A stretch of 54,346 bases of DNA from an uncultured Clostridia bacterium (GTDB lineage Bacteria > Bacillota > Clostridia > TANB77 > CAG-508). Numbering within the stretch: the stretch's first letter is position 1; the number at the start of each line of letters is the position of its first letter. The notes beneath the pieces were generated by a model. That model saw nothing but the letters and a program-made list of their open reading frames with translations, was not told the origin of the DNA and made no database searches. The stretch is taken from contig CALXJQ010000001.1 of the NCBI GenBank assembly GCA_944388665.1, forward strand, positions 1 through 54,346. Reading direction: 5' to 3'. Of this stretch, positions 1-54,346 are shown in pieces. A program made the position numbers and the translations under genes.

Positions 1-18
1 GAACGTCCCCAAAGTTCA
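1..18 (-). repeat. Partial copy (cut by the window edge) of the 29-bp palindromic repeat TGAACTTTRGGGACGTTCCTTAAAGTTCA, reverse orientation
   Basis: gaacgtccccaaagttca matches the copy at 21789-21806. Its TCA at 16-18 is the TGA stop of the minus-strand peptidase gene. Confidence 0.8.
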
Positions 19-697
19 ATTAATAGTTGTGTTAGTAGGACCTGTGCCTACAACATCTTCTTGTAGAGCCCTCCAAGTGTTGCATCCAACAATTCCGTCT
101 GCTGAGAGACCTCGAGATCTTTGATAATTAATTACAGCGGTTTGAGTAGCTGAACCAAATATTCCGGTCTAATCCACCAGTTCTATATCCAAGTGTATTT
201 AGGTCATCTTGTGCAATTAGCACATAATTGCTTACACTTCCTCTTCTAATTGTTGGATAGCCTCCTGTAGAGCAAGCTGGAGATCCAAATCTTTTGTCAA
301 AATGAACCCATGTTGGTGTTAATGAAATAGGTTCTACATAATACCATACCCCAGAGTTATTAGCAGAATTCCATAATCTTCTTCTTTCACTAGAAGATAA
401 ACGTTGACCTACATCAAATGCAGTGCCTGCATAATGTTGACTTTGATTTCCATGGCCACCTTCATAAGGCCTCTTAAAAGCAAATCCAACCGGAATTGGA
501 GAACCAAAAATGTATCTTTGGCTATTCCAACTTTGCATCGTTCGTTTAGTTGTCCATAAGATATTACTTTTACTTGACCCTCTAAATTCTCTAACTTTTA
601 AAGTACTGTTTGTATTGTATGGCATTGGTTCTGCCTCGCCTCTATAGTAACTTTCCATTCTATCTGTATCATTATTGAACACTATTATTTTTGCCAT
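16..697 (-). CDS. M15-family zinc D-Ala-D-Ala carboxypeptidase-like protein with a C-terminal PG_binding_1 domain. The reading frame is interrupted at the CGG codon 164-166 and needs a +1 shift.
   Basis: ORF 128..697 carries the M15 motifs HYAGTAFD and WVHFD. It ends with YVLIAQDDLNTLGYRTGGLD followed by out-of-frame residues. Skipping the C at 166 gives DGIFGSATQTAVINYQRSRGLSADGIVGCNTWRAL, a textbook PG_binding_1 domain, and runs to the TGA at 18..16. Confidence 0.8.
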
Positions 698-774
698 GAC
701 ATCCTCCTAAAAATTAAGTTTTACTTTATTCTATGAAATTTAGGAGAAAATTGTGCTAAAATGAAAGTTTTATA

Positions 775-1158
775 TTAGGCATTTTTTTCACAGTCATTTT
801 CATTTTGAATTTTAACTAAATCGTTAGCTAAGGATTTTATTATAGCTTTATTGTACTTATTTAGTTTCATATAATTTTCTAAAAATTTATCATCTTCAAT
901 TTCTAATAACAGAGGCTTTTCATTTTGAATTAAGTCATTAAATAGAAAGTCTGAGTCAATATTTAAAGTTTTGCAAAGATTAATGATTGTTGTGGCACTG
1001 CCAAAAGCTATACCACGTTCTAGTTGGCTTATATAACGTGGAGATAGAGATAGCTTTTCTGCTAATTGCTCTTGTGTATATGAGGCTTTAGTTCTAGCTA
1101 ATTTGATTTTTTTACCTATGTTTTTTCTTAATAACTTTTCATGATTATTCATATACAA
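775..1158 (-). CDS. XRE-family helix-turn-helix transcriptional regulator
   Basis: HTH_3 signature YTQEQLAEKLSLSPRYISQLERG. RBS AGGAGG upstream. Confidence 0.85.
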   Translation of the reverse strand: MYMNNHEKLLRKNIGKKIKLARTKASYTQEQLAEKLSLSPRYISQLERGIAFGSATTIINLCKTLNIDSDFLFNDLIQNEKPLLLEIEDDKFLENYMKLNKYNKAIIKSLANDLVKIQNENDCEKNA

Positions 1159-1349
1159 AACCTCCTTATTATAGATATAAGAAGTATAACAAGTAAAAAA
1201 TAAAAAAAGAACGAACTAATAATAGGGGAAATGCATAAAAACTGATACTAATAGTTCTAACAAAAAAGAACATGAAAGCTTTTTATAAACTTTACATGTT
1301 CTAAATTTTATAAAAATTGCTAAAATAAGTACAAACTTAGCAAAATTGA

Positions 1350-1562
1350 TTAATTATCTTGCTTATCTTCATCATGACTTTCTTTATCATCTTTACTTTT
1401 TTTATGCTCTTTAGGGATAATGATGTTCGTAGGCCTATCATCAGCTGGTTGAGGTTTGGCATTTTGTAAATGCTCATAAACTGGTGAGATATCAAGGTTT
1501 GAACCATCGCCTTTAACAATTTCTAACTTCTTTTCTTTTTTTATCTCATTTTCATCTTCCAT
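1350..1562 (-). CDS. Small acidic/lysine-rich hypothetical protein (70 aa)
   Basis: Internal ATG at 1562 preceded by GGAGGT. The longer ORF track model (to 1703) lacks an RBS and overlaps the scpB promoter region. Confidence 0.45.
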   Translation of the reverse strand: MEDENEIKKEKKLEIVKGDGSNLDISPVYEHLQNAKPQPADDRPTNIIIPKEHKKSKDDKESHDEDKQDN

Positions 1563-1706
1563 ATTAATACCTCCATAATTAAAACTATAAAAATATCTTA
1601 CCATATTCTTATTCTGAGCGCAAGAAATTTGGAAAAATATTGACATATTAAGGTTTTTCTGCAATAATATATACTGTAAATGTAAATGGAGGGAATAAAG
1701 CATTAA

Positions 1707-2294
1707 ATGGAAATAGATAAAATAAAAGCAATAATAGAAGCAATACTTTTTGCTTCCGGAAAAGAGGTTTCTAAAAAAGAATTGTCTTTAAATTTAGAGA
1801 TTAATGATGATGAGCTAGAAAAAATCATTTCGAGTATGCAAGAAGACTATAAGGCTAAAAATAGGGGAATAGAACTTATAAAAGTTGATGATAAATATCA
1901 ATTGTGCACTAAAAAAGACTTATATGAATATATTTATCCAGTTTTAGACAAAAGAGTGAAACCAAATTTGTCAAATGCAGCATTAGAAACTTTGGCAATT
2001 ATTGCATATAACCCAAGAATAACAAGGGCAGAAATTGAAGCAATAAGAGGTGTTTCAGCAGACGCTTGTGTATATAAATTGTTAGAATTTGGTTTGATAG
2101 AAGAAGCGGGAAAAACTGACTTGCCGGGTAAGCCAATGGCCTATAAAATAACAAACGAATTTTTAAAGATGTTTGGCTATTCTTCACTAAATGATTTGCC
2201 AGAATTACCAAAATATAAATTAGATAGTAATAGGCAAATAGTGATAGACGAACTTGTTGAAGAAAATAATAATCAAGGAAAAGAGGAAAAATAA
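1707..2294 (+). CDS. scpB: Segregation and condensation protein B
   Basis: IEAILFASGKEVS and ALETLAIIAYNPRITRAEIEAIRGV are typical ScpB winged-helix motifs. GGAGGG RBS. Confidence 0.9.
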   Translation: MEIDKIKAIIEAILFASGKEVSKKELSLNLEINDDELEKIISSMQEDYKAKNRGIELIKVDDKYQLCTKKDLYEYIYPVLDKRVKPNLSNAALETLAIIAYNPRITRAEIEAIRGVSADACVYKLLEFGLIEEAGKTDLPGKPMAYKITNEFLKMFGYSSLNDLPELPKYKLDSNRQIVIDELVEENNNQGKEEK

Positions 2295-3574
2295 TGAAAT
2301 TATCACAAACAGGCATGGGAACGATAAAATTAAATAATATAGATATGATGTATCCAGGACAAAGCATCTTATTGCAAACAGGACAAATAGTGCAATACGG
2401 TGCAGGCATATATGGTTACAACACAGTACCATTATTGGTTAGAAGAAATATAGAAGAAATAATAAGAAAAACTTTAAATAGGCATGGTTGCATTGAGGTA
2501 CTTCTGCCAACATTACAGCCAGATATAATATGGAAAAACTCTGGAAGATATGACCAATATGTAAATGATGGCACAATGCTAATTACTAAATCTAATAAAG
2601 GAACATTTTGCTTAGCGCCAACGGGGGAAGAGGCAATGCTAGAATTCGCTAGGGAAAAATTAAAATCATATAAAAATTTACCTGTGGTATATTATCAAAT
2701 AGGCGAAAAATTTAGAAATGAAATTAGAACAAGAGGATATTTGCTAAGAGGAAAGGCATTTCCAATGTTGGATGTGTATACTTTTGATACAACTCCAGAA
2801 AAAATGGTTGAAGCGTATAACAATGTTAGAGATGCATTTTTAGAGATATTTAAAGAAATAGGCTTAGATGTAATTCCTATTGTGGCTGACAATGGCGCAA
2901 TGGGTGGGAAAAAATCTGAAGAATTTATGCTTATCTCAGACCAAGGAGAAGATAAAATACTTTATGATGAAAAAACTAAAATTGGATTAAATACAGAGGT
3001 ATTAGAAAAAGAAAATTATCAAGAGTATCTAAGTGAAGAATATGGCATAGAAAATATATCAAACTTTAAAGAAATTAGAACAATGGAATTGGGACATATT
3101 TTCCAACTTGGTACGAGATATTCAGAAATGATGAATGGAAAGTTCATAGATAAAGATGGAAAAGAAAGCCTATATTACATGGGATGCTATGGCATAGGTG
3201 TAAGCAGAACACTTGCAGCATTATATGAGCAGTGCCTAATAAATGATCCAAAATATGGACCTTGTGGCTTTGTTTTGCCAGAGTCAGTGGCACCTTATAA
3301 AATACAAATTATTGCAAAAACAGATGATGCAGAAAAATTTGAAAAGGCAAAAAAATTATATGAAACACTTCAAGCAAATAATGTAGGAGTAATATTAGAT
3401 GATAGAGACAAATTAAGCATTGGCGCAAAAATAAAAGATTGTAAAATTTTAGGCACACCATACTTTATAGTTGTTGGAGACAAACAAGAAGGAGATAACT
3501 ATGAAGTAGAAAGCTTAAAAACTGGCGAAAAAACAGTAATGAATATAGAACAAATAATAAAATGGTCACTTTAA
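2294..3574 (+). CDS. Class II aminoacyl-tRNA synthetase, bacterial ProRS-like but lacking the INS editing domain (426 aa)
   Basis: Motif 2-like YYQIGEKFRNEIRTRGYLLRGKAFPMLDVYTF and motif 3-like GCYGIGVSRTLAALYEQ, plus an HGTP-type anticodon-binding C-terminus. The start overlaps the scpB stop (TAATG). Confidence 0.7.
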   Translation: MKLSQTGMGTIKLNNIDMMYPGQSILLQTGQIVQYGAGIYGYNTVPLLVRRNIEEIIRKTLNRHGCIEVLLPTLQPDIIWKNSGRYDQYVNDGTMLITKSNKGTFCLAPTGEEAMLEFAREKLKSYKNLPVVYYQIGEKFRNEIRTRGYLLRGKAFPMLDVYTFDTTPEKMVEAYNNVRDAFLEIFKEIGLDVIPIVADNGAMGGKKSEEFMLISDQGEDKILYDEKTKIGLNTEVLEKENYQEYLSEEYGIENISNFKEIRTMELGHIFQLGTRYSEMMNGKFIDKDGKESLYYMGCYGIGVSRTLAALYEQCLINDPKYGPCGFVLPESVAPYKIQIIAKTDDAEKFEKAKKLYETLQANNVGVILDDRDKLSIGAKIKDCKILGTPYFIVVGDKQEGDNYEVESLKTGEKTVMNIEQIIKWSL

Positions 3575-3600
3575 AATATATCTAAAGTGGCTATTTTTTT
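3565..3600 (+). terminator. Rho-independent terminator after the ProRS-like gene
   Basis: Stem tcacttta/taaagtgg followed by ctattttttt. Confidence 0.6.
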
Positions 3601-3757
3601 CACACAAAAAACACATTGAAAATATTTTTTGGAAACAATTTATTATTAGAATAAGCATATACTAAATATAGAAAAAATGCATTCTACAAATAAAAGAAAA
3701 AGCTAAAGTTGGAACATATTCGGCTTTAACTAAAAAGAGGAAGGAGTAGATGTAGAA

Positions 3758-4447
3758 ATGAAAAATAGGGAAAAAAGTAAAAATAAAAAAAAGAATGATG
3801 AGAGTTATGAATTGGTAAAAATCGAAAAATTTTTGGATTGTAATAAAAAAGTAGAAAAAGAAGATGCAACATTCAAAAAATTAATGTTTATTTATTCAAT
3901 TGCAATAAGAGAATTAGACACAAAAATAGGAATACTAAAAGATGAATTTCAACTATTTCACAACTATGATTTAATAGATCATGTAAATAGTAGATTAAAA
4001 ACTCCAGACAGTATAATGAACAAAATGAAGAAAAAAGACTTACAACTTACATATAAATCAATGATAGAAAATATTAATGATATTGCAGGAATACGAGTAA
4101 TATGCCCATTAAAAAAGGATGTATATACCATAAAAGACTCCGTAGAAAAATTTCCAGGAATCCAAGTATTAAAAGAAAAAGATTACTTAGCTAAACCCAA
4201 AAAAAGTGGTTATTCTAGTTATCACTTAATAGTAGAAACACCAGTTCCACTGTCACAAAATGTAGCTTACGTGAAGGTAGAAATACAAATAAGAACAATG
4301 GCAATGGACTTCTGGGCTAGTTTAGAGCACAAAATGAAATATAAGCCAGATGGAGTAATTGACAAAAAAAATTCTAAAGAATGGGTAAATTGTGCAAAAG
4401 TTGTAAATAAATTAGATAATAAAATGATGTTATTAAATGAACTTTAG
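3758..4447 (+). CDS. Small alarmone synthetase (RelP/RelQ-type GTP pyrophosphokinase)
   Basis: RelA_SpoT synthetase motifs IAGIRVICPL, GYSSYHLIV and VEIQIRTMAMDFWASLEHKMKYK. It is single-domain size. Confidence 0.9.
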   Translation: MKNREKSKNKKKNDESYELVKIEKFLDCNKKVEKEDATFKKLMFIYSIAIRELDTKIGILKDEFQLFHNYDLIDHVNSRLKTPDSIMNKMKKKDLQLTYKSMIENINDIAGIRVICPLKKDVYTIKDSVEKFPGIQVLKEKDYLAKPKKSGYSSYHLIVETPVPLSQNVAYVKVEIQIRTMAMDFWASLEHKMKYKPDGVIDKKNSKEWVNCAKVVNKLDNKMMLLNEL

Positions 4448-4466
4448 GGACGTTCCTTAAAGTTCA
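4438..4466 (+). repeat. 29-bp palindromic repeat TGAACTTTAGGGACGTTCCTTAAAGTTCA, with a T-run after it
   Basis: One of six copies in the window. It overlaps the last codons and the TAG stop (4445-4447) of the alarmone synthetase gene. It is followed by ttttt, so it is terminator-like. Confidence 0.85.
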
Positions 4467-4567
4467 TTTTTAAAAAGAGGATAAAAAAGAAGGATTTATG
4501 TAAAATACGTCGAATATTATAATTATGTATATCAAGTTGGAATATTTTGAAAGAAAGTGGAGGAAAA

Positions 4568-6355
4568 ATGGCAAGGTATAGTGAGGAAATTATTGACGAA
4601 GTAAGGCAATCGAATGACATTGTAGATGTAATTTCGCAATATGTTCATTTAAAAAGAAGTGGAAGAAATTATTTTGGACTATGCCCATTTCATAATGAAA
4701 AATCACCGTCATTTTCTGTATCACCAGACAAGCAGATATTCCATTGCTTTGGATGTGGTGTTGGTGGCAATGTATTTACGTTTTTGATGAAAATAGAAGG
4801 TATTGGTTTTGTAGAAGCTGTGCAAATGCTAGCTGAAAGGGCCAATATTCAACTACCTACATTAGAAAATAGAGAAGATGCGGCTAAAGAGGCATTAAAA
4901 TCCAAAGTATATAAAGTTAATGAATTTACAGCAGAGTATTATCATCAAAACTTGTACAAGCCTACGTCTAAAATGGCGCAAGAGTATGTAAAAAAAAGAA
5001 AATTAAGTAATGATACATTAAAATCTTTTAGAATAGGTTTTTCTGGAAAATTTGATGAATTATATAAAGAATTGAAAAAGCAAGGATTTGGAAATCAAGA
5101 AATATTAGAATCTGGACTAGTAAACAAAAACGATAGAGGAGAGTATATAGATAGATATAGAAACAGACTAATGTTTCCAATTTGTGATGCGCGAGGAAGA
5201 GTAATTGCATTTGGAGGCAGAGTATTAGATGACTCTAAGCCAAAGTACATAAATTCTCCAGAAAATATTGTATATAGTAAAGGTAGGCACTTATTTGGGC
5301 TAAACGTGGCAAAAAAAAGTAATGAAATAAAGAAACGAATTTTGATAGTGGAAGGATATATGGACGTTATTTCTTTACATCAACGAGGTATTACTAATGT
5401 AGTTGCGCCACTTGGAACAGCCTTAACTCAAGCGCAGGGATGGTTACTTAGAAGAAATTCAGAGCAGGTTGTATTAAGTTTTGACTCTGACGAAGCAGGT
5501 CTTAAAGCAAAAATAAGAGCAATGGATATACTACAAGATATGGGGTGCGATGTACGTGTATTGCAGATGGAAGGCGCAAAAGATCCAGACGAATATATTA
5601 TTAAATATGGTAACGCTCGATTTAATGTACTAGTGGAAAATGCACTTTCTGTAATAGAGTTTAAAGTTAAGCTTTTAAAGCAAGATTTAAACTTAGAAAA
5701 CACAAGTGATAAAATAAAATTTTTAAATGAAATTGCAAAAATCATAGCAAAAGTCGACAATACCATAGAAAGGGAAGTGTATATTGAAAAAATAGCTAAA
5801 CAGTATGATATCTCAAAAGAGGCTATTTATGCAGAAGTTAATAAACTTACTTATGCAAATTCATCAGGAGAGAAAATTCTTGAAAGGCCAAGGCCTGTTG
5901 TTGTGCATAAGCCAGTTTCTGAAGTAAAAGTCTCAGAAGCTACAAAAAGACGAGAAAATACAATAATATCAATTTTATTGATGGGTGATTTAAATATATA
6001 TAAAATAATAAAACAAAATATAAGCGTAGAAAATTTAAAAGACCCAATTAATAAAGAAATTATTCAAAAATTGTATGAGGAATTTGAGAATGGAAATAGT
6101 AATATAAACAGTATAATTGACTCTTTAAGTGAGGAAGCACAGAGCCGTATTACTGAAATTATGGCAGAAGATTATGAAATTGACAATGTAGAAAAGGCTA
6201 TAGATGATATTTTGCAGAACTATGAAAGAGAAAGCTTAAATGAGAGAAAAATAGAAATATTAAATTTATTAAGTATGAATTTAGAAAATGAGCAAAAAAT
6301 GTCATTAGAAAAAGAATTAAATGACATTATTGTTAGGTTAGCTAAAATAAAATAA
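4568..6355 (+). CDS. dnaG: DNA primase
   Basis: Zinc-finger CPFHNEKSPSFSV..FHCFGCG and Toprim EGYMDVISL. ATG at 4568 follows GGAGGA. Confidence 0.95.
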   Translation: MARYSEEIIDEVRQSNDIVDVISQYVHLKRSGRNYFGLCPFHNEKSPSFSVSPDKQIFHCFGCGVGGNVFTFLMKIEGIGFVEAVQMLAERANIQLPTLENREDAAKEALKSKVYKVNEFTAEYYHQNLYKPTSKMAQEYVKKRKLSNDTLKSFRIGFSGKFDELYKELKKQGFGNQEILESGLVNKNDRGEYIDRYRNRLMFPICDARGRVIAFGGRVLDDSKPKYINSPENIVYSKGRHLFGLNVAKKSNEIKKRILIVEGYMDVISLHQRGITNVVAPLGTALTQAQGWLLRRNSEQVVLSFDSDEAGLKAKIRAMDILQDMGCDVRVLQMEGAKDPDEYIIKYGNARFNVLVENALSVIEFKVKLLKQDLNLENTSDKIKFLNEIAKIIAKVDNTIEREVYIEKIAKQYDISKEAIYAEVNKLTYANSSGEKILERPRPVVVHKPVSEVKVSEATKRRENTIISILLMGDLNIYKIIKQNISVENLKDPINKEIIQKLYEEFENGNSNINSIIDSLSEEAQSRITEIMAEDYEIDNVEKAIDDILQNYERESLNERKIEILNLLSMNLENEQKMSLEKELNDIIVRLAKIK

Positions 6356-6380
6356 GTTTATGGGGAAAGGGTGATAGTAA

Positions 6381-7694
6381 ATGGCAGAACAAAAAGAAAA
6401 AAAGAAAACTGATACAAAGATAAAAAAGGCTAAGGAAGAAAAGGAAAAACAAGTTGCTAGTACGAAAGCCAATACTAGTGAAAAGACAAAGTCAGATAAA
6501 GAAAATAAAGATGAACAAAGAATAGAAAAAATGGAAGCTGCAAGAAAGCAAACAAAGAAAAAGGCTGTAGAAAAAATTAAGGAAGAAGAAGAACAAAAGG
6601 ACTTGACTGAAGATACAATTAAAGATGAGAAAGTTAGTAAAATATTAAAAAAGGCTAAAGAAAAAGGAAAAATTACTTATGGGGATTTAGCTAGCGAATT
6701 AGATGATGTTAATCCAGATCAAATAGATAAGGTGTTTGATGCATTCGAAGAGTTAGGTGTAAATTTATTAAATGATGATTTAGATGAAGAGCCAGATTTA
6801 GAAGATTTAAAGGAAGTAGAAAATCTTAACTTAGATGATATCTCTGATAATGATTATGAGGGTATTAATGTTGATGACCCTGTAAGAATGTATTTAAGAG
6901 AGATAGGAAGAATTCCTCTTTTAACCTCAGAGCAAGAGCTAGATTTGGCAAAAAGAATATTAAAAGGTGATGAAGAAGCTAAGCAAAAGTTGGCAGAGTC
7001 AAACTTAAGGTTAGTTGTTAGTATTGCCAAAAAATATGTTGGTAGAGGTATGCTATTTTTAGACTTAATACAAGAGGGAAATATGGGGCTAATTAAAGCA
7101 GTAGAAAAATTTGACTATACAAAGGGATTTAAATTTAGTACTTATGCTACATGGTGGATTAGGCAAGCTATTACTAGGGCAATTGCAGATCAAGCAAGAA
7201 CAATCAGAATTCCAGTGCACATGGTAGAAACAATAAATAAATTAATAAGAACTTCAAGACATTTATTACAACAACTAGGAAGAGAGCCTACCCCAGAAGA
7301 GATTGCAAAAGAGATGGAAATTCCAGTAGAAAAAGTAATGGAAATACAAAAAATAGCACAAGATCCAGTATCATTAGAAACTCCTATAGGAGAAGAGGAT
7401 GATAGTCATTTAGGCGATTTTATACAAGATGATGAAAGCCCAGCACCTCAAGATTCTGCTGCATACACAATGCTAAAAGAACAACTAGAAGAAGTAATGT
7501 CTACATTAACACCAAGAGAGGCAAAAGTATTAAAGCTAAGGTTTGGGCTTGAAGATGGAAAAGCTAGAACTCTTGAAGAAGTAGGCAAAGAATTTAATGT
7601 TACAAGGGAGAGAATAAGACAAATAGAAGCAAAAGCTTTAAGAAAACTAAGACATCCTAGTAGAAGCAAAAAATTAAGAGATTACATGAATTAA
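6381..7694 (+). CDS. rpoD: Primary RNA polymerase sigma factor (sigma-70/SigA) with a K/E-rich N-terminal extension
   Basis: Region 2 [27 protein letters not shown] and region 4 [30 protein letters not shown]. It sits downstream of dnaG, as in the classical operon. Confidence 0.95.
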
Positions 7695-7726
7695 TATAAA
7701 AATAGCAGGAGGTAATGTGATAAAAA

Positions 7727-8803
7727 ATGGAACAAATAAAAGCTTTTTTTGATAATATTACTGCCGTAGAGATTATAGATATATGGATAGCTGTAGCTAT
7801 AATTCTATTTTTTAGAATTTTTAGTTCAGGTATTTCTTATGCTATCGTAAAAGCATTTAAATTTAAAGAATCACCAAAAAAGATAAAAGAAAGTGCTTTC
7901 TATAAGCCACTAAGACTATTCTTTATAGTCTTAGGTTTTTATTTAGCAATATTGTTTTTAAAACAACCACTCAACATTTCACAAGGAGTATGGAATATAG
8001 TAACATTAGCCTTCAAGATAATAGTTGTAATTGTTTTTGCAAGAGGACTAGCACAAAGCTTTAGGCCAGAAAGCTCTTTAGTAAAAAGAGTAGAACATAG
8101 AATAGAAAAAAAGCAAAAGAAAGTGGATGATAATGCATTTTCTTTCCTTTTAAAAATAGTAAGAGTAGCAATTTATCTTGTAGCAGCATTTATAGTACTT
8201 TCTTTACTTGGTATTAACTTAAATGGACTAATAGCAGGAATAGGTTTAGGTGGCGTTATTGTGACATTAGCAGCCCAAGATACTGCTAAAAATCTTTTTG
8301 GTGGATTAGTAATTTTTATAGATAGACCTTTCATAGTTGGAGATTGGATTCAAACAGGTAATTATGAGGGAACTGTTGAAGACATAACATTTAGAACTAC
8401 AAGGATAAGAACATTTGAAAATTCATTAGTAAATGTTCCTAATTCAGTAATGTCAGAATCTTCTATAATAAACTGGAGCAAGATGGAAAAAAGAAGATAT
8501 CGCACAAATATTTGCTTAGAAATTGATACTCCAATGGAAAAGGTACAAAAATTCGAAAAAAGGGTAGAAGAAATGCTAGCAAAAAGAGAAACCATAAATG
8601 ATGATTTTATAGAAGTAAAATTAGATGCAATTACAAGCAATGGACTTGACATTTTAATTTATGCATATACAGATTCAATTAATTATGAAAGCTATTTGGC
8701 AGAATGTGAAGATATAAATTGCAAAATAATGAAAATTTTAAAAGAAGAAAATATAGAATTAGCCTACGATACAAAAAGTGTTTATTTAAAGAACACAAAA
8801 TAG
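7727..8803 (+). CDS. Mechanosensitive ion channel family protein (MscS-like)
   Basis: TM helices plus the MscS core AAQDTAKNLFGGLVIFIDRPFIVGDWI..GTVEDITFRTTRIRTFENSLVNVPNS. Confidence 0.9.
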   Translation: MEQIKAFFDNITAVEIIDIWIAVAIILFFRIFSSGISYAIVKAFKFKESPKKIKESAFYKPLRLFFIVLGFYLAILFLKQPLNISQGVWNIVTLAFKIIVVIVFARGLAQSFRPESSLVKRVEHRIEKKQKKVDDNAFSFLLKIVRVAIYLVAAFIVLSLLGINLNGLIAGIGLGGVIVTLAAQDTAKNLFGGLVIFIDRPFIVGDWIQTGNYEGTVEDITFRTTRIRTFENSLVNVPNSVMSESSIINWSKMEKRRYRTNICLEIDTPMEKVQKFEKRVEEMLAKRETINDDFIEVKLDAITSNGLDILIYAYTDSINYESYLAECEDINCKIMKILKEENIELAYDTKSVYLKNTK

Positions 8804-8850
8804 ACATAAAGATTTGTTATAATATACAAAAAAGAAAAGAGATGAAAAGA

Positions 8851-9528
8851 ATGGTTAATGATTATATTTTAGTTGTAGATGATGAGCAAAGAATGAGAAA
8901 ATTAATAAAAGATTTCTTAGTTGCAAAAGGATATAGCATATTAGAAGCTGCAGATGGAGAAGAAGCATTAAAAGTTTTTGAAGAAAACAAAAACCATATT
9001 GTACTTATCTTACTTGATGTAATGATGCCTAAGTTAGACGGTTGGTCTGTACTTAGGCAAATTCGCCAAACATCTAAAGTTCCAATTATTATGCTAACAG
9101 CAAGAGGAGAAGAACAAGATGAATTATTTGGCTTTGAATTGGGAGTTGACGAATATATTTCAAAACCATTTAGTCCAAAAATTTTGGTAGCAAGAGTAGA
9201 AGCAATATTAAAAAGAACACAAAATGCTTCAAATGAAGTGAAAGACTACGGTGGAATTGAGGTAGATAGAGAAGGTAGAACAGTAAAAGTAGATGGAAAG
9301 CCGATAGAACTTAGCCTAAGAGAATACGAATTATTAGTTTATTTGCTAAATAATGAAAATATTGCGCTATCACGTGATAAAATTTTGAATAATGTATGGA
9401 ATTATGATTATTATGGAGATTCAAGGACTATAGATAGTCATATAAAGAAAATTAGACACAAACTTGGCAAAAAAGGAAAATATATAAAAACAATGAGAGG
9501 AGTAGGGTATAAATTTGAAGTAAAATAA
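8851..9528 (+). CDS. OmpR-family response regulator
   Basis: Receiver domain ILVVDDE..LLDVMMPKLDG and a winged-helix Trans_reg_C domain (RTIDSHIKKIRHKL..MRGVGYKF). The start was chosen at the ATG just upstream of the receiver domain. Confidence 0.9.
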   Translation: MVNDYILVVDDEQRMRKLIKDFLVAKGYSILEAADGEEALKVFEENKNHIVLILLDVMMPKLDGWSVLRQIRQTSKVPIIMLTARGEEQDELFGFELGVDEYISKPFSPKILVARVEAILKRTQNASNEVKDYGGIEVDREGRTVKVDGKPIELSLREYELLVYLLNNENIALSRDKILNNVWNYDYYGDSRTIDSHIKKIRHKLGKKGKYIKTMRGVGYKFEVK

Positions 9529-9547
9529 AAAGAAAGGGACGATATTG

Positions 9548-11050
9548 ATGGATAAAATAAAAAAAGCAATAAAATCAGTAAGAGTTAAACTATTTTTAAC
9601 CTTGTCTTTAGTTATTTTACTAATAATTGTATTTCTAATACTAGTAAATAATTTTGTCTTTGGACAATTCTATTTATATAGCAAAACCAAAGAATTAAAA
9701 TTAGTGTATAAAACAGTGAATGAATATTATGATAATCAGGAAAATATTAATTTATCAGCACAATTAGAAAGAATGGCAATAAAAAATAACTTTGATATAT
9801 TAATTAGAAATGATCAAGATGTCAATGTATATACTTCTAATAAGGACTTTTTTTCTGCACTTGGGCAAATGAATGAAATGACAAGTAGGTTTGAGGATAG
9901 TGCAAATCAAGAAATAGAAGAAAATGAAAATTATACTATAAAGAAAATGCAAGACAATAAAAATGGAATAACTTATGTATTATTATCTGCTATTTTAGAT
10001 AATGGCTATCAATTATATGTAAGAGTTCCAATAACTTCAATTGAGGAAAGTGTAAATATTTCTAATAATTTTTTGTATCTAATGGCAGGAATTACAATAC
10101 TTGTGGCAGCTGTGATAGTTTCTTATGTTAGTAGAAAATTTACAGATCCAATTTTAGAGTTAAATGATATAGCAAAAAAAATGTCAAACTTAGACTTTAG
10201 TCATAAGTATAAAGTTAGAAATGTTGATGATGAAATAAATGATTTAGGAAAAAGTATAAATGCAATGTCAGATAAGCTAGAAAAAACAATAAAGCAATTA
10301 AGAAGCACTAATTCAGAGCTAGAAAGGGATATCGAAGAAAAGTCAAAATTGGATGAGATGAGAAAAAGTTTCATTTCAGATGTTTCACATGAATTAAAAA
10401 CGCCTATTGCATTGATACAAGGATATAGTGAAGGATTATTAGAAAATGTAACACAAGATGATGAAAATAGAAAATTTTATGCAGAAGTTATACTAGATGA
10501 AAGCAATAAAATGGATAAACTAGTAAAGCAACTTCTTGAGCTTATGAAGTTAGAGTATGGCAAAAGAGAATTTAATGATACTACTTTTGACATTGTTGAA
10601 GTGGAAAAGGAGGTTATTAGAAAATCAAAAGTAATGATTGAAGAAAAAAATGCTGAAGTAAGAGTTATTCCTGATGAAGAGATAATGGTATTTGCAGATG
10701 ATTTTTACATAGAACAGGTAATCACAAACTATTTGACTAATGCAATTAAGCATGTTAAAGAAGTCAATGGTGAAAAATATATAAAGATAGATAATGCTAT
10801 AAATTTAGAAAAAAATAAGGTAAGAGTAACAGTATTTAATACAGGTGACAATATTCCGGAAGAACATTTAGATAATATCTGGAAAAGATTTTATAAAATT
10901 GATCAATCAAGAAATAGAGCAGATGGCGGAACAGGAATAGGTTTGTCATTTGTAAAAGCAATAATGACTAATTATGGAAATGATTATGGTGTTGTAAATA
11001 AAGAAAATGGAGTAGAATTTTACTTCGATTTGAATCTAAAAATGGACTAA
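9548..11050 (+). CDS. Sensor histidine kinase (TM-HAMP-HisKA-HATPase)
   Basis: H-box SFISDVSHELKTPIALIQGY, N-box NYLTNAIKH and G-box GGTGIGLSFVKAI. Confidence 0.9.
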   Translation: MDKIKKAIKSVRVKLFLTLSLVILLIIVFLILVNNFVFGQFYLYSKTKELKLVYKTVNEYYDNQENINLSAQLERMAIKNNFDILIRNDQDVNVYTSNKDFFSALGQMNEMTSRFEDSANQEIEENENYTIKKMQDNKNGITYVLLSAILDNGYQLYVRVPITSIEESVNISNNFLYLMAGITILVAAVIVSYVSRKFTDPILELNDIAKKMSNLDFSHKYKVRNVDDEINDLGKSINAMSDKLEKTIKQLRSTNSELERDIEEKSKLDEMRKSFISDVSHELKTPIALIQGYSEGLLENVTQDDENRKFYAEVILDESNKMDKLVKQLLELMKLEYGKREFNDTTFDIVEVEKEVIRKSKVMIEEKNAEVRVIPDEEIMVFADDFYIEQVITNYLTNAIKHVKEVNGEKYIKIDNAINLEKNKVRVTVFNTGDNIPEEHLDNIWKRFYKIDQSRNRADGGTGIGLSFVKAIMTNYGNDYGVVNKENGVEFYFDLNLKMD

Positions 11051-11090
11051 AGTGCCAAAGCTGTACAATTCACAGCCTTGGCACTTTTTG
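11051..11090 (+). terminator. Rho-independent terminator of the two-component operon
   Basis: agtgccaaagctgt / acagccttggcact stem followed by ttttg. Confidence 0.8.
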
Positions 11091-11250
11091 TCGAATCCTG
11101 CGATGGAAAATACTTTACAAAATCAAAAAAATATATTATTATATTAATGAAAGTTAACTTTAAAATTTCAATCAAATAATTGTTTAAATCAATTTTTTCG
11201 AAAAAATATTCCAATTAAACAAAATAAAGGAGGTTGATAACTAGTATTAA

Positions 11251-11868
11251 ATGTTTAAATATAGTACATTTTTTATAAATGTCGTAAGTATAATTATTTC
11301 GATTGTGATTTTTACTTCAGCATTGTGTTTTATGTCAGTGGCTAAACCATTTAAAACTGCACAACTAAAAGCTGGCTTTAACACATCAAACAATCAAACG
11401 CAAACAAAAGAGGAAATTGATAATAAAGAATTTGCATACACTCCTTTTAAAAATATTACTAAAGATAATACGGCAATTTCTGAAATGACAAAAAGCTGGT
11501 ATATAGAAATACCTGTAATAAGCCTAAATGCAGAAATTGCCGAAGGCACTACTAAAGAAGTAATGGATGATTATATTGGTCATTTTGAAGAAACGGAAGA
11601 ATTAGAAGGAAATATAGGACTTGCTGCACATAATAGAGGCTACAAAAATAATTACTTCGCAAAAATAAAAACGTTGAAAGAAGGTGATGAAATTTATTAC
11701 CATTATAATGGAAACACAAAAAAATATGAAGTTAAAAGTAATTATATAATTTCAGACACAAATTGGGAAGTATTAAGTAATAGTGGTAAAAATATGATTA
11801 CATTAATAACTTGTGTTGAAAACCAGCCAGAATATAGAAGATGTGTACAAGCAGAAGAAATAACATAA
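11251..11868 (+). CDS. Sortase family transpeptidase
   Basis: N-terminal TM helix, catalytic His region GLAAHNRGY, the TLITC active-site motif and a downstream Arg (YRRC). Confidence 0.85.
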   Translation: MFKYSTFFINVVSIIISIVIFTSALCFMSVAKPFKTAQLKAGFNTSNNQTQTKEEIDNKEFAYTPFKNITKDNTAISEMTKSWYIEIPVISLNAEIAEGTTKEVMDDYIGHFEETEELEGNIGLAAHNRGYKNNYFAKIKTLKEGDEIYYHYNGNTKKYEVKSNYIISDTNWEVLSNSGKNMITLITCVENQPEYRRCVQAEEIT

Positions 11869-11894
11869 ATTAAAAAAGAAAGGAAGAATTAAAT

Positions 11895-13244
11895 TTGACA
11901 AAATCAAAAACAATTAAAATAATAAAAAATGCATTGCTAATTATATTTTTATTACTATTTTCATCATTAGCATTTATAAATTCAACATTTGCAGCTGCTA
12001 TAGATACAGCTAATTTATCATCAATCGGAGACTGTGGACAATTATTAAAATATAAAGGTACTCCTGTAAAAGTAAGTTATGTACAATATGAAAACAATGG
12101 AGTTCAATATCCAGCTTATTGCTTAGACAAAACAAAACCAGGAGCAGAAACAAAGCCTTATGCGGTTTCAGTTCAAGACAGTATAAATGACGTAGGCTTA
12201 TGGAGAATAGTTGTGAATGGTTATCCATATAAATCTTTAAGTGAATTGGGAGTTGCAAATAAAGAAGAAGCTTTTACAGCAACAAAGCAAGCAATTTATT
12301 GCTATATTCACGGAAATAACCCTGATGATTACGAAGGAATAGGAGAAGCGGGTATACGAACATTAGCTGCAATGAAAAAAATCATAGCAGATGCTGAAAA
12401 CTCTACAGAAACAAAAATTTCTAATAATGTAGAAATTTATAAAGATGGAGACAAGTGGAAACAAGATAATATAGATAAAAACTATATTTCAAAAGAATAT
12501 TCAATAAGACATGAAGGAGATATAAAAGACTATACGGTTACAATTACAAATGAAAATAAAATAGACATTGGTGGAATAAAATTGACAGATTTAAATAATA
12601 ACGAAAAAAGTACATTTGCTCCAGATGAAAAGTTTAAAATATTGATACCAATTAAAAATACTAATGAATCAGGTAGTATTAATATTAAAGTAAAAACACA
12701 GATGAAAACAAAGCCAGTGTTATTTGGAGCAGCACCAGATAGTAATTATCAAGATTATGCACTAACGGCAGAAGTATATGAAGACTCTACAGGAGAAACA
12801 ACTGATTATTATACAAAAAACGAGACTAAAATAATAATTGTAAAAAAGGACAAAGAAACAGCTAAGCCACTTGAAGGAGTCGAATTTGAAATACTAGATG
12901 AGAATAAAAATGTAGTTTATCAAGGACTAAAAACAGATAAAAATGGGAAAATTGTGTTAGAAAATGTACTTCCAGGTACATACTTTATTAAAGAAGTAAA
13001 TAGTATAAACGGATATGATAAATATGAAGATTTGATAGATATAGGATTAACTATGAATGAAGAATATACTGTAACTGTTTACAATAATAAATCAGAAGAG
13101 CCAGAAATAGAAATAGAAAAAATACAAAATAATAAGGAAGTTGATGATAAAGAAGTAGAAAAAGAAAAAATATCAAACAAAAAGCTTGTAACTCAAAAAA
13201 CAGTTACTGCAGAAGAAAAAAAGCTACCAGTTACTGGTATGTAA
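11895..13244 (+). CDS. Secreted surface adhesin. It has a thioester-domain-like N-terminal part and a SpaA/Cna-B-type fold, and ends in LPVTG-M with no membrane anchor.
   Basis: Signal peptide ..FINSTFAAA. YPAYCLDKTKPG and ATKQAIYCY resemble TED adhesin motifs. VEFEILDENKN..GTYFIKEVNSINGY is a SpaA-like domain. An LPVTG motif sits at the extreme C-terminus. The gene is adjacent to a sortase. Confidence 0.75.
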   Translation: MTKSKTIKIIKNALLIIFLLLFSSLAFINSTFAAAIDTANLSSIGDCGQLLKYKGTPVKVSYVQYENNGVQYPAYCLDKTKPGAETKPYAVSVQDSINDVGLWRIVVNGYPYKSLSELGVANKEEAFTATKQAIYCYIHGNNPDDYEGIGEAGIRTLAAMKKIIADAENSTETKISNNVEIYKDGDKWKQDNIDKNYISKEYSIRHEGDIKDYTVTITNENKIDIGGIKLTDLNNNEKSTFAPDEKFKILIPIKNTNESGSINIKVKTQMKTKPVLFGAAPDSNYQDYALTAEVYEDSTGETTDYYTKNETKIIIVKKDKETAKPLEGVEFEILDENKNVVYQGLKTDKNGKIVLENVLPGTYFIKEVNSINGYDKYEDLIDIGLTMNEEYTVTVYNNKSEEPEIEIEKIQNNKEVDDKEVEKEKISNKKLVTQKTVTAEEKKLPVTGM

Positions 13245-13373
13245 ATGAATAAGAGATATATTTTAAATATATCTCTCTTCTCTAATTATATGATATTGTA
13301 AAAAATAATAATATATGGTATATTATAAAAGATAGAAAAACATATAAATAAATTTAAAAGGAGAAGATTATTA

Positions 13374-14696
13374 ATGTTGGCTCAAATAATAATTCTTATA
13401 ATACTTATAGCAGTAAATGCTTTTTTTGCAGCGGCCGAAATAGCCTATATTTCGCTGAATGATGCTAAAATAGAAAAAATGGCAAAGGAGGGAAATAAAA
13501 AGGCTGTTCAAATAGAAAAAATGTTGAAAACTCCAAGCAAATTTTTAGCAACAATTCAAATTGGGATAACACTTGCAGGATTTTTATCAAGTGCATTTGC
13601 ATCAGATGCATTTGCAGAAAAATTGGCTCCTGCTTTAAATCAGGTAATGCCATTTATAAGTTTATCAGCGTGGAAAAATGTATCAATAATTTTAATCACA
13701 ATAATTTTGTCATTCTTCACCCTTGTATTTGGTGAATTAGTGCCAAAAAGATTTGCAATGAAAAACTATGAAAAAATCTCATTTGCTTCAGTTGGAGTAA
13801 TAAAATTTATATCTGTTGTTACTGCGCCATTTGTTAAGTTTTTAACATTTGTGACAAATAAAATTTCTAAGATATTTGGTGTTGAAGAAACCGATAACGA
13901 AACAGTAACTGAAGAAGAGATAAAAATGATGGTAGACCAAGGTGAAGAAAGCGGAACTATTAAAGAAGAAGAAAAAGAACTAATAAATAATGTATTTGAA
14001 TTTAACGATATTGTAGTTTCTGAAATTATGAGACACAGAAAAGAAATTTTTGCTGTAGATATTAATATAAGCAATGAAGAATTAATGAAAGAGCTATCAA
14101 AAGAGGAGTATAAATATAGTAGAATACCTGTATATGATGAAACAATTGACGAAATAAAGGGAATTTTATATGTAAAAGAAGTACTAAAAAATATAGGAAA
14201 AAAAGACTTCAGAGTTAAAGATGTTGTTAAAGAAGCCTATTTTGTGCCACAAAACAGAATGATAAATCAAGTATTTAAGGATTTACAAAAAAATAAAAAA
14301 CAAATTGCAATAGTGCTAGATGAATATGGCGGAACGGCGGGCTTAGTAACAATGGAAGATATTCTTGAGGAATTGGTAGGAGACATTTATGATGAATATG
14401 ATGAAGAGGAAAAGAAATTTGAAAAAATAGATAATAATACTTATTACTTAAGTGGTAATATGCCAATATATGATGTCAATAAATTATTGGATGCTGGAAT
14501 TCCAGAAGGAGATTATGATACAATTTCAGGATATTTGCAAGAACAATTAGGTAGAATTCCAAAAGATACAGAAAAGCCAGTAGTAGAAACAGAAAAAGTG
14601 ACATATAAAATAGAAAAGTCAGAAGATAAGAGAATTTTAAAAATAAAAGCGTGTAAAAATATGGAAGAAAAAAATGAAGAAGAAGAAAAAGATTAA
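13374..14696 (+). CDS. CNNM/TlyC-family hemolysin-like protein (DUF21-CBS-CorC_HlyC)
   Basis: DUF21 TM region with the GELVPKR motif, a CBS pair and a CorC transporter-associated C-terminal domain. Confidence 0.9.
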   Translation: MLAQIIILIILIAVNAFFAAAEIAYISLNDAKIEKMAKEGNKKAVQIEKMLKTPSKFLATIQIGITLAGFLSSAFASDAFAEKLAPALNQVMPFISLSAWKNVSIILITIILSFFTLVFGELVPKRFAMKNYEKISFASVGVIKFISVVTAPFVKFLTFVTNKISKIFGVEETDNETVTEEEIKMMVDQGEESGTIKEEEKELINNVFEFNDIVVSEIMRHRKEIFAVDINISNEELMKELSKEEYKYSRIPVYDETIDEIKGILYVKEVLKNIGKKDFRVKDVVKEAYFVPQNRMINQVFKDLQKNKKQIAIVLDEYGGTAGLVTMEDILEELVGDIYDEYDEEEKKFEKIDNNTYYLSGNMPIYDVNKLLDAGIPEGDYDTISGYLQEQLGRIPKDTEKPVVETEKVTYKIEKSEDKRILKIKACKNMEEKNEEEEKD

Positions 14697-14753
14697 AGAC
14701 GTTACAAGTCTTTTCTGAGCAAATTTGTGCTTCGAGAAAGGGGAAAATAAAAA

Positions 14754-16487
14754 ATGAAAAAGAAAAATATTATTATAATTATAGTTGCAATTGTCGTTAT
14801 ACTAGCATTAGTAATAGGGGGATTTTTTATTTATAAAGCAATAAAAAATAGTAGTGAAGACTATCAAATTGCAGAAGTTAAAGAGTATAATTATTTCTTA
14901 TTAAATCAAGACGATAAATTTGGTGTAATTGATAAAACAGGAAATATTATAGTACAACCTCAATATGAAGAAGTTACAATTCCAAACCCAGAAAAGGCAG
15001 TATTTATATGCTCAAATGACGGAAATACACAAGTTTACAATGAAAAAAATGAGCAAATTATGACAGAATATAGTGATGTTGAAGCAATAAGATTAAAAAA
15101 TGTGGCTAGTAATCTAATGTATGAAAAATCTGTATTAAAATATTCTGAAGATGGAAAATATGGTTTAATTGATTTTACAGGTAAAAAGATAACAAAACCT
15201 ATTTATGATGAACTAGATAGCTTGCCATATAAAGAAGGACAATTTTTGGTAGGACAAGATGGAAAATATGGCGTTATCAACTTAAAAGGAAATAACATAG
15301 TAGATATTCAATATGAACAAGTTGATGTTGATGGATATTATTCAGAAGAAAATGGGTATAAGTATGCTGGATATATTGTTTCTGTAAAAACAGATGAAGG
15401 GTATAGATATGGATACTTGGATTGTAATGGCAATGAAGTTTTGGATACAGTTTATAATGACTTATCACGTGTAAAAGAAATTGGAGATAATAGTACTGCA
15501 TACTTAGTATGTGCGCAAAATGGTCAATATGGTGTAAACAAAAACAGCGAGAATATAATCAAAAATGAATATCAATCCATAAGCTATGATGAGAATAATA
15601 ACGTATTCATAGTAGAAAGAACAAAAAAATATGGTGTAGACGATGTAAATGGAAAAGAAATAATTCCAGTGGAATACACACAAATAGATTCAACAGGAAA
15701 CTACTTATATGCGCAAGATGACCAAGGCACTACAGTTTATGATAGTACTGGAAATCAAGCAGACATTGATGCGAATATTTCTATTTTAAGCACGACAAAT
15801 AGCAATTATAGAATAAAAATAGACAATTCAGATGTAACTAAATATGGAGTTATAGATTCAGCAGGAAATAATATAATTCCAGAAAACTATAATTATATAT
15901 CATACTTAGATAACAATTACTTTATAGCAAGCAATGACCAAGGCAAATTAGGCGTAATCGATGACGCTGGCAACACAAAAGTAGAGCTTAAATATGATTT
16001 ATTACAAAAAATTGATAATACAGACCTATTACAAGCTTCAACAAGTACTGACAACGTAACACAAATTTATTCAAAAGACTTAGTATTATTGTGTGAAATG
16101 ACTAATGCTACAATAGAGCCAATTGGTGATTATATAAAAGTTTACAATGACACTGAAAGCAAATACTTTAGCAAACAAGGCAATGAAGTTACAAACAAAG
16201 ATGTTTATCCAAATAATAAGCTATACACAACAGTTGAAAATGGCAAATGGGGATTTGTTGATACTGCTGGAAACATTGTGGTAGATTGTAAATATGATAA
16301 AGCTACAGAATTTAATGAATATGGCTTTGCTGCTGTAAAATTAGATGGCAAATGGGGAGCTATAAATTCAGAAGGTCAAGAAGTAGTTGAACCTAAATAT
16401 GAAATAAATACTGAAACAGAACCATCTTTCATTGGAATTTATTATAAAGTAGTATATGGCTATGGCGAATGTTATTATACAACGTAG
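14754..16487 (+). CDS. Membrane-anchored WG-repeat (KWG) protein
   Basis: N-terminal TM helix. It has many repeats of the form DGKYGLIDFTGKKITKPIYDE and NGKWGFVDTAGNIVVDCKYD. Confidence 0.85.
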   Translation: MKKKNIIIIIVAIVVILALVIGGFFIYKAIKNSSEDYQIAEVKEYNYFLLNQDDKFGVIDKTGNIIVQPQYEEVTIPNPEKAVFICSNDGNTQVYNEKNEQIMTEYSDVEAIRLKNVASNLMYEKSVLKYSEDGKYGLIDFTGKKITKPIYDELDSLPYKEGQFLVGQDGKYGVINLKGNNIVDIQYEQVDVDGYYSEENGYKYAGYIVSVKTDEGYRYGYLDCNGNEVLDTVYNDLSRVKEIGDNSTAYLVCAQNGQYGVNKNSENIIKNEYQSISYDENNNVFIVERTKKYGVDDVNGKEIIPVEYTQIDSTGNYLYAQDDQGTTVYDSTGNQADIDANISILSTTNSNYRIKIDNSDVTKYGVIDSAGNNIIPENYNYISYLDNNYFIASNDQGKLGVIDDAGNTKVELKYDLLQKIDNTDLLQASTSTDNVTQIYSKDLVLLCEMTNATIEPIGDYIKVYNDTESKYFSKQGNEVTNKDVYPNNKLYTTVENGKWGFVDTAGNIVVDCKYDKATEFNEYGFAAVKLDGKWGAINSEGQEVVEPKYEINTETEPSFIGIYYKVVYGYGECYYTT

Positions 16488-16568
16488 CATTTTGGCAAAA
16501 AATTAATAGAAATAATTTTGCTATTTTTGAATATAATAATAGTATTAATAAAAATAGTGGAGGATTCT

Positions 16569-17702
16569 ATGAAAATAAGATATTTTGATAATGCGGCAAC
16601 AACGAGGGTTAAAGAAGAAGTTTTAAAAGAAATGTTGCCGTTTTTCAGTGAAAAATATGGAAACCCTTCTTCAATGTATAGCATTGGAAGAATATCCAGA
16701 AGAGCTGTAGAAGAAGCAAGGGCGAAAGTAGCCAAAATGATTAATGCAAACCCAAGTGAAATTTATTTTACGGGATGTGGCTCAGAAAGTGATAATACTA
16801 TTATTAAAGGCATAGCTTATGCAAATAAAGCGAGAGGAAGACATATAATAACTTCAAAAATAGAGCATCCAGCGGTATTACATACTTGTCAAGCTCTTGA
16901 AAATCAAGGATTTGAAGTAACTTATTTAGATGTAAATTCAGAAGGGTTGATAGACATAGATAATTTAAGAAACAACATAAAAAATGACACAATTCTTATA
17001 AGTATAATGTTTGCAAATAATGAAATAGGTACAATAGAGCCTATAGAGGATATAAGTAAAATTGCAAGGATGTATAATATACCTTTTCACACTGATGCAG
17101 TGCAAGCGTGCGGAAATGTACCAATAGATGTGAAAAGAATGGGGATTGATGCTTTATCGCTTTCAGGACATAAGCTGTATGCGCCAAAAGGAATAGGGGC
17201 ATTGTATGTAAAAAAAGGCATAGAATTCGAAAAATTTATGGATGGAGGTCATCAGGAAAGGAACAAAAGGGCTGGAACTGAAAATGTTGCAGGGATTGTA
17301 GGATTAGGTAAGGCCTGCGAGTTGGCAGAACAAAGTATGAGTTTTCATATTAGATATTTAACAGAATTAAGAAATTATTTTATTTCAGAAATAAAAAATA
17401 GAAATTTTGATGCAAAGCTAAATGGCTCTTTGAAAAATAGACTACCAGGAAATGCAAATTTTGCATTTAGAGAAGTTGAAGGAGAAAATTTGCTTTTAAA
17501 ATTAGACCAAAGAGGAATATGTGCTTCTGCAGGCTCTGCATGTACCACAGGCTCTGCAGCCCCATCGCATGTTTTGAAGGCGATAGGACTATCAGATGAA
17601 TTGGCAAGAGGTTCTTTACGAATTACTTTTGGAGAAGATAATACTAAAGAAGATGTAGATTATTTATTAAATTCATTAGAAGAAATTTTGCAAAAATCTT
17701 AA
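16569..17702 (+). CDS. nifS: Cysteine desulfurase (NifS/IscS family, class V aminotransferase)
   Basis: YFDNAATT, the PLP lysine region SLSGHKLYAPKGIGALY, and the active-site Cys in ASAGSACTTG. ATG at 16569 follows GGAGGA. Confidence 0.9.
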   Translation: MKIRYFDNAATTRVKEEVLKEMLPFFSEKYGNPSSMYSIGRISRRAVEEARAKVAKMINANPSEIYFTGCGSESDNTIIKGIAYANKARGRHIITSKIEHPAVLHTCQALENQGFEVTYLDVNSEGLIDIDNLRNNIKNDTILISIMFANNEIGTIEPIEDISKIARMYNIPFHTDAVQACGNVPIDVKRMGIDALSLSGHKLYAPKGIGALYVKKGIEFEKFMDGGHQERNKRAGTENVAGIVGLGKACELAEQSMSFHIRYLTELRNYFISEIKNRNFDAKLNGSLKNRLPGNANFAFREVEGENLLLKLDQRGICASAGSACTTGSAAPSHVLKAIGLSDELARGSLRITFGEDNTKEDVDYLLNSLEEILQKS

Positions 17703-19270
17703 TCTTCTAAGAGAGCTATTGCACATTTTATGCCATCTACAGCTGCAGACATAATTCCACCAGCGTAGCCGGCTCCCTCTCCACAAGGGTATACACCGCA
17801 AATGTTTGATACTAACTTTTCATTACGCACAATTCTTATTGGTGAAGAACTTCTAGTTTCCAAGCCTGTTAAAATACTATCTGGATTAGAAAAGTTCTTC
17901 ACCTTTTTGCCAAAATATGAAATGCCTTCTTTTAGCGTTTCAGAGATAAACTGTGGGAGAATTTCATTCAGATTGGCTAAAGTTACACCTGGAGCATAAG
18001 TTGGTTTAACGATGCCAACTTTTTCTGATGTAACATTTTTCATAAAATCTCCTAGGCGCTGAATTGGTGCGTAATAATTAGAGCCACCAAGAGCAAATGC
18101 CTTTTCTTCTAAGTCTTGTTGAAAATACATGCCAGCTAAAGGAGAATCAGATGAAAAATCTTCTGGAACAATATTTACAAGTACTGCGGAATTTGCATTT
18201 AAGCCATCTCTGGCAAATTTACTCATTCCATTTGTTACAATAGTACCGGCTTCGCTAGACGAAGCTATTACATATCCACCAGGGCACATACAAAAAGTAT
18301 AACAAGAACGTCCGCTTTTAGAATGATATGCTAGTTTGTATTCTGCTGGCGGTAACTTTAAAGTAGGATTTGTACCATACTGGGCTTCATTAATCCACTG
18401 TTGTAGATGTTCTATACGTACACCTACAGAAAAATTTTTCTTTTCGATGGCAAAGCCACATTCGTAAAGCTTTTTAAAAGTGTCACGTGAGCTATGACCA
18501 ATGGCTAAAATTAGGTGATTGGTTTTTAATTCTGAAATTTTATTAGTAATTACATTTTCTATTTTTATAGACTTAATGTGATTATTTTCAATTACGAAAT
18601 CTGTAACTTTTGTGTTAAATAAAAATTGACCGCCATTGGAAATGATGTATTTTCGCATATTTTTTAAAATTTCTATTAAATTATCAGTACCTATATGTGG
18701 TTTAGCAAGATATAAAATTTCTTCAGGAGCGCCAAAATAAGCAAAATCCTGTAGAACTTTTTGACAATATGGGCTATGTATACCAGTAGTTAATTTACCA
18801 TCAGAAAAAGTTCCAGCTCCGCCCTCTCCAAATTGTACATTAGAAAAGCGATTAAGCTTACCAGATTTTTGAAAAGCTTCAACATCTTTTAATCTATTTT
18901 CAACAGTGTCACCTTGTTCTACAATTATTGGTTTAATGCCACTTTGCACGAGTGTAATAGCAGCAAATAAACCACCTGGACCAGCTCCAACAATAACAGG
19001 ATTGGAAGAAAAATTATTTTTTATATTAATTTTTGGCATTTCAAATTGTACAACCTTAGCAAATTGTTTATATTTATGTTCATTTTGTACTTTTAAATCA
19101 ATTGAATAATTAAAGCAGATGTCATCTTTTTTCCTAGCATCAATAGATTTCCTAGAAATATGCCATTCAAGAACATCTATAGGATTTATATGAAATTTTT
19201 TAATTGCAAATTTCAAAACTTCTTCGTTCGAAAGATTTTCCTTTATTTTAATATTATTTAGCCTAATCAT
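17699..19270 (-). CDS. FAD-dependent protein of the COG2509 type (uncharacterized dehydrogenase)
   Basis: Dinucleotide fold VIVGAGPGGLFAA. The length and C-terminal GEGAGYAGGIMSAAVDG are typical of this family. Confidence 0.8.
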   Translation of the reverse strand: MIRLNNIKIKENLSNEEVLKFAIKKFHINPIDVLEWHISRKSIDARKKDDICFNYSIDLKVQNEHKYKQFAKVVQFEMPKINIKNNFSSNPVIVGAGPGGLFAAITLVQSGIKPIIVEQGDTVENRLKDVEAFQKSGKLNRFSNVQFGEGGAGTFSDGKLTTGIHSPYCQKVLQDFAYFGAPEEILYLAKPHIGTDNLIEILKNMRKYIISNGGQFLFNTKVTDFVIENNHIKSIKIENVITNKISELKTNHLILAIGHSSRDTFKKLYECGFAIEKKNFSVGVRIEHLQQWINEAQYGTNPTLKLPPAEYKLAYHSKSGRSCYTFCMCPGGYVIASSSEAGTIVTNGMSKFARDGLNANSAVLVNIVPEDFSSDSPLAGMYFQQDLEEKAFALGGSNYYAPIQRLGDFMKNVTSEKVGIVKPTYAPGVTLANLNEILPQFISETLKEGISYFGKKVKNFSNPDSILTGLETRSSSPIRIVRNEKLVSNICGVYPCGEGAGYAGGIMSAAVDGIKCAIALLED

Positions 19271-19421
19271 AAACTTCTCCTTTTAAAAATTACTTAAATT
19301 AAAGTATAGCATATTTTAATTAATTATGCTATACTTATTTATGATAATATTTTATAAGAAAAATAAAAATTAACTGCCCATGAAGCGGAAAAAGTATTAA
19401 AGAGAAAGGAATGTGAAAAAA

Positions 19422-20537
19422 ATGGAAAAATCAAAAGTATATTTTACAGATTTTAGAACAAAGAATGGATATAATCTATTGCAAAAACTAGAAAATTTAA
19501 TAAAAAAAGCAGGGATAGAAACGATAGATTTCGATCAAAAATTTGTAGCGATTAAAATACATTTCGGAGAATATGGCAACTTGGCATACTTAAGACCTAA
19601 TTATGCAAAAGTTGTAGTTGATGAAGTAAAAAAATTAGGAGGAAAGCCTTTCCTAACTGATTGTAACACATTATATGTTGGTGGTAGGAAAAATGCCCTA
19701 GATCACTTAGATACAGCGTATTTGAATGGATTTTCACCATTTTCAACAGGATGTCATGTAATAATAGCAGATGGCTTAAAAGGAACAGATGAGCAAGAAG
19801 TAGAAATAAATCAAGAATATGTAAAAACTGCAAAAATCGGTAGAGCAATAATGGATGCAGACGTAATAATATCACTAACACATTTCAAATGCCATGAAAT
19901 GACTGGACTAGGAGGTGCAATAAAAAATATTGGAATGGGATGTGGTTCAAGAGCAGGAAAAATGGAGATGCATAACCAAGGAAAGCCAGAAGTAATAAAA
20001 GAAAAGTGTAGAAAATGTAGACAATGCATAAAAATATGTGCGCATGGAGCCATCTCTTATGGAGAAGACGGCAAATGTATAATAGACCACAACAAATGTG
20101 TTGGCTGTGGAAGATGCATTGGAGTGTGCAATTTTGATGCAATAACAGCACCAAATGATGAAAATGGAGATATCTTAAACAAAAAAATGGCAGAATACAC
20201 TTTAGCAGTCGTAAAAGATAAACCACAATTTCATATTAGTCTAATATGTGACGTATCACCTAATTGCGATTGCCATGCAGAAAATGATGTCCCAATCGTA
20301 CCAGACATTGGTATGCTTGCATCATTTGACCCAGTAGCACTAGACAAAGCTTGTGCAGACCTAGTAAATGCACAAACTCCAATCGAAAACAGTGCATTGG
20401 GTGAAAACATCAAAAAAGACATACATGAACAAGACAACTTCCATACGAACCATCCAGATACAAACTGGCAAAGCCAAATAGAGCACGCTGTAAAAATAGG
20501 CTTAGGCAACGCAGAATATGAATTAATCAAAGTATAA
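19422..20537 (+). CDS. DUF362-domain protein with a 4Fe-4S dicluster insertion
   Basis: Two CxxCxxCxxxC motifs (CRKCRQCIKIC and CVGCGRCIGVC) sit inside a DUF362-like scaffold. Confidence 0.8.
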   Translation: MEKSKVYFTDFRTKNGYNLLQKLENLIKKAGIETIDFDQKFVAIKIHFGEYGNLAYLRPNYAKVVVDEVKKLGGKPFLTDCNTLYVGGRKNALDHLDTAYLNGFSPFSTGCHVIIADGLKGTDEQEVEINQEYVKTAKIGRAIMDADVIISLTHFKCHEMTGLGGAIKNIGMGCGSRAGKMEMHNQGKPEVIKEKCRKCRQCIKICAHGAISYGEDGKCIIDHNKCVGCGRCIGVCNFDAITAPNDENGDILNKKMAEYTLAVVKDKPQFHISLICDVSPNCDCHAENDVPIVPDIGMLASFDPVALDKACADLVNAQTPIENSALGENIKKDIHEQDNFHTNHPDTNWQSQIEHAVKIGLGNAEYELIKV

Positions 20538-20540
20538 AAA

Positions 20541-20569
20541 TGAACTTTGGGGACGTTCCTTAAAGTTCA
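20541..20569 (+). repeat. 29-bp palindromic repeat TGAACTTTGGGGACGTTCCTTAAAGTTCA
   Basis: It lies 3 nt after the DUF362 gene stop. It is identical in core to the other copies. Confidence 0.85.
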
Positions 20570-20592
20570 AAACGAAAAGTGTGTCAAAAAAT

Positions 20593-20654
20593 TTGCCAGG
20601 AGGGACGTAGCAAAATGGCAAAAAATTGCCAAAAAGGTACGTCCCTAGTGGCAA
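20593..20654. repeat. Nested palindrome of a second repeat family: TTGCCA..AGGGACGTA..TGGCAAaaaaTTGCCA..TACGTCCCT..TGGCAA
   Basis: Arms AGGGACGTA (20601-20609) and TACGTCCCT (20638-20646) are perfect inverted repeats around an inner TGGCAA/TTGCCA hairpin. A related half-copy lies at 54245-54273. Confidence 0.7.
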
Positions 20655-20701
20655 AAATGGTGCTTTCGGTGGCGACTTTAGTCTATTTAAGCGAGGAATT
20701 T

Positions 20702-21370
20702 ATGGAAAGAAAAAAGGTACAAAAAAGAACGATAATTAATTTTATAATAAAAATCTTTTGGATATTCATAATAGGCAGTGTTTTTGGCTTCTTTGCAGAA
20801 ATGTTATACACTTTGGTGTATAGTAGAACTTTGCAAATAAGGCAAGGTTTAATATATGGGCCTTTTATACAAGTATATGGAGTGGGAGCAATTGCATATT
20901 ACATTTTAGTCTCAAAAGTAAAAACTCCTAAGGAAGTTTTTATTTATGGAACAGTTATGGGGGGCGTTTTGGAGTACCTCTTTTCATTTTTCCAAGAAAT
21001 ATTCTTTGGAACGATTTCATGGGACTATAGCAAATTTTTCCTTAACTTAAATGGGAGAATTTGCCTATTATATTGTGTATATTGGGGAATAATAGCTATA
21101 ATTTTTTTGAAAATAGTTTATCCATGGCTTCAAAGGTTAGAGCCATTAATATATAAAAAGAGCATAAGAATATTTACATATTTTTTTATGATATTTATGA
21201 TTTTTGATATCACAATTTCTTGTATGGCAGCAAGCAGGCAAGAAAACAGACATAAAAATATACCGCCACAAAATTCGGTAGACGAATTCTTAGATAAAAC
21301 ATATCCAGATGAAGTGCTTGACAAAATATATAATAATAAACGTGAAGTGAACTTTGGGGACGTTCCTTAA
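20702..21370 (+). CDS. Multi-pass membrane protein, putative ABC-transporter type IV (CmpB-like) family
   Basis: IFIIGSVFGFFAEMLYTLV..GLIYGPFIQVYGVGA is typical of this family. The start is placed at ATG 20702 because the upstream part of the ORF track model is made of palindromic repeats. Confidence 0.65.
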   Translation: MERKKVQKRTIINFIIKIFWIFIIGSVFGFFAEMLYTLVYSRTLQIRQGLIYGPFIQVYGVGAIAYYILVSKVKTPKEVFIYGTVMGGVLEYLFSFFQEIFFGTISWDYSKFFLNLNGRICLLYCVYWGIIAIIFLKIVYPWLQRLEPLIYKKSIRIFTYFFMIFMIFDITISCMAASRQENRHKNIPPQNSVDEFLDKTYPDEVLDKIYNNKREVNFGDVP

Positions 21371-21376
21371 AGTTCA
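21348..21376 (+). repeat. 29-bp palindromic repeat TGAACTTTGGGGACGTTCCTTAAAGTTCA
   Basis: It encodes the last residues (VNFGDVP) and the TAA stop of the upstream membrane protein gene. Confidence 0.85.
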
Positions 21377-21448
21377 CTTTTAAAGTTCTAACATTACTTA
21401 TTGAAGAATACAATTAAACAAAAGTATTCTCATAAAGGAGTTAGAGCA

Positions 21449-21712
21449 ATGATAAATGTATCAATAGAAGAACGAGCTATAGCGCTCGCACATTATATAA
21501 TAGATTCAAAAGATACAGTAAGGGGAGCAGCAAAAAAATTTGGCGTTAGTAAAAGTACGGTACATAAAGATGTTTCTGAAAGGCTAGAAAAAATAAATCC
21601 GGCATTAGCAAGACAAGTTAGAGTAATACTAGATGAGAACAAAGCGGAGAGACACATAAGAGGAGGAATGGCAACAAAAATGAAATATAGTAAAAAACAT
21701 CTTGAACTTTAG
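21449..21712 (+). CDS. spoIIID: Sporulation transcriptional regulator SpoIIID
   Basis: AAKKFGVSKSTVHKDVSERLEKINPALARQVRVILDENKAERHIRGGMATKMKY closely follows the SpoIIID consensus. AAGGAG RBS. Confidence 0.9.
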   Translation: MINVSIEERAIALAHYIIDSKDTVRGAAKKFGVSKSTVHKDVSERLEKINPALARQVRVILDENKAERHIRGGMATKMKYSKKHLEL

Positions 21713-21731
21713 GGACGTTCCTTAAAGTTCA
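21703..21731 (+). repeat. 29-bp palindromic repeat, forward copy. It is the left arm of an inverted pair.
   Basis: TGAACTTTAGGGACGTTCCTTAAAGTTCA. It supplies the final EL codons and the TAG stop of spoIIID. Confidence 0.85.
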
Positions 21732-21777
21732 TTTTTGCTTTTCCTTTATTTTAGGCATTTATAGCATTTTTTTAAAT

Positions 21778-21806
21778 TGAACTTTAAAGAACGTCCCCAA
21801 AGTTCA
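21778..21806 (-). repeat. 29-bp palindromic repeat, reverse copy. It is the right arm of the inverted pair.
   Basis: TGAACTTTAAAGAACGTCCCCAAAGTTCA, 46 bp from the forward copy. Confidence 0.85.
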
Positions 21807-21913
21807 AGATGACACCTTTTTACAAGATTCTACATAAAATACATTAGGGCAGCTTAAGTACTAATATTAATTACTAATTAACTACATTAGAGGTAAAAAG
21901 GAAGGATGGAGTT

Positions 21914-22747
21914 ATGAATAGAATAAGAAAAGGAGATGTTGTTGCTAGAAGGTCACATAATAAGGATATTATTTTTATTGTTAAGGGAATTGTAAAAACA
22001 AAAAATGGTGATATTGCAATTTTAAAAGGGCTGATTGATCGAATTGAGGCTGATAGTGATGTTGAGGATTTGGAGAAGATAAAACGTCAAACAGTGAAGA
22101 AAAATTTGAGGCTTTTGAATGAAAAGATGGAAGAGAAGATTAAAGATGCCAGGGAACGTTATCATTCTGAGAGTTTACAAGAGGCTAAGAGAGGCAATGA
22201 TAAGGTGGTGACTGGAAGAATTTTGCACTTAGATGGAGACAAGAGGTATAGTCAGAAGTCGCATCAGTATTATAAAAAATTAGGTTTGAATGCTATGGTA
22301 ATTAATATTCCAGAGTATAAACAACCTAAAGTGGTTTATAATTTGCTAAAAACATATAATCCAGATATTTTGGTTATTACAGGACATGACGGAATGATTA
22401 AAAAGGAGATGGGTTTTTATGATGTGTATAATTATAGAAATTCAAAATATTTTATAGATACTGTGAAAGAAGCAAGGAGGTATGATGAGGAAAATCATAA
22501 GAATTTGATGATTTTTGCAGGGGCTTGCCAGAGTTATTTTGAGGGCCTTATTTCGGCAGGAGCAAATTTTGCGTCTTCACCAGCGAGAATTTTGATTGAT
22601 TTTTTGGACCCATTAGTTGTGGCAGAAAAGGTTGCATTTACAGAAAAATATAAATATATAACTATAGATGACATTTATTTTGAGCTACGTGATGGTAAGA
22701 AAGGCGTAGGTGGAATAGGTGCTAATGGAACGATGAGGGTACTATGA
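21914..22747 (+). CDS. yabG: Sporulation-specific protease YabG (peptidase U57)
   Basis: N-terminal RKGDVVARRSHNKDIIF, ILHLDGD and PDILVITGHDG are YabG hallmarks. It lies upstream of veg, as in Bacillus. Confidence 0.85.
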   Translation: MNRIRKGDVVARRSHNKDIIFIVKGIVKTKNGDIAILKGLIDRIEADSDVEDLEKIKRQTVKKNLRLLNEKMEEKIKDARERYHSESLQEAKRGNDKVVTGRILHLDGDKRYSQKSHQYYKKLGLNAMVINIPEYKQPKVVYNLLKTYNPDILVITGHDGMIKKEMGFYDVYNYRNSKYFIDTVKEARRYDEENHKNLMIFAGACQSYFEGLISAGANFASSPARILIDFLDPLVVAEKVAFTEKYKYITIDDIYFELRDGKKGVGGIGANGTMRVL

Positions 22748-22853
22748 GGAGGCTTTGTAACACAAATGTAATATAAATGTAAAATACACAGCAAAAAACC
22801 ATGAAACGGCTGATATGACTGAGATACAGCGATTCGAGCCGGTTCTCCATTTT

Positions 22854-22882
22854 TTGACATTTTGCGTTTCAAATGATATAAT
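22854..22882 (+). promoter_or_regulatory. Consensus sigma-A promoter of veg (TTGACA-17 bp-TATAAT)
   Basis: TTGACA at 22854-22859 and TATAAT at 22877-22882, separated by exactly 17 bp and about 30 nt upstream of the veg RBS. Confidence 0.8.
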
Positions 22883-22910
22883 TTAGACATCTTAAGAGGA
22901 AGGTGATTGT

Positions 22911-23207
22911 ATGATTTGTAGATCTGATATAGCAAATCTGAAAACTGATATCTTGGAGAAAGTGGGACAAAAAATAATAGTAAAAGGCTCTTTGGGAAGA
23001 AGCAAATCTTTTGAAAAGGAAGCTACAATTGAAAAGGCATATCCTAATATTTTTGTAGTAAGGTATGAAGATAATAATAGAAATGCTACTTATAGTTATA
23101 CTGACGTTTTAACTAGAACAGTGGAAGTTGATGTTTTTGATGGAAACACATATAGTCCACTTGTACCAGCGCAAGTAGTAACTAAGAAAAGAAAGACAAC
23201 ACTTTAA
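22911..23207 (+). CDS. veg: Veg family protein (DUF1021)
   Basis: KGSLGRSKSFEKEATIEKAYPNIFVVRY....YSYTDVLTRTVEV matches Veg. Confidence 0.85.
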   Translation: MICRSDIANLKTDILEKVGQKIIVKGSLGRSKSFEKEATIEKAYPNIFVVRYEDNNRNATYSYTDVLTRTVEVDVFDGNTYSPLVPAQVVTKKRKTTL

Positions 23208-23230
23208 TATATTTTTGATAAGTGTTTAGT

Positions 23231-23273
23231 GCTATATAATTAATTTTATAATTGATTATATAGCATTTTTTTT
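23231..23273 (+). terminator. Rho-independent terminator of veg
   Basis: 15-bp stem gctatataattaatt/aattgattatatagc (one mismatch) followed by T8. Confidence 0.85.
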
Positions 23274-23335
23274 GCATAAAAAAGCCATTTGTATAATATA
23301 TTCTATTATAAGAAATAAAAAAGGAGGGAAATTAA

Positions 23336-24904
23336 ATGGTTATAGATACACTTAAGGAAAAACTATGCATAAATAAATTAATCGCTACTAAACGAGAGTT
23401 GCTACAAGTAGAGGGAGATATGATAGTACCTGATTCTAAACCAGATATTTTAAACACAATTTGTACAAGTGGAACAGTATGTTTATACAAAAAGGAAATA
23501 TTAGATGATAAAGTTCGATTAGATGGAACTATAAACACATACATAATGTATTTGGCTGATGACGAAAAAGATAAAGTAAGAGGACTCAATACATCAATTG
23601 ATTTCTCAGAAACAATAAATGTGTCTGGCTGTAAAGAAGGAATGTCAGAAATGACAGAAACAAAACTAAAGTCTATAGAATGTAAAATAGTAAATGGTAG
23701 AAAAATAGCTTTAAAGGCTAATCTTGAGGTAGAAATAAAAATATACTCAAATGATGAAGTGGAAATAATAGAAGATATCCCAAATATTGATGATATCAAA
23801 ATTCTAAAAGAAGACTTTAATGTAAATTCATTAGTAGGAATGGGCGAAACTAGAGTGTATGCAAAAGATACGCTTTCAATAAAACCTGAAGATAATGCTG
23901 CAGAGATTTTGAAAAGTAATGTTTGCATAAGTGATAAAGACATAAAAGTTAGCTATAATAAAATATTGGCGAAGGCAGAAGCTCAAATTAAAATAATGTA
24001 TTTAACAGAAGACAGCAGAATTGGAATGATAAATACAAAAATTCCAATTGTGGGATTTATAGATATGCCAAATGTAACAGATGAAAATATAACTGATGTA
24101 AATTATGAAATTCAAAACATCGTAATGAAGTTGAATTCGGCAGAAGAACATTCTGTTTATGTAGAAATAGAAGTTGGAATAAAAGCATCTGTTTATGAAG
24201 AAAAACAAATAAATTTAATTCAAGATTTATATAGCCCAAGCAGAATTTTGGAATTCGACAAAAGAAAAATAACAACAATGACTAATAAAAGAAATAGTAA
24301 GGAAATGAAGCAAATAAGAGAAAAAATTATACTAGAACAGAACGAAAATGATAGATTACTAGATGTAGATGCAATTCCAATAATTGAAAAGGAAAGTAAA
24401 CAAAATGGTAGAATTTCTTATGAAGGGAATGTAGAGATGACATTTATAATGGAAAATGCGAGTGCAGGTGTGAATACCAGAATAGAAAAGATACCATTTG
24501 AATATACTCTTGAAAATATAAATAATGCAGAAAGAACAAATGCAGATTTAGATATAGAAATAGCGAACCAGGACTTCATAATACAAGATGGCGGGGTGGT
24601 AACAAGCAATATAGATTTACTAATGAATGCAAGTCTTTATGAAAGTGCTAACTTGAATATAATTAATGAAATACAAGACACAGGGGAAAGGGAAAACGAA
24701 GATTATAGCATAATAATGTATATTGTAAAAAAAGGGGATACATTGTGGAAAATAGCAAAAAAATTTGGTACTACAGTTGAAGATATAGTAAGATTAAATG
24801 GCATAGAGGATGCAAACAAAATTATGCCTGCCCAAAAATTGTTTATACCCAAATATGTAAAAATAGGAACGAGCAATAGAGCTCCAGTCATGGCAAATGG
24901 ATAA
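23336..24904 (+). CDS. DUF3794-repeat protein with a C-terminal LysM domain (SipL-like spore morphogenetic protein)
   Basis: C-terminal LysM YIVKKGDTLWKIAKKFGTTVEDIVRLNGI. The size and architecture match clostridial SipL-type proteins, and the neighbourhood is sporulation genes. Confidence 0.7.
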   Translation: MVIDTLKEKLCINKLIATKRELLQVEGDMIVPDSKPDILNTICTSGTVCLYKKEILDDKVRLDGTINTYIMYLADDEKDKVRGLNTSIDFSETINVSGCKEGMSEMTETKLKSIECKIVNGRKIALKANLEVEIKIYSNDEVEIIEDIPNIDDIKILKEDFNVNSLVGMGETRVYAKDTLSIKPEDNAAEILKSNVCISDKDIKVSYNKILAKAEAQIKIMYLTEDSRIGMINTKIPIVGFIDMPNVTDENITDVNYEIQNIVMKLNSAEEHSVYVEIEVGIKASVYEEKQINLIQDLYSPSRILEFDKRKITTMTNKRNSKEMKQIREKIILEQNENDRLLDVDAIPIIEKESKQNGRISYEGNVEMTFIMENASAGVNTRIEKIPFEYTLENINNAERTNADLDIEIANQDFIIQDGGVVTSNIDLLMNASLYESANLNIINEIQDTGERENEDYSIIMYIVKKGDTLWKIAKKFGTTVEDIVRLNGIEDANKIMPAQKLFIPKYVKIGTSNRAPVMANG

Positions 24905-25619
24905 GATATATTCAAGGCCACGAATAAAATTGCCCAATTTTTCTAAAATTAGATTAAAAAATAATCCAAATTCCAAAAACGTAAAAAAATCGTTAAAACT
25001 TATAGTCATTTTATTAATAGCTATTGCTACTGCAAAATATATAATAGATACTGTTACACCTATCTTTGAAACACTTTGTATAAATAAATCAAAGTCAATG
25101 GCGACAATCATTTCGAATACAGAAACGATGAATGTAATGAAGTCACATTCTTATGATGAACTATTTACAATAGAAAAAGATGCTGATGGAAACGTAACAA
25201 TGATAAAATCAAATATGGTTTCAATAAATGAAATAACCTCGGAAATAGCTACAAATATTCAAAAAGAACTTGATAACAAGGGAAGAGAAAATATACAGAT
25301 AGCGCTTGGAAGCTTTACTGGAATAAAAATTTTATCAGGAAGGGGTCCAGGTGTTCCAATAAGAATATCATCAGTAGGAAATATAGATACAGAGCTTAAA
25401 AGTGAATTTGAAGCTCAAGGAATAAATCAAACACTCCATAGAGTATATTTACAACTAACATGTAGGGTAAATATCTTAACACCTTTTGAAGACATAGAAA
25501 ATGAAATTACAAATCAGGTGTTGTTGGCAGAAAATATAATAGTTGGAAAAATACCAGAAACATACTATAATTTAGAAGGCTTAACTCCTGAAAACGATGC
25601 AATGGAAGTTATAAACTAA
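24897..25619 (+). CDS. yunB: Sporulation protein YunB
   Basis: N-terminal TM helix, then GRGPGVPIRISSVGNIDTELKSEFEAQGINQTLHRVYL, which is typical of YunB. The start overlaps the upstream stop. Confidence 0.8.
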   Translation: MDKIYSRPRIKLPNFSKIRLKNNPNSKNVKKSLKLIVILLIAIATAKYIIDTVTPIFETLCINKSKSMATIISNTETMNVMKSHSYDELFTIEKDADGNVTMIKSNMVSINEITSEIATNIQKELDNKGRENIQIALGSFTGIKILSGRGPGVPIRISSVGNIDTELKSEFEAQGINQTLHRVYLQLTCRVNILTPFEDIENEITNQVLLAENIIVGKIPETYYNLEGLTPENDAMEVIN

Positions 25620-25693
25620 AAACATCAAATACTACTTGAAAAAATCGTAAAAACCTTGTAAAATAATGTAGGGAAGAAAGGAATGCGATAAAT

Positions 25694-26644
25694 ATGGAAA
25701 TTAGTAATAACAATAATGATTCTATGGTAAAAATTAAGGTGTTTGGTGTAGGCGGAGGCGGCACAAATGCGGTTTCACGAATGATAATAGATAAAGTAGA
25801 AAATATACAGCCATATCTAATAAATACAGAAATGAGCATTTTAAAAAGAGTTCCAACTAAAAGAGCTTTACAGATAGGAAAAGAAACAACAAAAGGTTTA
25901 GGAGCAGGTGCTGATGAAAACATAGGAGAAAAGGCAGCTTTAGAAAACAAAGAAGATATTAAGGCACTATTGCAAGACACTGACATGCTATTTGTTACTG
26001 CAGGAATGGGAGGCGGAACAGGCACAGGAGCAGCACCTGTTGTAGCTAGGATTGCCAAAGAAATGGGTATTTTAACTGTAGGAATTGTTACAAAGCCATT
26101 CGGCTTTGAAGGCAAAAAAAGAACTGCAAGAGCAGAACTGGGGATAAAGAACCTAAAAGAAAATGTAAATGCCCTAATAGTAATTTTAAATGATAAACTA
26201 CTAAAAGTTGTTGGAGATAGAGTAACAGTAAATCAAGCATTTGCGTTGGTTGATGATGTTCTAAAGCAAGGAGTAAAAAGCATTACAGATTTAGTAACTA
26301 CAGTTGGAGAGATAAATATAGACTTTGCAGATATAAAAACTATTTTTAATTATAAAGGAAGAGCCTATATGGGAATAGGTGAGGCAAATGCAGGAGAGAC
26401 TATTGAAGATGCTGTAAGGCAAGCGATAGAAAACCCATTAACAGAAACACAAATAGATAAAGCCAAAGGCGTTATATTTAATGTTACTGGCGGAGAAAAC
26501 TTGAGTTTGGCAGAAATTAGTAGTGCAGTTCAACTTATAAATGACAAAATAGATGGAGACGCAAACATCATGTTTGGAACTGTAATAGACAAAAATTTAG
26601 GAAGTAAAGTAAGAGTAACAGTAATTGCAACAGGAATTGAATAA
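25694..26644 (+). CDS. ftsZ: FtsZ homologue (tubulin/FtsZ GTPase) lacking the C-terminal linker and tail peptide
   Basis: GVGGGGTNAV, GLGAGA, the tubulin signature GGGTGTGAAPV and T7-loop NIDFAD. The protein stops two residues after VIATG (316 aa). Confidence 0.85.
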   Translation: MEISNNNNDSMVKIKVFGVGGGGTNAVSRMIIDKVENIQPYLINTEMSILKRVPTKRALQIGKETTKGLGAGADENIGEKAALENKEDIKALLQDTDMLFVTAGMGGGTGTGAAPVVARIAKEMGILTVGIVTKPFGFEGKKRTARAELGIKNLKENVNALIVILNDKLLKVVGDRVTVNQAFALVDDVLKQGVKSITDLVTTVGEINIDFADIKTIFNYKGRAYMGIGEANAGETIEDAVRQAIENPLTETQIDKAKGVIFNVTGGENLSLAEISSAVQLINDKIDGDANIMFGTVIDKNLGSKVRVTVIATGIE

Positions 26645-26650
26645 AAAATA

Positions 26651-26890
26651 AGGAAGTTCTAAAATTTTACAATTTGTAGTTTACTGATTTCAATCTCTTG
26701 TAAAATATTATGATATATAATTTCTTGTACCTTGTTGTCGCAACCTCAAAAACTAAGGCGATAAGGAGAGGTTGCTCCAATCGCACTCGCTTTCGCTCGT
26801 TTGGTCGCTACGCGGTACATCAAAATTATATATCATAATATTTTACTATTTATTTATATAAACTACAAACCGTAAAATTTTAGGACTTCT
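26651..26890 (+). repeat. 240-bp structured element, copy 1: long copy-specific inverted arms around a conserved asymmetric core
   Basis: Outer arms 26651-26683 / 26858-26890 and inner arms gtaaaatattatgatatataattt / aaattatatatcataatattttac pair with each other. The core TTGTACCTTGTTGTCGCAACCT (26725-26746) ... AGGTTGCTCCAATCGCACTCGCTTTCGCTCGTTT (26769-26802) recurs at 48099-48177. Confidence 0.75.
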
Positions 26891-26892
26891 TC

Positions 26893-26961
26893 TTGAAAAA
26901 GTACCAATAAAATCATTGAAAAAATACCAATAAAAGTCTTGAAAAAGTACCAATAAAATGA
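26893..26961 (+). repeat. Three tandem 23-bp repeats TTGAAAAAGTACCAATAAAAK
   Basis: Units start at 26893, 26916 and 26939. The last unit provides the -35 box of the promoter below. Confidence 0.8.
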
Positions 26962-26967
26962 TATAAT
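26939..26967 (+). promoter_or_regulatory. Sigma-A type promoter (TTGAAA-17 bp-TGaTATAAT, extended -10) for the AAA ATPase gene
   Basis: TTGAAA at 26939-26944 and TATAAT at 26962-26967, preceded by TG. Confidence 0.6.
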
Positions 26968-26996
26968 TTTAATAAATGAAAATTAGGAGGGATAAT

Positions 26997-28266
26997 ATGC
27001 CACTTACAAAGGATGATTATAAACCTAGAATAATAGACGAAAAAATCACTAAAAATTTAAGAATATTTGGTGCAATAAGCATAGAAGGACCAAAATGGTG
27101 TGGCAAAACATGGACAGCGCTAAACCATGCTAATTCAGTAATTTATCTTAATAATGTTAGCAATAACTTTAATGAAAAAAAATTAGCACAAATGAATGTC
27201 GACTTAATATTAAACAAAGAATATCCAGAACTTATTGACGAATGGCAAGAAGTACCAGCTATTTGGGACGGAATTCGTTTTAAATGTGATGAAGATAACA
27301 TAAGAGGAAAATACATACTAACAGGCTCAGCAACGCCAGTAACAAAAGATATACATCATTCGGGTGCAGGTAGAATTTGTAGAATGAAAATGTATACGAT
27401 GTCTTTATATGAATCTGGAGATTCTAGCCGGAGAAGTATCTTTACAAGATTTATTCAAAAATAATGTAGAAGACAAATTAACAGGAAAAGTTGACTTAAA
27501 AAAGTTAATACAATTAATTATAAGAGGCGGTTGGCCACAAAGCGTTGGCATGAGCGAAGAAGATAGTTTAGAATTAACACAAAGCTATATAAATGATGTC
27601 TTAAACTTTGATATTTCTAACATAGATGGAGTTACAAGGGATATTAATAAAATGCGAATGATATTGCGTTCATTAGCTAGAAATGAAACCACTATTGTAA
27701 ATAATAATACCATAATACATGACGTAAATGAAAGCCAGGATTTAGCTAGCAAAAATACAGTATTAGAATATATAGATGTATTAGAAAAATTATATTTAAT
27801 AGAAAATCAAATAGCTTTTAGTGTGAACTTGCGTTCAAGCAGCAGAGTTGGTAAGTCTGCAAAGAGACATTTTGTAGATCCATCATTAGTATGTGGCGTT
27901 TTAGGCTTAACATCTGAAAGTCTTTTAAATGATATAAACTTTTTAGGATTTCTATTTGAGGCACTTTGCGAGAGAGACTTACGTATATATATTGAAAGCT
28001 ATAATGGTCATTTATATCACTTTAGAGATAATACAACTGGATTAGAAATAGACTCAATAGTAGAAATGCCTAATGGAGATTATGGAGCGATAGAAATAAA
28101 ACTAGGTACAGATAAAATAGAAGAAGCGGCAACAAATCTGTTAAAATTTAACGAAATAGTAGAAAAGAAACCAAAATTTTTATGCATAATCAGTGGTTTA
28201 AATGAAGCAGTAATTAGAAGGCCAGATGGAATATATGTAATTCCAATAACAGCATTAAAAAACTAA
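26997..28266 (+). CDS. AAA+ ATPase of the AAA_14/DUF4143 type (COG1373). The frame is interrupted at the CGG codon 27429-27431 and needs a +1 shift.
   Basis: Walker A GPKWCGKT in the first ORF. The second ORF (frame +1) carries the DUF4143-like remainder. Joining at AGC(C)GGA gives ..LYESGDSSGEVSLQDLF... AGGAGGG RBS before ATG 26997. Confidence 0.75.
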
Positions 28267-28287
28267 CAAAGCATAAAAAAGGTTTTA

Positions 28288-28326
28288 AATACACACTCTA
28301 TTCAGCAACGGAGTGTGTATTTTTAT
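28288..28326 (+). terminator. Rho-independent terminator after the ATPase gene
   Basis: aatacacactc/gagtgtgtatt stem followed by a T-run. Confidence 0.75.
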
Positions 28327-28446
28327 AATCAATCGGCAAGTATCTGTTGATATTTTTTTATATTGTTAAAATTTTTAAAAATTTGCACCCTTATAATATT
28401 AAACTTTTATCTATTAAGTGAAAGAAAAATAGAAAGGAGGATAATT

Positions 28447-28986
28447 TTGAATAGTTTGATAAAAAAAGTTCAGTCAGGTGATGAGCTTGCTTTTAAACAA
28501 TTAACTTTATCAATCGAAAATGATTTATATAGAGTAGCCAGAACGAGATTGAGTAATGACGATGACATAAAGGATGCAATACAAAACACAATGATTATTA
28601 TATATGAAAAGGCAAAAAAGATAAGAAATACTGAGTATTTTAAATCTTGGATGATTCATGTATTAATTAATGAATGCAATAAGATTTACAACTCAAATAA
28701 AAAGAATAGTGAATTATACAATAAAGTGATAACTGATGTTGATTTCAATACGTTCGATAATTCTATACAAGAGGTTCAAGATAAGCTTAGTTTTGATTCA
28801 TTAATTGAAAAATTAAATTATGATGAAAAAATTGTGATTACTTTATATTATAATAGTCAATTTTCATGCAGGCAAATCTCAAAAATACTGAAAACCAATA
28901 TTAATACAGTAAAAAGTAGATTGACTAGGGCAAAAAACAAATTAAAAAAATATTATAAGGAGGTAAGTTTTAGTGGTTCAAAATGA
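28447..28986 (+). CDS. ECF-type sigma-70 family RNA polymerase sigma factor
   Basis: Region 2-like (FKQLTLSIENDLYRVARTRL, WMIHVLINECNKIY) and region 4 HTH (SCRQISKILKTNINTVKSRLTRAKNKL). TTG start 7 nt after AAAGGAGG. Confidence 0.8.
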   Translation: MNSLIKKVQSGDELAFKQLTLSIENDLYRVARTRLSNDDDIKDAIQNTMIIIYEKAKKIRNTEYFKSWMIHVLINECNKIYNSNKKNSELYNKVITDVDFNTFDNSIQEVQDKLSFDSLIEKLNYDEKIVITLYYNSQFSCRQISKILKTNINTVKSRLTRAKNKLKKYYKEVSFSGSK

Positions 28987-30181
28987 TAAATTTGATGAAA
29001 AATTATTTGATTATTTTAAAAACAATCAAGAAATACCGGAAAAAATTACTAATGGAATTAACAATGTTAATTTACAAAAAGAGAGAAAAAAAATATTCAA
29101 TTTCCATAATTTAAAGAAAGTCGCTGTTGCAGCAGTTTCCCTAATTACAGTCTCAGCAGGAGTTGTTTTGGCTAATACTACAGATATTGTAAGCTTTATT
29201 AAAAATATATTTAATGATAATGATGCAGTAAATACTGCTGTTGAAAACGGATATGTATATGAAGCTCCAACTGTTTATACAGCATCAGAAGATACCAAAA
29301 TGAAAATTACGGAAATGATAATGGACGATTATACTTTGGACTTAAACATGTTAGCAAGATTGGATAAAGAAATAGATGTAACAGGAATTGATAGTATAAA
29401 TATTCCAGATATGATTATTACAGATGATGAAAATAAAATTTTATATAGTTCTAGCAGTCAAAAATCTATTGATTTCTGTAATCAGAAAGGAATAGATAGT
29501 AGTTATGATAATATAAAAAACATCACAACTAATACATCTTCATCAATTTTTATACGTAATGCAGATACTAATTCCATAAATTTTTTAATTAATTTGTCTG
29601 CTAGTGATGGAAAATTTCCTTTAAGTAAAGAAATATATGTATCTTTCAATACAATAGAAATGACTGGTAACAATAAAAATTATACTATTTCAGGAAATTG
29701 GAATACTGAAATAAAAGTACCTGATAAATTTTTAAATAGAGAGTCAATATTATACAAGGTAACGAATTGCAATAATGAAAATGTATATAAAAATTCAATT
29801 AAGGCCGAGGTTTATGAAACCGGAATGAATTTTGAAATGACTATGTATTGGGGAGATTATAATACGTGGCATAACAAATCTGAAGAATTACGTAAGAAAG
29901 ATGTCTTATCAAGTCAACTTATAAAACAAGAGAGTTCTTATGTAATTAATGAAAATGGAGAGAAATTCTATCCTTTACAAAGCAGTTCATCAGATGGTGG
30001 GTATAGCTTCAATACTGATGGAAAACTTGTAAAATGGGAAACTTTTGGATTAACAAAATTTAATATGACGGATAAATTAAAAGTAGTATTAACAACGATA
30101 GATAATAATGAAATTATAATTGACCTAGAAAGGTTACTAAGTCGGGAATTGAAGATTTCCCACAAAAAATTTTATTTCTAA
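28973..30181 (+). CDS. Putative membrane anti-sigma factor (DUF4179-like). Its 3' end runs into a recombination scar.
   Basis: It overlaps the sigma gene stop. A short cytoplasmic N-terminus is followed by a single TM helix (VAVAAVSLITVSAGVVLA) and an extracellular domain. The last ~13 codons derive from an out-of-frame fragment of a DUF1829-type gene. Confidence 0.6.
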   Translation: MVQNDKFDEKLFDYFKNNQEIPEKITNGINNVNLQKERKKIFNFHNLKKVAVAAVSLITVSAGVVLANTTDIVSFIKNIFNDNDAVNTAVENGYVYEAPTVYTASEDTKMKITEMIMDDYTLDLNMLARLDKEIDVTGIDSINIPDMIITDDENKILYSSSSQKSIDFCNQKGIDSSYDNIKNITTNTSSSIFIRNADTNSINFLINLSASDGKFPLSKEIYVSFNTIEMTGNNKNYTISGNWNTEIKVPDKFLNRESILYKVTNCNNENVYKNSIKAEVYETGMNFEMTMYWGDYNTWHNKSEELRKKDVLSSQLIKQESSYVINENGEKFYPLQSSSSDGGYSFNTDGKLVKWETFGLTKFNMTDKLKVVLTTIDNNEIIIDLERLLSRELKISHKKFYF

Positions 30182-30408
30182 TGCAAGCTATGTTAAATGT
30201 TGATGATATGTTTATGCTTTCTCAAAATAAAGTAGCTTCAATATTTATAGAATATGATGTAAATACAATTCCATGGTCAGAAAGAGAAAAACACTTGGAT
30301 TTGTTGAGAGCTTAATATATAAAATGTCAAACACTAACAAAAAACCTCGGTAGTTTCAAAACTTCCGAGGTTTGTAATATTTCGCATAAAAAGCATTTTA
30401 TCTCTTTG
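30136..30408 (+). pseudogene. Remnant of a DUF1828/DUF1829-type gene plus its terminator and the last 11 nt of rpsI. It duplicates 31538-31648 and 31940-32095.
   Basis: Near-identical nucleotide match to the 3' part of the gene at 31232..32002, with an internal deletion of about 290 bp. It continues through the hairpin aacctcgg..ccgaggtt to ttatctctttg, which is the rpsI stop region. Confidence 0.85.
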
Positions 30409-30555
30409 TAAATTCCAAAGGTTGAAATACCAATATTTAGAGGACTTTTTGTATATTATAAGTTTATTATGAACTAGACTTAAATAGAGATTTTTAGCAT
30501 TTTGTAGCAATTTTTATTGTAAAGTATAACCATATTTTAATATAATAAAAAAATG

Positions 30556-30584
30556 TTGACAAACAAAAACAAATGTTCTATAAT
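30556..30584 (+). promoter_or_regulatory. Consensus sigma-A promoter (TTGACA-17 bp-TATAAT) for the two-gene cassette
   Basis: TTGACA at 30556-30561 and TATAAT at 30579-30584. It lies about 160 nt upstream of the ATG at 30749. Confidence 0.7.
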
Positions 30585-30748
30585 ATAAGCAGTTGAACAT
30601 ATATTATCGTTTATCTTATAATAAGTAATACAATTGTAAAAAAAAATAAATATATTTGTAATAAAAAAATATGAATTATATTATATAATATAATATAAAA
30701 TAGTATTATTTGTTATTAAATTATAAAATAGTAGATGGGAGTTTTTAT

Positions 30749-31219
30749 ATGGACGAAGAAAAATTGAATAACAATAATTCAAATTTTAAAATGACAACAG
30801 AGGAAGCTATGAAATTAATAGATATGATGAAAGAGAGGGTTTCAGAGGCAACATTAGAATTTCCTAGAATAGGAGCTAAATTAGAATTTGATGTATTTGC
30901 TAAAAGAGAAGGTACAAAATTTATAGTAAGTATAAAGAGAGGTAAAATAGATAAAAGAAAATGTACATATCAAGGTAGAACGTATTTTAATAATATACCT
31001 TTATTGAGATTAGATATTACTAATTCTTTTCACATAAATTCAGATGGAACAAAAATTACAGGGAATCATTTGCATATATATAATGAAATGACAGAAATGA
31101 GAGATGCAATTCCATTTAATATTGATGATGCAGATTTATATAAATATTGTTTAGAATTTTTTAAAAAGTTTAATATAATACAAGATAATTGTGGTATATT
31201 GTATCAAATGGAGTTATAG
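30749..31219 (+). CDS. Hypothetical protein (156 aa), first gene of the accessory two-gene cassette
   Basis: ATG at 30749 follows GGGAG. Motifs CTYQGRTYFNNIPLLRLDI and HINSDGTKITGNHLHIYNE resemble an uncharacterized DUF family. I cannot verify the DUF6978-like assignment from memory. Confidence 0.6.
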   Translation: MDEEKLNNNNSNFKMTTEEAMKLIDMMKERVSEATLEFPRIGAKLEFDVFAKREGTKFIVSIKRGKIDKRKCTYQGRTYFNNIPLLRLDITNSFHINSDGTKITGNHLHIYNEMTEMRDAIPFNIDDADLYKYCLEFFKKFNIIQDNCGILYQMEL

Positions 31220-31231
31220 GAGGAAATATAA

Positions 31232-32002
31232 ATGAAAAATTTATTAGATCCAATTGAAGTAAAAGAAAAATATATAAAGTGGCTAGAACAAGAAATATCG
31301 GTTAATAAAATTGGAGAATATTTAGAAATAACAAGTCCCTTTTTAGATAGATATAATGATTATTTGCAAGTTTATGCAAAACTAGAAGCAGATGATGAAA
31401 TTATTTTAACAGATGATGCATATATTATTAACAATTTGCAAATGTCAGGTGTTGATATAAATAGCAGTAAAAGAAAGCAAGTATTAGAAAGCTTTTTAAA
31501 TAAATATAATGTAAAATTAGAAGAAGATGCATTAGTGACTAAGTCTGGAATAGAAGATTTTCCACAAAAAATTCTATTTCTAATGCAAGCTATGTTGAAT
31601 ATTGATGACATGTTTATGCTTTCACAAAATAAGGTAGCTTCAATATTTTTAGAAGATGTAACAGAATTTCTTGATAGTAGAGATATTTTTTATAGTAAAG
31701 ATGTAAGTTTTGTAGGAAAATCAGGTTTCATATATTCTTATGAATATCTTTTACAAAGAACAAAAGAAAAACCTGAAAGACTATGTAAAGTTATAAATAA
31801 TCCTAATAAACAAAATTTTCAAAATACGATTTTTATGTGGAATGATACAAAAGAAACTAGAGATAATAATAGTCAATTAATAGTATTTTTAAATGATGAA
31901 AATAAGATTGATGCAACTGTAATAGAAGGATTTAAAAATTATGATGTAAATACAATTCCGTGGTCAGAAAGAGAAAAGCACTTGGATTTGTTGAGAGCTT
32001 AA
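31232..32002 (+). CDS. DUF1828/DUF1829-type protein
   Basis: The architecture and the N-terminal motif EITSPFLDRYNDYLQVY are typical of DUF1828, followed by a DUF1829-like C-terminus. GGAGGA RBS. Confidence 0.65.
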   Translation: MKNLLDPIEVKEKYIKWLEQEISVNKIGEYLEITSPFLDRYNDYLQVYAKLEADDEIILTDDAYIINNLQMSGVDINSSKRKQVLESFLNKYNVKLEEDALVTKSGIEDFPQKILFLMQAMLNIDDMFMLSQNKVASIFLEDVTEFLDSRDIFYSKDVSFVGKSGFIYSYEYLLQRTKEKPERLCKVINNPNKQNFQNTIFMWNDTKETRDNNSQLIVFLNDENKIDATVIEGFKNYDVNTIPWSEREKHLDLLRA

Positions 32003-32025
32003 CATATAAAATGTCAAACACTAAC

Positions 32026-32064
32026 AAAAAACCTCGGTAGTTTCAAAACTTCCGAGGTTTGTAA
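32026..32064. terminator. Bidirectional hairpin terminator between the cassette and rpsI
   Basis: aaaacctcggtagttt / aaacttccgaggttt stem with A-run and T-run flanks. The same hairpin is duplicated at 30342-30378. Confidence 0.75.
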
Positions 32065-32084
32065 TATTTCGCATAAAAAGCATT

Positions 32085-32486
32085 TTATCTCTTTGAGAAT
32101 TGTGGAGCTTTTCTTGCTTTTTTAAGACCGTATTTCTTTCTTTCTTTCATACGTGGATCTCTTGTTAAGAATCCATTTGATTTAAGTGCAGGTCTGTATT
32201 CTGAATTTGCTTCATTTAAAGCTCTAGCAATACCATGACGAATAGCTCCAGCTTGGCCTGTAAAGCCACCACCTTTTACAGTTGAAATAACATCATATTT
32301 TGAAGCTGTATTTGTAACTGTTAAAGGTTGTCTAACTATAACTTTTAAAGTTTCTGGACCAAAGAATTCATCAATATCTTTGCCATTAATAGTAATCTTT
32401 CCAGTTCCTTCAACTAATCTAACTCTAGCTACAGAACTTTTTCTTCTACCTGTACCATAGTAAAATATGTTTTCTTTTTTAGCCAT
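32085..32486 (-). CDS. rpsI: 30S ribosomal protein S9
   Basis: [19 protein letters not shown] and the C-terminal [12 protein letters not shown]. Confidence 0.97.
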
Positions 32487-32487
32487 T

Positions 32488-32925
32488 TTATTTTACCTCC
32501 CATACTTCTGGTTTTTGTGCTTGATTTTCATGCTCTGAACCAGCATAAACTCTAAGTTTTGTTAACATTTGTCTTCCTAAAGAGTTATGTGGTAACATTC
32601 CCTTTATAGCTAAAGTCATAGCTTTTTCTGGATTTTTTTCAAGCATATCTTTTGCAGGAATTTCTTTCATTCCTCCAATATAGCCTGAATGATGTCTATA
32701 TATTTTTTGATTTAATTTGTTTCCTGTTAAGATAACATCTTTACAATTTAAAATTATAACATGATCACCTGTATCAATGTTTGGTGTATATACTGGTTTA
32801 TGTTTTCCTCTTAATAATTTGGCAGCTTCTGTTGCAACTCTACCAAGTGGCTTGTTTGCTGCATCAATTATATACCATTTTCTTTCAATTTCACCTTTTT
32901 TTGCACTATATGTAGTATTATTCAT
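32488..32925 (-). CDS. rplM: 50S ribosomal protein L13
   Basis: [32 protein letters not shown] and [21 protein letters not shown]. Confidence 0.97.
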
Positions 32926-33074
32926 GGTAAAATTACCCTCCTATTTTTTCTAATTTTCTATATAATTTACAAATTAATTTTAAAGCAACCGGGGAGAGCT
33001 TTAAATTAATTTATATTAAAAGCAATTAATATTATATTATGAAATCCTTCATTTGTCAAGCATTTTTAAAAAAC

Positions 33075-33103
33075 TTGACAAAATAAAAAATACGTTATAT
33101 ACT
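33075..33103 (+). promoter_or_regulatory. Sigma-A type promoter (TTGACA-17 bp-TATACT) for the NlpC/P60 gene. Its -35 box lies inside the palindrome TTGTCAAG..CTTGACAA.
   Basis: TTGACA at 33075-33080 and TATACT at 33098-33103. The inverted repeat spans 33053-33082. Confidence 0.6.
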
Positions 33104-33160
33104 ATGAGCACCCAATCAAAAGATGTAAAATATATTATTAGTATAAGGAGTAATTTGAAA

Positions 33161-34309
33161 ATGAAGACAAAAACTAATATAAAAAACATATTGGTTGTGG
33201 CAATATTATTATTTACAGCAGTGTTTTTTATAAATCAAAGTTTAGCTGCAAATGCAACTGAGGGAAACGAAGCAACAGCTAACTTTAATGAGGCTACTAA
33301 TGATGAAGAGAAAAACCAAAGCGCTAATACAGAAGAACAAACAACTTCAGAAAGTACAGAAGTTAAATTGGGCAAACAAATAATAGCAGAAGATACAAAA
33401 CTAAAAATAGTACCTGCGATTAATGCAACAGACATTATAGAAGTAAAAAAAGATGAAGAAGTAAATGCAACAGAAATTATCAATGGTTGGGTGTGCGTTG
33501 AAACTGGAACTACTAAAGGATGGATAAGAAAAGAAAAATTAAAAAGTGAAGAAATGCTAAAAGCTGAACAAGAAGCAGAGGCTCAACAAGCTGAGCAAAA
33601 TGCACAAGCAGAAGCACAAAAAACAGATACAGTATTAAAAAGCATGTATGTAAATGTAGCAACTGCAAATGTAAGAAAAGAAGCTAATACTACATCTGAA
33701 GTAGTTACTAAAATGACGCTAAATACTAAAGTTGATGTACTAGAAGAAAAAGATGGTTGGAGCAGAATAAAGGTAAATGATGCTGATGCTTATATATTAT
33801 CAGAACTTTTATCTGATACAGAAACTAAAGTACAAACAACATCAAGAAGTGAAACATCTGTAAGAAAGCCAAATTCAACTAGTACGACATCATCAAAAAG
33901 TAACACAACAAATACTACAGAAGCAGCGCCTACAACCTCAAGCTCTGGAAAAGGAGCATCGGTTGTAGCAACAGCCAAAAAATATATAGGTTGTAAATAT
34001 GTATATGGAGGTTCAAGTCCAAGTGGATTTGATTGCTCTGGTTTTACATCTTATGTATATAAACAATTTGGTGTAAGTTTAAATAGAACAGCTGCTGGAC
34101 AATATAGTAATGGTGTTGCTGTTAGCAGAAGTAATTTACAACCAGGGGATTTAATAATGTTTGGAAAATCAGGTATTAGTCATGTTGCCATATATATTGG
34201 CGGAGGTAAAATAGTGCATGCAGCTAACCCATCAAGAGGGGTTACTACAGACACAATAAATTCTGGCTATTATAATAACAATTATGTAGGAGCGCGAAGA
34301 GTAATATAA
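33161..34309 (+). CDS. Secreted cell-wall hydrolase: SH3b domains plus an NlpC/P60 (C40) peptidase
   Basis: Signal peptide, two SH3-like segments (GWVCVETGTTKGWIRKEKL and DGWSRIKVNDADAYI), and a C40 catalytic region DCSGFTSYVYKQFG .. ISHVAIYIGGGKIVHA. Confidence 0.9.
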   Translation: MKTKTNIKNILVVAILLFTAVFFINQSLAANATEGNEATANFNEATNDEEKNQSANTEEQTTSESTEVKLGKQIIAEDTKLKIVPAINATDIIEVKKDEEVNATEIINGWVCVETGTTKGWIRKEKLKSEEMLKAEQEAEAQQAEQNAQAEAQKTDTVLKSMYVNVATANVRKEANTTSEVVTKMTLNTKVDVLEEKDGWSRIKVNDADAYILSELLSDTETKVQTTSRSETSVRKPNSTSTTSSKSNTTNTTEAAPTTSSSGKGASVVATAKKYIGCKYVYGGSSPSGFDCSGFTSYVYKQFGVSLNRTAAGQYSNGVAVSRSNLQPGDLIMFGKSGISHVAIYIGGGKIVHAANPSRGVTTDTINSGYYNNNYVGARRVI

Positions 34310-34318
34310 CTTAAATTT

Positions 34319-36782
34319 ATGCACAAGACAAGGAATGTGATAAAATTGAAAAAAATCAAAAGACCACTTGTAGTTGCAGCAATAGGTTATATAATAGGTA
34401 TAATATTAGGGCTATATTTAAAAACAAATATGGCCCTTTTATATTTTATTATTGCTGTAATTGCTATATATTTTTTAATGACACCAAGAAAAGTAAAAAA
34501 ACTTAACATTTATTCTCCACGAAGGTATATAAGATATTTCAAAATTTTAATTACAAAATCAACTTTATTTCTTTTTATGATTTTTTTATTTATTTCATAT
34601 TTGATAATTCAAATTAAAGAAAAAGAATATGATGATGTTTATGAAATGGAAGGCAATGTGAAGGCTCAAGGAATTATTGTAAGTGAAAAAATAAAAAAAG
34701 ATTATTATAATCGATATATTATAAAAGTTGAAAATTTAAAATTCTATCTTCAAGTAGATGAAAATGAAAACTTAGAATATGGTGATTATGTAGAAGTAAA
34801 TGCCGAATATGTGAAGCCAGAGCCACAAGAAAATTATGGTGGCTACAGTTATCAAAACTATTTAAAGTCTCAAAATATTTATGGGACATTGAAAGTTAAG
34901 AATATAAATGTTTTAGCACACGAAAAGGCAAACAAAATATTTATGATAGCAAACACGATAAAAAATAAAGCAAAAGAAAATGTTTACAAAATTTTTAAAT
35001 CTGATGAGGCTGAAATGATAAATGGGCTAATACTTGGAGACACATCAAACTTAAGTGATAAGATAAAAGAAGATTTTCAAATAGTAAGCATTTCACATAT
35101 TTTAGCTATTTCTGGAACACATATTACTTATATAATTACAGGTGCTACAATATTTTTAAATAAATTCTTGGGAAGAAAAAAATCAAAATATATTATAATC
35201 CTAATTTTAATTTTTTATATGCTAATTACAGGAAATTCTCCATCTATTTTAAGAGCAATAATTTGTGGCATTGTACTAATAACTGCAAAATTATTATATC
35301 GAAAAAATGACACGTGGACATCTATGGCACTTTCTCTATTATTAATTCTTATATATAATCCATATTTAATTTCAAATGCAGGACTACAACTATCATACTT
35401 TGGAGCATTAGGAATAATAATTTTTTTAGATAAAATTCATTTGCCAAGCAAAAAAAAGAAGCTAAAAGAATCTAAAATAATAAGTGGAATAAAAAACATA
35501 GTTTCAATTACAATAGCGGCACAAATATTTATAATGCCATTAATTATATATCATTTTAATACATTTAGTGTTTATTTTTTAATTTCAAATTTCTTTGCAG
35601 GGCTTGTTTCAGAGCCACTTATAATATTAGGATTTACTACAATATTAATTTCATTTATTTCTATTCATCTAGCCAGTTTAATAGCAATACCAGTAAAGTG
35701 GGGAATAGAATATTTAATTTTAGTTTCAAAAATGAGCAATTTGCCACTTGCAAAAATATATGTGCCAACTCCTAAGATTAGTCATGTTTTAATATATTTA
35801 CTTATTCCAATAATAATTAAATTTTTATATGAAGTGTATAGCTTAAAAAAAGATACAAATACTAAACGAAGAATAAGAAATATGATTGCTCTATATAAAT
35901 ACAAATATTTTACAAAAATGCGATTATTAACAGTAATTATTCTGATTGCAGTGATTTTTACTTTTAAAATTATTCCAAATAGATTAAAAATACACTTTGT
36001 AGATGTTGATCAAGGAGATTGCACTTTTATAGTTACACCACGTAATAAAACTGTTCTTGTAGACCGGTGGAGGAAGTGAGTTTAGTACTTTTGACGTTGG
36101 CAAAAATACTGTATTACCATACATATTGGATAGGGGCTATAATCATCTTGATTATGTGTTTATAAGTCACTTTGATAATGATCATGTAGATGGAATATTG
36201 TCACTTATGAAAGAGATTAAAATAAAAAATATTATTATATGCAAGCAGGGAGAAAATTCAGAAAATTATAAAGAATTTGTAAAATTGGTAAATCAAAAAA
36301 AGATAAAAGTAAAAATTGCTGAAAAAGGTGAAAGAATAAAAATAGAAAAGGACGTATATTTTGATATTATTTGGCCTGAAAAAGAGTTGATTTCGGAAAA
36401 TGTATTGAATAATAATTCTCTTGTTATCAAAATGGCTTATAATGAATTTTCAATGTTATTTACTGGAGATATAGAAGAAATAGCAGAAAAGAAAATTTTG
36501 AGCAAAGTAGATAAACAAAAATTAAAATCTACTGTTTTAAAGGTGGCCCATCATGGCTCTAATACTTCTAGTATAAGAGAATTTATAGATGCTGTAAAAC
36601 CTCAAATAGCACTTATTGGTGTGGGAGAAAATAATATGTATGGGCATCCAAGCGATGAAGTTATAAGTAGATTGCAGAGCTTCGGAACAAAAATATATAG
36701 AACTGATGAGTGTGGTGAAATAACTATTGAAGTAAACAAAAATGGAAAAATAATTGATATTAACAAGTATAAAAATAGTTAA
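34319..36782 (+). CDS. comEC: DNA internalization competence protein ComEC/Rec2. The frame is interrupted at the CGG codon 36065-36067 and needs a +1 shift.
   Basis: The competence TM domain (SISHILAISGTHITY) is in ORF 34319..36079. The metallo-beta-lactamase domain (ISHFDNDHVDG, VAHHGS) is in the +1 frame. Joining at GAC(C)GGT gives HFVDVDQGDCTFIVTPRNKTVLVDGGGSEFSTFDVGKNTVLPYILDRG. Confidence 0.85.
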
Positions 36783-36837
36783 TTTTGCCAATAATAATAA
36801 AAAATATAATGCAAAATTGTTTAAATGGAGGGATTAT

Positions 36838-37434
36838 ATGAACAAAGCTATAATTGCCATAGTATGTTGCTTGGTAGTAATTGTAGGAGTTATTACAGCA
36901 GCAATTATAATTAAGCCAAATTCAGATAGTAACACAGGAAATATAGTTGCTCAAGTTTCAGAAAATAATAACGAAGAAATTCTTGATGATTGCACAGATG
37001 AATATGAAGAGCTAATGCAAACAGATTCACAGGAAGAAAAGGTATCTCCACATTGCGCAATAACAATAAAAACATATTATAAGGGTTGTGGACATACAAC
37101 AGAAGAATATATGCAAGCATCAGAAGATATGGTAAATTTAAACCAAGAAGAAGTTCAAGAAAAATATCCAGATTATCAAATAGAAGAATTTAGTAGTAAT
37201 TCAATAGTATTATATCGAGAAAAAGAAGGAGAATGCGGAGAACATTATATGGTAAAAGATAATAATGGAACAGTTGAAGTATATAAAATTAATGAAAACG
37301 GAGAACAGGAGCTATTAGAAACTACAGGAATTTCAACAGAATATTTGCCAGAAACAGATAAAATAAACATGCAAAATGGAATTGAAGTAATTGGAAAACA
37401 GCAGTTGAATCAACTGTTAGAAGATTATGAATAA
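36838..37434 (+). CDS. Membrane-anchored hypothetical protein (possibly BofC-like)
   Basis: ATG at 36838 follows GGAGGG. It has an N-terminal TM helix. The BofC-like assignment is tentative. Confidence 0.5.
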   Translation: MNKAIIAIVCCLVVIVGVITAAIIIKPNSDSNTGNIVAQVSENNNEEILDDCTDEYEELMQTDSQEEKVSPHCAITIKTYYKGCGHTTEEYMQASEDMVNLNQEEVQEKYPDYQIEEFSSNSIVLYREKEGECGEHYMVKDNNGTVEVYKINENGEQELLETTGISTEYLPETDKINMQNGIEVIGKQQLNQLLEDYE

Positions 37435-37445
37435 AAAGAACTATT

Positions 37446-38060
37446 CTATTTTTTAGAATAGTTCTTTCTTTCTTTTTTATCTATAGTCACGTCTTTGTTT
37501 AAGTCTTTTTTATCAATAAAACCTTTATTATACAAATCATGTATATACATAATCAATGCTGAAACTGTTGCAATTAAAGCTAATGCATATAAAGGCAAAT
37601 CTATATAGCGCAAAAATCCTGTAGGTTCAAACTCTTTGATAGAAAGAGAGAGAATAATGGCTATAAAAAATAATACAGTTGCAAGTTTACCATACCATTT
37701 GCTATATACTACAACATCTTTACCATACAAAAATGATGCACCACAAATCATAATAAACTCTTTTAATAAAACAATGCCTAGAATCCAATAGCCAAACTTA
37801 GGTAGAATTCCTGCTAAAACTAAAGAAGTTAAAGTAGCAATTTGGGTTAGTTTATCAGCTAAAGGATCCATTAATTTACCAAAATTTGATATTAAATTAA
37901 ATTTTCTTGCAATAAAACCATCAGCAATATCTGTAATGCCAGATAATGTAAATAGTATTGCTGCAACAATATATTCTCCAGAGAAAATAGCAACTACAAT
38001 AAATGGTATTAATAAAAATCTAATTATTGTTAGAATATTGGGTATCTGTTTTTTTATCAT
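37446..38060 (-). CDS. pgsA: CDP-diacylglycerol--glycerol-3-phosphate 3-phosphatidyltransferase
   Basis: CDP-alcohol phosphatidyltransferase motif DIADGFIARKFNLISNFGKLMDPLADKL. Confidence 0.9.
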   Translation of the reverse strand: MIKKQIPNILTIIRFLLIPFIVVAIFSGEYIVAAILFTLSGITDIADGFIARKFNLISNFGKLMDPLADKLTQIATLTSLVLAGILPKFGYWILGIVLLKEFIMICGASFLYGKDVVVYSKWYGKLATVLFFIAIILSLSIKEFEPTGFLRYIDLPLYALALIATVSALIMYIHDLYNKGFIDKKDLNKDVTIDKKERKNYSKK

Positions 38061-38078
38061 ATAATTCTCCTACTTATT

Positions 38079-40484
38079 TTATTTTTTTACTTCAAATTTT
38101 AATTTTTCGTCATTAGAATTTTTGTCATAATCCACATAAACTGTTTGGCCATCCAATAATTCTCCTCTTAATATCATCTCAGATAGTTCATCTTCTAAAT
38201 ATCTTTGTATTGCTCTTCTAAGTGGCCTTGCACCAAACTTAATGTTAGTTCCTTTATCTAGTAGAAAATGCTTAGCAGCTGTAGAAACTTCCATATTTAT
38301 GTCTTTATCTTTCAAGGCTTTTAAAGTATCTTTAAGCATAAGATCAACAATTTGTAATAGCTGGTCTGGTGTAAGTGGATCAAATGAAACAATTTCATCA
38401 ACTCTGTTTAAAAATTCTGGCCTAAAGAATTCTTTTAAACTATCCATAACTTTATTTTTACTAATAGTTCCGCCACCAAAACCAATTGAATTATTATTCA
38501 AATTTGACCCTGCATTTGAAGTCATAATAATTATTGTATTAGAAAAACTAACAGTATTTCCTTGACTATCAGTCAATTTTCCGTCATCCAAGACTTGTAA
38601 CAATATATTAAATACGTCAGGATGTGCTTTTTCAATTTCGTCCAATAAAATTATAGAATATGGTTTTCTTTTAACCTTTTCCGTTAATTGACCTGCATCA
38701 TCGTAGCCAACATATCCAGGAGGTGCACCTATTAATTTAGAAGTAGAGTGACTTTCCATATATTCGGACATATCTATTCTAATAATAGAGTCTTCACTTC
38801 CAAACATTTCGTAAGCTAAAGCTTTTGCAAGTTCAGTTTTACCAACTCCAGTAGGCCCTACAAAAATGAAAGAAGGTGGCCTTTTTGTACTTTGCAATCC
38901 TGCACGGTTTCTTCTTATAGCTCTGGCAACACTGCTTACAGCTTCATCTTGACCAATAATTCTTTTGTGAAGATTGGTCTCTAAATTTAAAAGTTTTTGA
39001 GTTTCAGCTTCTGTTATTTTTTTAACAGGAATTTTAGTCCAATTCTCAATAACATTAGCTATATCTTGTACAGTTAATTGCTTCAATTTCATCTTTTTAT
39101 TCAAATTATCAATTTGATCAATTAATTGACATTCTCTAGTCTTTAAATCTGCAGCTTTTTGATAATCTTCTGTAGAGTCAGCAGCAACAACTTCTTCTTT
39201 TTCAGCTTGCACACTGCTTAACTCTTGACGAAGCATCTCCAATTTATATAAGTCTTTATTTTCTAGGTTGATTCTTGAGCAAGCTTCATCCAAAATATCT
39301 ATAGCCTTATCAGGCAAAAATCTATCATGTATATATTTTTCAGACATAATTACTGCTTGCCTAATAACATCAGAAGATATTTTAACTTTATGATAATCTT
39401 CATAATATTTCTTAATTCCTTCAAGAATCTTAATACTATCATCTATAGTAGGCTCTTCAATTAAAACTGGTTGAAATCTTCGCTCTAATGCAGAGTCCTT
39501 TTCAATATATTTTCTATATTCTTTAAGGGTAGTAGTTCCAATTATTTGAACATCTCCATTAGATAGGGCTGGCTTTAAAATATTAGCTGCATTCATTGAA
39601 TGTTCTCCATCACCAGCACCAATTATATTATGAATTTCATCAATAACTAAGATGATATTGCCAAATTCTTTACATTCATCAATAATGCCTTTCATTCTTG
39701 ACTCAAATTGACCTCTAAACTGTGTGCCAGCAATAACTGCAGTCATATCTAATAAATATATTTCTTTATTTAATAATTTTGCAGGAACATTTTTATTGGC
39801 AATTTTTATAGCTAAACCTTGAGCAATAGCTGTTTTACCAACTCCCGGCTCACCAATTAAACAAGGATTATTTTTAGAGCGTCTATTTAAAATTTGAATA
39901 ATCCTTTGAATTTCTTTGTCTCTGCCAATAACAATGTCTAATTCATTATTTTGTGCTTTAGCAGTTAAATTTGTTCCAAAAGTATCTAAGAACCTTTTCT
40001 TTTTATTTTGTTTTGTATTTTTCCTTTTTTCTACTTTAACCTTTTTTCTAGCACCAGAAGGCTCTCCTTGAGCTTCACTTTGTCTATTATTTTGTCCATT
40101 AAACAAATTAGTAAAAAGAGAACCAAGTGGAATAGCAGTACCTGAAATTCTAGGACCATCTACACCATCATTGCCATCTCCAGTTGGTATATTATTAAAT
40201 GTAATTGCTCCTTCCATATTTTCTAAATCATCTAAATTTATATTTTCTGCTAAATCTCTGAAGATATTTTCAAATTGCTCTGTCATATCATTTATATTTA
40301 CAGTATTATTTGAAAGTATTTTATTTTGTTGTGAGAGTGTTTCTACTGGATTTATGCCATGCTTTTTAGCACACTCATAACAATATCCTTCTAATTTTTC
40401 TTGTCCATTTTCTATCTTTTTATAAAAAAGAATTGCTGGATTTTTATTACAATCTGAACATAACATATTCCCTAAATTCCTCAT
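38079..40484 (-). CDS. clpE: Two-domain AAA+ Clp/Hsp100 ATPase with an N-terminal Cys4 zinc-ribbon (ClpE-like)
   Basis: CSDCNK..CYECAK at the N-terminus, Walker A1 GEPGVGKT and Walker A2 GPTGVGKT. There are no Clp_N repeats. Confidence 0.8.
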   Translation of the reverse strand: MRNLGNMLCSDCNKNPAILFYKKIENGQEKLEGYCYECAKKHGINPVETLSQQNKILSNNTVNINDMTEQFENIFRDLAENINLDDLENMEGAITFNNIPTGDGNDGVDGPRISGTAIPLGSLFTNLFNGQNNRQSEAQGEPSGARKKVKVEKRKNTKQNKKKRFLDTFGTNLTAKAQNNELDIVIGRDKEIQRIIQILNRRSKNNPCLIGEPGVGKTAIAQGLAIKIANKNVPAKLLNKEIYLLDMTAVIAGTQFRGQFESRMKGIIDECKEFGNIILVIDEIHNIIGAGDGEHSMNAANILKPALSNGDVQIIGTTTLKEYRKYIEKDSALERRFQPVLIEEPTIDDSIKILEGIKKYYEDYHKVKISSDVIRQAVIMSEKYIHDRFLPDKAIDILDEACSRINLENKDLYKLEMLRQELSSVQAEKEEVVAADSTEDYQKAADLKTRECQLIDQIDNLNKKMKLKQLTVQDIANVIENWTKIPVKKITEAETQKLLNLETNLHKRIIGQDEAVSSVARAIRRNRAGLQSTKRPPSFIFVGPTGVGKTELAKALAYEMFGSEDSIIRIDMSEYMESHSTSKLIGAPPGYVGYDDAGQLTEKVKRKPYSIILLDEIEKAHPDVFNILLQVLDDGKLTDSQGNTVSFSNTIIIMTSNAGSNLNNNSIGFGGGTISKNKVMDSLKEFFRPEFLNRVDEIVSFDPLTPDQLLQIVDLMLKDTLKALKDKDINMEVSTAAKHFLLDKGTNIKFGARPLRRAIQRYLEDELSEMILRGELLDGQTVYVDYDKNSNDEKLKFEVKK

Positions 40485-40625
40485 TTCTATAATATTTTAA
40501 TAAATTTATAATATACAATATAATACCTCAAAAATACTGATTAGTCAATAAAAATGTTGATAAAATAAACAATAAATGTTATAATTAAACTACAATTTTA
40601 ATCATAAAAACAAGGGAGTAATACC

Positions 40626-41489
40626 ATGAATGTAACATTACCAGAGAAGTTTAAATTAAAGAAAAAACAAATCATAATATATGTGTCTATAATAGTATTT
40701 TGTATTATTGCTATTATTATAGCATCTTATGTACAATTTTATGCAAGAATTGATTTTGCAAGTTTACTTGGAATAGGTGCAGATTCAGACGAATATCAAG
40801 AAAAAACGGTAGAAGAAGAACAAGAACTAGAAAATAATTTTGAGAGTTTGTTTAGTAATACGGTATCAAATGTGAGTGAACAAAATAATGAAAAGCGTCA
40901 AGATAAAACAAAGCCATTAGTATATGATGCACAGACTTTGCAAGAAAATGATGGAAATGCCTACAACATAAATGTTCATATACCATATATTAATGTAAAC
41001 AATGATATAATAGATGGCTATAACAAAGAAATAGAAGAAACTTTCACAAACAAGGTAAATAGTGTTATAGCAGAAGGCGGAAACACAATATATGATGTAG
41101 AATATACAGCAAATGTTGAATATGATATTTTGTCAGTAATGATAAAATCAGATTTAAAAGAAGGGACTAATGCGCAAAGGCTTATAATACAGACATATAA
41201 CTATGACTTGAGAAATAATAAATCCATAAGCTTAGAAGAAGTACTAAAAATCAAGGGAATAGATATTAATACTGCTCAAGAAAAAATTAATACAGAAATA
41301 GCAGGTGAACAAAAAAGAGTAGAAGACCTAGCTGCATTAGGATATAATATTTATAGTCGAGACACTTCAAATTCTATGTATCAAATTGCCAACACAACAG
41401 AATTTTATTTAACAGATAATGCAATATATATAATGTATCCTTATGGAAATAATAGCTATACAACTGAAATGGATATGATAATATTATAA
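40626..41489 (+). CDS. Membrane-anchored hypothetical protein (possibly DUF4163/DUF3298-like)
   Basis: N-terminal TM helix and an extracellular domain. The family assignment is from weak recollection only. Confidence 0.5.
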   Translation: MNVTLPEKFKLKKKQIIIYVSIIVFCIIAIIIASYVQFYARIDFASLLGIGADSDEYQEKTVEEEQELENNFESLFSNTVSNVSEQNNEKRQDKTKPLVYDAQTLQENDGNAYNINVHIPYINVNNDIIDGYNKEIEETFTNKVNSVIAEGGNTIYDVEYTANVEYDILSVMIKSDLKEGTNAQRLIIQTYNYDLRNNKSISLEEVLKIKGIDINTAQEKINTEIAGEQKRVEDLAALGYNIYSRDTSNSMYQIANTTEFYLTDNAIYIMYPYGNNSYTTEMDMIIL

Positions 41490-41494
41490 AAAAA

Positions 41495-41525
41495 TAGAAC
41501 TTCCAATAAAGGAAGTTCTATTTTT
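41495..41525 (+). terminator. Rho-independent terminator
   Basis: tagaacttcc/ggaagttcta perfect 10-bp stem followed by ttttt. Confidence 0.85.
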
Positions 41526-41630
41526 GAAAATAAAAGGGGATGTTTTTAATTTCAAATCAGTATTACTTAACTGATTATGGTTATATTCTAACAGTCAAAT
41601 TTGTCCATTTTGTGAACTGAAAGTGAAAAG

Positions 41631-42923
41631 TTAAGGTTGTTCACCTAAAGTTATTGTTAATTCTCTTTCTTCTCCATCTCTATTTACTTTTATTTTCAAT
41701 TCATCACCAATTTTATGAGAATTCTTAATGTCATTTAATTCATCCATAGTTTTAATTGACTTGCCATCAGCCTCAATAATTACATCACCTATTTTAATGC
41801 CAGCTTTTTCTGCTGCAGAGAAATCATCAACAGCTTTAACATAAATACCCTCAACTAAATGATTTTGTTTTGCTAAATCAGCAGTTAAATCTATTCCAGT
41901 AATACCAATATAAGGCCTACTTACTTTACCATTTGAAATTAATTGCTCAGTAATACTTTCTGTAGAATTAATTGGAATAGCAAATCCCATACCTTCAATT
42001 CCTGTACCATAAAGCTTTAAAGTGTTTACACCAATTACTTGACCTTGGCTATTTACTAAAGCACCACCACTATTACCAGCATTAATTGCAGCATCAGTTT
42101 GAATTAAAGTATAAGTTTTTCCATCAGAATCTGTAATTTTTCTATTTACTGCACTAATAACACCACAAGTAATAGTACTTTGCATATCAAGTGGGTTTCC
42201 TACAGCCATAGCAAATTCACCTACTTTAACAGCATCAGAATCTGCAAATTCAGCTTTTGTAAGACCAGTTTTATCAATTTTTATAACTGCTAAATCTGTT
42301 TGCTCATCTGTACCAACTATTTTGGCATCATATTGTGTGTCATCGTTAAACAATGTGACAGTTATTTTTGTAGCTTTTGAAACATCATAATTGTAATAAG
42401 AGTTTGAAGAAGAACTATTATTAGAAACGATGTGATTATTAGTTAAAATATATCCATCATCACTAATTATAATGCCAGAACCACTTGCTGTTGAAGTTAT
42501 ATTTTGACCATTTGAGCCAAACATACTAATTAATGAACTTGAAGTATATTCTACTTGTATGCCAACAATAGATGGCAATATTTTATTTGCGGCATATACT
42601 GCTGTGTCAGAATAATTTGATAATGATGCTTGAGACACATAAGCATTGCTAGAAGAACTATTAGAACTACCGGCGTTGCTTGAAGTAGACCCATTTAATA
42701 TATCAGCTCTTATAGAAGGTACACCAAAACAAGTACCTATAACAACAGCACATCCAACTATTCCACTAAAGAAGGGCAATAAAATGCTTCTTCCAAAGCC
42801 AGATTTGTTTTTATTTTTTTTCTCTTTTTCTGAAGTATAAGATACACTGTATGTACCGGGATTTTGAACTGTTTTAAATCCTTGAAAGTTTCCCTCTCTT
42901 TTTTCATCTTTTTTTTCTTCCAT
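41631..42923 (-). CDS. htrA: HtrA/DegP-family serine protease (trypsin-like S1C plus PDZ)
   Basis: Catalytic motifs TNNHIV, DLAVIKI and GNSGGALVN, with a C-terminal PDZ domain. ATG at 42923 follows GGAGG. Confidence 0.9.
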   Translation of the reverse strand: MEEKKDEKREGNFQGFKTVQNPGTYSVSYTSEKEKKNKNKSGFGRSILLPFFSGIVGCAVVIGTCFGVPSIRADILNGSTSSNAGSSNSSSSNAYVSQASLSNYSDTAVYAANKILPSIVGIQVEYTSSSLISMFGSNGQNITSTASGSGIIISDDGYILTNNHIVSNNSSSSNSYYNYDVSKATKITVTLFNDDTQYDAKIVGTDEQTDLAVIKIDKTGLTKAEFADSDAVKVGEFAMAVGNPLDMQSTITCGVISAVNRKITDSDGKTYTLIQTDAAINAGNSGGALVNSQGQVIGVNTLKLYGTGIEGMGFAIPINSTESITEQLISNGKVSRPYIGITGIDLTADLAKQNHLVEGIYVKAVDDFSAAEKAGIKIGDVIIEADGKSIKTMDELNDIKNSHKIGDELKIKVNRDGEERELTITLGEQP

Positions 42924-43112
42924 TTTAAAGACCTCCAATTTCAATATCATTATTAATATAATAACAAATTTTAATATAATAATACAACAGATTTGTGAAA
43001 ATTTTGTGAAAAAAATGTAATAAATAGAGTCACATTTTTCAAAAATTGTATTGAAAAAAAGTCAATTAAAATATATAATATGAGTAATTATGAGAAAGGA
43101 ATGAATAATAAT

Positions 43113-43670
43113 ATGAAAGAAAAAATAAAACAAGAAAGAGGAGTAACATTATTTGCATTAGTAGTTATGATAATGGTATTAGCCATTATTGCAGGGATTG
43201 CACTATATAGTGGCAAAGAAGTAATTAATAATGCAAACTTAGAAAGTATGAGAACAAACATGATGTTAATAGAAGCTAAAGCAAGAGAATATATTGAGGA
43301 TGCAGACTTTAAAATGGGTACATCACCAGATGATGCAAAAAAAGAAAGTGTTAGGCAAGAAGTATATGTAAATGATGCAAAATTAAAAAGAGCTTATGGG
43401 GATGATGGAAATGCAAAAATATCTGAACTTTCAAATGTAACAATGCCTAGTGAGGTAGATACCTTAAGTGCTGCAGACAAGAAAAAAATATACTATGTTA
43501 CACCAGAGGCAATGCAACAATGGGGATTAAATGATATAAAAATAGATAATGGCGAAGCTTATTTAATTAGGCTTGATGACGACACAGACGATTTAAAAGT
43601 TGAAGTATATAATACTTTAGGATTTCAAGGTAATTATTCATTAACAGAATTAAATGCACTTGATATGTAA
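43113..43670 (+). CDS. Prepilin-like protein (N-terminal cleavage/methylation-type hydrophobic segment, atypical)
   Basis: ERG|VTLFALVVMIMVLAIIAG resembles a class III signal peptide but lacks the usual Glu at +5. The start is uncertain. Confidence 0.45.
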   Translation: MKEKIKQERGVTLFALVVMIMVLAIIAGIALYSGKEVINNANLESMRTNMMLIEAKAREYIEDADFKMGTSPDDAKKESVRQEVYVNDAKLKRAYGDDGNAKISELSNVTMPSEVDTLSAADKKKIYYVTPEAMQQWGLNDIKIDNGEAYLIRLDDDTDDLKVEVYNTLGFQGNYSLTELNALDM

Positions 43671-43695
43671 TTTTAGCAAGGAATGTGATAATAAA

Positions 43696-44328
43696 ATGAA
43701 AGAAAAAGAAATTGAAAGACTAACTCAATTAAAAAAACAAGAAAAAGAATTACATTCAAAAGGCTTTAAATATATATGTGGAATAGATGAAGCAGGACGA
43801 GGACCTTTAGCAGGTCCGGTTGCAGTAGCTGGAGTAATTATGCCAGAAGATTCAATGATAGAAGGAGTAAATGACTCAAAAAAAGTTTCAGAAAAGAAAA
43901 GAGAAAAACTATATGACTTAATTACAGAGCAAGCAATAAGCTACTTTGTAGCAATAATTAATCATGATGTTATTGATAATATAAATATATTAAATGCAAC
44001 AAAACAGGGGGTTACCCAAGTGATAGATGGCCTAGAAGTAAAGCCAGACTTAATTTTAGTAGATGCCCTAACACATATAAATACAAGAGGAATTCCTTAT
44101 GATTCAATAATAAAAGGAGATGCAAAGTGCTATAGCATTTCTGCAGCTTCTATTTTAGCCAAAGTCACAAGAGACAGAATAATGAGGCAGTGGGATGAAA
44201 TATATCCACAATATGGATTTGCACAAAATAAGGGATATGGTACCAAAATGCATATTGAGGCGATTAGAAAGTATGGGCTTTGCCCTATTCATCGTAAGTC
44301 ATTTACCACCCACTTTGTTGTCAAATAA
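43696..44328 (+). CDS. rnhB: Ribonuclease HII
   Basis: GIDEAGRGPLAGPV, DSKK and AASILAKVTRD. Confidence 0.93.
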   Translation: MKEKEIERLTQLKKQEKELHSKGFKYICGIDEAGRGPLAGPVAVAGVIMPEDSMIEGVNDSKKVSEKKREKLYDLITEQAISYFVAIINHDVIDNINILNATKQGVTQVIDGLEVKPDLILVDALTHINTRGIPYDSIIKGDAKCYSISAASILAKVTRDRIMRQWDEIYPQYGFAQNKGYGTKMHIEAIRKYGLCPIHRKSFTTHFVVK

Positions 44329-44356
44329 AAAGAACCTTGAGAAAGAGAGTATAAAT

Positions 44357-45664
44357 ATGAGAATATTAGATATAATTGAGAATAAGAAGAACAAAAAAGA
44401 ACTATCTAAAGAAGAAATACAATTTTTTATTAAAGGATATACCAGTGGCGAGATTACAGACTATCAAGCTGCTGCTTTAATAATGGCAATGTATTTAAAT
44501 GGAATGAGTAATAAAGAGACGGCAGACCTAACCATTGCTATGGCTTATTCTGGAGATACACTAGATTTATCTAGCTTAAATGAAATTATAGTTGATAAAC
44601 ATTCAACAGGTGGCGTAGGGGATAAAGTGTCTTTAATATTGCTTCCTATTATTAGCTCTTTAGGAGTTCCTGTAGCAAAAATGTCAGGAAGGGGACTTGG
44701 CTTTACAGGTGGCACAGTAGATAAACTTCAATCAATCCCTGGATATAACACAAATTTAACTACAGAAGAATTTATAAAACAAGTAAAAGAAATTGGTATT
44801 AGCATGATTTCCCAAACTTTAAACTTAGCACCAGCAGATAAAAAAATTTATGCATTAAGGGATTCAATTGCATGTGTGGATAGTATTTCTTTAATAGCAT
44901 CTAGCATAATGAGCAAAAAGATAGCAAGTGGAGCGCAAAAAATACTAATAGATGTAACTGTAGGCAGTGGAGCATTTATGAAAAATATAAAAGATGCTAA
45001 AAAGCTTGCTTCAGAAATAATAGAAATTGGTAAACTTGCAAATAGAGAAACATTATGTGTATTAACTAATATGGATGAGCCACTTGGTTATGCAGTAGGA
45101 AATAACTTAGAAGTGATAGAAGCAATAAACTTCCTAAAAGGTGAAGTTATGCCAGAAGATTTGAAAAAAGTAGTACTAGAGCTAGGTGCATACATGATAA
45201 AGTTAGCTGGCAAAGGTGAAAACTTAGAAAATAGTAAGCAAGCTATGCTAGAAAGCATAAATAATAAAAAAGCCTATAACAAATTTTTAGAGCTAGTAAA
45301 ACATCAAGGAGGAGACACATCTTACATAGAAAATGTCGAGAATTTTGAAAAAGCTAAATTTATGAAGCCAATCTATTCAGAAAAAAGTGGAAATATTGCT
45401 AAAATAAATGCAGAAGAAATAGGAAAATTAGCAAATTTCTTAGGCGCAGGCAGAGAAAAAATGGAAGACAAAATAGATGATGCAGTTGGAATAGTATTAT
45501 CAACAAAAGTAGGAAGAAAAGTGCAAAAAGATGATGTAATAGCATATATTTATGCAAATGACATGAATAAATTAGAATTAGCAAGTGAAAAAATAAAAGA
45601 TATAATAAAAATTACGGAAGACCCAGTAAGAAAAAATAAAATGATTTTAGATGTAATTATGTAA
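44357..45664 (+). CDS. pdp: Pyrimidine-nucleoside (thymidine) phosphorylase
   Basis: ITDYQAAALIMAMYLNGM, DKHSTGGVGDK and SGRGLGFTGGTVDKL. Confidence 0.92.
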   Translation: MRILDIIENKKNKKELSKEEIQFFIKGYTSGEITDYQAAALIMAMYLNGMSNKETADLTIAMAYSGDTLDLSSLNEIIVDKHSTGGVGDKVSLILLPIISSLGVPVAKMSGRGLGFTGGTVDKLQSIPGYNTNLTTEEFIKQVKEIGISMISQTLNLAPADKKIYALRDSIACVDSISLIASSIMSKKIASGAQKILIDVTVGSGAFMKNIKDAKKLASEIIEIGKLANRETLCVLTNMDEPLGYAVGNNLEVIEAINFLKGEVMPEDLKKVVLELGAYMIKLAGKGENLENSKQAMLESINNKKAYNKFLELVKHQGGDTSYIENVENFEKAKFMKPIYSEKSGNIAKINAEEIGKLANFLGAGREKMEDKIDDAVGIVLSTKVGRKVQKDDVIAYIYANDMNKLELASEKIKDIIKITEDPVRKNKMILDVIM

Positions 45665-45678
45665 TTTTTATTAAAATA

Positions 45679-45708
45679 TTGAAAAGGCAAATAGTTTTAT
45701 GTTATAAT
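45679..45708 (+). promoter_or_regulatory. Sigma-A type promoter with an extended -10 (TTGAAA-18 bp-TGtTATAAT) upstream of the small ORF and cdaA
   Basis: TTGAAA at 45679-45684 and TATAAT at 45703-45708, preceded by TG. Confidence 0.55.
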
Positions 45709-45742
45709 ATATCTTGATAGTAATTTTATAGAGGTGAAGAAA

Positions 45743-45874
45743 ATGAAAAAAAAGCAAGAAAAAGTACGTAAACATTATGATAAGGCACAAGTCTGCATAA
45801 AAATACTAGCAGTATTTGTAGCAGTATTAATGATAGCTTCAACAGGTGCAACACTTATATATGCACTAATGTAG
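45743..45874 (+). CDS. Small membrane protein (43 aa), not in the ORF track
   Basis: GAGGTG RBS 6 nt before the ATG. MKKKQEKVRKHYDKAQVCIKILAVFVAVLMIASTGATLIYALM has a basic N-terminus and one TM helix. It ends 15 nt before cdaA. Confidence 0.55.
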   Translation: MKKKQEKVRKHYDKAQVCIKILAVFVAVLMIASTGATLIYALM

Positions 45875-45889
45875 TAAAAGGAGAAATAA

Positions 45890-46819
45890 ATGGTATCAAA
45901 TTTAGGAATAAATTGGGAAAATTTTTATACAGAAAATATTGTGGCTTATATAAAATCATTACAAGAAAATCCATTCGAATTAGTAACATTGATCTTAGAC
46001 TTAGCAATTGTAATCTTTTTAGTATATTGTTGTATTAGAGTAGTAAAAGGCTCAAGGGCTTGGCAATTAATAAAAGGAATTGCACTATTAATAGTGGCTA
46101 CTTGGATAAGTGGATTGCTAAATTTAAAAATTCTTAATTGGATTTTAACTGGAATTATGAACTGGGGAGTAATAGCAATAATTGTTATCTTCCAGCCAGA
46201 GCTAAGGCGTGCGCTAGAACAACTTGGCACAAATAAGCTTACAAAATTTTTTGGAATTAATAAAGATGTAGAAACAAAAACTAAAGAAGACATTTATAAA
46301 GTAGTTATTGCAGCAACAGAACTAGCAAAAACAAAAACTGGAGCATTAATTGTTTTAGAACGAGATATAAAAATACAAGATATAATTTCAACTGGAATAT
46401 CGCTAGATGCAGAAGTATCACCACAATTATTAGTAAATATATTTCAGCCAAACACACCATTACATGATGGTGCAGTTATAATTGCTGGAAACAAAATAGC
46501 AGCTGCAGCTTGCGTGTTGCCACTTGCAGATGATAAAGATATAGCTAAAGAATTAGGAACAAGGCACAGAGCAGCAATAGGTATATCTAAAGAATCAGAT
46601 GCTATTGTAGTTGTGGTTTCAGAAGAAACGGGAAAAATTTCTGTAGCAAAAGATGGAACTTTAATAGCAGATGTAAGAGAAGATGTTTTGAAAAAAATCT
46701 TAATAACTAATATAGTAACAAAAAGATTTGCTTCAGAAAAAACAGGAAAAGACAATATATTAAAAAAGATGAAAGATAAAAACAAAGTAAAAGAAAATAC
46801 AGATAAAAGGAGCGAATAA
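45890..46819 (+). CDS. cdaA: Diadenylate cyclase CdaA (membrane-bound DisA_N domain)
   Basis: Three N-terminal TM helices, then TGALIVLERD, PLHDGAVII and LGTRHRAAIGISKESDAIVVVVSEETG. Confidence 0.92.
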   Translation: MVSNLGINWENFYTENIVAYIKSLQENPFELVTLILDLAIVIFLVYCCIRVVKGSRAWQLIKGIALLIVATWISGLLNLKILNWILTGIMNWGVIAIIVIFQPELRRALEQLGTNKLTKFFGINKDVETKTKEDIYKVVIAATELAKTKTGALIVLERDIKIQDIISTGISLDAEVSPQLLVNIFQPNTPLHDGAVIIAGNKIAAAACVLPLADDKDIAKELGTRHRAAIGISKESDAIVVVVSEETGKISVAKDGTLIADVREDVLKKILITNIVTKRFASEKTGKDNILKKMKDKNKVKENTDKRSE

Positions 46820-46836
46820 AATAGCTCCTTTTATCT
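46801..46836 (+). terminator. Hairpin (13-bp perfect stem) overlapping the cdaA stop
   Basis: agataaaaggagc/gctccttttatct. The T tract is weak. Confidence 0.55.
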
Positions 46837-46871
46837 GCTAGATTAAAAGTAGAATTGGATGGAGAGTAAGC

Positions 46872-47612
46872 ATGCGAAATATTAAACTAATAATAGAATA
46901 TGATGGAAAAGACTTTAACGGCTGGCAGAGGCAACCAAATAAGTTAAATATACAAGGTACAATTGAAAATGCAATTACAAAAGTCACAGGAGAAGAAGTG
47001 AACTTAATTGCATCAGGAAGGACAGATGCTGGAGTACATGCATTGGGCCAAGTTGCAAATTTTAAAACAAATTCTACTATTCCAATAGAAAAAATTCCAC
47101 TTGCAATTAATTCTAGTTTAAAAAAATCAATTTTAATAAAATCTGCCGAAGAGGTTGACGAAAAATTTAATAGTAGATTAAGTTGCAAAAAAAAGACATA
47201 TAGATACATAATAAATAATTCAAGGTATGGAACAGCTATCTACAGAAATTTAGAAACACACATAGCATATAAATTAGACGTAGAAAAAATGCAACAGGCA
47301 ATTAAATATTTTGAAGGTGAACATGACTTTAAAGCCTTTAAAGCAAGTGGAACTAGCAGCAAGAATAGTGTAAGGACTATATATAGGGCAGAGGTTATGA
47401 AAAAAGAAGATGAAAGAATATGGATAGAATTAACTGGAAGCGGTTTTCTATACAATATGGTAAGAATAATTGCAGGGACTTTAGTTGATGTTGGAATGCA
47501 CAAAATAGAGCCAGAAGAAGTAAAAAAAATACTAGACTCAAAAGATAGAAAAAATGCAGGAAAAACTTTACAGCCACAAGGCTTATATTTAGTAAAAGTA
47601 GAATATGAATAA
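46872..47612 (+). CDS. truA: tRNA pseudouridine(38-40) synthase
   Basis: YDGKDFNGWQRQ, GRTDAGVHALGQV and FLYNMVRIIAGTL. Confidence 0.93.
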   Translation: MRNIKLIIEYDGKDFNGWQRQPNKLNIQGTIENAITKVTGEEVNLIASGRTDAGVHALGQVANFKTNSTIPIEKIPLAINSSLKKSILIKSAEEVDEKFNSRLSCKKKTYRYIINNSRYGTAIYRNLETHIAYKLDVEKMQQAIKYFEGEHDFKAFKASGTSSKNSVRTIYRAEVMKKEDERIWIELTGSGFLYNMVRIIAGTLVDVGMHKIEPEEVKKILDSKDRKNAGKTLQPQGLYLVKVEYE

Positions 47613-47672
47613 ATTAACAAAAAATAGTGCAAAGCATAGAATATAGTAATAAAATTAAAAAGGAGAACTACC

Positions 47673-48035
47673 ATGAATACTATATTACTTATATTTTTAG
47701 CTTTGCCATTGGCCACAGTTATAATATCAATAGCATTACAAAAAATTTTGAAATCTCCAATATTAGTTTCAGCTATTACTTTTGTTGTATTTTTAATAAT
47801 TGCACTAATATTCAACAATTTCGGACTTTTAGTTGCAGCAATTGCGTATGGAATACTTAGCTTTTTAACTGCATACATAGCTTGTATACTATGCAAAATA
47901 TCATCTGAAAGAGCTTCCAACTGTAACAATGGGTGCAATGACAACTGCAACTGTAATGAAATAGAAAATGCTTTACCTAGTGGCAATAATGGAAATTCAG
48001 GATGTATGTGCAGAAACTATAGGAGAAGAAGGTAA
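47673..48035 (+). CDS. Small membrane protein with a Cys/Asn-rich, Arg-terminated tail
   Basis: AAGGAG RBS. Three predicted TM segments are followed by CNNGCNDNCNCNE..GCMCRNYRRRR. Confidence 0.6.
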   Translation: MNTILLIFLALPLATVIISIALQKILKSPILVSAITFVVFLIIALIFNNFGLLVAAIAYGILSFLTAYIACILCKISSERASNCNNGCNDNCNCNEIENALPSGNNGNSGCMCRNYRRRR

Positions 48036-48039
48036 AAAT

Positions 48040-48209
48040 TTTTATAATTTACTGCTATTAATTTTATGTACGACAAAAATCTTATAATAAATAATTTTTT
48101 GTACCTTGTTGTTGCAACCTTACAATTAAAATAATAAAAACGTAAGGTTGCTCCAATTGCACTCGCTTCGCTCGTTTAATCGATTAATATTAGCAGTGAA
48201 TTATAAAAG
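48040..48209 (+). repeat. Structured element, copy 2: same conserved core as 26725-26802 but different flanking inverted arms
   Basis: Core TTGTACCTTGTTGTTGCAACCT (48099-48120) ... AGGTTGCTCCAATTGCACTCGCTTCGCTCGTTT (48145-48177). The arms ttttataatttactgctattaat / attaatattagcagtgaattataaaag pair with each other. Confidence 0.75.
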
Positions 48210-48245
48210 AATTATACTAAATCTAAGAAAGGATAGTAATAAAAT

Positions 48246-54346: not shown

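Follow-up and report, generated by a model that had tools for sequence, protein, structure and literature searches.

Several genes in a 54,346-nt stretch of DNA from an uncultured Clostridia bacterium (the window) end inside copies of one short palindrome, which raises the question of what this repeat is and how it came to lie at the ends of genes. A preliminary description of the window listed six copies of a 29-bp palindrome, and a pattern search recovered all of them: four exact matches on the (+) strand (4438–4466, 20541–20569, 21348–21376 and 21703–21731), one match with a single mismatch on the (−) strand (21778–21806), and bases 1–18, which are a truncated copy in reverse orientation at the contig edge. 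None of 100 shuffles gave a match. Four ORFs had been described as ending inside a copy, and this holds for three. The 229-aa ORF at 3758–4447 (+), a putative alarmone synthetase, ends ..LLNEL-TAG, where EL and the TAG (4445–4447) come from the A variant of the element (TGAACTTTAGGG...) at 4438–4466, which is followed by TTTTT. The 222-aa membrane protein ORF at 20702–21370 (+) ends ..REVNFGDVP-TAA, with NFGDVP and the TAA, at element position 21, supplied by the G variant at 21348–21376. The spoIIID-like ORF at 21449–21712 (+) ends ..KKHLEL-TAG, with EL and TAG again from an A variant, at 21703–21731, which is also followed by TTTTT and is the sole copy within 19000–23000 flagged as terminator-like. 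The fourth case, a peptidase ending ..TIN-TGA, is conditional because the minus-strand frame concerned (..PTNTTIN, closed by the TGA at 18–16 in the truncated copy and encoding a peptidoglycan-binding-like stretch) reaches the upstream peptidase ORF (128–697) only through a frameshift. The remaining (+) copy, at 20541–20569, is the consensus G variant and holds no stop; it begins 3 nt downstream of a 374-aa peptidase-like ORF (19413–20537, +) that has its own TAA.

The copy at 21703–21731 is also the first unit of a doublet. A T-rich spacer of 46 nt (21732–21777), which belongs to a family of loosely conserved spacers whose length is constant (about 46–48 nt), joins it to the inverted T variant at 21778–21806 (C19T, G-U pair kept), and the two units fold together into a long REPIN-like hairpin (−49.5 kcal/mol for the (+) strand, −56.4 for the (−) strand). 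A second strain, 99.5% identical, carries the same four copies, and comparison with this single strain revealed no filled-versus-empty site polymorphism within the species.

The preliminary description had made a genome-wide scan its own test, a local duplication being one of the outcomes that would count against it. Across the contigs of the 1.4-Mb genome we found 177 copies at ≤5 mismatches (172 at ≤2 mismatches), so the repeat is not a local duplication. In 173 copies positions 1–29 are invariant except at sites 9 (G/A) and 19 (C/T), where both alternatives keep pairing. The edges are sharp: flanks are unrelated, with zero information content, and no conserved base upstream or downstream that might represent a target sequence is visible across the copies. 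As RNA the unit folds into a 13-bp stem with a 3-nt loop and two G-U pairs (−14.4 kcal/mol), in keeping with the 12–13 bp hairpin first described, and the core GGGGACG sits at its apex; the reverse strand folds at just −8.9 kcal/mol. The 29-mer is an imperfect palindrome whose strand asymmetry is conserved, in agreement with recognition as a single strand.

Placement of the copies is biased towards gene ends. Among the 177, 134 are intergenic, 39 overlap only a stop codon and none is truly internal: three apparent internal copies are two over-extended ORF starts and the transposase gene's own mutated 3′ copy, which is read through. Copies are enriched between convergent genes, and lie downstream of genes when these are co-directional. 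Taking ORFs of 100 aa or longer, 39 copies (22%) contain a stop codon, accounting for 40 gene ends. Gene-end enrichment, the other part of the proposed test, is also present: among the 144 copies that lie between two ORFs, 35 were observed to be stop-bearing versus 19.2 ± 3.7 expected under uniform placement between the flanking ORFs (2000 trials, maximum 32). The element and the gene are co-oriented in 35 of the 40 cases and opposed in five, and a co-oriented gene's transcript carries the stronger hairpin (−14.4 kcal/mol, versus −8.9 the opposite way). Because the 29-mer opens with TGA and its other two frames give TAG (A variant) or TAA, a copy landing in the last codons terminates the protein at once. 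The stops lie at element offsets 1 (19 cases), 8 (13) and 21 (8), and the gene endings made are TGA, -EL-TAG or -NF(G/R)DVP-TAA, leaving protein length nearly unchanged.

Other palindromic elements also meet genes. Liang, Rudd and Deutscher (Mol Cell, in 2015) reportedly described E. coli REPs near stop codons, where a hairpin at or a few nt from the stop is said to be able to impede the ribosome at termination and so reduce protein output. The 29-mer likewise places a stable hairpin at or a few nt from stop codons and might act in the same way; unlike those REPs, in the 22% of copies noted above the stop is inside the hairpin and supplied by the element. Rickettsia palindromic elements (RPEs) and Correia elements, to which the preliminary description compared the family alongside REPs, are palindromic miniature elements that can be incorporated into coding sequence or into the ends of genes. 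RPE insertions are in frame and within genes, whereas 0 of 177 copies of the 29-mer lie in frame inside a continuing gene, and this analogy was not upheld.

The same description had proposed that the element replaces or creates native C-termini. Comparison of orthologous gene ends agrees, with only the last few residues altered: wherever orthologue tails align, relatives without the insertion have their native stop 0–3 codons from the element edge, so that the element provides the stop and 0–6 tail residues. In genome G047 the orthologue of the 229-aa ORF has the ending ..KMMQLN-TAA and, after it, a terminator hairpin of its own, and the copy at 4438–4466 occupies the site of both; in two cases altogether the 29-mer stands where relatives have a terminator hairpin. 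Ten relatives of the membrane protein end ..YNNK(K/R)E/D plus 1–13 unrelated residues, and relatives of the spoIIID-like ORF end ..KYSHL(x2-10). G047 carries the 29-mer family, yet has no copies at the window's sites. As a separate observation, a position at or across the stop codon is also seen for native terminators of this lineage, in 12% of cases.

These data bear on a reading in which the copies evolved in the host as intrinsic terminators or mRNA 3′ stabilisers, are homogenised by selection or gene conversion, do not move, and are only incidentally linked to a transposase. Measured as an intrinsic terminator, the 29-mer has a stem of −14.4 kcal/mol and, as the preliminary description had noted, often precedes a T-run: of the 6 bases directly after the element, 5 or more are T in 62 of 176 copies (35%), versus 5.7% of the intergenic background. 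Orientation tracks the gene and not GC skew, copies are located where native terminators sit, and two of them replace a terminator hairpin of relatives. The copies may act as terminators or mRNA stabilisers. As an account of their origin, however, this reading is extremely improbable in our view, since 65% of copies have no T-run and 29 invariant bases with unrelated flanks at 177 places are unlike convergent terminators. The distribution among species is also patchy: of the 338 species in the genus, 4 have the repeat in high copy number, and several further species-level genomes carry an identical sequence. The composite elements and transposase genes described below argue against it as well.

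The 29-mer occurs as 75 singletons and about 45 doublets with a period of 75–77 bp. Many doublets are direct (++; period about 76 bp) and none is divergent (−+). Clusters hold at most three units in mixed orientations, with spacers grouped in related families, and a CRISPR array was rejected on these grounds. The unit also forms both terminal repeats of a composite miniature element of roughly 308 bp: its 250-bp body has a 29-mer abutting or within 120 bp in 14 of 14 copies and is bracketed on both sides in 12 of 14, an association not expected of host terminators. For a second type of miniature element (the one at window 26651–26890), just 3 of 14 further copies have 29-mers on both sides. 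The core GGGGACG is common to two other repeat families of the genome. Family B often adjoins the 29-mer; it has no stop in any frame and lies 0–20 nt after stops, with a single overlap. In the window, a unit of a second repeat family, C (20595–20653), has two inverted GGGACGT cores within TTGCCA/TGGCAA arms and so has the GGG(G)ACG core in common with the 29-mer.

The genome has two PF01797 genes, on contigs C34 and C5. The gene on C34 (11326–12156, outside the window) encodes an intact Y1/HUH transposase and lies between inverted 105-bp doublets of the 29-mer, whose spacers are inverted copies of each other as well; around the C5 gene the inverted repeats belong to family B. The model NF047646, 'REP-associated tyrosine transposase', scores the two proteins at 65.4 and 69.0 bits (C34: 65), under the NCBIfam equivalog cut-off of 80, which makes them divergent relatives and not equivalogs. 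A protein profile gave TnpA-REP (4ER8) as its top PDB match (E 6e-6), spanning the HUH and YIxxNP motifs, and H60, H62 and Y120 are invariant. Proteins of the family are about 255 aa long with a conserved C-terminal ..T(Q/Y)KEI..LG(I/V)xR.. segment, where matches to helix-turn-helix models are weak (Sigma70_r4 0.002–0.01, HTH_24 0.009, HTH_Crp_2 2.5e-4). An IS200/IS605-derived element was considered and rejected: the IS200 transposase model gives both proteins 17–22 bits (C34: 17; cut-off 55), and the 29-mer has no fixed 4–5 nt target.

Orthologues of the C34 transposase at 60–65% identity were found in six other species (G047, G254, G229, G354, G355 and G356), each directly flanked by the repeat, so that repeat and gene adjoin in seven genomes, the source genome included. 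In G229 all 48 copies, among them the pair on either side of its transposase gene, have the loop changed to ACAGT. Neither observation suits host-evolved terminators. An ending ..HEL or ..NEL is shared by many orthologues, which is what a stop located within the repeat would produce, and coordinates place the stop of the G047 gene inside it. No close orthologue was found in G159, G234, G357, G358, G359, G360 and G362 (12–129 copies each), half of the repeat-bearing draft genomes; as these are draft metagenome bins the gene may be unassembled, and the repeats may equally outlive or not need the transposase.

The flanked C34 gene, the NF047646 and 4ER8 matches, the flanked orthologues and the co-varying loop of G229 together point to a REP/RAYT system, by its sequence features closest to the TIRtron/TIRYT type. 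We therefore consider it probable that the 29-mer is a REP-type non-autonomous palindromic unit, most likely spread by a single-stranded DNA tyrosine (HUH/Y1) transposase of the RAYT/TIRYT class, and of the analogies first drawn it is REP that applies, since the repeat flanks a cognate RAYT-like gene. Alternatively, the 29-mer could belong to a miniature inverted-repeat element moved by another, DDE-type transposase, as with Correia, RUP and ERIC, with the RAYT-like gene merely inside one. The composites, in which a pair of inverted 29-mers encloses either a body of about 250 bp or a 47-nt spacer, would suit such an element, as would the draft genomes in which no close orthologue was seen. We nevertheless hold it to be highly unlikely. 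Target-site duplications are absent in 97 of 124 clusters and the remainder are no more than in a shifted control; Correia elements are characterised by a TA duplication and ends of the DDE type, and that part of the preliminary analogy therefore fails, while for Y1 enzymes the absence of target-site duplications is expected. The majority of copies are single 29-mers, too short as a two-ended DDE substrate, and both the strand asymmetry and the orthologous gene flanked in seven genomes speak for the RAYT reading. It is also conceivable that the 29-mers serve other elements as fixed landing pads or sites of recombination, like the REPs targeted by certain insertion sequences, and were spread by recombination and not by a RAYT. 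The second miniature element, with so few of its copies between 29-mers, and the frequent abutment of family B fit this, but it leaves unexplained both the origin of 177 identical units with unrelated flanks and the joint change of RAYT orthologue and repeat variant; as a replacement for the RAYT explanation it deserves very little credence, and it can stand alongside it.

The REP/RAYT system resembles known ones to different degrees. A 29-bp imperfect palindrome, in high copy number and essentially extragenic, falls within the REP class (20–40 bp), as does one cognate Y1/HUH gene of the RAYT clade between inverted repeat copies. Classical REP, BIME and REPIN families similarly have hundreds of copies as singlets, doublets and clusters and are species-specific (Nunvar 2010, PMC2817692; Bertels & Rainey 2011, PMC3116915), and degraded copies without a visible transposase gene, as appears to be the case in G358 and G359, are known for them too. 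REP super-families have an unpaired GTAG or CGTC tag at the stem foot (PMC3733652), whereas neither tag lies beside the stem of the 29-mer (CGTC is present only in the reverse-strand loop) and its conserved motif is at the hairpin apex; the direct doublets also differ from the inverted REPIN form. Abundant repeats were found only with RAYT groups 2 and 3 (Bertels et al. 2017, PMC5581495). Closer are TIRtrons, whose flanking inverted repeats carry GGGGWSAS (Di Nocera et al. 2013, PMC3733652): in both, inverted repeats with a GGGG-A-C motif bracket a gene for a RAYT-like Y1/HUH protein, self-complementary repeats, dispersed families and dimers occur, and a flanking repeat can overlap the gene's 3′ end. 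As in TIRYTs, the protein appears to exceed classical RAYTs in length, and its C-terminal tail may be of the helix-turn-helix type. The core GGGGACGT or GGGGACGG matches GGGGWSAS at 6 of 8 positions, and the G229 variant GGGACAGT is nearer to it in the last positions. The 177 copies are well above the 'moderately abundant' TIRtron families, and the host, an uncultured gut Clostridia lineage, is listed for such repeats by neither PMC3733652 nor PMC6006769. The protein may also be akin to TnpA-REP subclass 2.1 with its C-terminal HTH, a subclass beside whose genes no REP-like sequences were reported (Quentin et al. 2018, PMC6006769).

Of 10 RAYT-like genes inspected in relatives, 7 lie between inverted GGG(G)ACG pairs. 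The presence of the GGGGACG core there, in the 29-mer and in two other families suggests that it is probably the recognition or cleavage motif of the enzyme. We propose that the transposase, encoded once, on C34, would catalyse the movement of the 29-mer unit as single-stranded DNA. Copies persist mainly at gene 3′ ends, oriented for the stronger hairpin in the mRNA, and a copy at a gene end takes over the native stop and, in two cases, the terminator hairpin also. A bolder and rather doubtful possibility is that GGGGACG-cored hairpins are gene-end-homing 'mobile terminators': TIRYT-type transposases would target the single-stranded terminator hairpin or stop region, so that stop and terminator are replaced together, repeatedly at the same gene ends across species. 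Recurrent capping of two genes has been counted in its favour. At an nrdD-like gene, elements lie +6, +2 and +1 nt past the stop in G000, G159 and G014, respectively, the element in G014 being of a different repeat family, and a 252-aa gene is capped in both G000 and G159, 9 nt apart. If this idea were true, a transposase-driven process would underlie both the turnover of terminators and the recurrence of short C-terminal tags (-EL, -NFGDVP) across a genus of at least 338 species.

Four copies of the 29-bp palindromic repeat (29-mer), TGAACTTTRGGGACGTTCCTTAAAGTTCA, were recovered by pattern search on the + strand of the window at 4438, 20541, 21348 and 21703 with 0 mismatches, and a further copy lies on the − strand at 21778–21806 with 1 mismatch to TGAACTTTRGGGACGTTCCTTAAAGTTCA; the pattern had 0 matches in 100 shuffles. 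The partial copy at bases 1–18 is a reverse-oriented 29-mer whose end is cut off by the contig edge. Folded as RNA, the unit forms the hairpin proposed in the preliminary description, with a 13-bp stem, a 3-nt loop and two G-U pairs at −14.4 kcal/mol, whereas in the complementary strand both G-U pairs turn into A-C mismatches, which limits the fold to −8.9 kcal/mol. Four ORFs had been described as ending inside copies, and three of them do so, all on the + strand: ..LLNEL-TAG (stop at 4445–4447), ..REVNFGDVP-TAA (21368–21370) and ..KKHLEL-TAG (21710–21712). The fourth, ..TIN-TGA (stop at 18–16, − strand), lies in a frame that looks coding and resembles a peptidoglycan-binding repeat, but the peptidase ORF at 128–697 lies in a different frame, and reading ..TIN-TGA as the end of the peptidase therefore depends on a frameshift. 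On this minus strand (16–180 and 128–697), the peptidase-like ORF stops at 128 and the peptidoglycan-binding-like frame runs on to the 29-mer's TGA, with the junction of the two near a GAC-CGG-AAT site.

The repeat is not confined to this region. With up to 5 mismatches allowed, a scan of the window's own genome (G000; 1.41 Mb in 97 contigs, 30.7% G+C, 98% complete) returned 177 copies; tightening the limit to 2 mismatches left 172. Because 22 of the copies are found 200 bp or less from a contig end, the real copy number is probably higher; the repeats evidently break assemblies. When 173 copies were aligned together with their 25-nt flanks, positions 1–29 proved practically invariant, and the flanks gave no information apart from ~60% T at +1 to +5. 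Only two sites vary, 9 (G in 124 copies, A in 47) and 19 (C in 140, T in 33), and both changes keep pairing, from G-U to A-U and from G-C to G-U, respectively. Copies are arranged as 75 singletons, 45 doublets and 4 triplets; the doublets have a period of 75–77 bp, 46–48-nt spacers belonging to a few loosely related families, and the orientations ++, −− or +−, with −+ absent among them. A CRISPR array was rejected, as clusters have at most 3 units, mixed orientations and related spacers, and a DDE-type MITE was rejected because no target-site duplications were found at 29-mer clusters in this genome. Searching the doublet against Rfam gave only sub-threshold matches to generic long hairpins (plant miRNA precursors), and a promoter within the doublet spacer was discarded, its matches being no better than those in shuffles.

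Two genes of this genome encode a PF01797 (Y1_Tnp) protein. One, on contig C34 (11326–12156, 276 aa), sits between inverted 105-bp 29-mer doublets (11042–11146 and 12192–12296) whose spacers are also mutual inverted copies. The other, a RAYT-like gene on the minus strand of contig C5 (4624–5400, equivalent to L009:1102–1878; 258 aa), has inverted copies of a further repeat family, family B, at C5 4432 and 5477. Both proteins scored 65–69 bits against the NCBIfam model NF047646, ‘REP-associated tyrosine transposase’, versus 17–22 bits against the IS200 model, with neither reaching the NF047646 equivalog cut-off of 80 bits. The single C34 protein sequence had no match in a PDB search; the best match of a profile built from ten family members was Escherichia coli TnpA-REP (4ER8, E 6e-6), over the HUH and YIxxNPV motifs, and H60, H62 and Y120 are invariant in the family profile. 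The C-terminal segment is conserved in C34/C5-type proteins, with only weak HTH matches. About 945 homologues were found in public data, almost all of ~255 aa and unnamed or called ‘transposase’; plasmid and phage collections held no relative above 35% identity. The 29-mer at the C34 gene's own 3′ end (C34:11368–11396) is mutated (TTT to TAT, TTAAAG to TAAAAG), and the ORF runs through it (..NYRDVPKSS..), ending 20 residues longer than its ~256-aa orthologues.

Among 338 species genomes, close orthologues of the transposase (E at most 1e-70) occur within the genus in G000, G047, G254, G229 and G220, and three genomes reached through the exact 29-mer (G354, G355 and G356) add further ones. In 7 of these 8 genomes the repeat directly borders the gene on both sides; the exception is G220, where no 29-mer was found at up to 3 mismatches. 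All 48 copies in G229, both gene-flanking ones included, have the loop ACAGT instead of ACGTT, so enzyme lineage and repeat have changed together. Several orthologues have ..HEL or ..NEL as their C-terminus, which is what a stop codon located within the repeat would produce, and the coordinates in G047 show this directly. In seven draft genomes that have 12–129 copies no close orthologue was found, which counts against a strictly one-to-one link. Core mutations in many copies of two of them, G358 and G359, fit decay after gene loss; for G159, with 129 near-perfect copies, an unassembled gene is the more likely explanation.

The heptamer GGGGACG, which spans the stem top and loop of the 29-mer, occurs 231 times in the window's genome versus 4–38 times for control heptamers of equal composition. 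Three families share it as a core: the 29-mer; family B (GRTGTTTTTGGGGACGGAGGAAAAAAACAYC, with 62 copies genome-wide), in which it lies in the loop; and family C (TTGCCACTGGGGACGTACCTTTTTGGCAA.., ~44 copies, with TTGCCACTGGGGACGT..TGGCAA arms), which has one unit in the window at 20595–20653. Family B lies mostly 0–20 nt after stop codons in gene orientation and often abuts a 29-mer. No cognate transposase gene for family C was found in the assembly; a RAYT paralogue in G159 and G234 is flanked by repeats similar to family C. Inverted GGG(G)ACG repeats with otherwise unrelated arms flank 7 of the 10 RAYT-like genes examined in relatives. Two close relatives without the 29-mer, G001 (L023) and G014 (L027), carry GGGGACG-cored repeats of their own, such as GGGGACGTTCCTTCAATCCC.., just after the membrane-protein gene, a gene end that bears the 29-mer in G000.

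Longer elements also incorporate the 29-mer. The genome has 14 copies, 91–95% identical, of a 250-bp palindromic body, all with 29-mers abutting or within 120 bp, and 12 of the 14 lie between a + and a − copy. The composite measures ~308 bp (29-mer(+), body, 29-mer(−)) and is present at C8:15008–15315 and 13 other loci. Inverted 29-mers therefore bound at least three contents: the transposase gene, the 250-bp body and the 47-nt spacers. At C8 15008–15315 the TGA stops of both convergent neighbours come from the terminal 29-mers. Many loci in G001 and G014, genomes without the 29-mer, match an 83-bp stretch of the body. The 240-bp hairpin repeat at 26651–26890 of the window was considered as a family member and rejected, being a different repeat without the GGGACG core; no 29-mer lies near it, and of its 14 further matches in the genome three lie between inverted 29-mers (C22:5531–5672, C32:5448–5612 and C74:3800–3938).

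With genes called crudely as non-overlapping ORFs of 100 aa or more (1158 genes), we found 134 copies to be intergenic and 39 to hold an ORF stop codon, accounting for 40 gene ends as one copy serves two convergent ORFs. Three seemingly internal copies proved to be two ORF starts over-extended across a copy, an instance of how 29-mers can displace gene calls, and the transposase gene's own end; an RPE-type insertion was rejected, as no copy is truly internal in frame. Stops fall at element position 1 (TGA, 19 cases), 8 (13 cases, the 11 co-oriented ones all being TAG from the variant with A at site 9) or 21 (8 cases). In 35 cases the copy is co-oriented with the gene and in 5 opposed, the co-oriented genes ending in TGA (17), -EL (11) or -NF(G/R)DVP (7), so that dozens of unrelated proteins receive the same short tails. 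Of the 144 copies that have an ORF on either side, 35 bear a stop, versus 19.2 ± 3.7 expected (maximum 32 in 2000 trials) under uniform placement between flanking ORFs with 26-nt incursions allowed, which bears out the proposed enrichment at gene ends. Between −26 and +20 nt relative to the stop, 55 copies are co-oriented and 9 opposed, and orientation follows the neighbouring gene 47 versus 9 overall. A replication-strand bias was sought through GC skew and set aside, since skew is confounded with the coding strand (rho 0.91) and shows only gene-following orientation; among genes opposed to local skew, orientation still follows the gene (10 versus 4), a weak test.

Family B shares this position and orientation bias, with only one stop overlap, and has no stop codon in any frame; the 29-mer donates stops because it has its own in all three frames. 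Native terminator-like hairpins start 0–40 nt after stops and overlap the stop in 11 of 92 cases, and the gene-end habit is therefore common to repeat elements and terminators. G098 (L028), a relative that lacks the element, already has the TGA stop of spoIIID inside its native terminator stem (AAGAGAATTTGA..TCAAATTCTCTTTTT); a stop in a hairpin is thus not unique to the mobile element.

That the element replaces native C-termini, as first suggested from the window, was borne out by five genes whose orthologues in element-free relatives show native ends. The alarmone synthetase-like ORF ends ..KMMQLN-TAA, followed by a terminator hairpin, in G047 and ..KMMLLN+EL-TAG in the window's genome, where the 29-mer and T-run replace stop and hairpin and alignment resumes downstream. 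A 210-aa gene changes from ..ITLLYK-TAA in relatives to ..ITLISH-TGA with its length unchanged, and a 252-aa gene from ..QLLNEFLNN-stop to ..QLLTRF+EL, its G159 counterpart (..QLLNKFLKN+EL) being capped nine nucleotides further on. SpoIIID (..KYSHL plus 2–10 residues in relatives) becomes ..KYSKKHL+EL, and the membrane protein (..YNNK(K/R)E/D plus 1–13 residues) becomes ..YNNKREV+NFGDVP. On C8, the relatives' tails of a 322-aa gene are too diverged to locate the native stop, and a 578-aa gene had no orthologues among the loci compared. A metagenome scan with the membrane protein found a single contig of this species (99.5% identical), which carries the same four 29-mers, and no empty site within the species; the 29-mer was in none of 46 distant loci. 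After the conserved nrdD-like gene, elements lie +6 (G000), +2 (G159) and +1 nt (G014) from the stop, that of G014 (L156) coming from another GGGGACG family, and G047 and G234 have no element there. G047 has 49 copies, yet none at the window's 29-mer sites. Copies have thus been gained at different places in each lineage, often at the same gene ends, which could reflect either targeting or survivorship in compact intergenic regions.

The REP-like reading of the preliminary description was essentially right: judged by sequence, the 29-mer forms a REP-type family, linked to a RAYT/TIRYT-like transposase whose gene is flanked by 29-mers. Nearly all known REP/RAYT systems are from Proteobacteria, and such systems have hardly been described so far in the host's phylum. 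RAYT-like genes with flanking inverted repeats sharing GGGGWSAS were described as TIRtrons/TIRYTs by Di Nocera et al. (PMC3733652), and most TIRYTs were placed by Quentin et al. in TnpA-REP subclass 2.1, with a C-terminal HTH domain and no REPs beside the genes (PMC6006769). The core found here matches GGGGWSAS at 6 of 8 positions, and the system appears to fit the TIRtron/TIRYT kind best. HTH-tailed relatives (TIRYT, subclass 2.1) have been linked to moderately abundant repeats or none (PMC3733652, PMC6006769), whereas this small-genome gut Clostridia lineage has two such systems, with repeats at 177 and 62 copies, and one core motif common to all the families, which recurs in the sequences bordering RAYT-like genes of relatives.

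The T-run said to follow the repeat is present, with intrinsic-terminator form, at about a third of copies and lacking at the rest; within 19000–23000, only the copy at 21703 was flagged by a terminator consensus scan. The mRNA strand carries the stronger hairpin at gene ends, and a role as terminator or 3′ stabiliser is plausible from these sequence features. E. coli REPs near stops are reported to act as a brake on the terminating ribosome, and by analogy a similar role for the 29-mer is plausible. Three features stand out: many families in a large genus have a common core at the hairpin apex, the same gene ends are capped repeatedly, and stop codons are donated systematically. If the bias towards gene ends comes from targeting and not survivorship, the system would represent one way in which transposases reshape terminators and stop codons.

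Follow-up and report, generated by a model that had tools for sequence, protein, structure and literature searches.

A dispersed, probably mobile element of uncultured gut Clostridia with a conserved three-helix centre

The window, by which we mean the whole stretch of 54,346 nucleotides analyzed here, contains at 26651-26890 and at 48040-48208 a common asymmetric core of about 80 nt, enclosed in long inverted arms. The question that it raises is whether we are dealing with a structured RNA tied to the adjoining genes, as proposed in an earlier note made from the letters of this DNA, or with an element of another kind, and what its core does. The core shared by two sites, from which that note had started, was recovered: both core halves occurred exactly twice in the 54-kb window, always on the plus strand (at 26725-26746 and 26769-26791 in copy 1 and at 48099-48120 and 48145-48167 in copy 2, the core spanning 26725-26802 and 48099-48177), while 100 dinucleotide-preserving shuffles gave none (0 expected).

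Copy 1 (26651-26890; all features described here are numbered on the plus strand) is an intact family member, a long hairpin with an asymmetric core. It lies between an ftsZ-like gene, encoding a 316-aa FtsZ homologue, and the gene of an AAA_14/DUF4143 ATPase. Its left outer arm (26653-26683) pairs with the right outer arm (26859-26889) over 31 nt with 90% complementarity, and its left inner arm (26687-26723) pairs with the right inner arm (26823-26859) over 37 nt with 84% complementarity. The folding energy amounted to -84.8 kcal/mol (z = -12.0 vs shuffled controls), and the sole ORF across this copy comprises 42 aa. Copy 2 (48040-48208) is a decayed copy, located between the gene of a DUF2651 Cys-rich membrane protein and that of an ArsP_2-type transporter. 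Its arms (48040-48060 with 48188-48208) pair over 21 nt with 90% complementarity, and its folding energy was -44.5 kcal/mol (z = -5.6 vs shuffled controls). Both copies begin, as had been stated, just past the stop codon of an upstream plus-strand gene, at a distance of 6-9 nt (stops at 26642-26644 and 48033-48035), and both point to a downstream gene, a plus-strand gene indeed following each of them. The outer arms had been described as pairing in both copies while differing completely in sequence. The pairing was found as described; on pairwise alignment, however, some similarity is left between the left arms, and the two sets of arms are thus diverged, not unrelated.

The asymmetric centre, about 95 nt long, folds as a three-helix junction made up of a closing stem, P1, and two hairpins, P2 and P3. 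In copy 1, the innermost part of the closing stem, P1b, consists of GTACC (26727-26731) paired with GGTAC (26814-26818), and 5/5 of its pairs covary across the family. The first junction, J1/2 (26732-26739, TTGTTGTC), which in the family consensus is TTG, 2-4 nt and TC, leads to hairpin P2 (26740-26775), formed by GCAACCTC, a 20-nt loop and GAGGTTGC, with a stem that covaries in relatives. J2/3 (26776-26788, TCCAATCGCACTC) is near-invariant family-wide. It is followed by hairpin P3 (26789-26796, GC-TTTC-GC), longer in relatives, and by J3/1 (26797-26813, TCGTTTGGTCGCTACGC), which is near-invariant and may contain a mini-hairpin, GC-(T)TAC-GC. The 5' part of the family consensus reads arm, ACACC, TTG(N2-4)TC and GCAACC-loop-GGTTGC, and the 3' part TCCA(N1-3)TCGCACTC, GC-loop-GC, TCGTTTGGTCGCTTACGC, GGTGT and arm. 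About 55 nt of unpaired junction sequence are near-invariant across the family. The core stretches include TCGCACTC and GTTTGGTCGC.

The helices were found in several versions. P1b occurred as ACACC/GGTGT, ACACT/AGTGT, ATACC/GGTAT, GTACC/GGTAC and ATGCC/GGCAT. P2 seemed invariant in a first scan because the search pattern lay within P2 itself; with an independent anchor, it was found as GCAATC/GATTGC, GCAATT/AATTGC, GCAACT/AGTTGC, GCAAAC/GTTTGC, GTAACC/GGTTAC and CACAAC/GTTGTT. P3 varied both in sequence and in length (GCAGA..TCTGC, GCAAA..TTTGC, GCTTC..GAAGC, GCC..GGC). The P2 loop measured between 13 and about 110 nt in the family members and can hold hairpin inserts of up to about 110 nt, six copies carried a hairpin of about 50 nt inserted in the 3' junction, and three variants (L141, L156, L169) were devoid of P2. 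On re-reading the two window copies, we found the GCAACCT/AGGTTGC stem as previously described, its extension being C-G in copy 1 but TAC/GTA in copy 2, as well as the 1-nt indel in the 3' core (GCTTTCGC vs GCTTCGC), which is sited in the loop of a small hairpin. A shared peptide, already thought unlikely in the earlier note, is excluded because the loop of P3 differs among copies by steps that are not multiples of three and thus out of frame.

A covariance model of the family matched copy 1 at 26717-26828 with 104.7 bits and copy 2 at 48091-48209 with 70 bits, the P1b pairs of the latter being broken; it found no further copy in the 54-kb window. Copy 2 had been taken for a second full copy, which is not what we observed: the 3' core GGTCGCTACGCGGTAC and the inner right arm are absent. 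Its 5' core, P2 (48114-48151; GCAACCTTAC, an 18-nt loop and GTAAGGTTGC), J2/3 and P3 are intact, while the 3' junction and the partners of GTACC and of the inner left arm are gone. The remnant of J3/1 (48172-48187) reads TCGTTTAATCGATTAA in place of TCGTTTGGTCGCTACGC and directly abuts the outer right arm. Copy 2 would therefore be a copy in the course of decay.

Evidence that the pairing is maintained was obtained from double changes. These were found in 13 of 25 tested pairs in a hand-checked alignment of 43 diverse copies, and in 16 of 17 pairs among 107 copies aligned with the model, a procedure that favours structure. In the same model-fitted alignment, 187 compensated cells were counted vs 53 +/- 6 after shuffling, none of 500 shuffles reaching the observed values, and the proportion of paired cells fell from 88% to between 28% and 47% in shifted-register controls. 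Covariation, which the earlier note had left to be checked, thus took the form of compensatory changes in the arms, P2 and P3. Three other potential structures were rejected. A pairing between J1/2 and J3/1, suggested by correlated 1-nt deletions, showed no covariation, the 3' deletion corresponding to the mini-hairpin loop; a CCAA/TTGG pairing between junctions met with 11 uncompensated breaks and no double change; and a hammerhead-like CUGAUG...GAAA in long P2 inserts was, as judged by eye, not conserved (CTAATG, CAGATG, CTTATG). Resemblances to Chi, attC, the dif site, the T-box sequence and the CS-6 motif of plasmid single-strand origins each came down to a few bases of AT-rich or short motifs.

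Further copies were plentiful. A scan of one genome per species for exact matches to a 22-mer from the 3' half of the core gave at least 114 loci in species-representative genomes, with several copies per metagenome-assembled genome; among the matches listed, the hosts were uncultured Clostridia, Clostridium or Eubacteriales from gut metagenomes. A scan of metagenome contigs with an independent 20-mer, taken from another part of the core, gave at least 120 more loci. The element therefore belongs to a repeat family that is scattered, in several hundred copies, through the genomes of uncultured AT-rich gut Clostridia. A phage origin was rejected, with 0 matches in viral contigs. Full copies measure 130-300 bp and are without coding capacity; 107 of 108 were intergenic. 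Their neighbours were housekeeping genes, e.g. mreD, a penicillin-binding protein gene, fabZ, leuS, ispG, polA and uvrA, and no protein family recurred beside the copies except through orthology of the sites. The copies were found in all four gene arrangements, beside unrelated genes, and not at the constant position of a riboswitch or leader. This does not agree with the proposal of a structured RNA tied to its adjoining genes. No recombinase or nuclease, which the earlier note had thought worth looking for near other copies, was present in the examined loci.

No match to Rfam 15 was obtained with the whole window at gathering thresholds, in keeping with the earlier remark that the core fits no known RNA family; in sensitive mode, matches were at chance level or to generic long hairpins only. 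A match to MIR7996 was discarded as that of a generic long hairpin, far below threshold. A literature search by sequence strings found no published record of the core, and with no Rfam entry and no literature match, the family is apparently undescribed.

Several observations indicated that the element moves. Exact flanking direct repeats of at least 7 bp were present in 11.3% of the copies, compared with 0.7% of shuffled (randomly paired) flanks. The target-site duplications, seen in copies outside the window, measured 8-10 bp; those read by eye were GCAATTAA (L035), AAATATAAC (L043), TTGTCACGA (L008) and TTATGGTAAG (L059). No clear target-site duplication was found at either window copy. More direct evidence came from a pair of orthologous sites with 96% identical flanks, of which one is filled (L073) and the other empty (L042). 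The sequence AGTTAAAAT is single in the empty site and doubled around TTCAAGTTTCGAC...GTCGAAACTTGAA in the filled one, as expected for a precise insertion with a 9-bp duplication: the empty site reads ...GTCAATG AGGTTAAAAT TAATG..., and the filled one ...GTCAATG AAGTTAAAAT, the 192-bp element, AGTTAAAAT and TAATG.... Copies are also lost, because other orthologous sites keep only remnants, a half shell or a solo tip standing alone (L050, L019). We rejected the idea, suggested by the comparison of L042 with L050, that the outer arms had arisen by inverted duplication of a flank; a deletion between ATGTCC repeats, leaving the left half, accounts better for this site. Also rejected was a parent element with separate half-cores, as none was found when halves 0.5-3 kb apart were sought; apparent spacings of 730-770 nt between core halves were due to two elements flanking fabZ, or were spurious.

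Relatives of the window organism, with FtsZ proteins 79-84% identical to its own, have kept the sipL-yunB-ftsZ synteny, with a plain hairpin after ftsZ and no element. In one locus (L119), the first bases past the ftsZ stop codon resemble those of the window. Because of this resemblance, copy 1 may adjoin an old terminator, and it may have landed in or beside the former terminator hairpin of the ftsZ-like gene.

The element thus has the features of a MITE, namely a small non-coding size, paired terminal arms, target-site duplication and presence/absence polymorphism. That it might be the end of a known IS or MITE, which the earlier note had named as evidence against its own view, turned out to be true in part: there are target-site duplications, and one type of tip resembles a known IS end. 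Our main reading is that of a non-autonomous transposable element (MITE), in a family that is restricted to one clade of uncultured, AT-rich Clostridia of the gut and that carries a functional core, and we give this whole explanation a slightly better than even chance (roughly 0.55).

Three types of tips recurred among the copies, A (TTCAAGTTTCGAC...), B (CAATGCTGTCAACTTAAGG...) and C (GTTACAGTTCAGAC...), the tips of both window copies matching none of them; the arms pair in every copy. All three types carry the same core, which is better conserved than the tips, the reverse of what is seen in an ordinary MITE. Shells without core were not encountered (0/33 tip pairs), and the core was never found apart from a shell. 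These same 33 tip pairs, none of which lacks the core, led us to reject the core as a separate single-strand transposon nested in palindromes.

Elements of the IS4 family duplicate about one helical turn, and IS1 typically gives 9-bp duplications. In type B copies, the duplications measured 9 bp (L008) or 10 bp (L059 and L026). In the type B tip, 11 contiguous bases (TCAACTTAAGG) recur in the left terminal repeat (CACATCCATCAACTTAAGGA) of ISBce2, an annotated IS4-like element of Bacillus cereus pCER270, and lie equally far from the end in both. The type B tip fits 7 of the 8 conserved positions of the end signature of the IS231 subgroup, CAT-------AA--TAA (PMC2266710), and the type A tip fits 8 of the 9 positions of the signature of the ISPepr1 subgroup (PMC2266710). 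The type B tip is also similar to the left repeat of E. coli IS1, with 13 of 14 positions matching (ATGCTG[C/T]CAACTTA) and an offset within one base, and the family of the transposase can for this reason only be inferred. The match to IS231 is more plausible than that to IS1 because of the host range of IS1. The core is not colinear with the subterminal regions of IS1 or ISBce2. No transposase of any kind was found beside the copies in 1.75 Mb of related DNA (about 240 loci); tblastn searches of the same DNA found no homologue of IS1 InsA/InsB or of the ISBce2 transposase, and neither an HUH/Y1 transposase nor a relaxase was present near the copies. Because the duplications span about one helical turn and the type B tip matches the IS231/ISBce2 repeat, we infer that the element would be moved by a DDE transposase acting in trans, most likely of the IS4 family.

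Copies were compared at orthologous sites, which were set by aligning both flanks (38 copy pairs). Where the flanks, mostly coding, were 70% identical, the conserved core segments were 95% identical and the arms 58%; at 79% flank identity (again mostly coding), the corresponding values were 91% and 60%. The arms were nonetheless still complementary within each copy, as seen directly at the mreD/penicillin-binding-protein site. The arms therefore change at an approximately neutral rate and yet pair, whereas the constraint on the core exceeds that on the adjoining genes. An old copy that stays in place would hardly be maintained by selection for mobility. The conservation of the core suggests that it works where it resides or that other copies convert it, and gene conversion within a genome does not explain the same junction sequence across many species. 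The core is probably a functional folded single strand that is kept by purifying selection.

Orientation was analyzed at 166 independent sites, after collapsing orthologous ones. Between co-directional genes, the plus strand of the core was sense in 74 cases and antisense in 23 (74/97, about 77%; p = 2e-7). At convergent and divergent sites, it followed the predominant coding strand of the locus in 20 of 25 cases (p = 0.004), as determined on contigs of 8-14 kb. The transposase should not sense the orientation because the arms are near-perfect palindromes, and the bias probably arises after insertion. In Firmicutes, the predominant coding strand is a proxy for the direction of replication, and the lagging-strand template is, for co-directional genes, their sense strand; the plus strand of the core corresponds to this template. 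At the convergent and divergent sites, the adjoining genes define no sense direction, and yet the bias is no less strong there, which makes an explanation by transcripts alone less convincing and points towards the direction of replication. GC skew was discarded as a replication proxy, being confounded by the coding strand.

The strand on which the core acts was also considered from its mismatches. In the arms, G.T mismatches outnumbered A.C mismatches (157 vs 103), favouring the plus strand and speaking for RNA, while the numbers were 40 vs 45 in the core helices, which speaks against it; mismatch types thus give no consistent strand signal. The covariation pattern, for its part, is equally expected for a DNA hairpin. 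The argument that kept pairing is a hallmark of selection on structure is borne out as far as compensatory pairing is concerned, but a palindrome in DNA is by itself no proof for RNA.

How, then, could the constancy of the core be explained otherwise? If the element were purely selfish, a MITE with a functionless core, the conservation would come from the youth of the copies or from gene conversion among them, and replication template-switching, by correcting imperfect palindromes, would keep the arms complementary; from E. coli genetics, template switching perfects quasipalindromes. In favour of this are the turnover evident from the target-site duplications, the filled/empty pair and the remnants, the near-identical copies found within one genome (e.g. 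type A in the CANONT metagenome-assembled genome), the decayed or internally deleted copies such as window copy 2 and the P2-less L141, L156 and L169, and the lack of a wobble asymmetry among the core-helix mismatches (40 vs 45). We nevertheless consider a functionless core rather improbable. The junctions keep the same sequence in many species-level genomes, irrespective of the core half that anchored the search, and homogenization within genomes should permit species-specific cores, which is difficult to reconcile with a core at 95% identity when flanks are at 70% and arms at 58%. Nor would a neutral element whose arms are near-perfect palindromes be expected to show a strong orientation bias. 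Alternatively, the core could fold as single-stranded DNA, its plus strand becoming accessible on the lagging-strand template during every round of replication. It could then be a site of priming or restart, like the single-strand origins of plasmids, which it may resemble, or serve a fork-coupled step of the element's own mobilization. The element is demonstrably mobile DNA, its orientation follows the predominant coding strand of the locus at 20 of the 25 sites with convergent or divergent neighbours and the prevailing direction at 74 of 97 co-directional ones, and the core helices lack an asymmetry of the G.U type. However, duplications of 8-10 bp denote double-strand DDE transposition, for which a folded single strand is not needed; shells devoid of the core were not seen (0/33 tip pairs), no HUH/Y1 transposase or relaxase lies nearby, and the replication proxy was drawn from contigs of only 8-14 kb. 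A role as single-stranded DNA is, on balance, less likely than one as RNA.

The reading closest to the earlier note, a cis-regulatory RNA or terminator specific to the ftsZ-like or the downstream gene, is very improbable. It would be in line with the position of both window copies, 6-9 nt past an upstream stop and ahead of a plus-strand gene, and with their very stable fold; the same element is, however, found beside dozens of unrelated housekeeping genes in four arrangements, it is missing from the ftsZ-like gene of close relatives, it has no U-tract terminator, and it matches no Rfam family.

Of the roles considered for the core, RNA is the most likely, single-stranded DNA on the lagging-strand template coming next. 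No intrinsic terminator or U-tract was found at either window copy, the arms being followed by A-runs on both strands, and transcriptional read-through is possible because the element contains no intrinsic terminator. No promoter of its own was found in the element, which counts against RNA. The architecture, a junction with invariant unpaired strands and hairpin inserts of variable length at two permissive points, is of a kind that favours RNA, as is the presence of copies inside operons, e.g. on either side of fabZ in L172. It is conceivable, at somewhat short of even odds, that the core would act as RNA within read-through operon transcripts, offering a protein or an RNase a place for docking or processing. 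Only tentatively do we propose that it represents a structured nucleic acid of a new functional class, the most attractive version being a non-coding RNA module spread by transposon shells and then retained. In that proposal, shells with at least three tip types would have carried the core to at least 50 intergenic positions in each genome, and it would be retained by purifying selection at the level of the host, e.g. as the place where an RNA-binding protein or an RNase peculiar to the lineage docks or cleaves.

Bacteria commonly harbour MITEs and palindromic repeats between their genes, and the category is therefore not new. What is unusual is that the common pattern is reversed, the tips being variable and an asymmetric, largely unpaired centre near-constant across many species; furthermore, this centre is better conserved than the adjoining housekeeping coding DNA, and its orientation is biased despite the palindromic arms. 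Should the centre have a function, it would clearly exemplify a structured module that was spread by transposition and then retained, and should the RNA-module reading be true, it would mean genome-wide post-transcriptional control of housekeeping operons. We know of almost no experimental genetics in this clade of uncultured AT-rich gut Clostridia. In their genomes, the element will be a source of error for assembly and for the prediction of terminators and non-coding RNAs. The covariance model built here detects the family cleanly, and its practical value is modest but real.

Comparison with known systems brings out both the likeness and what sets this family apart. The dispersed intergenic hairpins of REP/REPIN (RAYT) and IS200/IS605-type elements similarly show a replication-linked orientation bias and are recognized as folded single strands; they differ in giving no target-site duplication and in depending on a Y1/HUH transposase, whereas here there are duplications of 8-10 bp, no such gene nearby, and a core that is never found outside its shell. 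With E. coli IS1, the likeness is confined to the terminal repeat (13/14 type B positions alike); the remaining element is not colinear, and no IS1-type transposase was found in the 1.75 Mb of related DNA. The closest parallel for the carriage of a cargo is provided by the IS231-derived elements of the Bacillus cereus group (IS4 family), i.e. MIC231 cassettes and IS231-type MITEs. As here, the host is a Firmicute, the duplications approximate a helical turn, and the internal cargo is unrelated to transposition; the non-autonomous unit has IS231-like terminal repeats, as do type B copies only. In contrast, their cargo is a gene while ours is a non-coding three-helix junction of 95 nt, their duplications measure 10-12 bp as opposed to 8-10 bp, and the present family has long, near-perfect palindromic arms, at least three tip types around one cargo, no cognate transposase in the examined loci, and window copies without such tips. 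The Correia (Neisseria), ERIC (enterobacterial), BOX/RUP (pneumococcal) and bcr1 (Bacillus cereus) elements are, like ours, intergenic and ORF-less repeats of 100-250 bp, with dozens to hundreds of copies, long hairpins and insertion polymorphism. They are co-transcribed with their neighbours and have known or proposed effects as mRNA hairpins, through processing by RNase III or RNase E and on transcript stability. Our family has no sequence similarity to them and no Rfam match, and the Correia duplication is TA instead of 8-10 bp. Above all, and unlike in these repeats, it is the asymmetric, largely unpaired centre that is most conserved here, and not the termini.

In the clade, the short FtsZ homologue (311-325 aa) was always found after the sporulation genes sipL and yunB (window 23336-26644, and the ftsZ loci of the relatives, L115-L120). 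The gene downstream of ftsZ was different in each of these relatives, and synteny is therefore broken directly after ftsZ. In the window, a direct repeat of about 22 bp occurred three times (26890-26960; CTTGAAAAAGTACCAATAAAAT and a variant) directly 3' of copy 1, the intact hairpin element that follows the ftsZ-like gene; these repeats look like operator or iteron-type sites. The last of them overlapped the region's best sigma-70-like promoter (26939-26967; TTGAAA-17-TATAAT, with a TG upstream), which is placed upstream of the AAA_14/DUF4143 ATPase gene (26976-28266). This gene was divided between two ORFs that overlap (26976-27464 and 27409-28266), which indicates a frameshift or a pseudogene. 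Elsewhere in the window, a gene on the minus strand (49194-51533) encoded a TraG/VirD4-type coupling protein of 779 aa (Pfam TraG-D_C and T4SS-DNA_transf). It was surrounded by the housekeeping genes cdaA, truA and glmS, and may be what is left of a conjugative element, or its edge.

In the element family, variants lacking hairpin P2 (L141, L156 and L169) read GTGTCGCA|CTCGC; as two TCGCA direct repeats bracket P2 and the junction between P2 and P3 (J2/3), these variants are consistent with a deletion between the two repeats. Six other copies (L016, L025, L028, L041, L077 and L079) carried an extra conserved hairpin of about 50 nt, TGCTGTCCACTGTTAAAGCTTTGCTTGTTACAGTGGCAGTATGC, inserted into the junction after P3 between GCTCGTTT and GGTCGC. 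At L172 (minus strand, 1470-2400), fabZ had one copy on each side, both in its own orientation.

Many copies with the type B tip, which resembles the left terminal repeat of ISBce2, were enclosed in an outer shell made of another short palindromic repeat, GGGGACGTAGATAATGTCCC(TA), found in the element flanks at L002, L004, L005, L042, L044, L065, L076 and L080. At the site of L050 orthologous to L042 (about 1700-1790), only the left half remained. The ISBce2 copy used for comparison, on pCER270 (L243), was flanked by inverted rather than direct sequences (GGCAGTACCC / GGGTACTGCC, at 2190-2230 and 3830-3870), and was directly followed by a second left end in tandem.
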